Source: Candidatus Bathyarchaeia archaeon (GTDB lineage: Archaea; Thermoproteota; Bathyarchaeia; Bathyarchaeales; Bathycorpusculaceae). Taken from it: 64,000 bases of DNA. Made by a program: the position numbers and the translations under genes. Below the pieces are notes generated by a model, which had not been told where the DNA came from, did no database searches, and saw nothing but the letters and a program-made list of their open reading frames with translations. Below are positions 1 to 64,000 of this stretch, in pieces; position 1 is the first letter of the stretch; each line of letters starts with the position of its first letter. Location of the stretch: assembly GCA_049516875.1 (NCBI GenBank), contig JBEKSS010000011.1:32001-96000 (forward strand), given 5' to 3'.

Positions 1-611
1 AAATCTGATACTATTGGACTCGTTACGTTACTCCATTGCACGCCATTCCAGTGTATCACCGTTCCTCCAAGACCTACTGCCCACCCGTCGCTTGCGTCGA
101 TCACGTCTATTGATTCAAGTGACATTGGCGTCGGGCTCGCTACGTTGCTCCATTGTGTTCCGTTCCAACGAATTATTGCTCCGTCCTGACCTGCTGCCCA
201 CCCATTACTGGCATCAATCATGTGTATGCCATAGAGGAACTTTGTCATTGGATTCGTAACGTTGCTCCATTCCGTCCCATTCCAATGTATTATGGTTCCA
301 TGATCGCCGTATCCCAAATTATAACCGCCCACAGCCCACACATCATTAGGACTAGACATGAACACACAATAAAGCCAAGCATAAGGAACAGGGTTGGCCA
401 CTATATTCCATGCTGAACCGTTCCAGTGGATCGTCGTTCCATCTTGACCCACCGCCCACCCGTCATTAGCATTTACCAAAGATACCGACAACAACTCAGC
501 CACCGTCGGGCTGCTCCAGTTTAACCAAGCACTCTCTGCTCTAGCGACAGGCACACTTACGAACAACAAGATCGCCAAAAACAGAAGACATATCTGAATA
601 GTGCTCTTCAT
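1..611 (-). CDS. Secreted beta-propeller protein (YCF48/BNR-like repeats); runs off the window edge
   Basis: Manual translation from ATG at 611: signal peptide MKSTIQICLLFLAILLFVSVPVARA, then repeats of the form D/NGWAVGxxGxxIHWNGxxWSNV. Absent from the ORF track because there is no stop in the window. Confidence 0.8.
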   Translation of the reverse strand, partial: MKSTIQICLLFLAILLFVSVPVARAESAWLNWSSPTVAELLSVSLVNANDGWAVGQDGTTIHWNGSAWNIVANPVPYAWLYCVFMSSPNDVWAVGGYNLGYGDHGTIIHWNGTEWSNVTNPMTKFLYGIHMIDASNGWAAGQDGAIIRWNGTQWSNVASPTPMSLESIDVIDASDGWAVGLGGTVIHWNGVQWSNVTSPIVSD

Positions 612-839
612 GCCGTTTCCTCTTTAACCAGCCTTTCGCTAATCTCAACTTTTATGATTTGCCATTGAGAAACAGAGAATTCCAACTAGTATTAGAACGA
701 ATGTTCGCGTGAGCTTCATTTTCCTCTCTCCCTGTTTCAAACAGGTTCACGCAACAGATAAGACTTATGAGCAAATCGTCTATGACATTGAGTTCTGAAC
801 ATTTTGCCTTGAGTGTGAAACTCTACCGCAGCAGTAACA

Positions 840-3800
840 CTATTCGTGTTGGTTGAAGTAGTAGACGGCTATAGCTATGTCTTTCATGTCGACGACGCCG
901 TCGTTGTTCACGTCTGCGTTGGGGTACCACGGTGGCTTGCTAGGCTTGGTCTGGAACAGGCTGACCAAGTAGGCGATATCTTTCATGTTGACGATTCCGT
1001 CGTACACTCCTGGAGTCGTGCCGGACACGTCGCCCGGGACGCCCACGTGAACGGGAACGCTGCACGTGCAGTTGTTGTCCGCAGTGTCTGTTTCTCCCGG
1101 AACAGGCCATGCGTAAGCGCTTATGGTGTAGTTGCCGTAGGCAAAGCCAGTAGTGTTCCACGTGAAGGTGACGGGTGCAGAAGCGCCAGCTTCCAAAGTG
1201 ACAGATTGTGTTTGGATGGAAAAGCGTCCTCCTGTGCGTGTGTATTCAGCCCAAATCTCCTCAGCAGACAAAGCTCTATTGTAAATTTTAACTTCGTCGA
1301 TGATGCCATTGAACCAAAATCCAGTTGTAGGATTGTTACCAATCCTAAGTGATTGACCGGTATAGGCTAGATAACCTGCTCCTTGGCTACTTACAAGCTT
1401 TCCATTGACATAGATTTTTGAAGTTCCATCGAAAGTTCCAACAACATGATACCATACGCCTGGTTGAATAGTTCCAGGAGGTGAGTAACATATTCCTGGG
1501 GCAAATTCGATACCCGCATTCGGATTAATGCGCAGAAAATAACCCTCATAATAAAATGTACTTACAATAGTCGCATAAGTATTGACATCACTGGCTTTAA
1601 ACCATGTTTCTAATGTGATTGCCGTAGTTGGCATAAGACTGGGATCAGTCCCGCAATCAACATAATCATCAACTCCATCAAAGCTCAAGGCGCTATTTAC
1701 TTTCCCGCTCGTCCATGAAGCTCCGTATATAATTCCGTGATTGTTGTAGCCGGAGCTGTCGTAGGCTGTTGTACCTGAGCCTTCATCAAGCTTCCAGTAG
1801 CCAACCAAGCCTGGAGGCTGAGTGTAGCCAGTTAGGTTGCAGTAGGCGGTTACGTTGAAGGTTTCTGTGTAGCTGCCTTGATTTGCCGCTGTGACGTTTA
1901 TGCTGGCGCTGAAGCCTTGACCAACCACAGTCTTAGAAGGCGCAACATTGGTGACGGCTACATCATGAACACCAAAAGCGTAAACATTCCCGTCGTTTGA
2001 GCCCACGTAGACTTTACCACCAGCAACAGCAGGAGAAGAATCCACCACACCGCCTGTCGTGTAGCTCCAGATATATGCGCCCGTCGTAGCGTTCAAAGCG
2101 TAAAAATTGCCGTTAGTTGAGCCCACATAGACGAAACCACCGGCAACAGCAGGAGAAGAATACACGTAACTGCCTGTTGTGTAGCTCCATATGAGTGCGC
2201 CCGTCGTAGCGTTCAAAGCGTAGACCTTGCCGTCAAATGAGGCCACGTAGACGACACCACCGGCAACAGCAGGAGAAGAAACCACGGAATTGCCTGTTGT
2301 GAAGCTCCACACCTGCGCGCCCGTCGTGGCGTTCAAAGCATAGGTCCTGTTGTCAGCTGAGCCCACATAGACGAAACCACCGGCAACAGCAGGAGAAGAA
2401 TACACGTAACTGCCTGTTGTGTAGCTCCATATGAGTGCGCCCGTCGTTGCGTTCAAAGCGTAAACATTGTCGGCCCAATATGAGCCCACGTAGACGACAC
2501 CACCAGCAACAGCAGGAGAAGACATCACGTAACTGCCTGTTGTGAAGCTCCATATGAGTGCGCCCGTCGTTGCGTTCAAAGCGTAAACATTACCGTCATC
2601 TGAGCCCACGTAGACGACACCACCAGCAACAGCAGGAGAAGACTCCACCCAACTGCCTGTTGTGAAGCTCCACACCTGCGCGCCCGTCGTGGCGTTCAAA
2701 GCATAGGTCCTGTTGTCACATGAGCCCACATAGACGACACCACCAGCAACAGCAGGAGAAGACCGCACCCAACTGCCTGTTGTGAAGCTCCATATGAGTG
2801 CGCCCGTCGTGGCGTTCAAAGCGTAGGTCCTGTTGTCAGCTGAGCCCACATAGACGAAACCACCGGCAACAGCAGGAGAAGAAGATACGCCGCCGCCGGT
2901 TGTGTAGGTCCAGAGAGTTTGGTTTGTGTTTGGCGCCGTTGAAGTTGAATATCCGTTGTGCCACAGGTCATGATGGAACATCGGCCACCGTTCGCGAGGA
3001 TTCTTCACAAGTACAGAGTTGCCGCTTATTACCACAGTTACGCCGTCTGGCACTTCGTCTGGCGCATTTGCATAAAACGGAGTCCAGGTTGCAGCGATGC
3101 TAGTGCCATTGGTTGATGTCCAGTAGTTGTTGTAGAAGTAGAAGTCGAAAGCGGGAGAGCCTCCAGGGGTGGATGTCTGCCAGACTTCTTCATAGTCCGT
3201 ATAGTCATAGACCCCCGAATAAAGATAAGACAAAACCAAGTAGTCCCCACCTGTTGGTGCGTCTAGTGACCAAACCAGATTGGAGCTCTGATATGCAGCA
3301 AAACTGGTGACACCACTTTGGGTGGTGATGTAGAATGTATATGTGACTCCCAAGGATAGGGCCAAGGCGTTCGGTGAATAGTTATAGGTCAGATTATCTA
3401 GCGGACCAGTTGTCCACGAATAGGATAATCCCCAAATGCCATAATCATCAGCAAATCCAATCTGATTGTAGCTTCCGTTATTATCCCAAGCTGAAAGAAT
3501 TACGTAATAGAATTCATCTGATCGAGGCGCGGAAGAGGGAACCGTAATACTCACGTTAATGGTACTCGCATTCTCTGTAGACGCCCACCAAGGACGTACG
3601 CCCCCAGCATACCAATGGGTATCATAACCCGTAGTGGGTGTCTCCGGAGCCAGTGTCGGAAATATGACACGCCCGTTAACCGCAGGAAAGGGTTCTCCCT
3701 GGGTCCACGATAATTCATGTATTGGCGCACTCGAAGTCAAATTAGTTGAATCTGCGGGTGCGAACGAATCAACACTCCTTGCTTGCCCAGATTCTTCTCT

Positions 3801-3902
3801 TAAACTTGCTTTCACGCTGAATGGTTGGACGTTAAATGCCACCGTTAACGCACTTGCTAACAGCATTATCAGCATTGTGACTACAACTATTTTCCTTTCC
3901 AT
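840..3902 (-). CDS. Secreted mosaic protein: N-terminal beta-sandwich, 8-bladed PQQ/BamB-like propeller, CARDB with inserted LamG, C-terminal dockerin-like domain
   Basis: Signal peptide; eight SSPAVAGGxVYVGS..YALNATTGA.IWS.TTG repeats; LamG motifs GLVGYWKLDEGSG and FNGIIDEVKIYNRALS; paired EF-hand-like DGIVNMKDIA / DVNNDGVVDMKDIA. Confidence 0.85.
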   Translation of the reverse strand: MERKIVVVTMLIMLLASALTVAFNVQPFSVKASLREESGQARSVDSFAPADSTNLTSSAPIHELSWTQGEPFPAVNGRVIFPTLAPETPTTGYDTHWYAGGVRPWWASTENASTINVSITVPSSAPRSDEFYYVILSAWDNNGSYNQIGFADDYGIWGLSYSWTTGPLDNLTYNYSPNALALSLGVTYTFYITTQSGVTSFAAYQSSNLVWSLDAPTGGDYLVLSYLYSGVYDYTDYEEVWQTSTPGGSPAFDFYFYNNYWTSTNGTSIAATWTPFYANAPDEVPDGVTVVISGNSVLVKNPRERWPMFHHDLWHNGYSTSTAPNTNQTLWTYTTGGGVSSSPAVAGGFVYVGSADNRTYALNATTGALIWSFTTGSWVRSSPAVAGGVVYVGSCDNRTYALNATTGAQVWSFTTGSWVESSPAVAGGVVYVGSDDGNVYALNATTGALIWSFTTGSYVMSSPAVAGGVVYVGSYWADNVYALNATTGALIWSYTTGSYVYSSPAVAGGFVYVGSADNRTYALNATTGAQVWSFTTGNSVVSSPAVAGGVVYVASFDGKVYALNATTGALIWSYTTGSYVYSSPAVAGGFVYVGSTNGNFYALNATTGAYIWSYTTGGVVDSSPAVAGGKVYVGSNDGNVYAFGVHDVAVTNVAPSKTVVGQGFSASINVTAANQGSYTETFNVTAYCNLTGYTQPPGLVGYWKLDEGSGTTAYDSSGYNNHGIIYGASWTSGKVNSALSFDGVDDYVDCGTDPSLMPTTAITLETWFKASDVNTYATIVSTFYYEGYFLRINPNAGIEFAPGICYSPPGTIQPGVWYHVVGTFDGTSKIYVNGKLVSSQGAGYLAYTGQSLRIGNNPTTGFWFNGIIDEVKIYNRALSAEEIWAEYTRTGGRFSIQTQSVTLEAGASAPVTFTWNTTGFAYGNYTISAYAWPVPGETDTADNNCTCSVPVHVGVPGDVSGTTPGVYDGIVNMKDIAYLVSLFQTKPSKPPWYPNADVNNDGVVDMKDIAIAVYYFNQHE

Positions 3903-4019
3903 TTTTCCTTTCTCCTTTTTGTTGTCATGGAGACGTTAGGCCTCGGCCAGTTCGGCACGCAGCCTTCCAGAAAGCCATGGGAATCGGCCAATTCATAAAA
4001 GCATCTCCTTCCTCACCAG

Positions 4020-4149
4020 ACAGTGTAACTGGCAAACCTACTTAAGGCTTGTGAAACATTGTTACGGGTCCGATTTCTGCCGGACGCTCTGGGCGTCTGC
4101 CGTCGGCCACGAATGCACCATGAGGAACGGACACGGATGAAACGCGTTC
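4020..4149. repeat. Conserved upstream element of PQQ-propeller genes, copy 1 (promoter plus 70-bp core)
   Basis: 4080-4149 matches 12476-12545 at 69/70 nt; adjacent TATA-like CTTAAGTA on the minus strand is also shared. Confidence 0.85.
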
Positions 4150-4303
4150 CACGGTTCAAACAAGCGCGCTTAAAAATCCTTGTGGGTTTCATCCAAGGCA
4201 ATGTTGAAAGCGCCAGGAGTGGCGATGTCTCCCGCAACTCCCTTTTTTCTATTATGCGCGCGCCTGGTTCTTTCCATGTCTGTGATGTATTCAAATCCTT
4301 GCT

Positions 4304-4687
4304 CTATCCTCGGGATTGCTTGAAAATCGAGAGGTCAATCTTCGGAATTCTTATTATTATGTCTCTTTTGGTGAAGTTGAACTGTATGCTGTTCACTGCA
4401 TTGCAGAACACTTCTATCCAAGCACCCAAAGAAGTCCAATTCTTCCCCAGCAAGTCCATTTGCAGGGATATTACGGATGTGATTCCCATAAGAGCATCCA
4501 AGTTATAGTTTTTAGATTCCGCATAACTTGCAATGGTACTCACAAGTGACAGAATGCTTGTCATCCTTTTCTTGACTTCGATTGCTTGTGCAGGGTCTTT
4601 TAAGACATCGAGTATTTCTTTTGTGAGTTTCAGAATCTCTTCTTTCTTAGAAACAAGCATCAGTCTTTCTTTCTCAGTAAGTTCCAT
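4304..4687 (-). CDS. Hypothetical helical protein
   Basis: 127-aa ORF with ATG start and protein-like composition; no recognised motif. Confidence 0.65.
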   Translation of the reverse strand: MELTEKERLMLVSKKEEILKLTKEILDVLKDPAQAIEVKKRMTSILSLVSTIASYAESKNYNLDALMGITSVISLQMDLLGKNWTSLGAWIEVFCNAVNSIQFNFTKRDIIIRIPKIDLSIFKQSRG

Positions 4688-4827
4688 TCTGGAGCATCTT
4701 CCATAGCATGATACGAAACAACCTCCATTAATATCTTGAGGAGAAAATCAGAAAAAAAGCGCGCGCCCTAAAACCTATATAATTGCTATGTCTCACATCT
4801 CGAAACATTAAGCATTCAAGGTGAAGT

Positions 4828-5337
4828 TTGACGAGCCGCGTTGACTCATCTTTCTTGGCCAAGTGGAAAAAAGAATACTATGAACATGATGACCTCGAAT
4901 ACTCTAATCTAATCAGAAAAGATGAGCTTACAGTTGACGACTTGGGAAAACTTCTGTCATGGAAAAGTTACCGGTTCAGAAAGACAATGAAGAATAAACT
5001 CGGGAATAGTGTAAAAGAGATAAACGATTTGAGAAAGGAAAGACCGAAGGAGCCAAGGCTTGATGATTTCGTCAGGAAATTCTACCCTGACTATCCTGAG
5101 GACGCCCCCATTTTTGGCACATTCATAAAACATATTCTCAACCCGGGTGAGTTCCCTGTCTACGACCAGTTCGTCCACAAAGCATACCATAGATTGTGTG
5201 GCACTCAAATTGAAGGAGATTGCTTAATGGATTGCTACGAGAGTTATCGAAGCTTCTTCAAAGAGCAAAAAGCAAAGCTGGGTTGTACCGACAAGCAGCT
5301 TGATGAAACTCTTTGGGCATATGGACGCTATGGGTGA
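4828..5337 (+). CDS. Hypothetical protein, possibly HhH-GPD glycosylase-like fold
   Basis: Motifs LLSWK, HILNPGEFPVYDQ and LDETLWAYG resemble HhH-GPD-like uncharacterised proteins (inference). Confidence 0.5.
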   Translation: MTSRVDSSFLAKWKKEYYEHDDLEYSNLIRKDELTVDDLGKLLSWKSYRFRKTMKNKLGNSVKEINDLRKERPKEPRLDDFVRKFYPDYPEDAPIFGTFIKHILNPGEFPVYDQFVHKAYHRLCGTQIEGDCLMDCYESYRSFFKEQKAKLGCTDKQLDETLWAYGRYG

Positions 5338-5353
5338 CAGCCTAGCGCGTTTC

Positions 5354-5569
5354 TCAGAACGCATCCAGTTTCTTCTGTTTCTCCACTTCCTTCCTTATCA
5401 GGTCCTGAAGCGCTTCGCTTATTCCACCGGAATATTTGGGCCAAACGACTGTTCGCATAAACTCTCTGAGAAGGCTGTTTGGAACGTTGCAAATCGTAAG
5501 GTTTCCAAAAGAGTCTTCTTTGAGCTTGCCATCTTCAGCGATGTAATTTATGAGCGGTTTGTTCTTCAC
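5354..5569 (-). CDS. Small ribbon-helix-helix-like DNA-binding protein
   Basis: Strand-helix-helix pattern NLTICNVPNSLLREF...GISEALQDLIRKEV; likely GTG start at 5569. Confidence 0.55.
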   Translation of the reverse strand: MKNKPLINYIAEDGKLKEDSFGNLTICNVPNSLLREFMRTVVWPKYSGGISEALQDLIRKEVEKQKKLDAF

Positions 5570-5758
5570 GTTTTCATCTTCCTTTGTCTTGTTGGTATGG
5601 GCGTCAAAGGCGCGCGCGCTCAATGATGAGTTGATTAATCTTGTGGAACTAAGAGCCTTATTGCTTGTTCATGAGGATAAGTCTTTATTCAGTAGTTTTT
5701 CTGTCCTTAGATTTTCGGTAAGGAGAGAGGAAACTACAAAATTGCTTGATCAATCTCT

Positions 5759-6088
5759 TCACAATTCTCTTCTGAGCAGTTCTCTGCTTCGGAATCCTGC
5801 ACGCCGTAAGCCATTATTGAAAAGATTGTTCAGCCTTCTCACTTGTTGTGTAATCGACTCATCATTCTCGTATTCTGTCAATTCTGAACCTTTGGCATCA
5901 TAAACACCGGCTGGTTCAAATTCCAAGTCTGACAGAAAACATCTAAACCTCACCACAACGTCACGTTCGTTGATACGCATTGGGAGCTCAAAGGATATGC
6001 CAGCGAGGATGCTGTCAACGTTTTCGCCGTTAACTTGGCGCACAACATCTAACGCAATTCCCCTCACTCTTTCCCTCAATTCGCTCAT
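5759..6088 (-). CDS. Hypothetical protein
   Basis: ORF from MSELRERVRG; the upstream part of the tracked ORF crosses a (GC)4 tract and is probably not coding. Confidence 0.5.
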   Translation of the reverse strand: MSELRERVRGIALDVVRQVNGENVDSILAGISFELPMRINERDVVVRFRCFLSDLEFEPAGVYDAKGSELTEYENDESITQQVRRLNNLFNNGLRRAGFRSRELLRREL

Positions 6089-6280
6089 ACTTGCAGAATA
6101 CTGATGGTTCGCTTTTGAGTCTTTCTGCCAATGAAAGAGAGAGCGCGCGCTAAAATACTGCTTTTTAATATACTGCTTATCACCATGTAAATCACTTATG
6201 TCACACAGCAAACGTGCACACAACAATGCTTTTAACTTTTGCATGAAACAATAATTAGCAAAAAAAGAGGCAGGTTAAAG

Positions 6281-6817
6281 ATGAATGAGCGAAAGAAATT
6301 AACAGAGGCAAAATATTTCTATTCTAGAATGGTCGAAGAGCAAAGAAATAGAGACAATTTTTCGCATAACTTAAGCGCGTTTCTTTCTTCTTCTCGCTCA
6401 GTGTTACAGTATGCATTTTCTGAAGTGGAAAAAAACATTGAAGGACAAAAATGGTATGAATCCCATATGTCAGCAAGCTCCATATTAAGGTTCTTTAAAG
6501 ATAAACGTGATATCAATATCCATGCTAAACCTGTCTCACCTATTGCGAAATATGATGCAACTTTCAAAGAAACTTTGGGTATATCAGATTCGGTTTCAGT
6601 TACCCTTAGGGATAAAAATGGAAACATAAAAGAACAACATTCTAGTGAATTTCATTCGAAATCAGAGGGTACAAAAGATCAGGCAACAATACAAGTCAAG
6701 TATGAGTTTGACGACTGGAACGGAAATGAGGACGTTCTGACACTATGTCAAAAATACCTTGAAGAATTGGAAAGGCTAATTGAGGATGGAGTGGGCAAAG
6801 GATTTATTACGGGTTAA
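6281..6817 (+). CDS. Putative HEPN-like protein
   Basis: Helical N-terminus (NLSAFLSSSRSV) and an R-x4-H motif RDINIH. Confidence 0.5.
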   Translation: MNERKKLTEAKYFYSRMVEEQRNRDNFSHNLSAFLSSSRSVLQYAFSEVEKNIEGQKWYESHMSASSILRFFKDKRDINIHAKPVSPIAKYDATFKETLGISDSVSVTLRDKNGNIKEQHSSEFHSKSEGTKDQATIQVKYEFDDWNGNEDVLTLCQKYLEELERLIEDGVGKGFITG

Positions 6818-7121
6818 TGTCCAAATTTTAATACATTGTGCTCGCGTCGTGTAGCGCGCGCTGTTTCGGTAAACCAACTTGAAACGTGATTTTCTTTGAA
6901 TCGTGTTGCTTTTTCTTTTTCGTGCTCGCTTTTTTATCCCCATTGTCAGCGTTTTCAGAGGGTAGGGCGTCCTCAGGGTCAGAGTAAGGCTTCTCTTCTC
7001 GGCGAGATGACAATAGGGACAATAATTCAAGCTCTGTTTCCCATGGTAAACTCATTTTGAGGATTTTTGTAAATCAAGGTGTTTTTTTGTTTTCGCGCTC
7101 GTGGTGTTTCTCCTGTGCGAC

Positions 7122-7224
7122 ACACTTTCTGGGTGTTACGCGGCCTCAGGGTTTGGGAGAGCGCACCCTCTCGGAGCGTGTCCCATGGGAGTCACGCTTT
7201 AAGCCCTGTTTCGTGTGGAAGTGT
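7122..7224 (+). ncRNA. Candidate structured non-coding RNA
   Basis: Nested helices 7122-7129/7217-7224, 7138-7143/7211-7216, 7147-7154/7201-7208, plus hairpins 7157-7172 and 7175-7198; G-U pairs favour the plus strand. Confidence 0.35.
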
Positions 7225-7724
7225 TGAAGAATGAGAGACCATCTTTAATGGCAGGCTGCAAAGCTGTAATGTTAAGATTCTTATGCCAAGGATGACATAA
7301 GATGGAAAGCTGACCCTTTCTCTATGTCAAAATCTGGTGCGCCTTGACGTTTGTGAAGAGTGCCTCTGCTCTCGGGACAATGCATACAAGTGACAGGTGA
7401 ACAAAAAGGGGGGTTATTCGTGTTGGTTGAAGTAGGCGATGGCTATGGCTATGTCTTTCGCGTTGCGGTGTGGAACTAACTGTCAAGTTGTTATCGTGGC
7501 ATTTCTTCACCTAACTTGACCTCGGGGAGCCTTCAACAAACATGTACGCGAGCAAAGAAATTGGAGCTTGTCACAGGAGAATACGTCAGCGTGCTTCAAA
7601 CAACAGCCTATCAACAATCTTTGCTTGGACAGTTTTGTCTTGAACCCGCGGTTACCGTTTGAAAGCGTTTTGGGCGTGAAACGAAAAGGAAAAAAAGGGA
7701 AGCTTCGTTTCTCAGGCTGTCCGC

Positions 7725-10451
7725 CTATGGGTCGTTGCCTGGTGCGTTCATGTTGAAGCGCGCTACTGTTCCTGCTATGTCTTTCATGTTGCTGACGCGG
7801 TCTCCGTAGGGATCAACGCAGCCGTTTGCACCGTACACTCCGACCCATTTTGGATCTAGGACGGTTGAAGTTGGTGCTTTGGCGTTGAAGTGGACGACGA
7901 GGTATGCGATGTCTTTCATGTTGATTTTTCCGTCTGAAACGCCCACTGTTGAGCCGCTGACGTCGTACCACGGAGTGTCTTGCTTCCAGATAGTGTACGC
8001 ATGCTCACCTGGGTACAGCGCGTCATAGTACCAGCCTTTAACCCAGTAGTTGCACCAATGTCCGCCTGTTGGCGTGGCGACTGTGAAGCTTGGACAATCA
8101 TTGTAGTATATCTGCTGCAATTGGTTGTACAATGCCTGTCTTGCCATGTATCCGGGAGAGCCTAGACCAGCGCTGTCGTCAGTGAACAGGGCCTGGTCTA
8201 TCAGTGCGTCTTTCTGAGTGCTCCCACCGTTCGCAGCCGTGTAGCCCTGGAGGCTGGCAAAGAATCCATTACTATGCATGTATGCACGCACAAAGTCGTC
8301 GGCATCCGCAAAGTCTGCAAGCCAGCGGACGTCGAACATCGGCAGGTTCTGGGCATAAAAGTCGGTGATGAACGTGTTCCAGCTGATTGGTGCTAAGTTG
8401 ATGGTGAAGGTGCCTGCTGGACCAAACGGTCCAGTACCGAACATGGTCTGTAGTGTTGTGAAGAAGGTCTGTATCTCGGTGCATGCGGTCTGTCGCGCGC
8501 TGTTTCCGGTGTTGTATGGCAAAGTGAATGTGAAGCCCCATTGCCACAAGCTCTTAGTCACGCCGCCTACCGTGAAGGTCGCGCTCGTCAAGCAGGTGAA
8601 TGCTGCGAGGTAGTTCATGTTGTAACCGCTGGAGGCCCAGTTGTAGTAGTCGGGGTACAGGCCTTCTACGAACGGGTTGACCCTGTTCACCTGGGCCGCG
8701 CCAAACAAAGCATTAGTGATGTACTGCGTCTGGCTGAACGAGTAGGCAAAGGCTTTTCTAACGTTCGTATTGCTGAAGAAGTTGGTTGGAATTCCTGTGG
8801 GCAAACTCCCAGTTCCGATGTATGGGCTGGCGGGGTTTATAACGAAGGTGAACATGTTCGCATCCAGCATTAGCTCCGGCGCTACGCGCTGGATAGTCTT
8901 CACGCTTGGGACCAATGGCAGTCCGTTCGACCCAACCATGAGAGGCAGGGCAGACATCGGGATTATCGCAGTGTCGAGTGCGCCCGAGTTAAGTAAACTT
9001 GCCCTCGTAGCGTCAGATGCGATGTACGCTATGTTGACCGTGTCCACGTAGCCGTTGGTTGCCGTGGGGATGTTCGGTGGGCTAGCAGGATCGCCGCATG
9101 GGTTGCCGTAGGGATCCGTTGCTGGCCATCCTCTCCAGTAGCCTGGGTTCCTCTGCAGAATCACTTGTCCGGCTACGCTGTTAATCGTCTGCACGTAGTA
9201 CGGACCTGTGCCGCAGTACCTGTTCGGCTGAAGAGGTTGATCCACTGGATCTAGGCTCTTCTGGGCCGCACCGAATCGCGCCCAGTCCATCCACCAGTCC
9301 GGGTACACTAAGCATCCCGTTCCAGGATATTGCAGTGCTGGTGCCTTGCGTCCTGTGATACGAGTCGAGACTGCGGTGGGACTTTGCATGTACTTTGACG
9401 TGTCGTACAGGTTTCCGTTCCAAGCGCCCAGGTTGTTAATCGCGTAGGCGCTGCTTATGACGTCCATGAACGTGTTGGCAAGGTTTTGCTTGAAGGCGTT
9501 GTCTGGGAATCTGTCGCCCACGTTGATGATGAGGTTGTTGCCGCTGACTTGATATGCATCGTCAATCAGGTGAGCCAGGTCCATCAGGTTCGGGTGACCA
9601 GCCGCGCTTGGATTTGCTGATTCAGTATTAGCCCAGTAAAGGTGGTTTGTTGCGTCGTTGAAAAGTGGCAAGTCCATTATCCAGTTTGGAGCAAACGCGC
9701 AGTCCATAACTGAATAGTAGCTGAAGCTGTACTTGACATCGGCAATGGAGAACTGGCCCTGTTGGATGCCTTGGTAGTTGTAGAAGTATATTGGTGGGGT
9801 TGTGCGGATGTTGAACGTGTAGTATCCACGCCACAAGGTCAACGTGTAGGTTCCTGACGCGTAGGTCATGGCGTCAACGGTCCAGGTGCGCCATGTGTTC
9901 GCGACGAAGTCTTTTAGGTAAACGTTGTCGCCCGCGTCGAACACGAGGTCTGCGTTCTGGTCAACCCAGCCGGTGCCGAGGAATGGACCGGTTTCGGGTG
10001 AGTTTCCAGAGACGAAGGTGAAGGTTGCGCCTGTCGGACTATTACCATATGCTGTGGCGAGGTTATTGGTGGTGACCGTCATTACATACGAACTTCTGGT
10101 TGGAACGTTCGTGGCCAGCACCGGGTTGAAGTTGAAGTAGAGTTCTCCGTTATTTGGTGATAGAGACGGAAATGGGTTAACACTGCCCGCCCATTGTGTC
10201 CCTCCTTGCGGTAAAGTCCCGAACTCGATTAGGCCCTCGTAAACGTTGAACAGGAGTTCTCCACTGGCGGTGTCGTAAGCGACGCCTGGGTCAGCATCAA
10301 TCGGACCCCAACCGGTGTCGCCTACATAGTACGTGGTTGTGTTAATCGGCGGCTGGGCAGGAGGGACAGAATGGACTTTCGCTTGCGGAGCAACGATTGG
10401 AAGCAACATTATAGCCACAGCAAATATCGCAATCAAAAATAGTTTCTTCAT
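7725..10451 (-). CDS. ABC transporter substrate-binding protein, family 5 (Opp/Dpp-like), with C-terminal dockerin-like domain
   Basis: Signal peptide; DPGVAYDTASGELLFNVYEGL, GTGPY, RNPGYW, VRKAFAYSF, WLADFAD; tail DGKINMKDIAYLV...DRVSNMKDIA. Confidence 0.85.
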   Translation of the reverse strand: MKKLFLIAIFAVAIMLLPIVAPQAKVHSVPPAQPPINTTTYYVGDTGWGPIDADPGVAYDTASGELLFNVYEGLIEFGTLPQGGTQWAGSVNPFPSLSPNNGELYFNFNPVLATNVPTRSSYVMTVTTNNLATAYGNSPTGATFTFVSGNSPETGPFLGTGWVDQNADLVFDAGDNVYLKDFVANTWRTWTVDAMTYASGTYTLTLWRGYYTFNIRTTPPIYFYNYQGIQQGQFSIADVKYSFSYYSVMDCAFAPNWIMDLPLFNDATNHLYWANTESANPSAAGHPNLMDLAHLIDDAYQVSGNNLIINVGDRFPDNAFKQNLANTFMDVISSAYAINNLGAWNGNLYDTSKYMQSPTAVSTRITGRKAPALQYPGTGCLVYPDWWMDWARFGAAQKSLDPVDQPLQPNRYCGTGPYYVQTINSVAGQVILQRNPGYWRGWPATDPYGNPCGDPASPPNIPTATNGYVDTVNIAYIASDATRASLLNSGALDTAIIPMSALPLMVGSNGLPLVPSVKTIQRVAPELMLDANMFTFVINPASPYIGTGSLPTGIPTNFFSNTNVRKAFAYSFSQTQYITNALFGAAQVNRVNPFVEGLYPDYYNWASSGYNMNYLAAFTCLTSATFTVGGVTKSLWQWGFTFTLPYNTGNSARQTACTEIQTFFTTLQTMFGTGPFGPAGTFTINLAPISWNTFITDFYAQNLPMFDVRWLADFADADDFVRAYMHSNGFFASLQGYTAANGGSTQKDALIDQALFTDDSAGLGSPGYMARQALYNQLQQIYYNDCPSFTVATPTGGHWCNYWVKGWYYDALYPGEHAYTIWKQDTPWYDVSGSTVGVSDGKINMKDIAYLVVHFNAKAPTSTVLDPKWVGVYGANGCVDPYGDRVSNMKDIAGTVARFNMNAPGNDP

Positions 10452-10657
10452 TGTTTATTCTCCTTCTCTCTCCTTAATTTCGCTAGACAAGAGTGTGTTT
10501 TTCGAAGATATAGACTTTGTGAAACAATGTTACATATGAAATGGAACACGGCCTAGAACAAAAAAAACGAGAATTGCTGGGCATTCGGGTTTTTCAATTT
10601 CTGCGCGACCCTCGTCTCTTCCAGCTGGCTCCCAGCATGCTCATTGGCTAACCAGTT

Positions 10658-12374
10658 CTACTCGTGTTGGTTGAAGTAGTAGACGGCTATTGCTATGTCT
10701 TTCATGTCGACTACGCCATCGTTGTTCACGTCTGCGTTCGGGTCCCAGTTTGACTTGTTCGGCTTGGTCTGGAAGAGGCTGACAAGGTAGGCGATGTCCT
10801 TCATGTTCGTGATTCCGTCGTACACTCCGGGAGTCGTGCTGGACACGTCGCCTGGAACGCCCACGTGAACTGGAACGCTGCACGTGAAATTGTTGTTCGC
10901 CGTGTCTGTTTCTCCCGGAACAGGCCAAGCGTAAGCACTTAACGTGTAGTTGCCGTGGGCAAAGCCTGTTGTGTTCCACGTGAAAACAAGTTGCGCAGAA
11001 TTTCCGCTTGGAAGGGCAGTGACTTCTTGCTTTCCTATCGAGGTTCCGTTGACGTAGACCGTGACGTTGAAGGTTTCTTGGTAGCTGCCTTGGTCTGCTA
11101 CCGTGACGTTTATGCTCGCACTGAAGCCTTGAGCGACAACAGTCTTGGAAGACGCAACATTGGTGACGGCTACATCATCGCCTCCTGGCGCGCTCGCGCC
11201 AAAAGCATAAACATGCTGGGAGGAGCCTTCGTATACCACGCCGCCAACAACAGCAGGAGAAGAATACGGGCCACCAACCCCCCCTTCGGTTGCGTAGCTC
11301 CATATCAGCTCTCCCGTCGTGGCGTTCAAAGCAACAAACTTACCGTGGTCAAGAGTTAAGCCTATGTATACGACGCCGTCAGCAACAGCAGGAGAAGACA
11401 TAACGTCATCGCCGGTTCAAAGCATAAACCTTGTTGTCTTCTGAGCCTACGTAGACGACGCCGTCAACAACAGCAGGAGAAGACACCACAAAATCGCCGG
11501 TTGTGTAGTTCCATATCAGCTCTCCCGTCGTGGCGTTCAAAGCATAAACATTATCGTCGTATGAGCCTACGTAGACCACGCCACCAGTAACAGCAGGAGA
11601 AGACCACACCCCACCGTCGGTTGTGTAGCTCCATATCAGCAGTCCCGTCGTGGCGTTCAAAGCATAAACCGTGCCGCCGTTCGGATAGAATGAGCCTACG
11701 TAGACCACGCCACCAGTAACAGCAGGAGAAGAATACACCCCACCGTCGGTTGTGTAACTCCATATCAGCAGTCCCGTCGTGGCGTTCAAAGCATAAACGT
11801 TACCGTCGAATGAGCCTACGTAGACCACGCCACCAGTAACAGCAGGAGAAGAATACACCCCCGAACTGCCGGTTGTGTAGTTCCATATCAGCTCTCCCGT
11901 CGTGGCGTTCAAAGCATAAACGTTACCGTCGACTTGGCCTGATTCGTTAAAGGTCGAGCCTACGTAGACGACGCCGTCAGCAACAGCAGGAGAAGACTCC
12001 ACCGAACCGCCCGTTGTGTAGCTCCATATCAGCAGTCCCGTCGTGGCGTTCAAAGCATAAACCTTGTCGTCGTCACGGTTTGAGCCTATGTATAGGACAC
12101 CGCCAGCAACAGCAGGAGAAGAACTAACCGTACTGACGGTTGTGTATATCCAGAGAGTTTGGTTTGTGTTCGGCGCCGTTGAAGTGGAGTAGCCGGTGTG
12201 CGTCAGGTCATGGTGGAACATGGTCCACCAGTCCGTGGGATCTACGGTGGACTGTGACCCAAGAAGTCTGGGGCTGCCATGAGAATCGGCTGCTCCAGAG
12301 AGACTACTCAAGGGAAATACTGACACAAAGAACAACAAAACCAAGACGAAACTAACAACCGCTTTATTCCTCAT
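10658..12374 (-). pseudogene. PQQ-propeller/CARDB/dockerin surface protein, frameshifted near 11415
   Basis: ORFs 11406-12374 and 10658-11401 are consecutive parts of one gene. Versus sibling repeats, about 35 nt are missing between two AAC triplets (TTGAAC|CGGCGAT on minus). Confidence 0.8.
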
Positions 12375-12418
12375 TTTCCCTACCCTTCCCCCATCTTCCC
12401 TAACGCGCGCTCATCAAA

Positions 12419-12545
12419 CAGTGTAACCGACAACCTACTTAAGACTTGTGAGACAATGTTTCACGCTGGTTTACACCGGACGCTCTGGGCGTCTGCCGTC
12501 GGCCACGAATGCGCCATGAGGAACGGACACGGATGAAACGCGTTC
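12419..12545. repeat. Conserved upstream element of PQQ-propeller genes, copy 2
   Basis: Matches 4020-4149. Confidence 0.85.
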
Positions 12546-12706
12546 ACGCACGAGCAAATATTATCATAAAGAGTGCTTCGACTCGTTGTTTGCCTGAATT
12601 GATGGGCGCGCGCGTTGCAACTTTCTTTTTCGTCTTGCTTGCTCTCAAAAATTCAAGCCTGAGCTTTAAATCAGTGGCAGCCAAACGTTCTTTTGAGGCT
12701 CAAAAG

Positions 12707-13018
12707 ATGCCAGAAATCGAAGAAAGAACGAAAACCTGCCACGAATGCGGGTTAGAGAGCATAGACGACTGCGAAACTACGAAAAAACACATTCCGGATG
12801 ACGAAAACTTTGCGCCTTGCGTTTACTGCGTCAGAAACCATTTAGAGCATACGCCGACGAACTGGCGTGCCGATTTCTATTCTGAGAGATGGTATCGAGA
12901 TGCTGACAAGGCTCCACACATAGACGACCCAGACCCGCACGAGAGGCAACTTTTACAAACTTTACACGAAATCGTCCAAAAAGAATATGCCAAGTTACCG
13001 GAGGTGACTACGAGTTGA
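12707..13018 (+). CDS. Small Cys-rich (CxxC...CxxC) hypothetical protein
   Basis: MPEIEERTKTCHECG...CVYC; upstream TATA-like CTTTAAAT. Confidence 0.6.
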   Translation: MPEIEERTKTCHECGLESIDDCETTKKHIPDDENFAPCVYCVRNHLEHTPTNWRADFYSERWYRDADKAPHIDDPDPHERQLLQTLHEIVQKEYAKLPEVTTS

Positions 13019-13386
13019 CTTCCCCTTTAGATGCAAAAGTCATAAACGGAAAACTTGACAGCGGCAAAGTAAAGCCTGACAAACGTGCCAAGCCCCTCCC
13101 CTTAAGAGAGCCAGACAAGAATCCCCTCCCCCACGAAGAACCGAAAGAAGCCCCTGCAGAAATCGAGAAAGTCAAAGCTAGCAAGCCGAAGACTACGAAG
13201 AAAACCGACAAGAAGACGACGACGCCGAAAGAAATCAACTTCCCGCAGCCAGCGTTCATTAACGACTACGGCTTCTTGAAAATCAAGAATGGAATACTCG
13301 AAAAGATCGGCTGGCCGCTAAAGACGCATATCGACCTGCTCATCGATTTCAAAGATGGCGCGCTCGTCGTTAAGAAGAAACCTTAA
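13015..13386 (+). CDS. Lys/Pro-rich protein with C-terminal AbrB/SpoVT-like domain
   Basis: C-terminal AFINDYGFLKIKNGILEKIGW...IDFKDGALVVKK; T-rich terminator follows. Confidence 0.55.
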   Translation: MTSPLDAKVINGKLDSGKVKPDKRAKPLPLREPDKNPLPHEEPKEAPAEIEKVKASKPKTTKKTDKKTTTPKEINFPQPAFINDYGFLKIKNGILEKIGWPLKTHIDLLIDFKDGALVVKKKP

Positions 13387-13553
13387 ATTCCCCTCTTTTT
13401 TTATTCGATTTTGTGGTAAGATTGACTGTAAGTGTCTGAGTTTACACTGCCAGTTTAATCAAAAACCACTTATTAAAGACTTAGTTCAAGAAGGATCGAA
13501 CGCAAAGCTAGTAGTAGAGTCAGCAACGTGACCTTGTCAGATTGGCCCGGAGA

Positions 13554-13653
13554 AGCCCGGTGGAGGGAAGGATACCTTTCCGCCGACTGTAGTGGACAAG
13601 CATAGCGGGCTTTGGACCCGCCGACGAGAGTTCGAATCTCTCCCGGGCTACCA
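13554..13653 (+). tRNA. tRNA-Gln(UUG) with 24-nt intron at position 10/11 (13564-13587), CCA encoded
   Basis: Acceptor AGCCCGG/CCGGGCT, anticodon arm GCGGG-CTTTGGA-CCCGC, T-arm GAGAG-TTCGAAT-CTCTC; the intron forms a bulge-helix-bulge-type motif. Confidence 0.9.
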
Positions 13654-13857
13654 CTTCTTAAGCGACAATTCATACTTTTTTTGAGGCTGGTTTTCACGGA
13701 TTTCTTTAAGCATCTGCTGTCGCAAGGCGGCGGTTAGCTGAGCCAATTGTTCCTGTTCTGGTTGGTTCTGTTCGATTACGGTTCTGTGCGGTTGCGTCAT
13801 TGCGTCGCGAGTCAGAATCTCGTCGGGGTTTAGGCCCCATGCCCGTATGATAAGCTT
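13648..13857 (-). pseudogene. C-terminal remnant of a probable tRNA-targeting integrase
   Basis: KLIIRAWGLNPDEILTRDAMTQPHRTVI...LKKW*, with the stop overlapping the tRNA 3' end; resembles tails of archaeal tyrosine recombinases (recalled, not searched). Confidence 0.5.
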
Positions 13858-14289
13858 CTGCCACTGTTGGCAGCGGCAATCTTGCTGGGCATAATAATCG
13901 CGGTCGGACTAATCGCCCTGATAATACCGGGAATAATACTGGCTCTAATGTTCTCGCTGACGATCTCAGCTATCATGATCGAGAACGTGGGAGCTATCGA
14001 AGGAATGTCCAGAAGCAGAGCGCTGGTGAGTCACGGATGGCTCAAGACATTCGCTATACTCCTCATAATAGGCATAATACTGGCTATAGTCTCATACATT
14101 GCAGGTTTAATCGCGAGCCCCCTCGGAAGCTACAGTTGGATTTTGAGCAGCATCATATCGGCCTTGATAGCACCTATACTGCCCATAACCCTAACAGTCC
14201 ACTACTACTCAATGCGCGCAAAAGAACAATCAGCAACACCAACACAGACTCCATCGCAAGACACCGTCAAGACTAACCCCACAATTTAG
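13852..14289 (+). pseudogene. 5'-truncated integral membrane protein
   Basis: LIIPGIILALMFSL...IENVGAIEGMSRSRALV; begins mid-helix at AAGCTT with no proper N-terminus. Confidence 0.6.
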
Positions 14290-14428
14290 CCCATCATACA
14301 CGACCAACACCTGTCAAGTCTACTCTTTCAAACCCCAGCAAACTGCATCGCAGACCTTTTTTTCTTGAGGAAGAAAACACCCATTCCACAACATAGTAGT
14401 GCGCGTTTATCTGTCATTCCAGTTGTCG

Positions 14429-14881
14429 CTATTCTATTTCCTTGGTTTTTGGAAAGAGTTCCTTTATCTTCTTTATGAATTTGTTTTCAAAGTCAAGAGC
14501 TTCCATCGTGTCAGTTATTTCTTCCACATCCTCGTCAGAAACGTACTTGGCGGGTTTACCGGTTAGTTCGTCGAGAGCGAGCCCACATGAGTATATTATG
14601 GTACCTTCTTCTGACGGCGAAATCACCACGTGCACTCCTGATCGTTGTGCTGCTTTGACGTACTGTTGCAGACTGAACGGATACAGTAGGGCCCTCAACG
14701 TCAAGGGCACTAGCGCGCCTTCTCCGGCAAGCACTGTTGTAATTCCCTCTTCGGTTCTTTCTGTTTTCATGACCTTCAAGCCCATTTCCTTGAAAGCTTT
14801 CTGGCAGGCCAAAGCCACATCATCAACCTTGGCATCTGGCACTAGAAGTCTCCTTTCCAAACAAACAGCTTCATGACTCAT
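14429..14881 (-). CDS. Hypothetical protein
   Basis: 150-aa ORF, ATG start, globular composition. Confidence 0.7.
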   Translation of the reverse strand: MSHEAVCLERRLLVPDAKVDDVALACQKAFKEMGLKVMKTERTEEGITTVLAGEGALVPLTLRALLYPFSLQQYVKAAQRSGVHVVISPSEEGTIIYSCGLALDELTGKPAKYVSDEDVEEITDTMEALDFENKFIKKIKELFPKTKEIE

Positions 14882-15129
14882 TCAAGAAAGCACCACAGTC
14901 AATGACCTCTCCCCCTTCTTATTACGTTTTCTAGTCATGATTCGCTAACGCGAGGACGCGCTCTGGCAACCGCCAGTTCCGCTCTGGAGTTTGAAGCGCA
15001 GTTGCCTACTTTCTTCTAAGGAGAACCAGGATAGCATGATCGTTTGAGTTACAGTAGAACCCGACAGAACAATCCTCTATAAAACAGTTCCAGAAGACGT
15101 ATTTGCCGTGACGTTCCAAGGTTAGGGCG

Positions 15130-15238
15130 GCGCATGCGGATTCTTCATCTCAGTGATGGCACCACGCTCACCCCAAGCAGGGGGAGATGGGAAAAACAAA
15201 AGCAATTGTCGCCATCATTCTCACAGATCCGCATGCGC
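15130..15238. other. Long-range inverted repeat / candidate structured RNA
   Basis: Perfect 12-bp IR GCGCATGCGGAT (15130-15141) / ATCCGCATGCGC (15227-15238) enclosing the inner stem TGATGGC/GCCATCA. Confidence 0.4.
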
Positions 15239-15375
15239 TACGCTATCATGGGCATGAGTCTCTGCAGCTATTGTTCGCATGCTTGATTCAACTCTTCAGT
15301 CTTGCACAAGTAGTGGTCACAAGGAGTAGAACGTGCGTAACGGTAGCTCGATAATGTGACAAAAAAAAGAGGCGG

Positions 15376-15880
15376 TTATGGGTAGTGCTTGTTGTATTTC
15401 ATTACTGTCAAGACGATGTCTATCACGTTTGTCCTGAGGTCGGCGTTGAGGTCGGTGTATGGATTCCAGCGTGGCTCAAACGGAACGCCATTGAACGCGT
15501 TTACGAGTGCGGCAATGTCTTTCATGTCGATTTTTCTGTCACCGTTTATGTCCGCCGTCAACAGGTCCGTTGACACCGCGTTGATTAATGGATATTCGTC
15601 TTGGTTGAGTCCGTCAGCTGTAACATTGTACGGTGTATCGCCTAACACGTCGCCGTTGCTGTCTTTGCCACCCTGTGCAGTGACGTAGTCGCTCCAATAG
15701 TTTCCACCACTCTCGGGAGCAGTACCGTTGTTCCAAGTGTCCATAGCGTTTACCGCAAGCACTAGCGGCGTGTCGCCTATGATGTTGTTGTGGTATATCG
15801 CGTTGCCTTGGCTGAAGACATCAACTATGCATATTTGATTTAGGCCGCTAGTTATGTTGTTCTGAGCAAAGTTGTTCGCG
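15376..15880 (-). pseudogene. 5'-truncated NosD-like beta-helix protein with dockerin-like tail
   Basis: The frame stays open upstream of the tracked ORF (NNFAQNNIT...NAIYHNNII...GGNYWSDY...DINGDRKIDMKDIA) up to a (CG)5 tract at 15877-15886; no start codon or signal peptide. Confidence 0.75.
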
Positions 15881-16111
15881 CGCGCGATTTAAGCTTTTTT
15901 GGAACATTGTTCTATGCTTGCGAACGCGCGCCACTCCCAGAAAACAAAATCAACTCAGAACCGTTCTCCCACCCATGCAACAACCCTAAATCCCCCCTTC
16001 CAAAGCCCCAAACCTCACCCCACCAAACTCAAACACACCAAAACCACCACCAGAAACCACCTGCACAAACAATCTAACAACTCACAACAACACCCAACAA
16101 GCCAGTTTTGG

Positions 16112-16296
16112 GCCTCAGAAAAATCACGGATTGAGTACTCAAACACAATGCCAACTCTAACATGAGAAACTCAACGCCCGAAACTTTTGACACTCAAAGA
16201 CCTCGCAGAATTGAGTAAAAAAAGCTTCAAACCAACATGCTTCAACAATGTTTTGACACTCAAAGAAATCACGGATTGAGTACTCAAAAGCAAGGC
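16112..16296 (+). repeat. Dispersed ~190-bp non-coding repeat, copy 1
   Basis: 23-nt direct repeats AAATCACGGATTGAGTACTCAAA at 16121 and 16266; highly similar to the reverse complement of 24176-24363. Confidence 0.85.
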
Positions 16297-16489
16297 TTTT
16301 CTCACCAAGATGTCCACCAATTCACCAACGTCGGCCCTGAGAAGAAAATGTCTGCGTCTGCGTGGATAAAACGGCCCTAGGCGCAACGCCGTTTCTGCGC
16401 GCGGGCAAGGTTTGATACCCGTCTGTCGCATAGTAGGCAATGAACAGGGCTGGCAACGTGGGCTAAGTCATAAAAAAAAAGAAGAGGTT

Positions 16490-17914
16490 TTAGAGATGTT
16501 TGTTGAAGTTCATGACGGCGATTACTATGTCTTTCATGTCGATTCTGCCGTCCGCGTTTATGTCCATGAACGGATTGTACCGAGGTGTTCCGGCGAAGGC
16601 ATTGAACGATGGCAGCATAGCCATAATGCCCTTGAAGTTAACGACACCAGTATTGAGGACGTCTCCAGGCAGCATCACATAAATGTTGCCGTAGGTTACG
16701 TTGTTGTCTGCAGGCGTAGGGTCAGTCGGCAAATCAGCGAACGCGCTGAGCGTGTAGTTGCCTATCACCCATCCAGTCGTGTTCCACGCGAACGTTAGAG
16801 TTGCGTTGTTGTTTGGGCTAAGACCAGTTTCAGTTTGAAGTGGCGCCGCCTGCGTTCCGTTAGCGTAGATTGAGACGCCAAAGGTTTCACTGAACCCTCC
16901 AGAGCCGTCGTTAGTCACCGTCACACTCACGTTCAACGAAAATCCTTGACCAACAGAAGCAGGGTTCAAAGGAACAATCTTCAAAATAGCCACATCATGC
17001 CCAGCCCCTTCTTGTATGATTTGGACTGTACCGAACGGAAAGTTGTTGTCTGCTGGTGTGGGATCTCCCGGCAAGTCTGCTGTCGCATTGAGGGCGTAGC
17101 CGCCTAACGCAAATCCATTCGTGTTCCATATGAAGGTCAGTGTCGTACTGTTACCAGAGGGCAAGGCCGTTGCTGTCTGGTTGGGTGCTGCTTGCACCGA
17201 GTTAACGAAGACCGCCACGTTAAAAGTCTCTGTGAAGCCCCCAGTGTTTGTCACCGTCACGTTCACGTTCAACGAAGAGCCGTTAACAACACTGGTCCCG
17301 TTAGTCACAATCTTCGTCACGGCGACATCATGCTTTGGCCCCGATGGCCCAGTGTAGCTGTAACTAGCACCGACCACATCAGGCAAAATCGTGAGCAGCC
17401 CCCTCAGCAGGTACGTATCTCCATTTGGGGTGGGGGGTTTAGGTTCGAAGTCAATATTGCATGAAACCTGCCCAACCACATTAATTATCTTCAAAGTCAA
17501 CACTGCAAGCCTTCCTGAGCCGTTGAAAGATGCTGCACCAACGCCGACGTTTGCGCCACCAACAGCAAGCCCCGGCTGACTCAAATCAAAGGCTGGTATT
17601 GGTCCGTCGTATGCAAACACATTGTCCGAAGGAAGTACCATTTTGACCCCCTCAAGAAGCGTTTGATCCCAAGTGATGCCCACTTGCCAGCCCGACACCA
17701 GCGTAGCATTGGTGATGGTTACGTTTATGTCAAAAGTGTCTCCGAGAATTTTCTGGGCAGGTGTGAAGTTGAAGTTGCTTGACCCATCAAGAGGATTGAT
17801 TAAGGCAATTGTTGCGCCCGCCGCTGCACGCACTGGGATAGCGATTCCCGCCGCGCTTGCAAGAAACATTGCAATCAAAACACAAACCAGAATCTTGTTC
17901 AACCTGTATTTCAC
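16490..17914 (-). CDS. Secreted cohesin + 2x CARDB + dockerin-like protein
   Basis: Signal peptide; cohesin-like GDTFDINVTITNATLVSGWQVGITWDQTLL...GSGRLAVLTLKI; two HDVAV/I CARDB units; GDVLNTGVVNFKGI / DINADGRIDMKDI. Confidence 0.75.
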   Translation of the reverse strand: MKYRLNKILVCVLIAMFLASAAGIAIPVRAAAGATIALINPLDGSSNFNFTPAQKILGDTFDINVTITNATLVSGWQVGITWDQTLLEGVKMVLPSDNVFAYDGPIPAFDLSQPGLAVGGANVGVGAASFNGSGRLAVLTLKIINVVGQVSCNIDFEPKPPTPNGDTYLLRGLLTILPDVVGASYSYTGPSGPKHDVAVTKIVTNGTSVVNGSSLNVNVTVTNTGGFTETFNVAVFVNSVQAAPNQTATALPSGNSTTLTFIWNTNGFALGGYALNATADLPGDPTPADNNFPFGTVQIIQEGAGHDVAILKIVPLNPASVGQGFSLNVSVTVTNDGSGGFSETFGVSIYANGTQAAPLQTETGLSPNNNATLTFAWNTTGWVIGNYTLSAFADLPTDPTPADNNVTYGNIYVMLPGDVLNTGVVNFKGIMAMLPSFNAFAGTPRYNPFMDINADGRIDMKDIVIAVMNFNKHL

Positions 17915-18235
17915 GTTTTTCTCTCCTTATGTTCCACTCTTCCCCTCTACAACGTCTGATGGAATATCTGACGAATTGGAACCTTTAAACTTTCTGGAAT
18001 GTTATTCTATATTATTACCACACTTGCTGGACAGCAATAAACGGTCCAGACAGTCTCCCAAGTCGATGCAGTTGAACACGACCAATCTCACCGAAACTCC
18101 GCAAGTAACTAGTCAATTCACTCTTCGACACAGAGCCACCTTGAACATTGAAAACCCATCGCCTACGAAACAAACCGAAAGCTTTTATTGAAGTTCAAAA
18201 CTTACTTTGGCAATACTGCTTGAAGATGGTGCTTT

Positions 18236-19006
18236 ATGAGTCTACAGAAAGGCGATTTCATACTGGTAGACTACGTTGCCAAAGTCAAGGAAACAGCCGA
18301 AGTCTTCGACACAACCCTTGAAGAAACGGCCAAGAAAGAACACCTATACAAAGAAGGCGACATCTACGAGCCCAAGCTTGTGGTCATCGGCGAAGGATGG
18401 GTCATCAAGGCTCTGGACGAAAACTTGGCAACGATGGAAGTGGACAAAGCTGCCGTAGTCGAAATCCCGCCCGACAAAGCCTTCGGCCCAAGAGATCCAG
18501 AAAAGGTCAAGCGTGTTCCCCTGAAGCAGCTGCTGGCCAAAGACATCACACCCACGTTGGGAAAGCGCATCGAATACAGCGGCAAAACGGCCACAGTCCG
18601 CGCCATAGGAGCCGGCCGTGTTCTCCTCGACTTCAACCCTCCACTCGCTGGAAAGACACTCGTCTACGACACAACCGTGAAGAAGAAACTTGAGACAGCA
18701 AAAGAAAAAATCGCCGCACTCATTCACCGTCGAATACCGACTGTCGAGCAGGCCAAATTTCAGTTCACTGCAAAGTCAAGAACCGTAAACATCGACATGC
18801 CCGAAGAAGCCTTCTACCTTGAAGGAATTCAACTGGCCAAAAGAGGCATAGCCTTGGATATTCAGAGATTCCTTGAAGGCATAGCCACCGTCAAGTTCGC
18901 TGAAACCTTTAAAACTGAGCCTAAGAAGGCAGAGGCTAAACCAGAAAAAGAGCCTGCAGAGGAAACTGAGACAAAGCCGACGACGGAAGCCGAAACCAAA
19001 ACCTAG
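18236..19006 (+). CDS. slyD: FKBP-type peptidyl-prolyl isomerase (long archaeal type)
   Basis: KGDFILVDY, VFDTT, IPPDKAFGPRDP, LDFNPPLAGKTL. Confidence 0.9.
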   Translation: MSLQKGDFILVDYVAKVKETAEVFDTTLEETAKKEHLYKEGDIYEPKLVVIGEGWVIKALDENLATMEVDKAAVVEIPPDKAFGPRDPEKVKRVPLKQLLAKDITPTLGKRIEYSGKTATVRAIGAGRVLLDFNPPLAGKTLVYDTTVKKKLETAKEKIAALIHRRIPTVEQAKFQFTAKSRTVNIDMPEEAFYLEGIQLAKRGIALDIQRFLEGIATVKFAETFKTEPKKAEAKPEKEPAEETETKPTTEAETKT

Positions 19007-19073
19007 TCTTCCAAAAAAGCTGTCGAAAGCACCGCTCTCGCTTGTTACTGCTGTTCCTTGCAACTTCGGCGTT

Positions 19074-20141
19074 TCAGATGACCCCTGTCACTTTTGCTAG
19101 GTGTTCGTAGGACTCACGCCTCAGGTTCAGCTTGTCCAGAATCGTGTATCTCTCAGGCCTTATGGAAGTGGCCATCCTCAAAGCCTTAAGCACATCCTCC
19201 TTTTCCACCCCGAGTTCCCTCGCGTTCGTGGGGGCTTCGAGCTTCTTCAAGGAGTCTCGTACGCGCTTCCAGTTTCCCCCGTGCAGGTAGGTCATCATTA
19301 TCGTTCCCACGCCGCATCTTTCACCGTGCAGGGCATGGTTAGGCCTAATGACATCAAGCGCATGGCTGAACAGGTGTTCTGAACCGCTGCAAGGGCGGCT
19401 GCTTCCCGCGATGCTCATCGCCACTCCACAGCTTATCAACGCCTCCAGGAGAATCCGCAAGCCCTCCTCATTCGCGGTCATCATCAACCTCACGTTCCGC
19501 ATAACGTGCTTCGCACTCATCAAAGCCAAGCTTGCAGCGTACCCGCCGTAATACTCGTTTCTATCCTCATGCGCCAGTTTCCAGTCTTTGACCGCCGTGA
19601 ACTTTGCAATCACGTCTTCACAGCCGCTTACGGCAAAGCGCCAAGGCGCTTGCATTATCATTTTCGTGTCCGCCACGATAGCTAACGGAGCTTGAGCCAC
19701 AACCGAGTACGGTTTCTCGTAACCCTTGATAGAAGACAGGGGACTCGCGATTCCGTCATGAGAAGCCGTTGTGGGCACACTGATGAAAGGGACACCTTGG
19801 TTGGCGGAGCTGCACTTTGCAACGTCAATTTTGGTCCCACCCCCCACGGCGAACACGATTTGCGGCTTCAAGGTTTTAATTCTCTCTTCAACGGCTTTCA
19901 CATCGCGTGCAGTTGCGTTTTCAACGAGGAATGTCTGAACCGCCATTCCTTCCTTCTTCTCAAGAAGCTCCTTCACCCTTTTACCCGCGATGTCAAGAGT
20001 TTTTGAACCAGCTATGATGAGCGCAGATTCTGTGAACCCCAAACGTCGGGAGATCTCGCCTATGCGTTCTATCGCCCCGTGTCCAACGATTACCTCCCTT
20101 GGAAACTGCATTCGATGATGTTTCAGGGGCAAAACGATCAC
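19074..20141 (-). CDS. egsA: sn-glycerol-1-phosphate dehydrogenase
   Basis: GGGTKIDVAK, PTTASHDGIASP, GSSRPCSGSEHLFSHALD, LHGERCGVG. Confidence 0.95.
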   Translation of the reverse strand: MIVLPLKHHRMQFPREVIVGHGAIERIGEISRRLGFTESALIIAGSKTLDIAGKRVKELLEKKEGMAVQTFLVENATARDVKAVEERIKTLKPQIVFAVGGGTKIDVAKCSSANQGVPFISVPTTASHDGIASPLSSIKGYEKPYSVVAQAPLAIVADTKMIMQAPWRFAVSGCEDVIAKFTAVKDWKLAHEDRNEYYGGYAASLALMSAKHVMRNVRLMMTANEEGLRILLEALISCGVAMSIAGSSRPCSGSEHLFSHALDVIRPNHALHGERCGVGTIMMTYLHGGNWKRVRDSLKKLEAPTNARELGVEKEDVLKALRMATSIRPERYTILDKLNLRRESYEHLAKVTGVI

Positions 20142-20286
20142 TGCTCAGTCACGTATCTGCAGCCCTTTTTATAGCGATTTACGTTCGAAGCTTAAAAAGG
20201 CTTCTCATAGAAACACATGCGCGCAGTTGGGGCGAGGGGAAAGATAAATACTTGGTTGACCAATGTTCGGAACAGAGGAAAGAAAG

Positions 20287-20793
20287 ATGTCATCTTGCAG
20301 AAACTGCGGGAACGAGTTGCCGGAAGGCGCAGCCTACTGTCCGAAATGCGGGACGCTGGTGGAAACGGCACGGCAGCTCAGGTTGGCCTTCTGGGGCGAG
20401 AGGTTCTTGGCATGGCTGGTGGACGTTGTTATTCTCGGGATCATCATGGCACCGATAGGAGTTCTTGCTTGGTTAGGATGGCCTGGCTTCGCGATAGTGC
20501 CACGTTTGCCGTTCTGGATTCCGTTCGTGAACTTCGGATTCAGCAACGTCGTTTATTTCTTGTACTGGTTGTTGATGGAAGGAATCTACGGGCGATCGTT
20601 GGGCAAAATGCTCATGAGATTAAGAGTAACGCGGCTAGACGGTGAACACATGGACATGGCGCAGGCAGCGATAGAAAGCGTTGGAAAGGCTTTCCTGTTT
20701 CCATTGGACGTGATTCTGGGATGGATCCTTCATTCTAAAAGAAGGCAGAGAATATTCAATTATCTGTCAGGTACTATCGTGCTTAAAGCCTGA
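20287..20793 (+). CDS. Zinc-ribbon + RDD family membrane protein
   Basis: CRNCG...CPKCG; ERFLAWLVD; GRSLGKMLMRLRV. Confidence 0.85.
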   Translation: MSSCRNCGNELPEGAAYCPKCGTLVETARQLRLAFWGERFLAWLVDVVILGIIMAPIGVLAWLGWPGFAIVPRLPFWIPFVNFGFSNVVYFLYWLLMEGIYGRSLGKMLMRLRVTRLDGEHMDMAQAAIESVGKAFLFPLDVILGWILHSKRRQRIFNYLSGTIVLKA

Positions 20794-21030
20794 GCACACG
20801 ATGAAAGCTTGGCTTTTGACGCGTAGGCGAAACAGGCGAGGTCGCAATCTGGAAACCTGCTCATGCCCTGCGGGCGCCCCTTGAGCTTGGTGATTTTCGT
20901 TCGCGATGGTTGCTTTTGTTTCTGTGTTCTTGAGCGCAATGTTAATTAACACCTTGATCATGATTAGATGATGCTACTTCCTTGCGAAGTAATTCCGTGC
21001 CGCATTTAGGTTTTGGGGAGACCATTGAAA

Positions 21031-21672
21031 ATGGCAAACAACAATGATGTGATAGACAAGCTAGCGTTGAAAGGAACCACGACAATTGGCGTCGTCTGCA
21101 AAGACGGGGTAATATTGGCGTCGGACACGCGGGTAACCATGGGTTTCTACGTGGCTCACAAACACGGGAAAAAAGTCTACCAGATAGACGACCACTTGGC
21201 CATGACGATTGCTGGAAGTGTTGCCGATGCTCAGAGGGCTGTCGACATACTCACTGCTAATGCACACCTTTACAGGATGAACATGGGCAGGCCTTTGCCC
21301 GTGAACTCTGCTGCAAGGTTCTTGGCGAATCTCCTGTTTTCAGCCAGGTACGTGCCTCTCTTGGCACAGGTTCTAGTGGGCGGTGTGGATGACACTGGGC
21401 CGCACGTGTTCGCGATAGATCCCTTCGGTAGTCTGACAGAGGAGAAATACGTTTCTACGGGTTCAGGATCGCCAGTGGCTTACGGCATTCTAGAGGACAA
21501 GTACCGGGAGGGCGCGGCTGTAAAGGAAATGTTGCCCGTGATTGTCAAGGCTGTTAATGCTTCCATGAAGCGTGACTCGGCGAGTGGAGACAGTTTCAAC
21601 GTTGCTGTGATTGATGAGAAGGGCTACAGGGATTTGACTGACAAGGAGAAGAAGCAGCTTCTAGCCGATTGA
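21031..21672 (+). CDS. psmB: Proteasome beta subunit
   Basis: Propeptide cleavage LKG/TTT; GSGS; RDSASGD. Confidence 0.95.
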   Translation: MANNNDVIDKLALKGTTTIGVVCKDGVILASDTRVTMGFYVAHKHGKKVYQIDDHLAMTIAGSVADAQRAVDILTANAHLYRMNMGRPLPVNSAARFLANLLFSARYVPLLAQVLVGGVDDTGPHVFAIDPFGSLTEEKYVSTGSGSPVAYGILEDKYREGAAVKEMLPVIVKAVNASMKRDSASGDSFNVAVIDEKGYRDLTDKEKKQLLAD

Positions 21673-21685
21673 GGAAGTTAGAACG

Positions 21686-23602
21686 GTGCAGGACTCGGGT
21701 AGGGAAAAGATAGAAATCAGTCAGTACATTCTGGGGCATGTTCCGAAAGAAGCTGAGGTGACGAGAATAGAGTACGAAGCCTCAACGCTTGCCGTGTACA
21801 CCAAGAGGCCTGAGGTGCTCGTTGAGCAGAGCAGTGTCATCGCGAACATAGTTAACGTCATAAGGAAACGGATAGTCATCCGTTCTGATCCCTCGGTCAG
21901 GCTTCAGGAAGCCGAGGCTGAAAAGATCGCGAAGGACATAATCTCGCCTGAAGCAGAGGTGACGGACATAAACTTTGACCCCAGCCTGGGCGAGATAATA
22001 ATCGACGCGAAGAAGCCTGGGCTTGTCATAGGCAAGAACGGGGCGGTTCTGCAGGAGATCATCAGGCGGACTAAGTGGCGACCGCACGTTCTGAGGAGCC
22101 CACCGCTGAAGTCCAAGATAGTTACTCACATGCGTCACTATCTGCACTCGGAAAGCAAGGAGAGAGAGCGGATACTGCGCACTGTGGGGGAAAGGATTTT
22201 CAGGCCTAAGGCTTTTGAGGTGGGGGACCTCAGGATTACGGCGCTCGGCGGCTTTCAGGAAGTTGGAAGGTCTGCGATTCTTGTGCAGACCCGGGAGAGC
22301 AGCGTACTCTTGGACTGCGGAATAAACCCAGGTTCGTCGAGACCGTTTGAGGCTTTTCCAAGGCTTGACAATCCCGCGTTTCAGCTTGAGTCTCTGGACG
22401 CCGTTATCGTGAGCCATGCTCATCTGGACCATTGCGGTCTGATACCTTTCTTGTACAAGTATGGCTATGACGGCCCGATTTACTGTTCAGCGCCGACTTC
22501 GAACTTGATGACGTTGCTTCAACTGGATTATTTGGACGTGGCTGGCAAGCAGGGTGTGACACCTTATTATGATCAGAAGGACGTTCGTGAGTCAGTGTTG
22601 CACACGCTTCCTTTGCGGTTTGGTGTTGTCACTGACATCGCTCCTGACGTTCGGTTGACCTTGCACAACGCTGGTCACATCTTGGGTTCTGCGATGGTTC
22701 ATCTGCACATAGGCGAAGGCTTGCACAACATTGTTTACACTGGTGATTACAAGTTTTCGCGGACGATGCTTCTGGAGGGGGCGACAACCGAGTTTCCGAG
22801 GGTTGAGACGGTGATTACCGAGAGCACCTACGGTGGGCCGGATGATGTTATGCCTTCGCGGATTGAGGCTGAAGAGCGGTTGGCGGCTGTCGTGAACGAG
22901 ACTTTGGACCGCAAGGGCAAGGTTTTGATTCCGGTGCCGGCTGTGGGCAGGGCGCAGGAGATTATGCTCGTCCTTGACGATTACATGCGGCGCGGAATCA
23001 TGAAGGAGGCTCCTGTTTTCATTGAAGGAATGATTTCTGAGGCCACGGCGATTCACACGGCTTACCCGGAGTATCTGGGCAGAGAGGTTCGCAACAGCAT
23101 ACTTCACGATGGCGTTAACCCTTTCCAGTCGGATTACTTCACGATTGTGGAGCATCCGAGCGTCAGGCAGGAGATAATCGAGGGCGAGCCGTGTATAGTA
23201 ATGGCTACTTCCGGAATGCTTGAGGGTGGCCCTGTGATTGAATACTTCAAGAGCTTGGCGGATAACGAGAACAACTCGATAGTTTTTGTGAGTTATCAGA
23301 TTGAGGGCACGATGGGTAGAAGGGTGCAGAAGGGCTTGAACGAGGTGGCTTTGATGACTGCTGAAGGCAAGATGGACGTTATTAAGGTCAGGCTGCGTAC
23401 GGAGTCGATAGAAGGCTTTTCGGGGCACAGTGACAGGCGGCAGATATTCAATTACGTGACGCATTTGCAGCCGAAGCCTGAGAGGGTGGTTGTGTGTCAC
23501 GGTGAGAGGGCCAAGTGTTTGAGCATGGCTGATTTCATTGAGAGAAGATGTGAAGTTCAGACTCTTGTTCCAGCGGTGATGGAGACGTTTAGGCTGCTGT
23601 AG
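21686..23602 (+). CDS. fttA: KH-domain beta-CASP ribonuclease aCPSF1 (transcription termination factor)
   Basis: KH motif KPGLVIGKNG; SHAHLDH; AGHILGS; FSGHSD; downstream of psmB. Confidence 0.95.
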   Translation: MQDSGREKIEISQYILGHVPKEAEVTRIEYEASTLAVYTKRPEVLVEQSSVIANIVNVIRKRIVIRSDPSVRLQEAEAEKIAKDIISPEAEVTDINFDPSLGEIIIDAKKPGLVIGKNGAVLQEIIRRTKWRPHVLRSPPLKSKIVTHMRHYLHSESKERERILRTVGERIFRPKAFEVGDLRITALGGFQEVGRSAILVQTRESSVLLDCGINPGSSRPFEAFPRLDNPAFQLESLDAVIVSHAHLDHCGLIPFLYKYGYDGPIYCSAPTSNLMTLLQLDYLDVAGKQGVTPYYDQKDVRESVLHTLPLRFGVVTDIAPDVRLTLHNAGHILGSAMVHLHIGEGLHNIVYTGDYKFSRTMLLEGATTEFPRVETVITESTYGGPDDVMPSRIEAEERLAAVVNETLDRKGKVLIPVPAVGRAQEIMLVLDDYMRRGIMKEAPVFIEGMISEATAIHTAYPEYLGREVRNSILHDGVNPFQSDYFTIVEHPSVRQEIIEGEPCIVMATSGMLEGGPVIEYFKSLADNENNSIVFVSYQIEGTMGRRVQKGLNEVALMTAEGKMDVIKVRLRTESIEGFSGHSDRRQIFNYVTHLQPKPERVVVCHGERAKCLSMADFIERRCEVQTLVPAVMETFRLL

Positions 23603-23948
23603 GTATAGGCTCGTTGGAGACGGACGTTTTTTCTCGCCAGATTTTCACGTTTGGAGGGCAGATTACGACTCTTTCTTCTCCGAGTCTTGCGATGTCTCCT
23701 CCAACGGATTCAGCGAACTCGCTTAGCTCGTTCACGGCGCGTTTGACGTCGTCGATGCTTTTGTTCGCAAGAGGAGTTATCCTGAGGATGAGAATGTTTC
23801 CTGAGTTCACCTCGGCCTTCACCGAGTCGATGTCAGACAGTTCACGGAGAGGCATGGCTTTCAGGTAGGCTTTGCCAGAACCCTCTTTGACGTCGGCTTC
23901 TTTCTCGTCCTTTTTGGACTTGCGGAGTAATCCTCCTAATCCTGGCAA
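23589..23948 (-). CDS. sepF: SepF-like (DUF552) protein
   Basis: GNILILRITPL, GGDIARLGEERVVICP. Confidence 0.8.
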   Translation of the reverse strand: MPGLGGLLRKSKKDEKEADVKEGSGKAYLKAMPLRELSDIDSVKAEVNSGNILILRITPLANKSIDDVKRAVNELSEFAESVGGDIARLGEERVVICPPNVKIWREKTSVSNEPIPTAA

Positions 23949-24175
23949 GCTTCTCCTCTCTTATCCTGTATTTGGCTTTCAAGAGTTTAAGCGTTTCCTA
24001 GTCTAACGTCTGAACTGTTAGTGTGAATTGACTATTAAAGTGTTCTAGAATTCCATGTTTGCAAAGGTAAACCTTGGGCGTTCTTGATGGATGGGAAGGA
24101 AAGAAAATGGTTTGCTGTGCGCTATTTTTGGTGCTCCGAATGTTGACAAATGAACGGTGCATGTTGGCGTGTGAG

Positions 24176-24363
24176 GCCTTGTGTTTGAGTGCTCAATCCG
24201 TGATTTCTTTGAGACTCAAAACATTGTTGAAGCATGTTGGTTCCGTGCTTTTTTTACTCAATTCCGCGGGGTTTTTGAGTGTCAAAAATTTTGGGTGTTG
24301 AGTTTCTCATGTTAGAGTTGGCGTTCTTGTGTTTGAGTACTCAATCTGTGATTTTTTTGAGGC
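24176..24363 (-). repeat. Dispersed ~190-bp non-coding repeat, copy 2 (inverted relative to copy 1)
   Basis: Reverse complement aligns along its full length with 16112-16296. Confidence 0.85.
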
Positions 24364-24417
24364 TCCATGGGGTTTTGTTTGCCGGGTGGGTTGTTTGGGT
24401 TCGTTGTCGGTGGGTTG

Positions 24418-24927
24418 TTAGGTTGGGGTGGCGAGTTGTTTTAGTTGGTTCCAGGTTTTGTCTCCGACGTAGTGTGTGTTTTTGATGATGATGCCTTGTT
24501 TGGTGTTTTTTGCTTGTTCTGTGTCGTAGAGGGCTTCGCCGAGTGCGATTGTTTTGCCGTGTTTCTCGTCTGTTATGAGGACGAGGTCGCCTTTCTGGAA
24601 TTCGCCGCGGAACTGTCTGATTCCCGGTGCCATCACGTTTGCTCCTTTGCATATGTAGGGAACGGCTCCCATGTCAACGGTGACTTTGGGTGCTTGGTCG
24701 AGGAATTCTTTGAAAGTCAGTGTCGGGTAGATGTTTTCTCCGGTCTTGGCTAGGACTGGTTTCCCGTTTATGAGGAAGATTTCAATGGATTCTGTTTGAA
24801 CGACTTCAACGTTGACCCTGTCTTTCAATATTTGTTCCAGGTCGATTCTGAGTCTTTTCGAAGCTTTGTCCAGGAGCTCCTTTGATTCTCTTGCTTTCAA
24901 GAAATATCGTCTGTGTTTTCCAGACAT
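24418..24927 (-). CDS. PUA-domain RNA-binding protein (MCT-1/Tma20-like)
   Basis: VDMGAVPYICKGANVMAPGI; HYVGDKTW. Confidence 0.9.
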   Translation of the reverse strand: MSGKHRRYFLKARESKELLDKASKRLRIDLEQILKDRVNVEVVQTESIEIFLINGKPVLAKTGENIYPTLTFKEFLDQAPKVTVDMGAVPYICKGANVMAPGIRQFRGEFQKGDLVLITDEKHGKTIALGEALYDTEQAKNTKQGIIIKNTHYVGDKTWNQLKQLATPT

Positions 24928-25006
24928 TCTGCTTCTCTCTTGGATAAGGTTTAAATGTGTAGGTTTAGGTATAAAAGGCATGACTTCATGGGTTTGAGGG
25001 TTTAAA

Positions 25007-25234
25007 ATGAGCGAAATGACGACTGAGATACTTGAGCAGAACTTGGGAAAGATCGTGCTCGTGAGATTGAAAGGCGGGAAAAGCCTGCGTGGAAAACTTA
25101 AAGGGTTCGATCAGCACCTGAATCTCGTTCTGGAAGAGACGGAAGACACGACGACTTCTGAAAACGTTAGGAAGCTCGGGCAGATAATCGTCCGAGGAGA
25201 CAACGTGGTTCTTATTTCACCGCCGCCAAGGTGA
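25007..25234 (+). CDS. Sm-like archaeal protein (LSm)
   Basis: GKLKGFDQHLNLVL, IVRGDNVVLISP. Confidence 0.95.
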   Translation: MSEMTTEILEQNLGKIVLVRLKGGKSLRGKLKGFDQHLNLVLEETEDTTTSENVRKLGQIIVRGDNVVLISPPPR

Positions 25235-25428
25235 CACCGTTGGGAAAGGGAACACCCTCTTTCGGCAAGCGCCAGGGTAAAAAGGTTCACATAAAGTGCA
25301 GACGATGCGGAAGAAGATCTTACAACGTGACTAAGATGCGGTGTGCCGCCTGCGGCTATGGAGCAACGCCCGTGATGAAAACGTATTCTTGGCGGACTAA
25401 AACCCTGCACAGGGAAAGAACGCGTTGA
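25231..25428 (+). CDS. rpl37e: 50S ribosomal protein eL37
   Basis: KGTPSFGKR, HIKCRRCG...CAACGYG; follows the Sm gene. Confidence 0.95.
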   Translation: MTPLGKGTPSFGKRQGKKVHIKCRRCGRRSYNVTKMRCAACGYGATPVMKTYSWRTKTLHRERTR

Positions 25429-25795
25429 CGCGTTGTCTAAACGGTCATGATGATTTTTCAGCGACCGCTGCCTGCGTTGCCTACTTCTAGGCCGTGCTTT
25501 TCTAAGGTTGCATGATTTGCTGTTAGTGCGCGCTAGAAATGAAAGTCAAGCTGCAGCCGTAGGCAGTGGAAATAGTGGAAACGGAAAGGAATTCTGGTTT
25601 TGTCTCTGAAAACATGAACTGCATCGGCGATGCAAAATTCCACGAAAGCCTTGAGGCTCCAGCAGCAAACGAGCGTATATTCTTGTTCAGAAGCCGACTG
25701 TGAAACGATTGAGATTCATAAGCATTAAGAACACAATTGATAGTAATCGTTGTCAGTGACAAAAGACGACACGAAAATGTAAATAAGGGAGTTAT

Positions 25796-26170
25796 ATGGG
25801 CGTGACCAATCCTGCTGTAAGCATCAGTGGACTAAGAGAAAGAACTTCTGGAAAGTATGTCAAAACATCCCTTGATTTGGTGGTATTGGCAATATTAAAC
25901 GACAAACCTATGCACGGTTACAAGATAATGGCAGCCATACATACAGAATTCGGCGTTTTGCTAAGTCCGGGTACTCTTTACCCTCTTCTTCATTCGTTGG
26001 AGGAAAAGAAATTGGTAGAATCACGTGTTGAAGGGGGGAAGAAAGTTTACGAAGCCACCAACGAGGGAAGAACAAGATTCCAAAATGCGTTCACGATGTT
26101 TAAGGTATCAATGAATCAGCTGGAGAGCTTTGTAAAACGAAACGGGAAAAATTCTCTCAATGATTCGTAG
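25796..26170 (+). CDS. PadR-family regulator, GvpE-like
   Basis: LDLVVLAIL..MHGYKIM..FGVLLSPGTLYPLLHSL. Confidence 0.85.
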   Translation: MGVTNPAVSISGLRERTSGKYVKTSLDLVVLAILNDKPMHGYKIMAAIHTEFGVLLSPGTLYPLLHSLEEKKLVESRVEGGKKVYEATNEGRTRFQNAFTMFKVSMNQLESFVKRNGKNSLNDS

Positions 26171-26211
26171 GCATTCTAGACAAATTCTATGATAAACCTT
26201 GACCTATTTTT

Positions 26212-28131
26212 TCATTGTCTCGCTTCCAAGAGAGTTATCATTTCTTTTAGTTTGTTCATCTCCTTCTCGGTATGTCTGTACGGTGTTTCTTCAAGTCTCT
26301 TTACTGTTTCCGCAATCTCTCTTCTCTCCTCGCTGGATGCTTTGTCACCCAATCCTTTTTCTACTGCAGAGGCCAATGTCCTGGCTTGGCTTACCCTTTT
26401 CACCTTCATGGTCATTCCGTTGGTCTGCTCTACCAACATGTCAATGTAGTCTTTGATTTTGTGAGCATTACTGCTATTCAACGTCCCCTCAAGCCTGCCT
26501 ATAGTTTCTTCCAGAGTCCCTTTTTCCTTTTCAGTGATTTTCCCGGTTACTTCTTCTATCACTTTCTTCGCCTCATAAATCACATTCTTTGCCCGGCAAC
26601 GGATTTCGATGTTCTCTTTTCTCTTTTCGTCTAAATCGTTAAACTTGGTTGCTTCGATGATCATCCTGGTGATTTCTTCTGCCAACAGCGCTGTCGACTT
26701 TAATACTTCAATTGTTTCTTTTTTCCCAGTTTCAAGAATCTCGGCAGAGACGCCCAGTATGCCATCAGCATCAATTTTGAAGGTAACTTCGACTTTCTGT
26801 TCATATCTGGGCGCTGGCAAAATCCCTTCTAGCTTAAACAAACCCAGTGACATGTTGTCCTTCGCCATCTCCCTTTCTCCTTGTAGAACGTGGATCATCA
26901 TTGAAGTCTGGTCATCTTCTTCCGTTGCAAAAACCATACATGCCTCGGTTGGAATTGTTGTATTCCTCTTGATCAATCTAGTAAATATTCCACCAGACGT
27001 CTCGACGCCTAAAGACAGAGGAGCAACATCCAGCAAGAGCATATCTCTCATTTCACCTTTCAGAACGCTTGCCTGTATACAAGCCCCAATAGCAACAATC
27101 CCCATCGGATCTATGCCCCTCTCAGGTTCCAATCTCGAGAAGAAATCTTTGAAGCATCTTCGGACTATTGGCATTCTAGTTGGTCCGCCCACGAGAACAA
27201 GTCTATCTATATCTTGAGAACTAAGGCCGGAATCTTTCAGGGCTTGTCCCAATGGATATTGGAGTCTATCCAGTTCAGGCTTTATGAGTTCCTCTAGCTT
27301 GTCTCGTGCTAGAACAATGCTCGGGTTAATTTCTGTCCCTTCTATGTTGATCTGAGTCTTCACGGTTGTTGAACGCCTACTGGACAGGTGAATCTTGGCT
27401 AGTTCACCAGCGTCTCTGAGCTTATTCAATATTCTTTGGTCATTTCGTACGTCAACGTTGTATCTTTCTTCGACTTCCTTGACGAGGTAATCCAGAATTC
27501 TGTCGTCCATGTCTTTACCGCCGAGATGGGTGTCTCCGCTTGTAGATAGGACTCTGAAGATTCCGTTATTCATTTGCAGGATCGTCACATCAAAGGTTCC
27601 AGAGCCCAAATCCAACACCGCGATTTTCAGGTTTTGACCGATCTTGTCTAGACCGTAAGCTAACGAGGCTGCCGTTGGTTCGCTGATAACTCGCAAAACC
27701 TCGAACCCTGCTTTTTCTCCGGCCTCTTTTGTGGCGTTTCTTTGGTTGTTATTGAAATATGCGGGGGTTGAGATTACCGCTTTGTCTATTTTCTCTCCCA
27801 AGTATATTTCAGCATCTTTTTTTATCTTCTTTATTATGAGAGCAGAAATTTCTTGAGAGGTGTACTTGTGACCATCTATTTCTACAGTGTAGTTTGTGCC
27901 GATTTTTCTCTTGATCCATCGTATCGTTCTGTCAGGATGAATGTAAGCGTATGTCTGAGCGTTTTTCCCGATGGCTATTTGGCCATCTTCTTTGAACGCT
28001 ACGACAGAGGGAAACATTTTTCCATATGGGGTCGCTCCTTCAGATGCTGGAACAAGCTTTACTTTACCATCCTTCAGCACAGCTGCAGCAGAGTTAGTAG
28101 TTCCAAGGTCTATTCCTATTGTTCGACCCAT
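26212..28131 (-). CDS. dnaK: Hsp70/DnaK paralog with divergent substrate-binding domain
   Basis: IGIDLGTTNS, TPAYFN, DLGSGTFDV, GGPTRMP, linker DMLLLDVAPLSLG. Confidence 0.92.
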   Translation of the reverse strand: MGRTIGIDLGTTNSAAAVLKDGKVKLVPASEGATPYGKMFPSVVAFKEDGQIAIGKNAQTYAYIHPDRTIRWIKRKIGTNYTVEIDGHKYTSQEISALIIKKIKKDAEIYLGEKIDKAVISTPAYFNNNQRNATKEAGEKAGFEVLRVISEPTAASLAYGLDKIGQNLKIAVLDLGSGTFDVTILQMNNGIFRVLSTSGDTHLGGKDMDDRILDYLVKEVEERYNVDVRNDQRILNKLRDAGELAKIHLSSRRSTTVKTQINIEGTEINPSIVLARDKLEELIKPELDRLQYPLGQALKDSGLSSQDIDRLVLVGGPTRMPIVRRCFKDFFSRLEPERGIDPMGIVAIGACIQASVLKGEMRDMLLLDVAPLSLGVETSGGIFTRLIKRNTTIPTEACMVFATEEDDQTSMMIHVLQGEREMAKDNMSLGLFKLEGILPAPRYEQKVEVTFKIDADGILGVSAEILETGKKETIEVLKSTALLAEEITRMIIEATKFNDLDEKRKENIEIRCRAKNVIYEAKKVIEEVTGKITEKEKGTLEETIGRLEGTLNSSNAHKIKDYIDMLVEQTNGMTMKVKRVSQARTLASAVEKGLGDKASSEERREIAETVKRLEETPYRHTEKEMNKLKEMITLLEARQ

Positions 28132-28157
28132 TCCGATCTGCCATCCCGGAAGATAGC

Positions 28158-29159
28158 TCAGTAACCTTTCTCGTGTATAAGGAGAGCTTCTTCGACCTTG
28201 GATTTGTCAAGAGAGCAGAGATAATGTTCGCAATACTTTGTCAGCAATTCGTGTGCGTTCTTGAGCTTCTTGAATTTCTCTTCAGCAAGAGGGTCGTCTG
28301 GGTGGAGGTCTGGGTGACATTCGCGCGCGAGTAGATTATATGCTGAGTTTACTTCGGACATGCTTGTTTCCTGACTAAGATCCAAGATTCTTCGTGCTTC
28401 TTCTATAGCCTTGAAATCTATCTTTTTCATTTCAATGTTTACGAAATTGTATGGCGGCAAAGGACTGATGCTCATGAATTCAAGTTTCCCCTTGTACTTT
28501 CTTTCCAATTCCTCTAATCCATCATTAAATTCTTGTTCTTGTCTCTTGTCGACCAAAAAAGAAGCGCTCATTAAGGTGTCTTGATCAAGGATTTTGCTTT
28601 CTTTAAACCCTTCCGCCAAATTCTTCAAAGCGATTTCTATATTCTCCAAGTATTCATTCTTTTTCCTGTCTAGAGCTGACTTAACTTTCCTTCCAAGCTC
28701 AATCTTCAGTGACTGGTCGTTAATCTCCTTTATTTCTCTGCTTAATGCTCGTATTTCTTCATTTTCTTCCAGAATGGATACTAGGATCGATTTGTTCCAT
28801 GAAATCTTGACGTTGATCTGAACTTTGTGGTCTATGTTTTTCAAGATGTGCTGGAATTTCTTTCGAGCTCGTTTCAAAACGTTTCTTATCTCTGTCTCAT
28901 CTTTGGCTACAACGCCGAAACCAATGGGGATTACTGTGTGAGTCTCCATAATTTTCTGCAGTGCCTTTTCGTGGACCCCAGCTTCTTCTATGTCAATCTT
29001 GAAACTTTCAGGGACATCACTAACTGCGGTGCCAATATCTTCGTATCGAACTACAAATACCTCGCTGTTGTCAATACCAATGCAGCCGAAGCTCTCTTCA
29101 TTTGCTGATCCTACAATTCCATAGACATATTTTCTCGTCTTATCCATACTTTTCTTCAC
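28158..29159 (-). CDS. GvpF/GvpL-family protein fused to a C-terminal J-domain
   Basis: KYVYGIV, HEKALQKIM..TVIPIGFG, SPLPPYNFV; then EARRILDL..VNSAYNLLARECHPD..AEEKFKKLKNAHELL. Confidence 0.88.
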   Translation of the reverse strand: MKKSMDKTRKYVYGIVGSANEESFGCIGIDNSEVFVVRYEDIGTAVSDVPESFKIDIEEAGVHEKALQKIMETHTVIPIGFGVVAKDETEIRNVLKRARKKFQHILKNIDHKVQINVKISWNKSILVSILEENEEIRALSREIKEINDQSLKIELGRKVKSALDRKKNEYLENIEIALKNLAEGFKESKILDQDTLMSASFLVDKRQEQEFNDGLEELERKYKGKLEFMSISPLPPYNFVNIEMKKIDFKAIEEARRILDLSQETSMSEVNSAYNLLARECHPDLHPDDPLAEEKFKKLKNAHELLTKYCEHYLCSLDKSKVEEALLIHEKGY

Positions 29160-29749
29160 CTCATTTCATTTTTGCAATCTTTCTTGCGATTGAGCGAGGC
29201 GAGCAAGGCATTTCCAATTGCTTCCTTGAACTCTCCGATTTCTGAAACATAGACGCGGCCTACTTCGCCGCCAGTGAACTGAAAATAAAGTTCATCACGC
29301 TCTGTTTTGAAGTGAGTTTCCTTTTGCACAATAAGTCCCTCTATCTTATCTAAAGGTGCCTCAAAAACAATCTCGGTAGGCTCTTTCCTCCAAAGGAAGA
29401 GCCTGTTGTTCGTAAGATACCATAGGCCTGGCTTCCACGTGTTCACGATGCCTTGATTGCTCCAGACCGATCCAAAGGCTTTGATTACTATTTCCTCATC
29501 CATGGTTAGCGGCACTGCCACTTTTTTCGCGTATTCTTTCTCATACCATTCCCTTGTGCGCTTGTCCCACGCTTCCATCATCCCATATTCAATCATGGTC
29601 TCTATACCTGCGATTGCCGCCTTCAAGTTCACCCCTAACAGTGGAACGCCTGCAATAGATATGATCAGGTCTGCGTTCAGGACTAGCCCATTGTCTAACA
29701 ATTTCTGTAGAATGTCGTTGATGTCACATTCTCGGTGGCTAGGTCTCAT
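29156..29749 (-). CDS. GvpA/J/M-family protein with C-terminal PH/GRAM-like domain
   Basis: DILQKLLDNGLVLNADLIISIAGVPLLGVNLKAAIAGIETM; C-terminal GLWYLTNNRLFL. Confidence 0.8.
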   Translation of the reverse strand: MRPSHRECDINDILQKLLDNGLVLNADLIISIAGVPLLGVNLKAAIAGIETMIEYGMMEAWDKRTREWYEKEYAKKVAVPLTMDEEIVIKAFGSVWSNQGIVNTWKPGLWYLTNNRLFLWRKEPTEIVFEAPLDKIEGLIVQKETHFKTERDELYFQFTGGEVGRVYVSEIGEFKEAIGNALLASLNRKKDCKNEMR

Positions 29750-29751
29750 TC

Positions 29752-30582
29752 TCAGATTTCCCCAAGTTTGACAAAACTAAATGGTGCCCATGGACCAGTG
29801 AAGCGAACCGCATAACCTTCTTGACCTATTTTACCGAGTGCTTGGCCGAGACCCTTGATGTTATCCTCGTGGACCAGGCAGGAAAACGCTGCAACTAGTT
29901 TCTCGTCTTTATAGTTCTCTGGTAAATGTGAAACTCTTCTCTCAATTTCCATTTCTTCAACGTGTTCTTCTATCTGGAAAGCGAACTCTTCGGCCAGTTT
30001 GGCTCGCGTTGCATTACAAGCATCGTTTAGTTTTAGTTCAAGCTTTCGACGAAAAAGGTATCCAGCTCGTTCAGGCATCTTGCTTGTTTTCTCTTTCAGT
30101 TCCCTTAGGGCTTGATCTTCAGCCAAGACTCTTTCCACTAGCCTCTCTTCGTCGGAGAAGATCTGAACCACATATTCTGCTCTTTGGCTGAGCCGTTCAA
30201 GCTCATGCTTGAATTTCTCATGGCACCTTCTCAGCCAGTCTTTGACGGTAATGTCACTACCCTTGACAATGGTGTCAAAAGAAAAAGGAATTACAGTGCC
30301 AAAATGCTCTGTGGCTCCATCGACTACATCATTGTGACTTAGAACCCACTCCATGACTTTTTTTGCGTCCTTTGACTGGTATGGCTGGCTTTGACAAGCA
30401 TGCACTACTGCTGCAACATCCTCGTGGGGAACTGTGTAGACTTCGGCTTTCGCTATTCCTATGTTACCCAAGCTCAGCTTGGCGGCGCCGTTGACGACAC
30501 AGTATACGTATCTTCCTTCTGCAAGCTCAGTTTCTCCGAGGAGCTTTGTTTCTTTCATGCTTTTTTCATCTCCTTTTCCCAT
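29752..30582 (-). CDS. gvpL: Gas vesicle protein GvpL/F
   Basis: GRYVYCVV, HNDVVD, TVIPFSFDTI, VRFTGPWAPFSFV. Confidence 0.85.
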   Translation of the reverse strand: MGKGDEKSMKETKLLGETELAEGRYVYCVVNGAAKLSLGNIGIAKAEVYTVPHEDVAAVVHACQSQPYQSKDAKKVMEWVLSHNDVVDGATEHFGTVIPFSFDTIVKGSDITVKDWLRRCHEKFKHELERLSQRAEYVVQIFSDEERLVERVLAEDQALRELKEKTSKMPERAGYLFRRKLELKLNDACNATRAKLAEEFAFQIEEHVEEMEIERRVSHLPENYKDEKLVAAFSCLVHEDNIKGLGQALGKIGQEGYAVRFTGPWAPFSFVKLGEI

Positions 30583-30860
30583 CTTTCTGGGTTTAGAAAT
30601 ACGTCGGTTACTTCAGAAAGGCCATCAATTACAGAATCTACGACATCTTGAATGTCGTTCTCTTTCTTTATGTGGTTCAATGCCTCGTTAAGGTCGGCTA
30701 GGGCTTCGCTGAGCCTTGCTTCTTCTTCAGCAGTCAACCTACCACTCTCAATTCGCCTTAGGGCTTGCCTCTCAAGAGCTTCTTCTATTATTTCAGCTAG
30801 AGCAACTACGAGCCCTAACAAGCCTTGTTTGAGGTTGCCTTCATCAACCTTGATTACCAT
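30555..30860 (-). CDS. gvpK: Gas vesicle protein GvpK
   Basis: GLLGLVVALAEIIEEALERQALRRIESGRLT. Confidence 0.9.
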   Translation of the reverse strand: MVIKVDEGNLKQGLLGLVVALAEIIEEALERQALRRIESGRLTAEEEARLSEALADLNEALNHIKKENDIQDVVDSVIDGLSEVTDVFLNPERWEKEMKKA

Positions 30861-31410
30861 GTCTTCTCACCGCTTTTTTCAGTACAACTTCTAAAACGCC
30901 GTTGTTAACTGTCTTTTTCATATTTCCTTCAACAGCGCTTGTAAGCAAGACTTCTTGATGATATTTTTTTCCAGCTATTATGAGGAAACTGTCTTTGATT
31001 TCAAGTTTGATGTCTTCTTCTTGCAGGGGTATTGAAGCTGTTACCCTTAGAGTATCCTTTTCGTCGTGGAGGTCGAATGATTTGCCGTTGGGTATATATT
31101 CTGTTAGTTCTTCGTTCAGCCACCACGAAAAAGTGATTTTTTCGCCTGTTAATGGATCAAGTTTGGAAGGCTCAAAAATGATGAGAGGCTGCCCCGTAGT
31201 CTCTTGAACCTTTGGATTAATGACCTCCCTTATTTTGACCAAGACTTCCATGTCGGAAGAGGCATTGATAAGATCTGCCAGTTTTCTGATCCCTGCATGT
31301 CTCTCTTTTAGAAGATAAATTAGGATCTGGACGCTCTTCTGGTCTAGCGGGTTCATGGCTTGATTCGTGTTCGTCGAGTCTAAGTGTGAACTTGATGGTT
31401 TCCAAGTCAT
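30844..31410 (-). CDS. wHTH-like + Hsp20-like (GvpH-like) protein
   Basis: C-terminal alpha-crystallin signature VNNGVLEVVL. Confidence 0.65.
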   Translation of the reverse strand: MTWKPSSSHLDSTNTNQAMNPLDQKSVQILIYLLKERHAGIRKLADLINASSDMEVLVKIREVINPKVQETTGQPLIIFEPSKLDPLTGEKITFSWWLNEELTEYIPNGKSFDLHDEKDTLRVTASIPLQEEDIKLEIKDSFLIIAGKKYHQEVLLTSAVEGNMKKTVNNGVLEVVLKKAVRRHGNQG

Positions 31411-31440
31411 TCTTGTCGCCTCAGTTGGCTAGAGCCTCAA

Positions 31441-31851
31441 TTAGGTGAGCTTCACTTTCACTAATGCTTCTTCTTTCGTGATGGCGCTTGCGCTTTTCCA
31501 TCCACACCATGGACACTGATCATCGAGGAGTTGCTCTTTCTCCACGATTTTGTTGCATTGTGGACACCGTTCGTTGTCTTTTGTGGCTTCTTTCCACGCT
31601 TTTGTCTCTAGGTTTGTGCCAGATGGAAACTCTAAACCATATCTTGCTGCAGTCTCGAAAGAGGCTAACGCAGCTCTTATTTTGATTCCAAGTAGTTCAA
31701 CGCCGGCAACAGATACGGCGATGTCAGCATTGATGACTAACCCTTTGTCTAGAATCCTGTCTATGGCATCTGCCAAACCTCCAGAAGAATTTTCCTTCTG
31801 AGGCGTTAATGTTGTCATCTCTTCTTCCCCGACGGATCTAAGGTTCACCAT
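31441..31851 (-). CDS. gvpJ: Gas vesicle protein GvpJ with C-terminal zinc ribbon
   Basis: LADAIDRILDKGLVINADIAVSVAGVELLGIKIRAALASFETAARYGL; CPQC...CPWC. Confidence 0.88.
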   Translation of the reverse strand: MVNLRSVGEEEMTTLTPQKENSSGGLADAIDRILDKGLVINADIAVSVAGVELLGIKIRAALASFETAARYGLEFPSGTNLETKAWKEATKDNERCPQCNKIVEKEQLLDDQCPWCGWKSASAITKEEALVKVKLT

Positions 31852-31972
31852 ATAGCATGGGTCTCCATATCTCTTGAAATTCTGTGATCTGAATCAATTT
31901 TAGGCGTTTTTCTGCTTGGCCTAAGGTACACAATAGCGTTAACCTCGGTTTCTACGTTGTGTGATTTCAATG

Positions 31973-32013
31973 TACATAAGCAATATTCAAAAACCCGATA
32001 CGAAATTTGTTTC
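31973..32013 (-). promoter_or_regulatory. gvpJ-operon promoter with palindromic upstream site
   Basis: GATACGAA-A-TTTGTTTC (31997-32013); on minus, 6 nt later TTGAATAT and TATA-like CTTATGTA. Confidence 0.7.
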
Positions 32014-32243
32014 GAAAATTGATAACCTCTTGCCGGATTGTCTCCTTCGTTGGTATCCATTCAAAAACGGTGACAACAATAAGCTCCACATCTTTTGCTC
32101 GTATGATAAGCCTCCATTTCTGCATCTTCTATCGTTTCGTTTAGAAAAAGTTGCAGCTTCCCTTGCATCCGTTGCGATTATGTACCCCAGCATGCTGTAG
32201 AGGAGACGACTTGGTTCGCTTCTTCTAAGTTGTTTTCATTATT

Positions 32244-32531
32244 CTATTCTGGTATCATCTTCTTTTTGAGGTCTTTTCTGTTCCTAAGATTGCTTATCTT
32301 TTGTTGCTGGTTTAATTCCCTATTTTTGCTTTCGTATTCCTCTTTTGTTGTTTCACCCAGTTCGTAGAGCAATCTGTTCTCTTTTACTTTGTCGTTAATT
32401 CTTCGTTGGATCTCCTCATATCTTGCATCCTCAACGTAATTCGTGATTGTTTCCAGCAGCCAGAGTGTATCAAATGGCGGTACTGATATGCCGAGTGTTC
32501 GAAGCAAAATGTCATCTATTAGAAACGGCAT
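32244..32531 (-). CDS. gvpG: Gas vesicle protein GvpG
   Basis: MPFLIDDILL; LLYELGETTKEEY; follows gvpF. Confidence 0.8.
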   Translation of the reverse strand: MPFLIDDILLRTLGISVPPFDTLWLLETITNYVEDARYEEIQRRINDKVKENRLLYELGETTKEEYESKNRELNQQQKISNLRNRKDLKKKMIPE

Positions 32532-33247
32532 TAGTTCACATGTTTTTTGTTGATTTCGATGCCTTGGGCTCCGATTTTTATGTAAACGAAATTGTGTGGG
32601 GGCCAGGGGCCGCTATAAAGAAGCTTCAGCATGGGATATTTTTCCTGCAAACTTGCCACTTTGTCTGAAAATGCATCAATATCTCCTTTCTTGACCAGAA
32701 AAGATGTGTTTAGAATCAGTCTGTTGGTGAACAAGTTGCCTACGACTGATTGTTTTGCCACGGTGTTTAGTGTCCCTAAGATGTCTGATATGCATTCCTT
32801 TCTTTTTTCAGGGTCAGTAAACCCGATGTCTGAGTTTAGAACAGCCTTCACCCCTAGCTCAATCATGTTATCAACTAGCTGTAGGCATTTTCTAGTTGGA
32901 TCATAAGACTTTGTCAACAAGTGTTTCAATATTTTTTCGTTTTTTATCGTCGTTCCATATTCCACCGGTATGACTGTGTATCTCTCCATTATCTGTCTCA
33001 AGACTTCTATATGCCTCCGTGTATTGTCTTCAGTAATCTCATAATCCTTCATAGGCAAATCGCTAACTAGGGCCGCGATGTCTCTATAAGGAATCGCGTG
33101 GACCTCGTCACCGTTCATTCCTATGTGCCCAAAACTTTTTCCTTCGTTACACAGTATCACGCCATAGAAATATTTTCCTTGTTCGTTTCCTCTCCCCTCT
33201 TTTCGCTCGGACCTCTTGGCAAGCTCTGCGCATTCTTCGCTTGTCAC
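32531..33247 (-). CDS. gvpF: Gas vesicle protein GvpF
   Basis: KYFYGVI, HIEVLRQIM..TVIPVEYG, SGPWPPHNFV. Confidence 0.88.
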   Translation of the reverse strand: MTSEECAELAKRSERKEGRGNEQGKYFYGVILCNEGKSFGHIGMNGDEVHAIPYRDIAALVSDLPMKDYEITEDNTRRHIEVLRQIMERYTVIPVEYGTTIKNEKILKHLLTKSYDPTRKCLQLVDNMIELGVKAVLNSDIGFTDPEKRKECISDILGTLNTVAKQSVVGNLFTNRLILNTSFLVKKGDIDAFSDKVASLQEKYPMLKLLYSGPWPPHNFVYIKIGAQGIEINKKHVN

Positions 33248-33248
33248 T

Positions 33249-34082
33249 TCAATCTGTCTCCTTGACGATTTGTTCCGCCATTAGGTAGTTGGCCAGTAGC
33301 TTACGAGCTTGAATGCGCTCCTCAATTATGTTTTTTATTTTCAATTCTGCGTCTCTTGCAGGGGCATACCTTTTTGCTTTGCCATCCTTGCCAGAAGTTA
33401 ACAAACCCCTATCTCTTAATGACTGAAGGAGAGGATAGATTGTTCCTGGGCTAAGTAGCACGTTGAATTCCAGATGTATAGTTCCTATTATTTCAGTTCC
33501 ACACATGTTTTTCCTTTGAAGCAGGGCAAGAATTATGGTCTCAAGATTATCTTTCACCATTTCTTCGACGGAGTCGCATGATAACCTAGATTTGTCAATG
33601 AAATTTCCAGATAGCATTGTTATGTCGCTTGTTGTTAGTTGAAGGTGATTGTGGTATGCTGCAAATCGTCTAATTGTGTCGGAATCAAGTCTAGTAACCT
33701 CATATGTGCACAGACAGCGTAGAGGCTGCTTCTTGCCCAGCTCGTTTATGTAGTGTTCCCTTTCTGTGATTTCTTGGTCTTCTTGGTCAAGCATCGATCC
33801 AGCGTCTATGATTACGCGTAGCTTGCAGTTTCCCTTGTTTTCAAGGTCTCTAAGTTCTTCTGGTTTGATGATTCCTAACTCAACGTTCATGAACTTGAAT
33901 TCTTTGATAAGTGATGCGGGATCGTCTCTAGTTACATATACTGCCCTTTCATCTTTTCTCATAAAAACCAAAAAAGCTCTTTGAATTTCGTATTTATCCA
34001 CTTTCGACGTGTATAGGTGGAGGGTATGGTCTAAGCCTTCAAGACTTGTATTGGACCGTGGCTTCAAATTGACCGACTCCAT
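33249..34082 (-). CDS. MEDS-like sensor domain + GvpE-like PadR regulator
   Basis: HTLHLY...CLCTY (MEDS-like); LETIILALL..CGTEII..LLSPGTIYPLL resembles haloarchaeal GvpE. Confidence 0.75.
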   Translation of the reverse strand: MESVNLKPRSNTSLEGLDHTLHLYTSKVDKYEIQRAFLVFMRKDERAVYVTRDDPASLIKEFKFMNVELGIIKPEELRDLENKGNCKLRVIIDAGSMLDQEDQEITEREHYINELGKKQPLRCLCTYEVTRLDSDTIRRFAAYHNHLQLTTSDITMLSGNFIDKSRLSCDSVEEMVKDNLETIILALLQRKNMCGTEIIGTIHLEFNVLLSPGTIYPLLQSLRDRGLLTSGKDGKAKRYAPARDAELKIKNIIEERIQARKLLANYLMAEQIVKETD

Positions 34083-34124
34083 ACCCTCTCATCTTATCAA
34101 TAACAATTGTGTGATCCAGAGTAG

Positions 34125-34409
34125 TTACCTGTATCTCTCTGCTTTTCTGTTAAGTTTCGCTGTTCTTGTGCCCCATTTCGCCTTCCGTGCTAAGTCTTTA
34201 CATGCTCTTCTTCTCTCTAGCAAATCCACGCTTCTTATCGTTTCAATTACTGTTTCGGAGTTTGTTTTGGAATGCTGCATGGCGTGATCCTTTTGAAGTC
34301 TCATACTTCCCTCCATTCTTCGTCTTGATTCCAGGTCACGGGAGGATTTTGCTCCCATCAAGTGAAAGTAGCTATTTAGACTTCTCTGCCACGAGCTTCG
34401 TCTTCCCAT
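34125..34409 (-). CDS. Small basic hypothetical protein in the gvp operon
   Basis: Fills the gap between gvpO and the regulator; Arg/Lys-rich. Confidence 0.45.
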   Translation of the reverse strand: MGRRSSWQRSLNSYFHLMGAKSSRDLESRRRMEGSMRLQKDHAMQHSKTNSETVIETIRSVDLLERRRACKDLARKAKWGTRTAKLNRKAERYR

Positions 34410-34420
34410 AATTACGTCCC

Positions 34421-34720
34421 TTAGCTAGTTTCTGTCTCGGTTTCAGAGGGCGATACCTTGTCACATCGTCTTCTAATGACCTTCTGTGTCCAGCCGATTA
34501 ACGCGCCGTTCTTGTTGAGTCTAATCTCGTATCTTCCCAGAAGATCCTGCGAGTCCGGTATGGACCTTCTCTCCAACACTTCAACAGTTATTCTCCATTC
34601 TCCCTCTAGTTGTTCGACACTTAAGATGGCTTCTGGTTCTTTACGTATGTACTTCTTTGCAATGGCAAATGCCCGATCGGTGACCTCTTCTATTGACACG
34701 CTAGTTTTCTCTGCCATCAT
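34421..34720 (-). CDS. gvpO: Gas vesicle protein GvpO
   Basis: WRITVEVLERRSIPDSQDLLGRYEIRL. Confidence 0.9.
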   Translation of the reverse strand: MMAEKTSVSIEEVTDRAFAIAKKYIRKEPEAILSVEQLEGEWRITVEVLERRSIPDSQDLLGRYEIRLNKNGALIGWTQKVIRRRCDKVSPSETETETS

Positions 34721-34801
34721 TCCATATTTCCCCCAAGGGATAAGAATGTGGAATTAATTCCCAAGCCTGAAAATTGTTTATCTCCATTCTGAACCGTGTC
34801 A

Positions 34802-35830
34802 TTACGTGTTTTCATTTTGAGAATCTCCATAGGCTTCTTTGATTACAGTCTGTATGAGGTCACTTTTCTTCAATAGTTCTTTTTGGTCGCCTATTTTTGT
34901 TGCAAGAACATCCATGTATATTTGTTCAATGTCTTCTTTTGAGCGGTTGCGTCCCAATGCTTTCAGTCCTTGGCAGATCATTATTTCTGCTCTAGTACTT
35001 GGCTTGGAAGGTTCAGGCATCTTTTCCCTGATTGTTCTAATGACTTGTACTACTTTTTCTGCTTCACCAAATGGCAATTGAGTGTGAGCTTGAGCGATCT
35101 TTAGTTCAGTGCCATAGTCGTAGTAGTCCATGTAAATGTTTATCATCCTGTCAAGCAAGGCGTCCTGAGGTTTGTGTATTCCTGCATATTCTATGGAGTT
35201 GCTTGTTAAGATTATCGCGAAATCTGGATGGACCTTGATGTATCTATTATCTCCAAACATTGTCGGGAGTTCGAGAATCTTCTCTTCTAGCACAGAGAGA
35301 AGGACGTTGTTAGCTTCCGGTTTGGATCTGGCGAACTCATTGTAGACCAGTGTGTAGCCGTACTTACACGCTAGGGTCAGGGGGTTGTCTACCCATGAGA
35401 ACTTGGTCCTATCTCTTGCTTTCATGACGTTGTGAATATATTTGTCTCTCACGCTTTCGGCTTCCATTTCTGAGTATCCTCCGATTAAATCTGTTGTTGT
35501 CATTTGTTCGTCGCCGTTGATCCACACAGTGGGTCTTCCCAAATCCTTTGCGACTTCCATTGCCAGTGTTGTTTTTCCGCAACCTGTTGGTCCTACAATC
35601 TGAAGGGGGCATCCTGCATTGACCCAAAGTTTGACTCTGTCCTTCAGCTTCTTAACATGCTCGGTTTCAACAAAATTCTTAACCGTCGGCACTAGAAATT
35701 CTGTCTTCACGCTTCTGACCAAAAGTTCTACGGCATATTCTTCATTTTCCTGTTTTGAAAGTCTCTCTTGCGCTGTCTCATGAATTCTCGTTCCTCTAAC
35801 TTCTCTTTTATGTGCAGATGTGTATTTCAT
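34802..35830 (-). CDS. gvpN: Gas vesicle AAA+ ATPase GvpN
   Basis: GPTGCGKTT, WVDNPLTLAC, YNEFARSKPEANNVLL, EYAGIHKPQDALLDR. Confidence 0.95.
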   Translation of the reverse strand: MKYTSAHKREVRGTRIHETAQERLSKQENEEYAVELLVRSVKTEFLVPTVKNFVETEHVKKLKDRVKLWVNAGCPLQIVGPTGCGKTTLAMEVAKDLGRPTVWINGDEQMTTTDLIGGYSEMEAESVRDKYIHNVMKARDRTKFSWVDNPLTLACKYGYTLVYNEFARSKPEANNVLLSVLEEKILELPTMFGDNRYIKVHPDFAIILTSNSIEYAGIHKPQDALLDRMINIYMDYYDYGTELKIAQAHTQLPFGEAEKVVQVIRTIREKMPEPSKPSTRAEIMICQGLKALGRNRSKEDIEQIYMDVLATKIGDQKELLKKSDLIQTVIKEAYGDSQNENT

Positions 35831-35874
35831 ATTCTAAAACCACACTCTTGTTGAAGAAGAATTTGAGGTATGTT

Positions 35875-35915
35875 TACTTAAGTAATATTCAAGAGATTGA
35901 TACGAATTTTGTGTC
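35875..35915 (-). promoter_or_regulatory. gvpN-operon promoter with palindromic upstream site
   Basis: GATACGAA-T-TTTGTGTC (35899-35915); on minus, 6 nt later TTGAATAT and TATA-like CTTAAGTA. Confidence 0.75.
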
Positions 35916-36164
35916 AGAAATCGTAAGCGCTCGCGCTAATTAATCGGGGCAGCTGATTCTCTTTTGTCACGTACAGAGTACAAGAAAGGAGATTGGAGCT
36001 GCGGAGATGCCATAGAGTCGCTTTATTGAGAAAAGAAGAAGCTATTCAAATAACATTGCATGTATCAAAGGGAGACATGGAAGCTGGCCTCTTCAAGCTA
36101 ACAGAGACAATAAATCAGATTGCAGCGGATTACTGCCAATGTATAAACATTGGAATTGTTTTGG

Positions 36165-36737
36165 TTACGCTTTTTCGCATAGTTTTTTCAATCTAAGTTG
36201 TAGAATATTGTTTCTATAGGTCAAATCTGTTGTGTCTTTGTTGATGCGAGTTGGAAGCCTGACCATCTTAAAATACTTCTTCTCTGTATTTTCCGCCGTT
36301 ATGGTTACAGAGTTTTCATCTGCTTTTACCTTCACGTCTTTCTCGTCTATGCCCGGCAGCTCTGTTAAAACTACCAAGTAGTTTTCTTCTTCAAAAACGT
36401 CGATTGGTGGCTGTCTCTCGTTCATCAAACTGGGTATATGATGGAGTAATTCGAAACTTCGTGTTGCTCCTGGTCTTCTTAATCTTCTTACGACATTAAA
36501 GGAGTCTTTCAATGTCATCGTATTGGAGGTAACTGCTTTCCTTGTTGCGTGCGTTTGTGGGACATAGGTTTGTTCAAAGCGAACGATGTGTCTGCAACCT
36601 CGGCAATGGTCTATGCTGACTCTGTCTCTTTGAGTGCTTCTGATCGAGGGACAGAAAACCCATTCAGCTCCCGCGATACCTCTAACTAAGAGTTTGTTTT
36701 TTCCTCTTCCGAAAGTTGCTCCACAAATCAGCCACAT
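36165..36737 (-). CDS. Hsp20/alpha-crystallin protein with N-terminal Cys cluster
   Basis: IDVFEE...ELPGIDEKDV...YRNNILQLRL; N-terminal FCP...HCRGC. Confidence 0.75.
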   Translation of the reverse strand: MWLICGATFGRGKNKLLVRGIAGAEWVFCPSIRSTQRDRVSIDHCRGCRHIVRFEQTYVPQTHATRKAVTSNTMTLKDSFNVVRRLRRPGATRSFELLHHIPSLMNERQPPIDVFEEENYLVVLTELPGIDEKDVKVKADENSVTITAENTEKKYFKMVRLPTRINKDTTDLTYRNNILQLRLKKLCEKA

Positions 36738-36844
36738 TCAACGTTCACACACGATGGATATGGATATTCAGAAGAGCGTGCATAAGCCATATTTCGCAAT
36801 TTGGAATATTCCGTGGGGTATAGTGCACTGTTGTGTCGATGTTC

Positions 36845-36885
36845 GATACGAAGTCGGTTACGTTCCATTGAATATATCTTAAATA
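36845..36885 (+). promoter_or_regulatory. gvpA promoter with palindromic upstream site
   Basis: GATACGAA-G-TCGGTTAC (36845-36861), 6 nt, TTGAATAT, then CTTAAATA. Confidence 0.65.
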
Positions 36886-36933
36886 GTACTATTCACTACG
36901 TGAGTCATCGTATAACATAAAAAGGTGAAAAAA

Positions 36934-37158
36934 ATGGTTGGACAAACTCCTAACTCGACTAGTTTGGCTGAAGTTCTTGACAGAGTGCTTGACAAAGGAA
37001 TCGTCGTTGACCTTTGGGCCAGAGTCTCACCAGTCGGCATCGAACTCTTGACCATAGAGGCTAGAGTCGTTGTCGCCTCAGTAGACACCTTCCTGCACTA
37101 CGCCGAAGAGATCACGAAGATAGAACAAGCAGCCATCGGAGTACCCGCTACCGCATAA
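36934..37158 (+). CDS. gvpA: Major gas vesicle structural protein GvpA
   Basis: [51 protein letters not shown]. Confidence 0.95.
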
Positions 37159-37266
37159 GACCAAGGACAGCAAGCGGCCCATATAGGAGATGAAAAAACG
37201 TCTGAAAAACAGGGAAAAGCGGCAAAACATGCGCAAACGGTTGCCAACACTGCAAAAAAGGCACCT

Positions 37267-37674
37267 GTGAAAAAGCACGGTCAAAGGGCCGCCATGCCAG
37301 TGAAAAAGCCAGAAGAGACCCCTCATTCAACAGTCAGAGGCAAGATTGAAGCAATCCAAAGAGAAATAAAAGCAATTCAAATCAAAAGAGCGGCTATTGA
37401 AGAAGGCGCTGCTGAAATTCACACTGGCATACGAGCTATGGAAGTAAGCATAAACAAACAGATCGATAAATACAAAGATGCGATCGCCGTCTTTCATGCA
37501 AGTGTTGGAGACTTCAATAACTCTATTCTTGCGCAGTCGAAGGAAAACGAAAAAGCTGCCGCAACTATCTATTCTGGCGCACGAGAAATCCAAGCAGGCA
37601 TAGAAGCTATGCGGTCAAGTATCGAAGGCAAGATAATGGAAAACGCAGGGTACGTAAAGGACTTTTACGGGTAA
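37267..37674 (+). CDS. Repetitive amphipathic helical protein, GvpC-like
   Basis: Directly after gvpA; internal repeat AAEIHTGIRAMEVSI / AREIQAGIEAMRSSI; ends YVKDFYG. Confidence 0.5.
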   Translation: MKKHGQRAAMPVKKPEETPHSTVRGKIEAIQREIKAIQIKRAAIEEGAAEIHTGIRAMEVSINKQIDKYKDAIAVFHASVGDFNNSILAQSKENEKAAATIYSGAREIQAGIEAMRSSIEGKIMENAGYVKDFYG

Positions 37675-37994
37675 ATACCCCCTTTTTTCGATTTCTTAAG
37701 CTCATGTTAGACTTATAGTTTGGAGGTGGCAAAAATCACTATTATGAGACCGAAAACCCATTTGCGCGCTCAAGAAAGAGAAAGAAAGCAAAAGTGGTAT
37801 ATGCAAGAAATGGAAAAACTGCAACACTTATCTATCGCCATGCGTCCACAAGCGATTCGCGCCTTATGGGTAAGAGATGTCGTTAAGAAAGAAGAGGAAG
37901 AATAACCGCTTGCAGAAGGACATCTCCTTTCTGTTTTTCAGTTCCGATGTTTGAGCGCGCGCATAGTGACCTGCAGGTTAGGAAAGGTGGACGT

Positions 37995-40190
37995 GTGCTG
38001 GAGCATACACAAAAATCGAATATCTTGACACTTCGTGTGGCTGAAGCCTCGCAAAGAGACTTTGGCAGGGGCGTAGCTAGAGTCGACCCCGAAGACCTGG
38101 GAAAAATCAGTGCGGAAACCGGCGACGTTATCATAATTACTGGGAAGAAGAGAACTGCTGCGAAGGTTATGCCAGCATACCCAGAAAACCGTGGCAAAGG
38201 CATCATCCAGATCGACGGGATAACCAGGAACAATGCACTTGTCGGAATTGACGACAAGGTTCACATCGAGCGAGTTACTGCTGAAAAAGCCGAAACCGTT
38301 GTTCTCGCGCCTTTGGACAAGACCCAGTCTTGGCTTAGAGAGAAAACATACGAAGACCATGCGAAGAAGCTTTTGGAAGGTTTGCCACTGACTGAAGGAG
38401 ACCAAGTCAGGTTTAGCTTTCTTGGGACAAGTGCCTCCTTTGTCGTAGCGCAATTGAAGCCGAAGAGTATGGCTGTTATAGTTTATCCCAGCACAAGAAT
38501 AATGATACAAGAAAAGGCCGTGGAAACGGGAAGAACAGTAGGCGTCACGTACGAAGACATTGGTGGGCTCCGCGAACAGACTCAGAGAATAAGAGAGATG
38601 ATAGAGCTTCCACTTCGACATCCAGAGGTCTTTGACCGGCTAGGTATAGAACCGCCTAAAGGTGTCTTGCTGCACGGTCCACCAGGCACAGGAAAAACCC
38701 TCATTGCAAAAGCCGTCGCGAACGAAACTTTCGCGACTTTTATCAGTCTCAGCGGCGCCGAAATCCACGGCAAATATTACGGAGAATCAGAGGCTCATCT
38801 AAGAGAAATCTTCAATCAAGCCGCACAAAATAAACCGTGCATCATATTCATCGACGAAATCGATGCCATAGCACCCAAGAGAGAAGAGGTTACGGGAGAA
38901 GTTGAAAAGAGAGTAGTTTCCCAACTGCTAGCTCTGATGGATGGATTGGAACCTAGAGGACAAGTGATGATCATTGGAGCGACAAATCGGCCTAATGCCA
39001 TTGACCCGGCTCTTAGAAGATCAGGGAGGTTCGACCGGGAAATTGAAATAGGGATACCCAACAGGGAAGGGCGATTCGAGATTCTTCAAATTCACACGCG
39101 AGGTATGCCGTTGACCCAAAATGTAAACTTGCGAAGACTTGGTGACTTGACTCATGGCTTCACTGGTGCTGATATGTCGGGATTATGCAAAGAGGCATCT
39201 ATGAAAGCCTTGCGGAGAGTTCTGCCTGAGATTGACTTCGAAGCAGAGTATATCCCAGCAGAAGTTCTTAACAAACTTGTAGTAACGATGGAAGATTTTG
39301 TGGATGCCTTGCGTTTTGTAGAACCTTCCGCCTTAAGGGAAGTGTTGATCGAAACACCTAATGTCGGTTGGAGCGACATTGGGGGGCTGGAAGAAGTGAA
39401 ACAGGCCCTGATGGAAGCCATTGAATGGCCATTGAAATACCCCGACATCTTTGAAAGAATGGGGGCGAAGCCTCCGAAAGGCATATTGCTATACGGGCCT
39501 CCCGGAACTGGCAAAACTCTGTTAGCCAAAGCTGTGGCTAAGGAAGGCGAGGCAAATTTCATTCACGTTAAAGGGCCATCTCTCATGAGCAAGTTCGTGG
39601 GCGAATCGGAGAAAGGCATAAGAGAAACCTTCAGGAAAGCAAAGCAAACTGCGCCGTGCATAATCTTCTTTGATGAGATAGATTCTATGACGCCTAGGCG
39701 CGGAAGCGGAATTACAGACTCGCATGTTTCAGAAAGAGTGATAAGCCAACTTCTTACCGAAATGGACGGGCTGGAGGAACTTCAGGGAGTCATCATTCTA
39801 GCCGCAACAAATCGAATAGATCTGATTGACCCGGCACTACTGAGACCCGGAAGATTCGACTATCTTCTTTCCATTCCGGCACCAGACGAAAAAGGGAGAG
39901 CAGAAATTTTCAGGATTCGCACCAAGAAGAGTTCTCTAGCCAAAAGTGTTTCCCTCAAGAAGTTGGTTGCAGAAACTGAAGGATACACGGGGGCTGACAT
40001 AGAAGGGATCTGCAGAGAGGCTGTGATGCTAGCCATCAGAAGATATATAGGCAAAAGCACAAAACAAGACGAAAACAGACGAAAACACTCCAAGCTTGAA
40101 GTGACCATGGAAGACTTCCAAGAAGCAATCAAGAAAATGAAGGAACGCAAAAAATCAGTTGACACCAATCAGGAAGAACCTATCCTATGA
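37995..40190 (+). CDS. cdc48: CDC48/VCP-family AAA ATPase
   Basis: Two GPPGTGKTL modules; [30 protein letters not shown]. Confidence 0.95.
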
Positions 40191-41179
40191 GAAAACTGAC
40201 GGCCAACGGAATTCAAAGTCTGAACTTTCAAGGAGACATAGAATCTACTAAAAAATTGATCAATCAGACACTCCGGAAAATCCATAAAAAAATGGTAGAA
40301 TTATTCAACATCGATTTCACGTACTTTAGAGACATCAACATAATCAAGCAACCCGAACTTCTCAAGCAATTGGCCAAACGCATGTGGAGCGATCTCAAGG
40401 AAAGCGGCGTAGTATGTAGCAACGACCATATGAAACAAATCCTCGACAGCCTTTCAAAGAACCAAGTGGAAGGATTCTTCGAAAACTTCGCTTTCTATAA
40501 CCCGAAAGATGAAATTCTGTACATAAATGAAAATGTCATAACAAACCACCCAAAAAGAGTGATTCCTATATGCGCACACGAGCTGTCGGAGAAGCTTCTG
40601 TCCACTTATCTTTCGAAGTCCCTTAAAGCGCCCACCCAAGTTCTTATCAGGAAATATGTTGAAGCTAAGAGAACTAACAGCATAAGGAAGTTTTATGAGT
40701 ATTTGGACATGTACATAGATACGGTTTTCAAGAGTGTTTTCAAAGAAGGGTGTTGCGAGGCATTGGCTCTTCGAACCTTGCGCGACACAGAATATGGAGT
40801 TGAGACGGCGTCGCTGGAAAAAGAGTTGTTGATAGGTCATTCAAAATGTGTAAAACTTCTCTTTTCTCTTGAAAGCATAAGGAGTGCAGAAAGGGCAAGA
40901 AAAGCCGAAGTGCACCTGCAACGCGAAGGGGGCCAAGGTCAAGAGATAAACGCGGAGAATCTGGCCAAAGAGTTTTTCCGGGATTCCCAGGTGATTAAGG
41001 GGCTCTCGTATTATTTAGGTTACCCACTAGCAAAGGCTGTTTTAGAGAAGTACTCGATTGAGGGTGTGAAAGCTGCTCTGGAAAAGAGCCCCCCGCTTGA
41101 GGCCAAGTATTTTGCTGCTCCGGAAGAGTACGTAGCCCTGCTGGAAGAACTGCAAGTAGCTAGTGAACAGAGGAGGTGA
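40187..41179 (+). CDS. Hypothetical protein with degenerate zincin-like motif
   Basis: [24 protein letters not shown]; overlaps cdc48 and the hsp20 gene. Confidence 0.65.
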
Positions 41180-41918
41180 AAAAACGACTAAAAAAGCGAA
41201 AAAAGACTTGGAAACACTCAGGACCGAAATTAAGCAAAAAGAAGAGGAAATTGAACAGTTGAAAGAAAAAGTGGAAAAGATGGGGGTTCAAATCCAAGAA
41301 AAAGAGAAACAAGAGAAAACTGGTGAACCAGAGCTGGGCAAGATGATCGAGAATGTCTCAGGTCTGCTTGACGTTGGTTTCGGCATTTTTGGCACGTCGG
41401 AGAAGAGCCAAGGCGGAAAATCGAAAGGTCAAGGATTGATTGGATTAATCGATGATTTAAGCAAACTGACGGAGAAATCTCAGACATATCAAAAGAGAGT
41501 TGAGCTTGGAAAAACGGGGGAAGTCAACTTCCGCGTGACTTCTCGTCCGATAAGAGGGCCTGCGGCAAATATGGCAGACAGAATAAAGATGAGTAAGCCT
41601 CAGAACAAGGTTTCTCCTGCTCCGACAAAGATTCCTGCAGGGCCAATAAAGGAGAGAGAACCAATAGTTGATGTCTTCGAAGATGGAGATTTCGTAAATG
41701 TCATGGCTGAGCTGCTTGGTGTAGAAGAAAGCAAGGTAAAACTGGAAGTAGAGAACGATGTCTTAACGATAAGGAGTGACACTTCTGCAAGGAAATACTA
41801 TAAAGAAGTAAAACTTCCGACATCTGTCAAGAAAGACCCTGTTGAATCAAAGTTCAGGAACGGTATCTTAGAAATCAAGTTAGTCAAGGCAAAGCGTTCT
41901 CCAGGAAAAGATGCTTAG
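41163..41918 (+). CDS. Coiled-coil + Hsp20 (GvpH-like) protein
   Basis: REPIVDVFE...KYYKEVKLP...FRNGILEIKL. Confidence 0.85.
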   Translation: MNRGGEKTTKKAKKDLETLRTEIKQKEEEIEQLKEKVEKMGVQIQEKEKQEKTGEPELGKMIENVSGLLDVGFGIFGTSEKSQGGKSKGQGLIGLIDDLSKLTEKSQTYQKRVELGKTGEVNFRVTSRPIRGPAANMADRIKMSKPQNKVSPAPTKIPAGPIKEREPIVDVFEDGDFVNVMAELLGVEESKVKLEVENDVLTIRSDTSARKYYKEVKLPTSVKKDPVESKFRNGILEIKLVKAKRSPGKDA

Positions 41919-42756
41919 CACGAGGGTTTCATGAAACATCAGTGTCACATTAGCTTGCGCTAGGATCTTGGTTTTAGACTGCTGCGTTTTTCTATTTGTC
42001 TGTTTCTTGATTGGCTTATTCTTGAAGATTTGAGACAGATTCTGTTTTCTTGATTCGTCGTTTCTGGTCAATAACATGACAAATTCTTCGCGCGCGACTT
42101 TGTGCATATCTCACTATGAGATACGGGCCCATCAAGTCGGTGATCTCTTACGCAAGTTCGCTTAAGATGACTTTCAGTCCATTAGCCCTGCTTTAGTTTT
42201 CTCCCTGAGCAACCACGCGTTGAAGAGTTTTGAGAAGCCCAGCACTTGTTACAAATTGAAATGCACGCACAGAAGATAAGGTCTGCTAGTGCTCAGATTC
42301 GGAGTGCTGAATAATGATTATATCTAGAGGCTTCGAATGCCACGCGTTTCTCACACTGAGGAACGATGGAATGAAGCAGAAAAAGAGCACACTAATCTCA
42401 ACTGCGATGATAGGTTGTAGTTGGAAGACGCAGTTCGTAAGACGTCATCTTGTTCTTTGTGGCAACCCTCCTTATGTTATGTCGGTTAAGACAGTAAGGA
42501 TTGGAAGGGAACCCGCCGAACCAACGGCGGGCGTTGACCTACGATATGTGCTTGATGGTCATGTGTGCGCCCGAAAACAAAGGGCTGAGAAAGCATGAGC
42601 ACAGTAACAACAACAGCATATAGAGCGCGCGCTAACCTGATAGCGCTTCCACATCCTTTGAGTGCAACGGCAGTTCTGACTCTGAGTTTGAAATATCAGC
42701 GTTTCATAAGCGATAATACTCGCCCCCTGGTTATCGCAAAGGGAGAGACGAAACAA

Positions 42757-42876
42757 ATGAATTCAGAGGTTACGGAATTAAGCCGGATAATATGCAATCG
42801 CTGTGACCAGAAGGAATATGAAAAATGCAGAACTTGCAGAATCTATCAACTCATAAACAGAATAGTTGCGAGATAG
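42757..42876 (+). CDS. 39-aa four-Cys peptide
   Basis: MNSEVTELSRIICNRC...CRTCRIYQLINRIVAR with GGAG upstream; lies between two (GC)n tracts. Confidence 0.5.
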   Translation: MNSEVTELSRIICNRCDQKEYEKCRTCRIYQLINRIVAR

Positions 42877-42908
42877 GCGCGCGTATCCATCTAACTCCTT
42901 TGCTGTGT

Positions 42909-43100
42909 GCGCGCGAGAGGATGCTGAAGACGAGGTTTGCACACTGGCTTGACCATTTTGGGATACGGTTTCACCAGATACACGCTTCTGGACATATGAA
43001 CAAAGAGCAGATAGGAAGTCTCATCAGTAAGATAGAACCAAATAAAATCTGTCCTGTGCACACAGAAAATGCGCGTTTACTCAAAAAGATAGCGCGCATT
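42909..43100 (+). pseudogene. C-terminal fragment of an RNase J-like MBL/beta-CASP hydrolase
   Basis: HQIHASGH...IEPNKICPVHTEN; starts at a GCGCGCG tract. Confidence 0.75.
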
Positions 43101-43132
43101 GTTGAGAGGAATCCGTACGTATGCAAGCGCTA

Positions 43133-43741
43133 TTATGATGATTGGTAGTAGCCTTTATCGACTTTAACGAAGATTAACGGACCCTTGCTTTGGGCCAGTT
43201 CTCGCGCCTTTCTCAAAGTGTCGTTTACGACGTTCAGTATTCGTTCTTCATCGCTTTCGTAGTCTTTCTTTTCGTCTCCCAGCTCCATTTTGATGAGGTT
43301 CTCTGCCAGGATTGATGTGCCGCAGATCTCGCCGTTCTTGACGAGGGTAGATATGAGGACATCTTCGATTTCATGACGATTCGAAAGGCTTCCCCACGCT
43401 GCTTCGCCGTTGCTCAGAATCTTTGTCGCGTGGTTCCATTTCTTAGAGTTCTCATTGCCGATTAGCAGCTTTACTCGTTCCTTCCACTTGGTAAGCCAGA
43501 TTCCAGTCCAGACTCCTAGGAACTCTTCCAGCTCGCTTGCGTTTTCGTTGAAGAACTTTTCAAGCCTTTCTACGATTTCGCATTCATTTGCTTCTTTTCC
43601 TACAAGATCCCAGTGGACTTTGAGATAGTTTGTCAGGTCCTGACATGCAATTTGGAGTACCTTGCGGTCAGAGCCTAAGACATCTAACATTGGGTTCTTG
43701 TCTTTGAGTTTTTCTGATAGCAATATTTCTATGAAGTTCAT
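43133..43741 (-). CDS. Conserved hypothetical protein
   Basis: Long ORF with protein-like composition. Confidence 0.7.
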   Translation of the reverse strand: MNFIEILLSEKLKDKNPMLDVLGSDRKVLQIACQDLTNYLKVHWDLVGKEANECEIVERLEKFFNENASELEEFLGVWTGIWLTKWKERVKLLIGNENSKKWNHATKILSNGEAAWGSLSNRHEIEDVLISTLVKNGEICGTSILAENLIKMELGDEKKDYESDEERILNVVNDTLRKARELAQSKGPLIFVKVDKGYYQSS

Positions 43742-43886
43742 GGTACTCCCGTCTCGAAGCCTTCTCCATCCTAACCTAGACATTTGCGCTTTTAATAAGC
43801 TTTATTCGTAGTGGCCTCTATAACATTCCTCAGTAGTTTTCAGCTATATTTCCCCTCTAGAAATATTCTAATGCCCCTTCAACGAC

Positions 43887-44546
43887 CTATTCGACATATA
43901 TCGTGAGTTCGTTAACGTTCTGCAAGATCAAGTCAGGTTTCTCCCTCGCCAACTCTTCGCGCGAGAATATTCCTGACAAGACCGCCACTGTGCGGGCTCC
44001 AGCATTCTTTCCAGCTCTTATGTCAATGACAGAGTCGCCTACGACTGCACAATCACGTATTTTCACATCCAAATGTTCTGCGCATTTGATGAGTGCTTCT
44101 GGAGAGGGTTTTGGTTTCAACGTGTCCTGAGATGTTACAATCTTCTGGATGTGTTTTGCTAAGCCAAACTTTGTCAACTCTCTCTTCACTTCTGTCTCAG
44201 GGATGTTGCGCCTTGTGGTCACAGCCAACTTTGCCTTGGATGAGAGTTTCTCAAGTGTGTCTGCAATGTTTGGAAATGGTTTGTTTTTCTTGATTGTGGC
44301 TTGATAATATGCCCCGAGGTAGATTTCCTTGAACCTCTTCACGTCAACTCCAATTATCAGATCATCTATGGGCAAGTCCTGCTCAAGTCTCCGGGGAATC
44401 TCCGTCACAATTCTTTCGTCAACCATCCTTTGTCCTGTTGAGGCAAAAGCGGTTTCAGCTGCTTCAGAGTATGCTCCTCTCGAATCCACCAATGTCCCGT
44501 CCAGATCAAAGATTATCGCCTTCACTTTCAACTTTGGGTTCTGCAT
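43887..44546 (-). CDS. HAD-family phosphatase
   Basis: FDLDGTLVD, KPKPSPE, VGDSVIDI. Confidence 0.92.
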   Translation of the reverse strand: MQNPKLKVKAIIFDLDGTLVDSRGAYSEAAETAFASTGQRMVDERIVTEIPRRLEQDLPIDDLIIGVDVKRFKEIYLGAYYQATIKKNKPFPNIADTLEKLSSKAKLAVTTRRNIPETEVKRELTKFGLAKHIQKIVTSQDTLKPKPSPEALIKCAEHLDVKIRDCAVVGDSVIDIRAGKNAGARTVAVLSGIFSREELAREKPDLILQNVNELTIYVE

Positions 44547-44950
44547 GTTTCATCCTCAAACAGGCTGGATTCGGTCTTACTGCTCGTTTCGATAAGTTTT
44601 TATTCGCTGCGTCTTGGAGATATCTCCCGCGCAATCCCCTTTTTTCTTTTTTGGTGAGCATGTCTCTTAAATGTTTTGGGTTGGTGGAAATGGGGCACAC
44701 AGAGCTCAACCTGTGGAAACTTCGAAGGGTTCGAAGGCAAGAAGGGAACTGCGTAACGGTTTAGGTGCTGTTCTTGGCTGGGGCTCGTGGAAGTAAAAAT
44801 TCTTGCGGTTCAATATCACCTTTCTACACGTGCGGAAATCTTGCGTGCGGTCGTCATCCCGCCAGGTGTATCTATCAGCGTGAACAATGTTCTAGACGTC
44901 GTGAAAGGCGAGGTCTTGGTTGATAGTCGTGGCCAGGGAAGTTTTCAGCG

Positions 44951-45391
44951 GTGAAAAACGAGGGGGTCTATGGAACGTTGCGGGCTCGTGTGCCTTACAA
45001 CGTTCTGGTGGCCCGTCGTATTTTTCAACTTCGACGAAGCGTTAGGCTTGATACGCAGCGTTTGAGGACGAGGACGATTGAGCGGTTGGATCAGCTTTTT
45101 GCTTTTGCCACGTTGATTGCGAGTGGGCAGATGAAGTGGCAGAGGGTTGAGGGTGAGGAGCGGCCGATAACGTTGAAGCAGCGGCAGATGTGGGCGCATG
45201 TGGCTGCCTACATTGGGCAGATTATGGGTAACCTCGCAAACGGCTATGACGAGAGGCAGGTGGACGAGGATTTAGCTGAACTGGAACGGCTTGTGGATGA
45301 GATCAAGAAACAAATCAAGGCTAAGGGGGCTCAAGCAGGAATTCCAGGAGACCAGAAGCCAGGGGACAACTCCAAACCTAGCACTGCCTGA
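44951..45391 (+). CDS. Provirus-associated protein, putative terminase small subunit
   Basis: Helical protein overlapping the start of a terminase large-subunit fragment (positional inference). Confidence 0.45.
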   Translation: MKNEGVYGTLRARVPYNVLVARRIFQLRRSVRLDTQRLRTRTIERLDQLFAFATLIASGQMKWQRVEGEERPITLKQRQMWAHVAAYIGQIMGNLANGYDERQVDEDLAELERLVDEIKKQIKAKGAQAGIPGDQKPGDNSKPSTA

Positions 45392-45506
45392 AGACCCCGT
45401 TCAGTTTGTTCAAGTACTCTTCGGCTTCACACCCAAGGAATACCAGGCCAGCCTCCTACGGGACGAGAAGAAGGGGATTGTTGTCCGCTGCTCTCAGCAG
45501 GCGTGA
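45384..45506 (+). pseudogene. N-terminal stub of terminase large subunit
   Basis: DPVQFVQVLFGFTPKEYQASLL...IVVRCSQQA*; adenine-binding YQ motif, broken at the expected RQxGKT Walker A. Confidence 0.6.
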
Positions 45507-45544
45507 AGCCCCCCTTGAAGACAGCTCCAGAAATTTGTAGCCTT

Positions 45545-45576
45545 GTATAGAAGTTTCTATGTATAGACGTTTCTAT
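45545..45576. repeat. Palindromic 16-bp unit (tandem pair) at the 3' end of the ATPase gene
   Basis: GTATAGAAGTTTCTAT followed by GTATAGACGTTTCTAT. Confidence 0.75.
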
Positions 45577-46736
45577 TCTTTTTGCGTCAGAAAGTAGTTA
45601 TTGACAATTTTGTCGGTGATTGAGTATTTTCCCTCGTTCTTCTCGATTAGATCGTATTTTTCCAGTTCTTGAAGGTAGAAGGGAAGGCTGGACAGTTTCA
45701 GTTTTATCTGTTTTGATATCTGGGAGGCTGTATTGTTTCCTTGCGAAATTGCTTGGAGGATCCGCTTCAGTCTTGCCTCTTTTGTTGATGAGCCCAAGTC
45801 TTCCTTCAGAATGTAGTTGACGTACAGGTTGAGTGCGCCCGAGGTGCTTGTAAGAATCCTCTCATACGTTTGTCTCAGGGTTTCTCCGGGTTTCCAGTTT
45901 TCTGCCAGCATTATGAGATAGTAGGGATGACCGCCCACGAGTTGCCATGCGCTCTCTGCCTCTTTCTTGCTGCATTCGGCGGTCTGCATGAACAGCTCAA
46001 CGGCGTATTTTTCAGACAGCGGGCTTATCTCCATAATGACGAAGTGTCCGAACAGCGGGCTTTCACCTTTTCCCAGCACGTCTCTCATGAAGTGTACCCT
46101 TGACCCGCTTACGACGTATTCGACGTTTTCTCGGTTCTCAAGCACGCTTCTGAACAGTTCAGTTATCGCTTCAAGCTTGGAATACCGTTTAAATTCGATG
46201 AGGCTTGGAAACTCGTCTATGATTATTACGATTCTTCTGCCGCTCTTTTCTGACACTTCGTTGGCGTAGCCGAAAGCTAGCAGAAAGAGGCTGCGGTAAT
46301 CTTCGGTCTCTTTCAATTCAGGGTGAATCTGGACTGAGAACTGTCCCTTTTCATCTACCGATGGCTCGATGGTGAAGCTTAGTTTCTTGAGTTTCTTCAG
46401 TGTTCTTATGAGGTTGCTGACGGTGACTTGGGCCTTTTCAATCTTACCAAGATCTTTGGCATAGGCGTTCGTTATCTGCGACATCACGTTCTGCGCAAAA
46501 TCATAGGGTGAGAACCTGTAAACCGAAAGGTCAACGTACACAGTTATTATTCCCTTTCTCTGCAGCTCCTCCCTGACTTTCAGGAGTATAGTTGTTTTTC
46601 CAATTCTCCTCGGACCTATCAAGGCATAGTTAACGTCCTTTAATGGATTTGAGAGACTGCCCACAAGCCTTGTGACTTCCTCTTCCCTGTTTGTAATCTC
46701 CTTACGAGGCTTTCCCACAGTCATATTCGAGGCCAA
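45573..46736 (-). CDS. Archaeal ATPase (ATPase_2/STAND-like) with C-terminal wHTH
   Basis: GPRRIGKTT, IIIDEFP, GGHPYY. Confidence 0.88.
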   Translation of the reverse strand: MASNMTVGKPRKEITNREEEVTRLVGSLSNPLKDVNYALIGPRRIGKTTILLKVREELQRKGIITVYVDLSVYRFSPYDFAQNVMSQITNAYAKDLGKIEKAQVTVSNLIRTLKKLKKLSFTIEPSVDEKGQFSVQIHPELKETEDYRSLFLLAFGYANEVSEKSGRRIVIIIDEFPSLIEFKRYSKLEAITELFRSVLENRENVEYVVSGSRVHFMRDVLGKGESPLFGHFVIMEISPLSEKYAVELFMQTAECSKKEAESAWQLVGGHPYYLIMLAENWKPGETLRQTYERILTSTSGALNLYVNYILKEDLGSSTKEARLKRILQAISQGNNTASQISKQIKLKLSSLPFYLQELEKYDLIEKNEGKYSITDKIVNNYFLTQKE

Positions 46737-46743
46737 GAGCTAA

Positions 46744-46775
46744 GTATAGAAGTTTCTATATATATCAATTTCTAT
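46744..46775. repeat. Palindromic 16-bp unit at the 5' end of the ATPase gene
   Basis: Identical GTATAGAAGTTTCTAT followed by degenerate ATATATCAATTTCTAT. Confidence 0.75.
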
Positions 46776-46930
46776 ACCATGCGCCCTCTGCACAATATAG
46801 TAGAAAAAGAGCGCGTTAGAAAAGGCATTGAAGTGTGTCGTAAGTGAGCTAGTTGAAAGTGATGGAAGAATCATGCAGAAAGTCAATCTCTTGTACTTCT
46901 TTACTCTGCAGCAGCGCGCACGGCGCGCGC

Positions 46931-47058
46931 TTGATGACCAATGGACCGTTAGAGTCGCAACCGACGTGAAAGAGGCCTGCACCCTCACAGAAGCAGGCTT
47001 CGAATACATCACAGGAGAATACGGCGATGGCGGCAAAATCTTCAGAAAAGGGAAATAG
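46931..47058 (+). pseudogene. C-terminal remnant of a probable tyrosine integrase
   Basis: DDQWTVRVATDVKEACTLTEAGFEYITGEYGDGGKIFRKGK*, starting right after (GC)4; tail recalled from Bathyarchaeia-type integrases. Confidence 0.6.
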
Positions 47059-47185
47059 CCCAAATCATCAAGGTACTGTAAATACAGTCAAAAACTACGT
47101 CGATAAGTTTTTATTTACGGCTAGTTGTCTAAGGTAGATACCTAATAAATCTGTTTAGAAGTAGAAGCGTCAGGAATGATGGGCG

Positions 47186-47494
47186 ATGGTTAGGAAAGCA
47201 CGAATACGCTTGACGAGTACGGACTACACAAAACTGGAGGAAGTGTGTGGTGAACTGAAAGTCATCGCCCAGAAAACAGGAGTCAAGATAAACGGTCCAG
47301 TTCCATTACCCACCAAACGTTTGAAAGTTCCAGTGTTGAAGTCGCCGTGTGGCGAAGGAACTGCAACGTGGGACAGGTGGGAAATGCGTATTCACAAACG
47401 TCTGATTGACATTGACGCTGAAGAGCGTGTTATGCGGCGTATCATGCGCATTCGCGTTCCAGAAGAGGTTCATGTTACTATAGAGCTTCTCTAG
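47186..47494 (+). CDS. rps10: 30S ribosomal protein uS10
   Basis: [31 protein letters not shown]. Confidence 0.97.
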
Positions 47495-47497
47495 CGT

Positions 47498-47794
47498 TCA
47501 AAGCAGAGTTTTCAGCTTTTCCTTGTCCCAGCCGAACAGGGGGCAAGCCTCGCATTTCTCCATAAATTCTAGTCCTTTCTTCGTTGTCTTGAAGTTTTGT
47601 CTCTCGTCGATTTGCAGTAGTCCTCTGTCTACTAGTTCGCCGAGGTACAGTTTAGCCTGCAAGTATGACAGGCCTACGTCTCTCATCAGTTCAGTTTTCT
47701 TTTTTCCAGAAACAGCCCTGTTCATTATTTCAATCGCGATCTCGTGCCTATCTCTGTTAACCATTTGATCCCAACTGAAAACTGCTATATCCAT
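47498..47794 (-). CDS. Winged-helix DNA-binding protein
   Basis: RDRHEI..KTELMRDVGLSY..TTKKG. Confidence 0.8.
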   Translation of the reverse strand: MDIAVFSWDQMVNRDRHEIAIEIMNRAVSGKKKTELMRDVGLSYLQAKLYLGELVDRGLLQIDERQNFKTTKKGLEFMEKCEACPLFGWDKEKLKTLL

Positions 47795-47840
47795 TCAGTG
47801 TTGCCGTTCTACAAAATATATGCCTTTTCCTGTTTGTACT

Positions 47841-48641
47841 TCACGACATTGGGCTAAAAAGAACCAAGTATGTCATGAGAACCGCGCTCGCGGCGAAGGT
47901 CAAGACCCAGACTCTCTTGTCCCAGACGAAAACTTTCAGTCCATCAAATATTCCGAAGGGAATCAGATTGAAGACAGCTATCCAAGCATTGAAAAACGCA
48001 ATGACTGCAAAGTCCAATGTGTGACTTGGCAACACAGCCGTAGCAACTGAAAAGATCGTTGCCAACACAATATTCGTAGCGGGTCCTGCGACGGCTGTTT
48101 TCCCCATCGTTTTCCGATCGGGACCACCAGCCACCATAACTGCACCTGGGGATATGAACTTCACAAATGGCAAGAATATGGAAAACAGTGTTAGGACTGC
48201 GCCCATCAATGTCAATCTGAACTCTGCCCACAGTCCATGTTTTTGCGCAACTATTTTGTGGGCTATTTCGTGTAAGAGGAATGAGGCCGTGAACGCCGCT
48301 ATGGACAAGGCTAGCAAGAGGTAGTCTCCGTTCATGGTGCTTGCAAAATCCAATGATAGTCCCACGCCGACAACGAGTATCGTTGCCAAGGCCAGGTGTC
48401 CGATTTCCTTGTTGCTGAAGTGGAATTGTCTCTGCGTTGGCTTGAGCGAAACGTAAGTGTACTCGTTTGGCTTTCGCTCTTGAACCATTACTGGCGGTGC
48501 CTGGTCTTTAGGCAAGCGTGCCTGTGCCATTTGCGGGCAACCGTGGTTTTCTGGCAGCCGATGTTCAGAACAGAAGTAGCCCCCGCAGTACTGACATCTG
48601 AAAGGCAGGAACGTTTCTTGTCCACACTTTTGGCACATCAT
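47841..48641 (-). CDS. AN1 zinc finger + M50 site-2 protease
   Basis: CQYCGGYFCSEHRLPENHGC; HEIAH; AGP; FNLIPFGIFDG. Confidence 0.9.
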   Translation of the reverse strand: MMCQKCGQETFLPFRCQYCGGYFCSEHRLPENHGCPQMAQARLPKDQAPPVMVQERKPNEYTYVSLKPTQRQFHFSNKEIGHLALATILVVGVGLSLDFASTMNGDYLLLALSIAAFTASFLLHEIAHKIVAQKHGLWAEFRLTLMGAVLTLFSIFLPFVKFISPGAVMVAGGPDRKTMGKTAVAGPATNIVLATIFSVATAVLPSHTLDFAVIAFFNAWIAVFNLIPFGIFDGLKVFVWDKRVWVLTFAASAVLMTYLVLFSPMS

Positions 48642-48859
48642 TGCATTGTTTTCACCAGTATCTGTTTCTTTGAAAGAAGGGCTTATGATGTTTATATGTT
48701 TCTATTTTCGTGGAAAGCTGCATTGTTTGTGCTTTCTGGCCTTCATTTTTGATGAATCGAGTTTTCAGGGCCTTTTATGTGAATAGGGAAGGAAACCACA
48801 AGCGAAAAGTAAAGCTCGTAACTTATTTAACATGTCAGAATGATAAACTAACGCGCGTG

Positions 48860-50077
48860 ATGGTGAAGAGTCTGAAGCCTTTCAGTTTTGTACATGTGGC
48901 TGATTTGCACTTGGGCTATTCACAGTATGGCTTGGAAGTTCGTCGTGAAGACTTCGACGGAGCCTTCAAAGAGTTGGTAGATAAAACGATGGAACTGAAG
49001 CCCGACTTCATGATTATTGCTGGAGATCTCTTCCATCAGGCACGACCTTCCAACATCACGTTAGAAAACAGCATTAGAGACTTCAATCGTCTGCGCGAGG
49101 CTGGGATCTCAGTGTTGACAGTTGACGGTTCGCACGATTCGGCTCCGAACTCGATAACAGGGACGATTATGAATCCGTTGGACAGTGCCGGTTTGATTTA
49201 CCATTTGCCCAGGCATGAAGGAGCGTGTTGGCGAAAGGCCGCCTGTTGTTATGTTTACGGCGTGCCCAACTACAGGAACAGGCATAGGACAGAAGAGTTG
49301 CTTCCGACTTTCATGGAGCAGAACAGGCCAAATCCAGATACATCAGTGTTCAATATCTTCGTTTTCCATATGGCTCTAGACCTTCCAAACGTCAAGCCTC
49401 CCTACATTGAGGCTGAAGCTACGCCTGAACTCATACCTGAGGGCTTCGACTACTATGCTGCCGGGCACGTGCACAAACCATACATGGGAAAGTTCAAGAC
49501 TGGTCTTCTGGTTTACAGTGGATGCACTGAGACAACAGACTATGTTGAAGCAAGAATCAAGAAAGGCTTCTACTACGTCAAGGTGAACCAAGAGGGAGTA
49601 GCTACTCCAGAATTTACAGAGTTTGAATCCTCTCGCGAATTTGTGATATTGGAGCAAGACTTCACAGGCCTCGCTCCTTCAAGAATCACGGAGCAGTCCA
49701 TTCAAGCAGTCAAGGCGGCTGACAAAGAGGGAGCAGTCATTATTCCAGTTCTCAAAGGTATCCTGCCTGCTGGAGCAACTCGTATAGAAGTTGACGTCGC
49801 ACGAATTAGAGCGGCTGCGGAGAAGGCTTTGTTGGTGCATCCTGTTGTTTTATTACGTGAGAGTGAAGTCTCAGAAGAGCTAGTTCGTTCAATCTTCGAG
49901 AGTGAAGTCAAGGATTTGAAAACGAAGGCTTTCGAATATTTCTTGCAGATCTTTTCCGAACGTCACAGTAAGGAAGAAGCAGAAAAAATATCCCACATTG
50001 CAGTCAGTCTGATAGAGCCGCTCACTAAGAAGCAGGAGGAAAAAGTGAAACAAGCCATAGAGGAGCTTCTTCAATGA
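48860..50077 (+). CDS. mre11: DNA repair nuclease Mre11
   Basis: ADLHLG, AGDLF, GSHD, AGHVH; upstream of rad50. Confidence 0.9.
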   Translation: MVKSLKPFSFVHVADLHLGYSQYGLEVRREDFDGAFKELVDKTMELKPDFMIIAGDLFHQARPSNITLENSIRDFNRLREAGISVLTVDGSHDSAPNSITGTIMNPLDSAGLIYHLPRHEGACWRKAACCYVYGVPNYRNRHRTEELLPTFMEQNRPNPDTSVFNIFVFHMALDLPNVKPPYIEAEATPELIPEGFDYYAAGHVHKPYMGKFKTGLLVYSGCTETTDYVEARIKKGFYYVKVNQEGVATPEFTEFESSREFVILEQDFTGLAPSRITEQSIQAVKAADKEGAVIIPVLKGILPAGATRIEVDVARIRAAAEKALLVHPVVLLRESEVSEELVRSIFESEVKDLKTKAFEYFLQIFSERHSKEEAEKISHIAVSLIEPLTKKQEEKVKQAIEELLQ

Positions 50078-52161
50078 GAATTGAGATTGTGCAACTTGAA
50101 AACATTCGTTCACACGTGAAGTCAACAGTGCCCTTTGCGCGGGGATTCAACTGCTTAGTAGGCGGTCTAGGATGTGGCAAATCCAGCATCCTGTACTCTA
50201 TTGATTTCGCACTGTTCGGGGACCCTATTGGCAGAGCCTTTGACTACCTGTTGCGGGAGGATGCAACCGTTGGAAGAGTCATTGTTCAATTCACTCAGAA
50301 CGGAAAGAGCTACAGAATCTTCCGAGCCTTGAAAAGGCATGGGAAAGGCATAAGTCAGGACTTTAACGAGTTGAAGCTTTTCGTGGGCGAAGACCTGATA
50401 TCAAGCACAAAAAATGACGCTGTTGCTGAACAACTCAAGGCGATAACAGGCTTGGACAGGGATCTTTTTCGTGAGATAATCTGGGTCAGACAAGAGCACC
50501 TGAAAGAGTTTCTGAATCTACAGCCGAGGGAAAGACAAAGACGTTTGGACGAGCTGTTTGGCCTGTCAGACTATGAAACAGCATGGAGCAATCTTGCTGG
50601 CTACGTGCGGGAATACGGAGGGGAAAAAAAGGCTTATGAAAAGGACCCTGACGTTGCTGGGATGGAAAAACTCGGTGAAGAGTACGATAGAACGGCAGTT
50701 GAGTTTTCACGAGTCGAGATTGAACTCCAAGACGTTGCGAAGAAGTTGGTCTCTACCAAGAAGGTTTTGGAAGAAGCTGATTTGAAGCTCAGAGAGCTGG
50801 AAGAAGTCAGAGCGCAGAACGAAGAGCTCAGACGGAAAGAGGCGAAAATACACGCCAACTTGACGAGCATGCAAGAAGCAAATGCTTCCTTGGTCGAGGA
50901 AGTCGAAGGCAAAAGAGGTAGGATTGAAAACCTTCAGCGAAGATTGAACGCCATGGGAAAACAGTTGGAATCCTTCAATTCGGAACTCAAAGAGCTTGGA
51001 ATTTCGAATGATCAGCCGATTGAATCATTGAGAAGGCAGATTGCAACATTTGATGACCAAATCTCAAGCCTGAAGGGTGGGCAGGAGGCGACTCTCAGAA
51101 ACCTGCAAGCAGACGAGAAGCGACTTTCCTCGCTCTCGTCGGAGAATCGATGTCCACTCTGCATGCAAACTCTGGACGAAGCCTACAAGGAGGGGTTAAC
51201 ACAACGAATTGTGGAGGAGAATGAAGGGCGAAAAAGAAGAGTGAACCAGCTTCGCGGCTCGATAGAAGAGCTGCAGCAATTGAAGGCCAAGGTGAGCACT
51301 GTTTTCTCGAATATGCAGATACTTGCTCCTAGGATTGAAGATTTGAAATTGCGACTAAGAGAGGAAAATGATGCGTTGTCCGAAATCTTGGGTGAGCTGG
51401 AAAAGAAACAGAAGTTGGAGAGCGAACTGCGTGTTCAGGTCGAGGTTGTTCGTCAGGAGCTAAACAGGTTCGACATCTCAAGCTTGGAAACTGCAAAAAC
51501 AAGAAGGGAGCAAGCCTTTAGGCAGTATTATCTCTTAGAATCCGATTTGCATGCCAAGGAAAACCGCAAAAAAGATTTGACTAAACACTTGGATGAAATG
51601 AAGGAAAGAATCGACAACGGGCAACAGAAAATCGAGCGCATGAAAAAGATAGAAAAGGTCATCGAGATCATAGAGGGAATACGCAGTGCTTACAGAAGCA
51701 TACAGCCCAAGCTTCGAACTGAATTTGTGAAAGTCTTGAGAGGTTTTGTTCAACAGGTTCTTGACAGTCTAGCCGGCGAAGAGGGCCCGTTATTGAATTT
51801 GTCGATTGACGAAACCTACACGCCGTACGTGATTAGCGAAGGCAACGTTGAACGAGAAGTTTCGAATTTATCCGGTGGGGAACGGACAATGCTTGCCTTC
51901 GCATACCGTCTCGGCTTGGGCCAGTTGATTATGCAGTCCAGAACAGGCCACGGATTGACCCTGCTTCTGCTTGACGAACCTACCGAAAGTCTCGGAACAG
52001 AAGACGGTTCAGTGCACCGTTTGGCTGAAGCAATTTCCAGGTTCAAAGCGATAGAACAAACGATTGCAGTTACACACAGCGATGCGTTTGCAGAAAAGGC
52101 TGAACATGTAATCAGACTTGAGAAAGAATTGGGCCAAAGCAAGATTTCAGTTGAAAAATGA
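50074..52161 (+). CDS. rad50: Rad50 ATPase
   Basis: GCGKSS, CPLC zinc hook, LSGGE, LLDEPT. Confidence 0.9.
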   Translation: MRIEIVQLENIRSHVKSTVPFARGFNCLVGGLGCGKSSILYSIDFALFGDPIGRAFDYLLREDATVGRVIVQFTQNGKSYRIFRALKRHGKGISQDFNELKLFVGEDLISSTKNDAVAEQLKAITGLDRDLFREIIWVRQEHLKEFLNLQPRERQRRLDELFGLSDYETAWSNLAGYVREYGGEKKAYEKDPDVAGMEKLGEEYDRTAVEFSRVEIELQDVAKKLVSTKKVLEEADLKLRELEEVRAQNEELRRKEAKIHANLTSMQEANASLVEEVEGKRGRIENLQRRLNAMGKQLESFNSELKELGISNDQPIESLRRQIATFDDQISSLKGGQEATLRNLQADEKRLSSLSSENRCPLCMQTLDEAYKEGLTQRIVEENEGRKRRVNQLRGSIEELQQLKAKVSTVFSNMQILAPRIEDLKLRLREENDALSEILGELEKKQKLESELRVQVEVVRQELNRFDISSLETAKTRREQAFRQYYLLESDLHAKENRKKDLTKHLDEMKERIDNGQQKIERMKKIEKVIEIIEGIRSAYRSIQPKLRTEFVKVLRGFVQQVLDSLAGEEGPLLNLSIDETYTPYVISEGNVEREVSNLSGGERTMLAFAYRLGLGQLIMQSRTGHGLTLLLLDEPTESLGTEDGSVHRLAEAISRFKAIEQTIAVTHSDAFAEKAEHVIRLEKELGQSKISVEK

Positions 52162-52174
52162 AAAGGCCTTTTGC

Positions 52175-53137
52175 ATGCAGAGAAGAACAAGAAAGACTTC
52201 TTTGGCAGAAGGTGCAACCGCAGGGTTTCTCTTTGGGACTGCGTCCATCTTCGTGAGGTTTCTGCAAGACCTGAACGGATTCTCAATAGTTTTCTGGCGG
52301 TCAGTCATCGCTTGCTTCGCGTTGCTTGTGACATTGCTTGTACTCAGAAAGCCATTTGACCGGCGTCTTGTGAGACAGAATTTCAAGGAGTTGTTTGTTC
52401 TAGGCTTTTTTCTTGCCCTTCACTTCATACTCTTTGTTCTTGCGGTGAAAGACACTACAATTCTTAATGCGACCGTTCTTGTAAACACGACTCCGTTCTT
52501 CTCACTGGTCGTATCGAGTTTCGTCTTCAAGATAAAACCGTCCCACATGCAACTTGTAGGTTTGTCAGTCTCTTTCATCGGCTTATGTACAATTGCGCTT
52601 GCCGCAAGCGGAACTGCTCATACCGGAGGCTTTTCTCCGAACCTGAAAGGTGATTTGGAAGCTGTGCTAGCAGCGGTAGTGGAATCTCTTTATCTCAACT
52701 ATGGCAAGAAAATGCGTAATCAAATGAATGTCCTTTCTTCGATGTTGCCAATCTATGCTTTAGCAGCTGTTGTGGCGGGAGCTCTAAGCCTCGTTGGTGG
52801 GAAAACAGTTTTGACTTTGCCAACGCAGGAAGGAACTATACTTTCGATATTGGGACTGGGTTTGCTTCCGACTGCAATTGCACACACATTGTATTTCTCG
52901 TCTCTGTCAAACCTCAAATCCTTTGAAACCGCGACCATGGCTTTGCTTGAGCCCGTAGGTGCAACGCTGTTGGGTGTGTTTCTGTTCCAAGAGGTGCCTG
53001 CACCCGTGTTCGTGCTGGGGGCAATCGTCGTTTCTGCGGGCATCCTTTTTATTGGCAGAAACCAGAATCAAGAGAGAGCTCAAGTTCTGCTGAGCGGATC
53101 GACAAAAGCAACGTGCTATTGTAGCACATTCAACTGA
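52175..53137 (+). CDS. EamA/DMT transporter
   Basis: About ten hydrophobic segments; LLEPVGA. Confidence 0.85.
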   Translation: MQRRTRKTSLAEGATAGFLFGTASIFVRFLQDLNGFSIVFWRSVIACFALLVTLLVLRKPFDRRLVRQNFKELFVLGFFLALHFILFVLAVKDTTILNATVLVNTTPFFSLVVSSFVFKIKPSHMQLVGLSVSFIGLCTIALAASGTAHTGGFSPNLKGDLEAVLAAVVESLYLNYGKKMRNQMNVLSSMLPIYALAAVVAGALSLVGGKTVLTLPTQEGTILSILGLGLLPTAIAHTLYFSSLSNLKSFETATMALLEPVGATLLGVFLFQEVPAPVFVLGAIVVSAGILFIGRNQNQERAQVLLSGSTKATCYCSTFN

Positions 53138-53194
53138 GTATAATTGCTGTGGAGGAAGATTTAATCTTTAGTCTTTCAGGAATAGGTATGAGGT

Positions 53195-53479
53195 CTACTC
53201 TTCTTCAGCTATTTTCACTTCTTTGACAACTAAAGTGTTGTCTTTGCCGCCTATTACCCTGTAAACGTCTCTTAATTCTTTTCTGTGTATGAACTTGCGC
53301 AAGAGTACCCGCAGATAGGTTCTTGAGATAGCTTCTTCTCCCTCGGCTTTGACTGTGATTTCCTTCATTCCTGCCTCAACTTTCGCATGCGTTTTTTCTT
53401 CCAGAAAAGCCGTTAGCTCCTTCACGACCTCGCTTCCTTCACTTTTCAGGTCTGAAATATCAATCTTTGTTTCCACCAT
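53195..53479 (-). CDS. rpl22e: Ribosomal protein eL22-like
   Basis: ISRTYLRVLLRKFIHRKELRDVYRVI parallels eukaryotic eL22 (FSKRYLKYLTKKYLKK..LRDWLRVV). Confidence 0.7.
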   Translation of the reverse strand: MVETKIDISDLKSEGSEVVKELTAFLEEKTHAKVEAGMKEITVKAEGEEAISRTYLRVLLRKFIHRKELRDVYRVIGGKDNTLVVKEVKIAEEE

Positions 53480-53490
53480 GTTTTGTCACC

Positions 53491-54156
53491 CTATTTTCTA
53501 ACCATTATCACTCTTACCTGATCACAGGCGTCCTCACACGAGTCTGCAATCATTTCCAACGCCTCAAAAAGTTGGCTTGCTAGTATCGCTACTCCGGCCT
53601 TCGGAAGGTCCTCTGTTCCAATCAGAACTCTGGCCTTTTCGTGTATGTCATCAACCTTTTCCTCTTCTCGTTCTACCATGTCAGCGGCTTGAAGGGCTTC
53701 TCCTGGTTTTGTCATAATTTTGTTCACGCACTTCTGGAGGGAAACAGTGCATTCTTTCACGCTTTTAACCATTTCTATGAATGCGTTTTTGATTGTGTCG
53801 GGCACGTGTTCCATCGGTATCGCACCTAGCACGCGGGTGGACTCTCTGCTCCAGTCTGCGACCATGTCCACCCTCTTCACAAGGTCCATTAGGTCTTCTC
53901 TGTCTGTTGGCGAGAGTTCTCCAGTTGAGATTTCGTCCATGACTTTTCTTCGCAAGGAATCTGCTTCTTTCTCGCCGCTGGCCACTCTTCCTATGCAAGC
54001 TTGCATTTCTTTCAAGTCTTCTTCCACTGCTGCTTTTATCGCGTTCTGCAAGTCTTCAACTATGCCTGTTGTCAAAGCTAGATGCCGCTGGATATTCGCC
54101 AAAGCCTTGGTTTCTTTTCGCTTTTCGAACCATTTTATCAGTTCACTCAACGGCAA
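53491..54156 (-). CDS. DUF47/PhoU-like phosphate transport regulator
   Basis: EKEAD, DREDL, EEKVD, IADSCED. Confidence 0.85.
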   Translation of the reverse strand: MPLSELIKWFEKRKETKALANIQRHLALTTGIVEDLQNAIKAAVEEDLKEMQACIGRVASGEKEADSLRRKVMDEISTGELSPTDREDLMDLVKRVDMVADWSRESTRVLGAIPMEHVPDTIKNAFIEMVKSVKECTVSLQKCVNKIMTKPGEALQAADMVEREEEKVDDIHEKARVLIGTEDLPKAGVAILASQLFEALEMIADSCEDACDQVRVIMVRK

Positions 54157-55246
54157 TTTCCTCCTTCAACCCTGTCGTCGGATACTCGAACACGTGGGCT
54201 TTCTCCGGCGGAAAGCTCACCGTTACTTTATCCTCAACACTAAACCATTCTCCTGTCATGGAAGGTTTCACAACTACAATTAGATCCTGGTTTTCAAGCC
54301 TAATTTCGTAGCGTATATTTGTTCCCTCAAACGTCACTCTTTCAACCACTCCTGCAATCGAGTTCTTGTTCTTTTCCGTTCCTTTCTCAACTAGAAAAGT
54401 CTCTGGCCTTATGGCCAACACCACTCTTTCGCCCTTTCTTGCTTCGTCATGAGTCACTCCAAACTGAATTCCACCGCGAAGCTCTATTGTCATCTCCTTG
54501 TCACCTTCATTAGCAACATATCCTTCCAAGAAGTTTGATTCTCCTATAAAGTTGGCTACAAACACGTTTCCTGGCGCCATATAAAGCTCACTTGGAGTTC
54601 CAACCTGTTTGATTCTTCCTTTCTTCATGACAGCTATCCTGTCCGAGATTGCCATTGCTTCAGCCTGGTCATGAGTCACGTGAATGGCCGTTAACCCCAA
54701 GTCCTTGGCCATCCTTCTTATTTCATACCTCAAGTCATTCCGCACTTTTGCATCCAGCTGCCCCAAGGGTTCGTCCAGAAGCAACAGTTTGGCCCCTGCG
54801 GCTAAGGCTCTCGCTACGGCTATCCTCTGCATCATTCCTCCGCTCAACTCGTTCGGAAAAGCGTCCAGACGCTCATTCAATCTCACCATTTCAAGCACCT
54901 CATGCCCGATAGTCCCTGCCTTCTTCATGTCAAAGCCTTTTACTCTAGGCCCGTAGGTAACGTTGTTCCATGCGTTCATGTGCGGGAATAATGCAAAAGT
55001 CTGGAAGACGAAACCCACGTCACGATCTTCTGGAGGAACATTGTTCACGAGTCTGTTACCTATGTATATTTTGCCCTCGTCTGGCTGAATTAGTCCCGCG
55101 ATAAGCCTGAGAAGTGTTGTTTTCCCGCATCCACTGGGTCCTAGTAGAGCGAAGTATTCTTTGTCTCTTACGTGAAGGCTAACACCATCTACAGCGACGA
55201 GTTTGCCGAATCTTTTTGTGACGTTTTCTATAACGACATCAGGCAT
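54143..55246 (-). CDS. ABC transporter ATP-binding protein (PotA/FbpC-like, TOBE)
   Basis: GPSGCGKTT, LSGGMMQR, LLLDEP, HVTHDQ. Confidence 0.92.
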   Translation of the reverse strand: MPDVVIENVTKRFGKLVAVDGVSLHVRDKEYFALLGPSGCGKTTLLRLIAGLIQPDEGKIYIGNRLVNNVPPEDRDVGFVFQTFALFPHMNAWNNVTYGPRVKGFDMKKAGTIGHEVLEMVRLNERLDAFPNELSGGMMQRIAVARALAAGAKLLLLDEPLGQLDAKVRNDLRYEIRRMAKDLGLTAIHVTHDQAEAMAISDRIAVMKKGRIKQVGTPSELYMAPGNVFVANFIGESNFLEGYVANEGDKEMTIELRGGIQFGVTHDEARKGERVVLAIRPETFLVEKGTEKNKNSIAGVVERVTFEGTNIRYEIRLENQDLIVVVKPSMTGEWFSVEDKVTVSFPPEKAHVFEYPTTGLKEEIAVE

Positions 55247-55320
55247 CTGTTGTTCCTCTTATACGGATCTTAGCGGTTTTTTGAGGATATTGATAGTTCT
55301 CCGGTTCTTTATTAATCATG

Positions 55321-56997
55321 TCAGTATCTTCCTCTTCCCTTTACGATTAGTCTCAATGCTAGGAGAATGATGAATGAAAACAGTATCAAGAAACCGCTTC
55401 CTAATCCTATCTGCAACAGCGTGGCGGGCTGCTGTCCAAGCGGAGGCCTTATCCAGTTTACGAGGACCACCGGTACGGTTCTGAGCGTCGTCGTCACTGC
55501 CGTCGTCGCGCCGGTTTCGCTTACGCTTCTTGTGAAGACTAGTATGGCGCCTGAAAGTATAGAGTATTTGGTCAGGGGCAGAACGATGGTCCTGAAAACT
55601 CCTAAAGGTTTAGCGCCGAGTGTTCTTGAAGCTTCTTCCATGTCCATGCTGATCCTCTCTACAGCCGCCGACATTGACCTTACGAAATATGGGTACGTGA
55701 TTGTAAGGTGAGCAAATATCAGCAGCAAAAGGTCTGGTATGAAAGCGAAGGTCTGTTTCCAGAAAATTCCCAGCGAAAACCCCAGTGCTATTGAGGGCAC
55801 AACAAGAGGAATGTTGACAAGAATGTCCAGAATTGCTGATTGTGACGAACCGAACTTTCTCCTCGCAATCGCAATGGCCATAGGTAATCCTATGATTATG
55901 TTGAGCACGGTGACTATTGCGGCAAGGGTATAGGAAAGAACTAGCCCCTGCCAATAGTCTCCCCATATCCCTACACGTTGCAGGGATTCGTTCAACGTGC
56001 TCGTGAAAGCCGCGCGGAACGCTGGAAGTGCAACAAAAAGAGATGGTGCTAAGACAATAACCAAGAAGATGGCAAGCGTGACAGTGTTTCTTGAGGATTC
56101 TGCTTTTGAATAGCTAAGCTTTCTCTCAAAAGACGGCCAAATTCGTCTGACGGGCAACTTAAACCTCGGACCCACCGCGCGAATTATTATGAAAATTGAC
56201 ACAGAAACAGCGATGAGGATGAAACTTGCAAAAACGGTGGCCCCGTAATAGATGGTGTTGTTGACACCGAGGTAAGCGTTCTTCATGTTCTGCAAGAAGA
56301 CCGGACCATTTTCAAAGAAGGTTCCCGCGACGATGAACGTTGCGCCCGTTTCTGAGAGTGATCTTGAAAAAGCAAGTATGAAAGCGGCTATCAATGATGG
56401 TTTTATTATTGGAAACGTAACGGTTCTTGAAGCTGTAAATGGTGGGGCACCCAGTGTCCTTGATGCGTTCTCGAACTCTCGTTTGTAGTCGAGCAACGCT
56501 CCGACGATGACTCTGACGACGACAGGGAAGGAGAAAGTAAAATGAAGGAGTATTACCAGCAGCCACCCCTCTGAAATCAGCGGCCCGCTGAATAGCATCG
56601 AAATGCCCTCAGGCCCGTTCCAGAAAAGCAGAAGCGAGTAACCGAGCACGGCGGTCGGGACGATGAATGGGATATCAGACAACGTGTCAAGGATGCTTAG
56701 CCATCGCGATTTTTTCCGCGCAATGAGCCAAGCCATCGGAATTCCAGCAATAAGATCAATGGCTGATACGAACAATGCTATTGTGAAACTATTCGTAATC
56801 GCACTAAGGGCACGATTCTTGAGCGATGCATCATCAAGAACTACTTTGATTGCACCCCAATTGATGGCTATTCCCAGTATGGGAGGGAGCAGAATTAACC
56901 CGAAGAACAGGACTATCGCGATCAAGTACACAGCGTACTTTATGGTTCTTTTTGATGATACGGCGTCTAGAGCCTCGATGATCTTCTTTTTGAGCAA
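55321..56997 (-). CDS. ABC transporter permease (duplicated, FbpB-like)
   Basis: Two EAA loops, ENASRTLGA and EEASRTLGA. Confidence 0.9.
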   Translation of the reverse strand: MLKKKIIEALDAVSSKRTIKYAVYLIAIVLFFGLILLPPILGIAINWGAIKVVLDDASLKNRALSAITNSFTIALFVSAIDLIAGIPMAWLIARKKSRWLSILDTLSDIPFIVPTAVLGYSLLLFWNGPEGISMLFSGPLISEGWLLVILLHFTFSFPVVVRVIVGALLDYKREFENASRTLGAPPFTASRTVTFPIIKPSLIAAFILAFSRSLSETGATFIVAGTFFENGPVFLQNMKNAYLGVNNTIYYGATVFASFILIAVSVSIFIIIRAVGPRFKLPVRRIWPSFERKLSYSKAESSRNTVTLAIFLVIVLAPSLFVALPAFRAAFTSTLNESLQRVGIWGDYWQGLVLSYTLAAIVTVLNIIIGLPMAIAIARRKFGSSQSAILDILVNIPLVVPSIALGFSLGIFWKQTFAFIPDLLLLIFAHLTITYPYFVRSMSAAVERISMDMEEASRTLGAKPLGVFRTIVLPLTKYSILSGAILVFTRSVSETGATTAVTTTLRTVPVVLVNWIRPPLGQQPATLLQIGLGSGFLILFSFIILLALRLIVKGRGRY

Positions 56998-57089
56998 GTT
57001 TTCCCTTTTCCGTATCGCGACTTATATTGGTGCATCGTAATTTTTCTTTTTTCACTTGTATTTTTGTTCATAAATTTTCCGTGTAAGAT

Positions 57090-57156
57090 TATGTCAGTTC
57101 GCCCGTCGAGTCACATCACAGCAACTGCTCTGTTGACTCTCGTTCTCATCATCCTG
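57090..57156 (-). ncRNA. Box C/D guide sRNA, predicted target 16S C1402
   Basis: Minus strand: C ATGATGA (57146-57152), D' CAGA, C' GTGATGT, D CTGA (57094-57097); D-guide CGACGGGCG; TATA-like CTTAAG about 30 nt upstream. Confidence 0.65.
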
Positions 57157-57229
57157 GCTGAACTAGGGGATACGACAAAACTTAAGGCTTGTGCACCGCA
57201 AATTGTCAGACTCGGAGTTGAAGTAACGT

Positions 57230-57763
57230 ATGGATGTACTTGAGGCAATTAAGGGGAGGAGAAGCGTAAGAGCCTTCAGGAGCGAGAAGAATGTCTCGGA
57301 GGAAACTGTTCAAGAGCTCATTGATGCAGCTTGTTGGGCGCCTTCTGCTGGTAACATACAGCCATGGGAATTCGTAATCGTCAGAAAACCGGAAATCAAA
57401 AGAAGACTCGTTGAAGCCGCATTTAAGCAATCATTCTTAGAGGATGCTTCAGTCGTGATTGTTGTTTGTGCAGACGAAGAACGTTCTTCTGAAGGCTATG
57501 GTCAAAGGGGTGGAACACTGTATTGCTTACAGGACACAGCTGCCGCAATACAGAACATTCTCTTAGCTGCTTACTCACTTGGCCTAGGTACGTGCTGGGT
57601 CGGCGCGTTCAAAGAAGAAGAGGCAAGGGAAATCCTGAAGATTCCGCGGGGAATACGACCCGTAGCGCTGATTCCTGTAGGCTATCCACTCAAGTTTCCT
57701 TCTCCCCGGGCCAAGCGAGCAGTCAGCGAGATAGTCCATTATGAAGTTTTTCATTCCAGATGA
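57230..57763 (+). CDS. Nitroreductase family protein
   Basis: RRSVRAF, APSAGNIQPW, LGLGTCWVG. Confidence 0.92.
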   Translation: MDVLEAIKGRRSVRAFRSEKNVSEETVQELIDAACWAPSAGNIQPWEFVIVRKPEIKRRLVEAAFKQSFLEDASVVIVVCADEERSSEGYGQRGGTLYCLQDTAAAIQNILLAAYSLGLGTCWVGAFKEEEAREILKIPRGIRPVALIPVGYPLKFPSPRAKRAVSEIVHYEVFHSR

Positions 57764-57872
57764 CACACAAAGTTTCTTGAAACGAAACACTTCAACACCT
57801 CGATTTGCCCTGCTGTCTTAGTGTGAAATTTTAATATGCCGTTGAATCCACTTTACCTGTGAGGCTTTCAAG

Positions 57873-59636
57873 TTGAGGTACAGCGTAATTGCCGACGCTT
57901 ATGAAAAGATTGAAGCCACTAGTAAGAGGCTTGAAATGACAGACTTGCTGGTTGATCTTCTCAGGAACACGCCGAAAGAACTCATAGGCAGAGTTGCTTA
58001 TTTGACTCAGGGCCGAATACATCCTGATTTCTTAGGTATTGAAATTGGCGTAGCTGAAAAACTGGCGATAAAAGCTCTCGCAAGAACTTGTGGAAGAAGA
58101 GAAGTTGACGTTGAAGAAGACCTCAAGCATACCGGGGACATAGGTGAAACTGCTCAAAAACTCATAGGCAGCAAGAGACAGGTGACGTTCTTCCAGGAGC
58201 CGTTAACAGTTCAAAGGGTCTATGAGACACTCGAGAAAATGGCCAGAACTTCAGGGTCGGGCGCTGTTGACCTTAAGCTTTCGCTCCTAGCTGGGCTTCT
58301 GGCTGCGGCAACTCCGAAAGAAGCCAAGTACATTATGAGAAACGTTACGGGCAATCTGCGTTTGGGCATAGCTGACATGACGGTTCTGGACGCGTTAGCT
58401 ATAGCATACGGAGGAGGTAAGGAAACGCGTGAACTTGTCGAACGGGCTTACAACATCTGCTCAGACCTTGGAAGAGTCGCTGAAACCATCGCTCGGCGAG
58501 GGATTGAAGGAATCAAAGGATTCCGAGTGTCCATCAATGAGCCTATAAGGCCGATGTTGGCTGAAAGACTTTCCTCTCCTGAAGAAATTCTAGAAAAACT
58601 GGGCGGAAAGTGCGTGGCTGAGTACAAGTATGATGGTGAACGCCTTCAAGCGCACAAACAAGGTGAGAAAATAACGCTTTATTCTAGGCGTTTGGAGAGT
58701 ATTTCAAGCCAATACCCTGATGCTATTGAACTATTCAAGAAGCATGTTAAGGCAAAAGAGGCTATTCTTGAGTGTGAATGTGTGGCTGTTGATCCTGACA
58801 CGGGTGAGATGCGTCCGTTTCAGGAGCTTATGCATCGGAGACGCAAGTATGGAATCGAAAAGGCCATCGAGGATTATCCTGTTTCGCTGTTCATGTTTGA
58901 AGCACTTTACGTTGATGGGAAGGATTTGACGTTGGAGCCTTATCCGGCAAGAAGGAAAATGCTTGAAAAGGTCGTTGAAAGAAGCGACAGGACCAAAGTA
59001 GCCGATTGCCTAATCACGAAGGATGCGGGTGAGCTTGAAAAGTTCTTTCTAGAAGCGATAGAGAATGGCTGTGAAGGTCTGGTCTGTAAGTCAATCGCCA
59101 AGGACTCGGTGTACCAGGCCGGAGCACGCGGTTGGCTTTGGATAAAATATAAACGCGACTACAAGAGCGAGATGACTGACACGGTTGACTTGGTCACAGT
59201 CGGCGCTTTCCATGGACGAGGAAAGAGGGCTGGGGCTTACGGTGCTCTGCTGCTCGCGGCCTACAATCCAGAAAACGACACTTTTGAAACCGTTACTAAG
59301 TGTGGAACAGGCTTCACCGATGAAGATCTTGCTAAGCTTCCCAAGATGCTACAGAACCACGTTGTTGCGCACAAGCATCCGCGAATTAATTCAACACTTG
59401 AGGCCGATGTCTGGTTTGAACCAAGTTTGACTATCGAAATCTTGGGTGCAGAAATTACACTGAGTCCAATTCACACATGTGCTATGGACTCCGTTCGGAA
59501 AGGAAGCGGACTCGCTATCAGGTTTCCGAGATTCACTGGCAACTACCGTCCAGACAAAGCACCCGAGGACGCAACAACTTCTGGAGAAATACTAGAAATG
59601 TATCGCAATCAACTCAAAAAGATCAGCGAAACTTGA
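57873..59636 (+). CDS. lig: ATP-dependent DNA ligase
   Basis: EYKYDGER, EGLVCK, WIKYKRDY, RFPRF. Confidence 0.97.
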   Translation: MRYSVIADAYEKIEATSKRLEMTDLLVDLLRNTPKELIGRVAYLTQGRIHPDFLGIEIGVAEKLAIKALARTCGRREVDVEEDLKHTGDIGETAQKLIGSKRQVTFFQEPLTVQRVYETLEKMARTSGSGAVDLKLSLLAGLLAAATPKEAKYIMRNVTGNLRLGIADMTVLDALAIAYGGGKETRELVERAYNICSDLGRVAETIARRGIEGIKGFRVSINEPIRPMLAERLSSPEEILEKLGGKCVAEYKYDGERLQAHKQGEKITLYSRRLESISSQYPDAIELFKKHVKAKEAILECECVAVDPDTGEMRPFQELMHRRRKYGIEKAIEDYPVSLFMFEALYVDGKDLTLEPYPARRKMLEKVVERSDRTKVADCLITKDAGELEKFFLEAIENGCEGLVCKSIAKDSVYQAGARGWLWIKYKRDYKSEMTDTVDLVTVGAFHGRGKRAGAYGALLLAAYNPENDTFETVTKCGTGFTDEDLAKLPKMLQNHVVAHKHPRINSTLEADVWFEPSLTIEILGAEITLSPIHTCAMDSVRKGSGLAIRFPRFTGNYRPDKAPEDATTSGEILEMYRNQLKKISET

Positions 59637-59656
59637 CCAAGGAAGGACACAGTTCA

Positions 59657-59917
59657 CTATTTCGCTGAATCCCTTAATGTTTGGGTAATCGACTTCAGAA
59701 TATCTTCTTGGGACAGTCCAGCACTCAATCCGTTTGCTTTCGCTTTTCTGTTTGGTGGGTAGCAGCCATAGTATTCCAAGAACCTTCTCACAGCGTCTTT
59801 TATGAACTCCGAACGGCTTGAATATGCACATCCTTCGTTGTCTATTATTTCGTCAACCATCCTTGCCAGAACAGTAGGTATATGGACTGTAGTGTATTTC
59901 TCCTTGTTAACTACCAT
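59657..59917 (-). CDS. CopG/RHH transcriptional regulator
   Basis: YTTVHIP...YSSRSEFIKDAVRRFL. Confidence 0.85.
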   Translation of the reverse strand: MVVNKEKYTTVHIPTVLARMVDEIIDNEGCAYSSRSEFIKDAVRRFLEYYGCYPPNRKAKANGLSAGLSQEDILKSITQTLRDSAK

Positions 59918-61430
59918 ACTTTCTCATATCCCAAGCAGGTACCAGTTGAAGATATATGTAACTGAAAAATGCTATATAAGAATTGCCCATTGTGTAGAGA
60001 CAAATCTGAATCAAATACAACATATTTACCGTATCAGTCTGATACAGCAAAGTGACAGAGTCCTATGAATTATCGGAACTGACTTTCAAGAAACACATTC
60101 AATCAGGCTGATTCTGGATGAACACAAATCAAAAGGAAAGGGGGCAGGAAGATGAGCAAGGGAGAAAGGGTAAGTTTTCAGAGAGGTACCTGCTAGGGAT
60201 ACTGCTCGCTGCACCTACTCGGGATCCTCAAACACCTTCCTGCTTCCCTTGGGTTATGTTTGTTTTCTTAGGATATAAAGTTTATCAATGTATGACCTAT
60301 GCATAGCTAGTATGTGGGCCAACTGTAAGTCCACCGGGATAACGTTGGTATTAACCATGCGACAGGGATAAACACTGAGAAAGTTGCTTGGTTGTAGAAA
60401 AACACAGGAAAATGGCGTTGTTTAGGTGTAAAGGTATTGGACCACCAGTTTCTTGCATGAATCCAGCCATTAACCTTGTATGTGAAGATGCGCCACACAC
60501 ATAAGTATTCTTCGGAAATAGGAAACAGGAAATAGAGAAAGAAGAACCTACCTGTGTGGCACACCTGATTTATCATACGATACGAACGGATTAAAACCTT
60601 CCTTAAGAATGTCTTCTTCAATCGCATCAAGCAATGCCGGCGCCGCAACCATGAGTTTCAAAACCTTCAAAACCGTCAGAAACGATGCAGGGCGGTTTAG
60701 GTGACACTGATAGAGAGGTATTCAGAATTGTTCTTTCTTCCAAATATCGTGTTGGCATCGACTCTGGCAGTAGGTGTTTCGCTTGTAGATCCGGTTCTCT
60801 GTCCATCAGGGGTTGCGCGCGAGTAAGAGGTAACGTTACTGCTAGCGTTATCCTCGGCTGGCTGGATTTCATTGTGATGTATCTTGCGTTCTTTTCAGGT
60901 GGATTTAATTTTTTGGCAGAAACTGGCCAAGTTTACTGCTCCAGGCGCAATAGTTGCCGCCATCGTTGCTGTCCTCTGCTTCTCAAGAGTTGTCACAATC
61001 TGCTCCAGCAGAGAGTGCATCTGTTCTTAAGAGCCCGGCGTTGAGGAAGGAGATGGATGTTTCGTTCGGGGCACCCTCTAGAAGATAGCTCCATGAAGCA
61101 TTTTGATGCAAATGAACTAACAGTCTTCTCTAATTTCAGGAATGGCGGGTCCCTCATTTGCGACAATAGGAGAAAGGAGAAGTAAAGGAAAACTGAGCTT
61201 CGCCCGCCTTCCTTGTCACTAGTTATTTTCTAGGTGTATTTTAGCGTTAACCTGCAAGAATATGGAACAGCGTCCTTTTTCGCTTCAATTCCAGACGTGT
61301 TTTTTGACGTTGTCATGTATAACTCACGCTCTCAAAGCTTTGTTCCTAGATGATATCATGTATAGCAAGGGGTTCAAGTTTCTGCTCGGTTTGGCGTATC
61401 CTGCGTTTTTAGAAGTCGCTGGCTACAGAA

Positions 61431-64000
61431 CTATTCGTGTTCGCGAAAGTAGGCGACGGCCAGGGCTATGTCTTTCATGTCGACTACGCCGTCGTCGTTG
61501 ATGTCTGCGTTGGGCTTCCAGTTCAGCGAACTCGGCTTGGTGTTGAACAAACTTATCAAGTAGGCTATGTCTTTCATGTCGACAATTCCGTCGCAAACGC
61601 CTGGCATTGTGCCGGACACGTCGCCTGGAACGCCCACGTGAACTGGGGTGTCGGAAACGTAGGAGTTGTTTGTTGTGTCGTTTTCTCCTTGAACAGGCGA
61701 AGCGTACGCGTTTATGGTGTAGTTGCCGTAAGCAAAGCCGGTGGTGTTCCACGTGGAGGCGGCGGTTGTGGACTTTCCGCTTGTCAAGATAGTGTTCTCG
61801 AACGTGGCGATGATGGTCTGGTTAGCGTAGAGTGTGATGTTGAAGGTTTCTGTATAGTTGCCTTGGTTTGTAACCGTCACATTTATGATCGTTGAAAATC
61901 CTCGTCCGACGATGTTTTTGACAGTAGTTAGGTTGGTTATGGCTATGTCGTGCATCGGGGATGATGATGTGTAGTGGGCTGTTGCCGTGCGAGCAGTGTT
62001 CATGCTGACCGTGATTGGGTTAATTTCGCTGCCCTGCGGTGCGCCGTCTACATCCCAGTAGCTGAACTGGAAGTTTTGAACTGTTGAGGCAGTTAGTGTT
62101 ACGGGTGCTGCTTCGTCGTACCAGCCTTCTCCAGGAATTGTTGCAATGCCAGTTGGATCCGTTCTTACTGTTAGGTGGTATTGGGTCTTGTAGTTTCCAG
62201 CTATGGCCGTGGGCGCAGAAACCGTGATTGGGGAGACAGGTCCTGTGACGCTGTCAAGCCTGAACCTCTTACCTAAGACGGTGCTTGAGACCGGGGAATT
62301 ATAAGAGTAGGTGACTGAAGAGCCGCTGTCAACCCATAAGGTGAAGGGGAGATCACCGAAAGCTTTCGCATTACCATTAACAGTCACAAGGGTGCTAGTG
62401 GCGTCTGAGGAAAGCCCGGTTTGAGTGAAAAGCACTGTGTATTGTGTTATGTAATGTGCTGTTGCAGTATGATGAACGTCCATGTGAACAGTGATCGGGT
62501 TGACCCCGCTGCCCTGTGAAATTCCATCAACGTCCCAGTAACTAAACCGGTAGTGAGTGTTAGATGAATCAACAGATGCTGGAGCGGTCAGCACAGCATT
62601 AGTGGCCAGAATGTACCAGCCTCCGCCAGGGATTGATGCGACGCCTGCTGGTTCTGTTTGAACACTCAAAGAGTTTATGACCCAAGACGATCCATCGTAG
62701 GTTCCGAGGGGACTCATCTCTATTTCTATTTGAAAAACGAAGGATGGAGGCAGGTTAAACGCAAAGTTTCCGTTCGCGTCTGTCAGGGTGTACATGGTCT
62801 GTCCGTTTGAATTGACTTTCAGATAGACTGGTTGGAGCAGTGATCCGCCTATGACCGTCAATTTGCCCGTTATCGTGCCACCATTCAGGTTGGCGTCAAT
62901 CTGTGTTTGGTAACCCCGCGTAGCTGCGGGATCCGTCGTGTACCGGATCTTGTTGCCGTTTCCATCTGATGCCTCAATAATCAGAGATAGTTTCTGGGTC
63001 CCCGTGGGAAGTGTCAAGTCTGCGGAGAAGGCATTGTTACCAAGGTTTGTCAGGCTGGAGGTGATGTATGGGCCACTGTTTGTAGAGTACGATAGGGAAA
63101 CGTTGCTGATTCCATCGTTGTCGGCCAGTTGTATTTTCACGTGATGCTCATTGTTCGTGAAGCATGGGTCACAGTCTATTCTTGTTATTGAGGGTGGGAT
63201 GAGGTCTGTGCTCGTGCTCGTGTAGTTTATCGTGTATTCAGCAGTGTTTTGTGAGCTGTAGTTGAAGCTTGTTCCGGTATTGACCACGAAGGTGTACAGG
63301 CCGGGGCCGTTGGAACTCAGGAATTGAGTGATTGGGATTGGAGCTTGCGCCCAGAGTGGTGTGCTACTTGATATGAGGTAGCCGTTCTTGAAGACTTGAA
63401 GTGTTTTCGTGGCTCCCGCGGCAGACTTGGCTATGAACAGGTTTTGCTCTACACGCAGGGGATAGTATGGGATGTACAGTCCGTTTCCAACATATGGAGG
63501 ACTGTTCACAACGTCCTGGGGCAGGAGCGGCGTTTTTCCCATGCTGTATGAAGCGTTCTCGCCTTGGGTTATCGGCTGGAAATGTCTGTCTATCACGAAG
63601 TACTCCGGATCCGCATAGGGATAAGTCGTCATTGTGTATATGCAAGACCATTCCAGGTCTGAATAGTTTTCAGACTGCTGCTGCTTGTAATGATACGGGA
63701 GTATGTGAGCCTTCCAGTTGATCCCTGGGTGTGTCGGTGTGCCGTACCAGACTCCTGTCTGCCACAACCCTGCTATCTGGTTGAACCACATCTCGCAGAC
63801 TGCTGTGGATTTTGGCATTAGGTTTTCAATGCCGAAAGTTGCCAGCTCAGAGTTTGCGTAGCTTAGGCTGGTCAAACTGCCCAGCCCGAAGTTGCTGATG
63901 TCCCAGCCGATGAAGTACGCGTCAACGTCCGAAGTCAGGACGCCTCCTTTTGACCAAGAGACATCGTCTGCCGACAAGCCGGTGAAACCGAAAAAGCCTG
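61431..64000 (-). CDS. Large surface protein (Ig-like repeats, CARDB, dockerin-like tail); 5' end outside the window
   Basis: Repeated PGxGWY...FSYWDVDG units; HDIAITN CARDB; DGIVDMKDIA / DINDDGVVDMKDIA. Confidence 0.85.
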   Translation of the reverse strand, partial: GFFGFTGLSADDVSWSKGGVLTSDVDAYFIGWDISNFGLGSLTSLSYANSELATFGIENLMPKSTAVCEMWFNQIAGLWQTGVWYGTPTHPGINWKAHILPYHYKQQQSENYSDLEWSCIYTMTTYPYADPEYFVIDRHFQPITQGENASYSMGKTPLLPQDVVNSPPYVGNGLYIPYYPLRVEQNLFIAKSAAGATKTLQVFKNGYLISSSTPLWAQAPIPITQFLSSNGPGLYTFVVNTGTSFNYSSQNTAEYTINYTSTSTDLIPPSITRIDCDPCFTNNEHHVKIQLADNDGISNVSLSYSTNSGPYITSSLTNLGNNAFSADLTLPTGTQKLSLIIEASDGNGNKIRYTTDPAATRGYQTQIDANLNGGTITGKLTVIGGSLLQPVYLKVNSNGQTMYTLTDANGNFAFNLPPSFVFQIEIEMSPLGTYDGSSWVINSLSVQTEPAGVASIPGGGWYILATNAVLTAPASVDSSNTHYRFSYWDVDGISQGSGVNPITVHMDVHHTATAHYITQYTVLFTQTGLSSDATSTLVTVNGNAKAFGDLPFTLWVDSGSSVTYSYNSPVSSTVLGKRFRLDSVTGPVSPITVSAPTAIAGNYKTQYHLTVRTDPTGIATIPGEGWYDEAAPVTLTASTVQNFQFSYWDVDGAPQGSEINPITVSMNTARTATAHYTSSSPMHDIAITNLTTVKNIVGRGFSTIINVTVTNQGNYTETFNITLYANQTIIATFENTILTSGKSTTAASTWNTTGFAYGNYTINAYASPVQGENDTTNNSYVSDTPVHVGVPGDVSGTMPGVCDGIVDMKDIAYLISLFNTKPSSLNWKPNADINDDGVVDMKDIALAVAYFREHE

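Follow-up and report, generated by a model that had tools for sequence, protein, structure and literature searches.

The window, a 64,000-nt stretch of an assembled archaeal genome, probably carries a genuine, intact and recently imported island that gives one anaerobic Bathyarchaeia population gas vesicle genes. Comparison of predicted proteins confirms that the gvp cluster at positions 25796–41918 is intact: GvpA, N, O, F, G, J, K, L and M each have a counterpart in it. This span, taken from the original prediction, nearly equals the block common to a second Bathyarchaeia genome, G414 (25768–41931). The host is an uncultured anaerobic peat archaeon of the class Bathyarchaeia. A TACK/Bathyarchaeia-type anaerobe had been anticipated, and the genome (completeness 97.5%) indeed contains an acetyl-CoA synthase gene (CdhC) and, at that completeness, has no match for haem-copper oxidase (COX1). 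The assignment is also backed by relatives of GvpN in Candidatus Bathyarchaeota/Bathyarchaeia records.

Structural and assembly genes

Every gene listed in the original prediction was recovered with Pfam and NCBIfam, and its description of a near-complete set is borne out: the A, F, G, J, K, L, M and O proteins, which it gave as essential in haloarchaea, are each the best match of the corresponding Halobacterium pNRC100 protein. The shell protein GvpA (36934–37158, plus strand) matches PF00741, lies above two NCBIfam GvpA cut-offs (129.3 bits for halo_gas_GvpA, cut-off 112) and matches the solved shells 8gbs and 7r1c with E ~1e-22. Its reading frame opens at a GTG (36925), and the ATG at 36934 agrees with the start in the related locus L014. 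The remaining genes of this set lie on the minus strand. GvpN, an AAA+ ATPase (34802–35830), scores 328.3 against TIGR02640 (cut-off 266.8) and is 44% identical to haloarchaeal GvpN across 96% of its length. GvpO (34421–34720; PF05800, 67.5 bits), GvpF (32531–33247; PF06386, 139.8 bits), GvpK (30555–30860; PF05121, 59.9 bits) and GvpL (29752–30582; NCBIfam GvpL, 213.1, cut-off 200) show 34, 33, 40 and 31% identity to their Halobacterium counterparts, and GvpF matches the solved GvpF structure 6l5d (E 2.8e-5).

Three further members score below family cut-offs. GvpG (32244–32531) reaches 26.6 bits with PF05120 (cut-off 30.6) and 35.8 with NCBIfam (cut-off 85), and is 33% identical to Halobacterium GvpG. 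GvpJ (31441–31851) scores 59.3 bits with PF00741 and 99.7 with NCBIfam (cut-off 125), at 48% identity to Halobacterium GvpJ. Its C-terminal tail has a zinc-ribbon-like CxxC...CxxC arrangement; both CxxC pairs are found in the orthologues of 7 of 8 relatives, and one pair in the remaining orthologue. The GvpM-like protein (29156–29749), a Gas_vesicle-domain protein with 44.1 bits to PF00741 and 80.4 to NCBIfam (cut-off 109), is 44% identical to Halobacterium GvpM and bears a C-terminal extension of ~130 aa that has no Pfam match at E<=1. The NCBIfam scores of GvpG, GvpJ and GvpM are points against a gas vesicle reading, as are the habitats and the minor standing of the island-bearing form, both considered below.

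Directly after gvpA, here and in the loci of six relatives, lies a gene for a repeat protein (37267–37674, plus strand). The original prediction called this gene GvpC-like. The gene is real and conserved, but its likeness to GvpC extends only to its position and to its being a repeat protein: it has no Pfam match at E<=0.01, and a BLASTP search of the window's proteins with Halobacterium GvpC returned only a chance-level match, to GvpK (E 0.51). We predict that it is a GvpC analogue, with no detectable homology to GvpC. The number of its ~18-aa repeats varies among loci, and a shorter form is present in three non-Bathyarchaeia archaeal loci. Its C-terminus, Y-x-x-x-F-Y-G, is invariant in seven aligned Bathyarchaeia loci; the three non-Bathyarchaeia loci have F-W-G there. 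A small basic protein, u94 (34125–34409, minus strand), is conserved in loci L014, L015, L016 and L035 and has no family match in Pfam or NCBIfam.

The divergent operon layout noted originally is real, and arises from inversion of a ~2-kb segment (35927–37963) that holds the genes for Hsp20a, GvpA and the gvpC-position protein. Relative to L014 and L017, the blastn orientation switches at this segment. The junction sequences were read directly, and both are bridged by record 12 of metagenome run X6 (30392–38306), which spans the inverted segment, and by records 5 and 6 of run X5.

Chaperones, regulators and proposed function

The island also encodes proteins absent from the original prediction: an Hsp70, a J domain, a Cdc48, a zincin-fold protein, three Hsp20-like proteins and two PadR-family proteins. 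The DnaK-type Hsp70 (26212–28131, minus strand; PF00012, 592 bits; NCBIfam DnaK, 662.9, cut-off 648) is the genome's second copy; the housekeeping DnaK, with which it shares 47% identity, is encoded in a separate grpE-dnaK-dnaJ operon on C12. In all ten Bathyarchaeia loci (the window and nine others), the Hsp70 gene adjoins one for a GvpL/F paralogue with a C-terminal J domain, GvpL-J (28158–29159, minus strand; PF06386, 181.8 bits; PF00226, 48.2 bits). The HPD motif of this J domain, at residues 282–284, is invariant across 18 diverse fusions. Hsp20a (36165–36737, minus strand) scores 24.5 bits with PF00011 (cut-off 20.8) and is the best match of Halobacterium GvpH, with 31% identity over 72 aa and a score of 21.6 bits for the GvpH family PF05455, just under the cut-off of 22. 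Hsp20b (41163–41918, plus strand), with a coiled-coil N-terminal half, scores 27.3 bits with PF00011 and 91.4 with the NCBIfam archaeal Hsp20 model (cut-off 140). The third, u188 (30844–31410, minus strand), occupies the gvpH/I position, is present in 6 of 9 relatives' loci, and matches the same NCBIfam model at E 2.3e-12 (46.8 bits, below the cut-off).

The double-ring AAA+ ATPase of Cdc48/VAT type (37947–40190, plus strand; TIGR01243, 1012 bits, cut-off 803), which probably starts at a GTG near 38000, is the genome's third paralogue; the other two are 57% and 55% identical to it. Its stop codon is overlapped by 4 nt by the start of u330 (40187–41179, plus strand), which belongs to a 174-member family whose 120 listed proteins lack a Pfam entry. 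The AlphaFold2 model of u330 (pLDDT 80.1) has a predicted zincin fold of the thermolysin/M1 kind; VIA-align comparison gave Z 14.4 for 3cmn, Z 9–10 for M1 aminopeptidases and Z 8.1 for thermolysin. Invariant residues H131, E132, E135, E187 and E191 include a motif H-E-x-x-E; the canonical H-E-x-x-H is absent, which makes protease activity uncertain. Of the regulators, PadR1 (25796–26170, plus strand; PF03551, 62.6 bits) is found at the Hsp70/GvpM end of the gvpN–Hsp70 block in six of the nine loci of relatives; in the remaining three it is next to gvpA. The MEDS-PadR regulator (33249–34082, minus strand; PF14417, 30.8 bits; PF03551, 30.3 bits), which joins a MEDS-type sensory domain to a PadR winged helix, aligns with Halobacterium GvpE in hhalign (96.9% probability, 33% identity over 80 columns), and shows no likeness to GvpD. 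PF03551 is also matched by Halobacterium GvpE itself.

How might these parts work together? GvpA would polymerise into a gas-filled shell, with GvpJ and the GvpM-like protein as putative minor shell or tip components. Assembly would be nucleated by GvpF, GvpL, GvpG, GvpK and GvpO and growth driven by the ATPase GvpN; the gvpC-position repeat protein may coat and stiffen the shell in the fashion of GvpC. The J domain of the GvpL/F paralogue could bring the island Hsp70 to the assembly complex, where it would handle the very hydrophobic A, J and M proteins, and the three Hsp20-like proteins may keep these soluble, in the role of GvpH. Misassembled or collapsed vesicle protein would be unfolded, and perhaps degraded, by Cdc48 and the zincin-fold protein. 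The system would be switched by the two PadR regulators of GvpE type, of which one carries a MEDS sensor domain. What the cell gains is probably the ability to position itself vertically in water-saturated peat or wetland sediment.

An alternative, which we regard as unlikely, is that the cluster is intact and maintained, but not for flotation; it may be cryptic or serve another purpose, such as stress response, gas storage or a change of cell density during dispersal. It would then resemble the gvp clusters of soil actinomycetes, which can be intact and are not known to yield visible vesicles. The Streptomyces clusters, from which no vesicles are known to have been observed, speak in favour of the alternative. 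The habitat labels (peat, wetland, sediment, groundwater and soil) include none for open water, such that a benefit from buoyancy is not obvious. The richness of the island in stress-type chaperones (Hsp70, three Hsp20-like proteins, Cdc48) and the minority status of the island-bearing form in two runs point the same way. Against this, GvpA is strongly constrained (dN/dS 0.10) and has 77% identity to a proven shell protein, and the whole assembly set is retained in 10 of 10 loci. Moreover, the complete 16-kb set has spread horizontally and repeatedly, which argues that complete function is what selection favours.

Insertion site and recent lateral transfer

The gvp cluster lies inside a 17,679-bp insert (25456–43134) between rpl37e and the conserved gene u216, with 9-bp direct repeats on both sides. 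The exact 9-mer ATGATGATT is present at both borders. Its left copy (25447–25455) is the original 3′ end of u216, and its right copy (43135–43143) forms the present 3′ end of that gene (43133–43783, minus strand), with the joint at 43135; the 3′ end of u216, the neighbour of rpl37e, has thus been duplicated over 9 bp. Empty rpl37e sites are found in one same-genus genome and in more distant relatives: in 16 of 30 relatives, a single contig carries the matches to L37e and u216 within 600 bp, and the spacing is 19–20 bp in G414 and G415. An island-free form, 97% identical, is far more abundant than the island-bearing form in two runs, with depths for the empty joint (25424→43135) of 215 versus ~8 in X6 and 1491 versus ~5 in X7. 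This joint bears a 22-nt spacer, 14 of whose 22 positions, by our own count, are identical to window positions 25425–25446.

Both ends of the insert contain DNA absent from the G414 island. At the left (25456–25767), this DNA is unmatched in L014/L029, and its only open reading frame (79 aa; 25523–25762, minus strand) has no Pfam or NCBIfam match. The right end (41932–43134) is pieced together from sequences that recur in other parts of the genome: blastn finds copies on C2, C4 and C5, as well as in same-genus genomes. This end includes an open reading frame (42825–43148) for a beta-CASP C-terminal fragment (PF07521, 26.5 bits). No integrase or transposase was found inside the island (25456–43134).

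Recent lateral transfer of the island among Bathyarchaeia follows from two observations. First, the islands of this genome and of the distant genome G414 are far more alike than their hosts: dS is 0.09–0.53 for island genes versus at least 1.0 or saturated for 8 of 8 flanking housekeeping genes, and DNA identity is 85–91% in the island versus 73–76% in housekeeping genes. Second, none of the four other genomes of the genus yielded gvpN; a lone 20-bit match with three in-frame stops was disregarded. The original proposal of lateral acquisition after rpl37e is thus upheld, with the empty sites, the 9-bp repeats and an atypical composition (GC 43.5% versus 47.2%, z −2.4; tetranucleotide distance, z 2.8) adding to the dS contrast. 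The island genes are under purifying selection, with dN/dS versus G414 of 0.08–0.82 in all 20; GvpO (0.82), u94 (0.54) and the gvpC-position protein (0.52) are weakly constrained.

Of 401 genomes sampled from the class, 7 have gvp. Vertical inheritance of the island from an ancestor of Bathyarchaeia, its patchiness due to many losses with no transfer into this genome, is highly improbable. Two families of the class in which GvpN is only ~57% identical do share this gene order, Hsp70 and GvpL-J included, which indicates that the cluster has been in the class for a long time. Yet vertical descent fits neither the dS contrast and the atypical composition nor the clean empty site in the 97%-identical strain, the missing GvpN of same-genus genomes and the position of the G414 island, 1.27 Mb from that genome's own empty rpl37e site. 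Nothing prevents the cluster from being both old in the class and recently transferred within it; it is strict vertical descent that fails.

The original prediction had raised the concern that reads might not span the island edges. Both are bridged by independent peat metagenome contigs from other studies' runs, which are not marked as the window's source: the left by X5 record 1 (24500–26683), and the right by X6 record 14 (39105–43235) and X5 record 8 (41873–43177). An assembly or binning artefact, in which a gvp block of another organism was joined to a Bathyarchaeia contig, might be suspected from the 20 contigs and estimated 5.4% contamination of the assembly and from the low island GC, but can be dismissed, as the bridging contigs cross both edges and the inversion with 0–1 differences, nine further loci of the class have the same cluster (one in a 2.0-Mb contig, another on a 0.9-Mb contig), and the flanks are archaeal core genes in synteny with relatives.

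Comparison with known systems

Like the p-vac region of Halobacterium salinarum (pNRC100), the window has counterparts of A (77% identity), N (44%), O, F, G, H, J, K, L and M, that of H being Hsp20-like, and a regulator with a GvpE-like PadR domain. In fact, the order seen in relatives, A-C(position)-N-O ... E-like-F-G-J-(sHsp)-K-L-M, is nearly collinear with p-vac ACNO plus EFGHIJKLM. GvpD and GvpI of p-vac were not found in the window, nor was a sequence homologue of its GvpC; the window has as extras Hsp70, the J domain on an additional GvpL/F, Cdc48, the zincin-fold protein, two more Hsp20-like genes and the MEDS sensor on the E-like regulator. Its host also belongs to a different phylum, and is anaerobic and non-halophilic.

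The cluster is also present in the public record of Bathyarchaeota archaeon BA2 (L016), and BA2, L014, L015, L017 and L031–L035 have the same gene set at 40–92% protein identity. The set common to these loci includes Hsp70, GvpL-J, MEDS-PadR and Cdc48-u330-Hsp20b. NCBI names the u330 of BA2 'hypothetical protein' and a GvpL-J protein from a genome of the same family 'GvpL/GvpF family gas vesicle protein'. The window differs in the inversion of Hsp20a-gvpA-gvpC(position), not seen in L014 and L017, and in its chromosomal site, distinct from that of G414; BA2 and the same-family genome G008 have a second GvpJ-like gene, unlike the window. Our literature search returned no paper linking gvp to Bathyarchaeia, or discussing the clusters of BA2 or other Bathyarchaeia metagenome-assembled genomes. 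Outside the class, gvp genes are already in print (PMC3835317) for Ca. Nitrososphaera gargensis, which belongs to a different lineage of the Thermoproteota (TACK). Five other Thermoproteota gvp genomes resemble the window in having GvpA, J, M and GvpF/L; in all five, however, the GvpL/F match ends before the J domain, and the Gas_vesicle-domain genes are packed within ~1 kb.

As a functional comparison, FtsH-type AAA+ metalloproteases likewise combine an AAA+ unfoldase with a zincin-fold module, as Cdc48 and u330 may do. Unlike in FtsH, Cdc48 and u330 are separate polypeptides from overlapping genes, and u330 has H-E-x-x-E, not H-E-x-x-H.

Octadecabacter species have gas vesicles, as stated in PMC7876419. 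Plasmid pOA238_160 of the gas-vacuolate sea-ice bacterium O. arcticus 238 encodes a GvpL/F with a C-terminal J domain (PF06386, 145.9 bits; PF00226, 28.0 bits), and its gvp cluster contains an Hsp20 gene; no Hsp70, Cdc48 or u330 is annotated in the 24.8-kb stretch examined, and the cluster is bacterial and plasmid-borne. Finally, the metagenome clusters L037, L039 and L040, with no Hsp70 or u330 match in the DNA examined, have an Hsp20b-like gene, a Cdc48 (50–58% identical) and a GvpL-J fusion adjacent to one another. The Cdc48, small Hsp and J-fusion module is thus not peculiar to Bathyarchaeia.

Gene content of the gas vesicle block

ORF listing together with Pfam and NCBIfam searches places a compact gvp block between the LSm-rpl37e gene pair (25007–25428) and a conserved unknown gene, u216, with its neighboring HAD hydrolase gene (43133–44546). 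On the minus strand, from 36737 down to 26212, lie genes for an Hsp20-like protein, gvpN, gvpO, a basic ORF of 94 aa, a MEDS+PadR regulator, gvpF, gvpG and gvpJ; these are followed by a second Hsp20-like gene, gvpK, gvpL, a GvpM-like gene, a GvpL/F paralogue with a C-terminal J domain, and Hsp70. A PadR gene (25796–26170) forms the left end of the block. The plus strand carries, from 36925, gvpA, a 135-aa repeat protein, a Cdc48 AAA+ ATPase, the 330-aa ORF u330, whose start overlaps the Cdc48 stop, and a third Hsp20-like gene.

The original prediction described this block as a near-complete gas vesicle island. The essential haloarchaeal set of eight genes (A, F, G, J, K, L, M and O) is complete, since each Halobacterium protein has a best-match counterpart in the island. 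Within the whole Halobacterium pNRC100 cluster, such counterparts exist for A, N, O, F, G, H, J, K, L and M, at 31–77% identity, the first minus-strand Hsp20-like gene being the best match of GvpH. BLASTP with Halobacterium GvpC, GvpD and GvpI gave no counterpart among the window proteins.

GvpA, GvpN, GvpL, Cdc48 and DnaK score above the curated NCBIfam cut-offs, and GvpJ, GvpM and GvpG below them. GvpA reaches 129.3 (cut-off 112) and 126.7 (cut-off 100) with NCBIfam models and 54.5 bits with PF00741, matches the solved vesicle shells 8gbs and 7r1c at E ~1e-22, and is 77% identical to its Halobacterium namesake. GvpN scores 328.3 with TIGR02640 (cut-off 266.8) and has a Walker A motif in its translation. 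The GvpF/GvpL assembly proteins are represented by three PF06386 proteins (139.8–202.4 bits), with GvpL at 213.1 against an NCBIfam cut-off of 200, and both GvpK (PF05121, 59.9 bits) and GvpO (PF05800, 67.5 bits) are over cut-off. GvpJ and the GvpM-like protein score 59.3 and 44.1 bits with PF00741 (cut-off 25) and are, by BLASTP, the best matches of Halobacterium J (48%) and M (44%); the haloarchaeal NCBIfam models are reached by neither (99.7 versus 125 and 80.4 versus 109, respectively). GvpG, at 26.6 bits, falls under the PF05120 cut-off of 30.6, yet Halobacterium GvpG matches it better than any other window protein (33% over 93 aa).

The gene following gvpA had been called GvpC-like. Its position and variable repeats fit that label, but homology to GvpC was not found by Pfam or BLASTP. 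The protein matches no Pfam entry at E≤0.01, no GvpC family at E≤1, and nothing meaningful among solved-structure sequences, and Halobacterium GvpC gave by BLASTP a chance-level match to GvpK only. It consists of ~18-residue repeats, variable in number between loci, and ends in a Y-x-x-x-F-Y-G motif that is invariant across seven aligned Bathyarchaeia loci. Shorter versions ending in F-W-G stand directly after gvpA in Nitrosotalea, Methanophagales and 'archaeon' loci.

GvpJ has a C-terminal double CxxC, with both pairs present in seven of eight relatives' orthologues and one pair in the eighth. Between gvpG and gvpJ, three Bathyarchaeia loci contain a second GvpJ-like gene: BA2 (L016, 14627–14941), G008 (L034, 10318–10626) and G355 (L035, 10300–10488). 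In BA2 and G008 its product also ends in a CxxC...CxxC tail. The same interval in the window and in L014, the locus of the relative G414, is instead a spacer of 392 bp, whose ORF shows little conservation. The spacer (31852–32243, ORF u71) was considered as a decayed second gvpJ, but tblastn with the additional GvpJ-like proteins of BA2 and G008 matched only gvpJ, which leaves that reading unsupported.

Borders, insertion site and lateral transfer

The island is flanked by archaeal core genes (proteasome subunit, FttA, SepF, PUA, LSm, L37e, S10), whose synteny is seen in 30 of 30 relatives. Matches to the rpl37e side and the u216 side lie ≤600 bp apart on one contig in 16 of the 30, and ≤220 bp apart in 11 of those. 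Wider gaps are found in G404 (16.6 kb), G403 (6.8 kb) and G354 (2.5 kb); for the remaining 11 relatives, no single contig yielded both matches. Empty rpl37e/u216 sites occur in the same-genus genome G401, in G288 and others, and also in contigs of two metagenome runs, X6 and X7. The inserts of G404 (contig C11, 34700–52700) and G403 (contig C5, 26300–33600), both other members of the window's genus, are unrelated to the gvp island. Both contain an archaeosortase-like gene, and that of G404 also encodes a tyrosine recombinase, GNAT acetyltransferases, and proteins of 1244 and 889 aa without family. Unrelated inserts at the same site mark it as an insertion hotspot.

If the contig were chimeric, the island would be an artifact of assembly. 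Logan contigs from four runs, each of a different study and none flagged as a possible source, were aligned to window positions 24500–44000. The left edge is bridged by record 1 of run X5 (24500–26683, no differences) and the right edge by record 14 of X6 (39105–43235) and record 8 of X5 (41873–43177). Independent contigs thus cross both edges, and the island is genuinely joined to its contig. In X6 and X7, a contig also joins 25424 to 43135 via 22 other letters, at a depth of 215 and 1491, versus ~8 and ~5 for the island, and with 28 of 925 flanking positions different from the window. Hence a ~97%-identical island-free form dominates both samples.

By hand count, 14 of the 22 joint letters are identical to window positions 25425–25446. 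Directly after both 22-letter stretches stands ATGATGATT, which occurs again at 43135–43143. With this repeat at both borders, the inserted DNA can be defined as 25456–43134 (17,679 bp), and the 9 bp duplicated on either side are the last codons of u216. Two hallmarks of integrative islands, flanking direct repeats (9 bp) and empty sites in relatives, are therefore present. Pfam and NCBIfam detect no integrase or transposase among the island ORFs; beside the G414 island lie a 185-aa ORF with a sub-threshold integrase match (23.2 bits versus 27.1) and a GIY-YIG ORF. Because the 64-kb window contains no tRNA genes, there is no tRNA attachment site.

Several smaller features surround these borders. 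The right end (42353–43091) is a mosaic of three segments that recur at 80–88% identity on contigs C2, C4 and C5 as well as in other genomes of the genus, and an ORF there (42825–43148) resembles only the C-terminal RMMBL part of beta-CASP RNase. A short repeat in the sepF-PUA interval (24157–24368) recurs, in units of ~60 to 210 bp, at well over 50 places on at least 11 contigs with 73–97% identity, and in weak copies in same-genus G404. This pattern suggests a dispersed element, MITE-like or otherwise. The HAD-rps10 interval (44546–47186) has ~2.6 kb of extra DNA in the window, including an archaeal ATPase_2/wHTH gene (45573–46736), versus near adjacency in several relatives (e.g. G401, G288). 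This may be a second small insertion.

Lateral acquisition had been proposed from AT-richer composition and insertion after rpl37e. Low GC, the empty sites, the 9-bp repeats and low synonymous divergence all bear this out. The island has 43.5% GC versus 47.2% for the genome, the fifth lowest value of 274 16-kb windows, and its tetranucleotide distance is the third highest of the 274. The block 25768–41931 shares 85–91% DNA identity with a locus on a 2.0-Mb contig of G414, versus 73% identity to the window genome in the proteasome-FttA-SepF flank of G414 and 76% in that of G415, another relative. Nei-Gojobori estimates versus G414 give a dS of 0.09–0.53 in 20 of 20 island genes; for flanking housekeeping genes, dS is 1.0–2.2 or too saturated to compute in 8 of 8, with both G414 and G415. 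In these two genomes rpl37e and u216 are 19–20 bp apart, and the G414 island resides ~1.27 Mb from that empty site on the same contig. Four other species of the same genus have housekeeping flanks 82–89% identical to the window, and GvpN was not found in any of the four, a single 20-bit match with three in-frame stops being disregarded. The low island dS relative to housekeeping genes, the differing site in G414, the failure to find GvpN in four other species of the genus and the atypical composition together show that the island entered the lineage recently, its source being another Bathyarchaeia lineage or a shared donor.

Chaperones, Cdc48 and regulation

The J domain on the GvpL/F paralogue scores 48.2 bits with PF00226 (cut-off 27.8), with its HPD tripeptide at 282–284; this tripeptide is invariant in 18 of 18 aligned diverse GvpL/F-J fusions. 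A housekeeping grpE-dnaK-dnaJ operon exists separately in the genome; its DnaK shares 47% identity with the island Hsp70. Core gene order, with Hsp70 adjoining the GvpL-J gene, is preserved in 10 of 10 class loci (the window, L014–L017 and L031–L035), and retention of this neighbor suggests that the GvpL-J protein would stimulate the ATPase of its partner Hsp70. The fusion family is broad: a library clustered at 50% identity contains 165 representatives at E≤1e-30, the match spanning both domains in most of them, and both Pfam domains are present in 9 of 11 sampled long representatives. One fusion belongs to the gvp cluster of Octadecabacter arcticus, given as a gas-vacuolate bacterium (PMC7876419), where the cluster lacks Hsp70. 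A metagenome scan with a single distant GvpL-J fusion as query returned five loci, and in three of these (L037, L039, L040) sHsp, Cdc48 and GvpL-J are adjacent. Together with the Octadecabacter fusion, these three loci show that the J fusion and Cdc48 turn up repeatedly in gvp clusters. Among the loci compared, only those of Bathyarchaeia were found to contain u330 and an Hsp70 within the cluster. Within five non-Bathyarchaeia gvp genomes of the phylum, the GvpL/F match never reaches a J domain (0 of 5).

The u330 family comprises 174 proteins, and none of the 120 examined matches a Pfam entry. Its AlphaFold2 model (pLDDT 80.1, pTM 0.82) aligns best, by VIA-align, with the 'putative hydrolase' 3cmn (Z 14.4), a value to be read against the typical best Z of ~14 that mostly helical models reach with unrelated chains. 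The model also aligns consistently with catalytic domains of M1 aminopeptidase (Z 9–10), thermolysin (Z 8.1), M61 and collagenase, at Z 7–10 overall; the matches to 3cmn, M1 aminopeptidases and thermolysin cover 180–238 residues. Foldseek alone returned nothing under E 0.066 for the model, no meaningful match was seen among solved-structure sequences, and the protein-atlas lead, a Zincin_2 cluster at 0.89, lies under 0.9. All 30 aligned sequences contain the motif H131-E132-x-x-E135 and two further invariant glutamates, and the canonical zinc-binding H-E-x-x-H is absent from all of them. Because the motif is H-E-x-x-E rather than H-E-x-x-H, we keep u330 outside the zincin (gluzincin) metallopeptidases proper. 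On the predicted model, it is a putative thermolysin-like zincin fold, which may work like a metallopeptidase or be inactive. Complex prediction with the Cdc48 N domain, the D2 domain with tail, and u330 scored 0.01, which weighs neither way.

A GvpE-type activator is also present. Aligned to Halobacterium GvpE, the MEDS-PadR protein gives an hhalign probability of 96.9% (E 1.4e-10) over the winged-helix part, in line with the match of Halobacterium GvpE itself to the Pfam PadR family, PF03551. GvpD, the KaiC-like P-loop repressor, has no PF07088 match in 32 ORFs scanned at E≤0.01, and its BLASTP matches are chance-level and to Cdc48 only. The idea that MEDS-PadR is a fused GvpD and GvpE fails in its first half: the GvpE part alone holds (96.9%), and GvpD likeness is absent (hhalign probability 0.2%).

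Taken jointly, these parts could be read as an organelle kit that is complete in itself, is exchanged horizontally, and brings along proteostasis machinery and a cue-linked regulator, giving reversible buoyancy control; as a whole we offer this tentatively and regard it as rather unlikely. The J domain on the GvpL/F paralogue would recruit a private Hsp70 for loading hydrophobic shell proteins. The Cdc48 unfoldase, coupled to a new zincin-fold partner from a family so far encountered only in these gvp clusters, might dismantle or recycle vesicles, and the MEDS-sensor/GvpE-like regulator would tie the system to a chemical cue. If true, this reading would mean reversible buoyancy control in an anaerobic peat archaeon, and would explain the coexistence of island-bearing and island-free strains of one species.

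Host, distribution and gene arrangement

The window genome amounts to 2.43 Mb in 20 contigs (97.5% complete, 5.4% contaminated), with the window itself on contig C11. Among species-representative genomes, relatives of GvpN fall in Candidatus Bathyarchaeota/Bathyarchaeia, BA2 included. The genome encodes CdhC (acetyl-CoA synthase), and COX1 has no match in it at this completeness, which fits an anaerobic host; with the archaeal core flanks and their synteny, the predicted Bathyarchaeia-type anaerobe stands. Large secreted-looking proteins with PQQ-like beta-propellers, Laminin_G_3, CARDB and dockerin domains, plus a 908-aa solute-binding protein, are encoded in the left third of the window (840–17914), which suggests a cell-surface or polymer-binding gene neighborhood.

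A sample of 401 genomes from the class contains PF00741 in 7: the window genome, 3 of 103 from its own family and 3 of 71 from a second one. In the phylum, 8 of 401 sampled genomes have it. Within the retrieved DNA, Cdc48-u330-Hsp20b is seen in 5 of 10 class loci; four others are truncated by the end of a contig or of the retrieved stretch, and L031 has an Hsp20b-like gene and no Cdc48. Sequencing runs with near-identical island DNA bear the metagenome labels peat, wetland, sediment, groundwater and soil; they make up 20 rows and come from 16 studies. Half or more of the sampled words occur in nine of the rows, and four rows are marked as possible sources.

A Bathyarchaeia gvp cluster is already public, both in the record of Bathyarchaeota archaeon BA2 and among the automatic protein names of NCBI. 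Searches of open-access PMC and bioRxiv gave no paper linking gvp with Bathyarchae, and none joining gas vesicle, Hsp70 and GvpL. In the matching excerpts from the same sources, gas vesicles co-occur with Bathyarchaeia/Bathyarchaeota only incidentally; by title, no paper on gas vesicles and Thermoproteota was relevant, and none among the matches listed concerned a GvpL-J fusion, as judged by titles and abstract openings. Elsewhere, Ca. N. gargensis was noted as the only thaumarchaeote then known to encode gas-vesicle genes (PMC3835317), and a figure legend places such genes among families of ammonia-oxidizing archaea (PMC7554672). What is new, within open-access PMC and bioRxiv, is a canonical gvp core in a class without an earlier report, and this core lies on a demonstrably mobile island whose set of proteostasis and regulatory genes is unusual.

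In anoxic sediments and peat, Bathyarchaeia rank with the most abundant uncultured archaea, and the usual picture is of residents that do not move. A gas-vesicle kit that is maintained and actively exchanged, in ~2% of sampled class genomes and variably among strains of one species, would mean that some populations can change depth or disperse, with consequences for the substrates and redox gradients that they encounter. Heterologous vesicle expression in E. coli is described as causing proteotoxic stress (PMC12848028). The built-in Hsp70/J-domain pair, Cdc48, small heat-shock proteins and putative zincin-fold protein point to natural answers to that stress, and the clusters supply gas-vesicle biology and engineering with parts that can be tested directly. 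Recent island transfer between uncultured archaea is cleanly exemplified here as well, with filled and empty sites recovered from the same samples.

Purifying selection acts on the island genes. Versus G414, dN/dS is <1 in 20 of 20 genes, from 0.08 for GvpK, 0.09 for Cdc48 and 0.10 for GvpA to weaker constraint in the gvpC-position gene (0.52), the ORF u94 (0.54) and GvpO (0.82). A related strain in run X8 has five 1–2-base indels within the island (28161, 35862, 36927, 37677, 42101), all intergenic or at the extreme end of a gene on the ORF map. These two observations indicate that the cluster is maintained as coding sequence. X8 contigs of a 95–99% similar strain stop matching at 36160, 31593 and 42674 and continue into 255 nt of unrelated sequence, which suggests a further rearranged island version in that sample.

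Compared with L014 and L017, the window has the segment 35927–37963 inverted; it comprises the first minus-strand Hsp20-like gene (Hsp20a), gvpA and the gene in the gvpC position. After inversion, gvpA leads into Cdc48, and Hsp20a into gvpN. Short GC-only runs missing from L014 are present at the junctions. An invertible switch, or phase variation, is not borne out: the junctions have no long inverted repeats, and the window orientation is the sole one in X5 and X6 contigs. A 15-nt pair (35900–35914 and 38007–38021), considered as inversion repeats, falls outside the true breakpoints. Between Hsp20a and gvpA, L014 has a 1-kb insert bounded by a perfect 47-nt direct repeat (7688–7734 and 8699–8745); the repeat includes a TATA-like stretch upstream of gvpA, and the two ORFs of the insert (108 and 121 aa) belong to no family. 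In L014 and L017, gvpA, the gvpC-position gene, gvpN, gvpO and the genes through Hsp70 form one co-directional array, with Hsp20a-Cdc48-u330-Hsp20b in the opposite direction, an arrangement closely resembling the ACNO and EFGHIJKLM order of Halobacterium.
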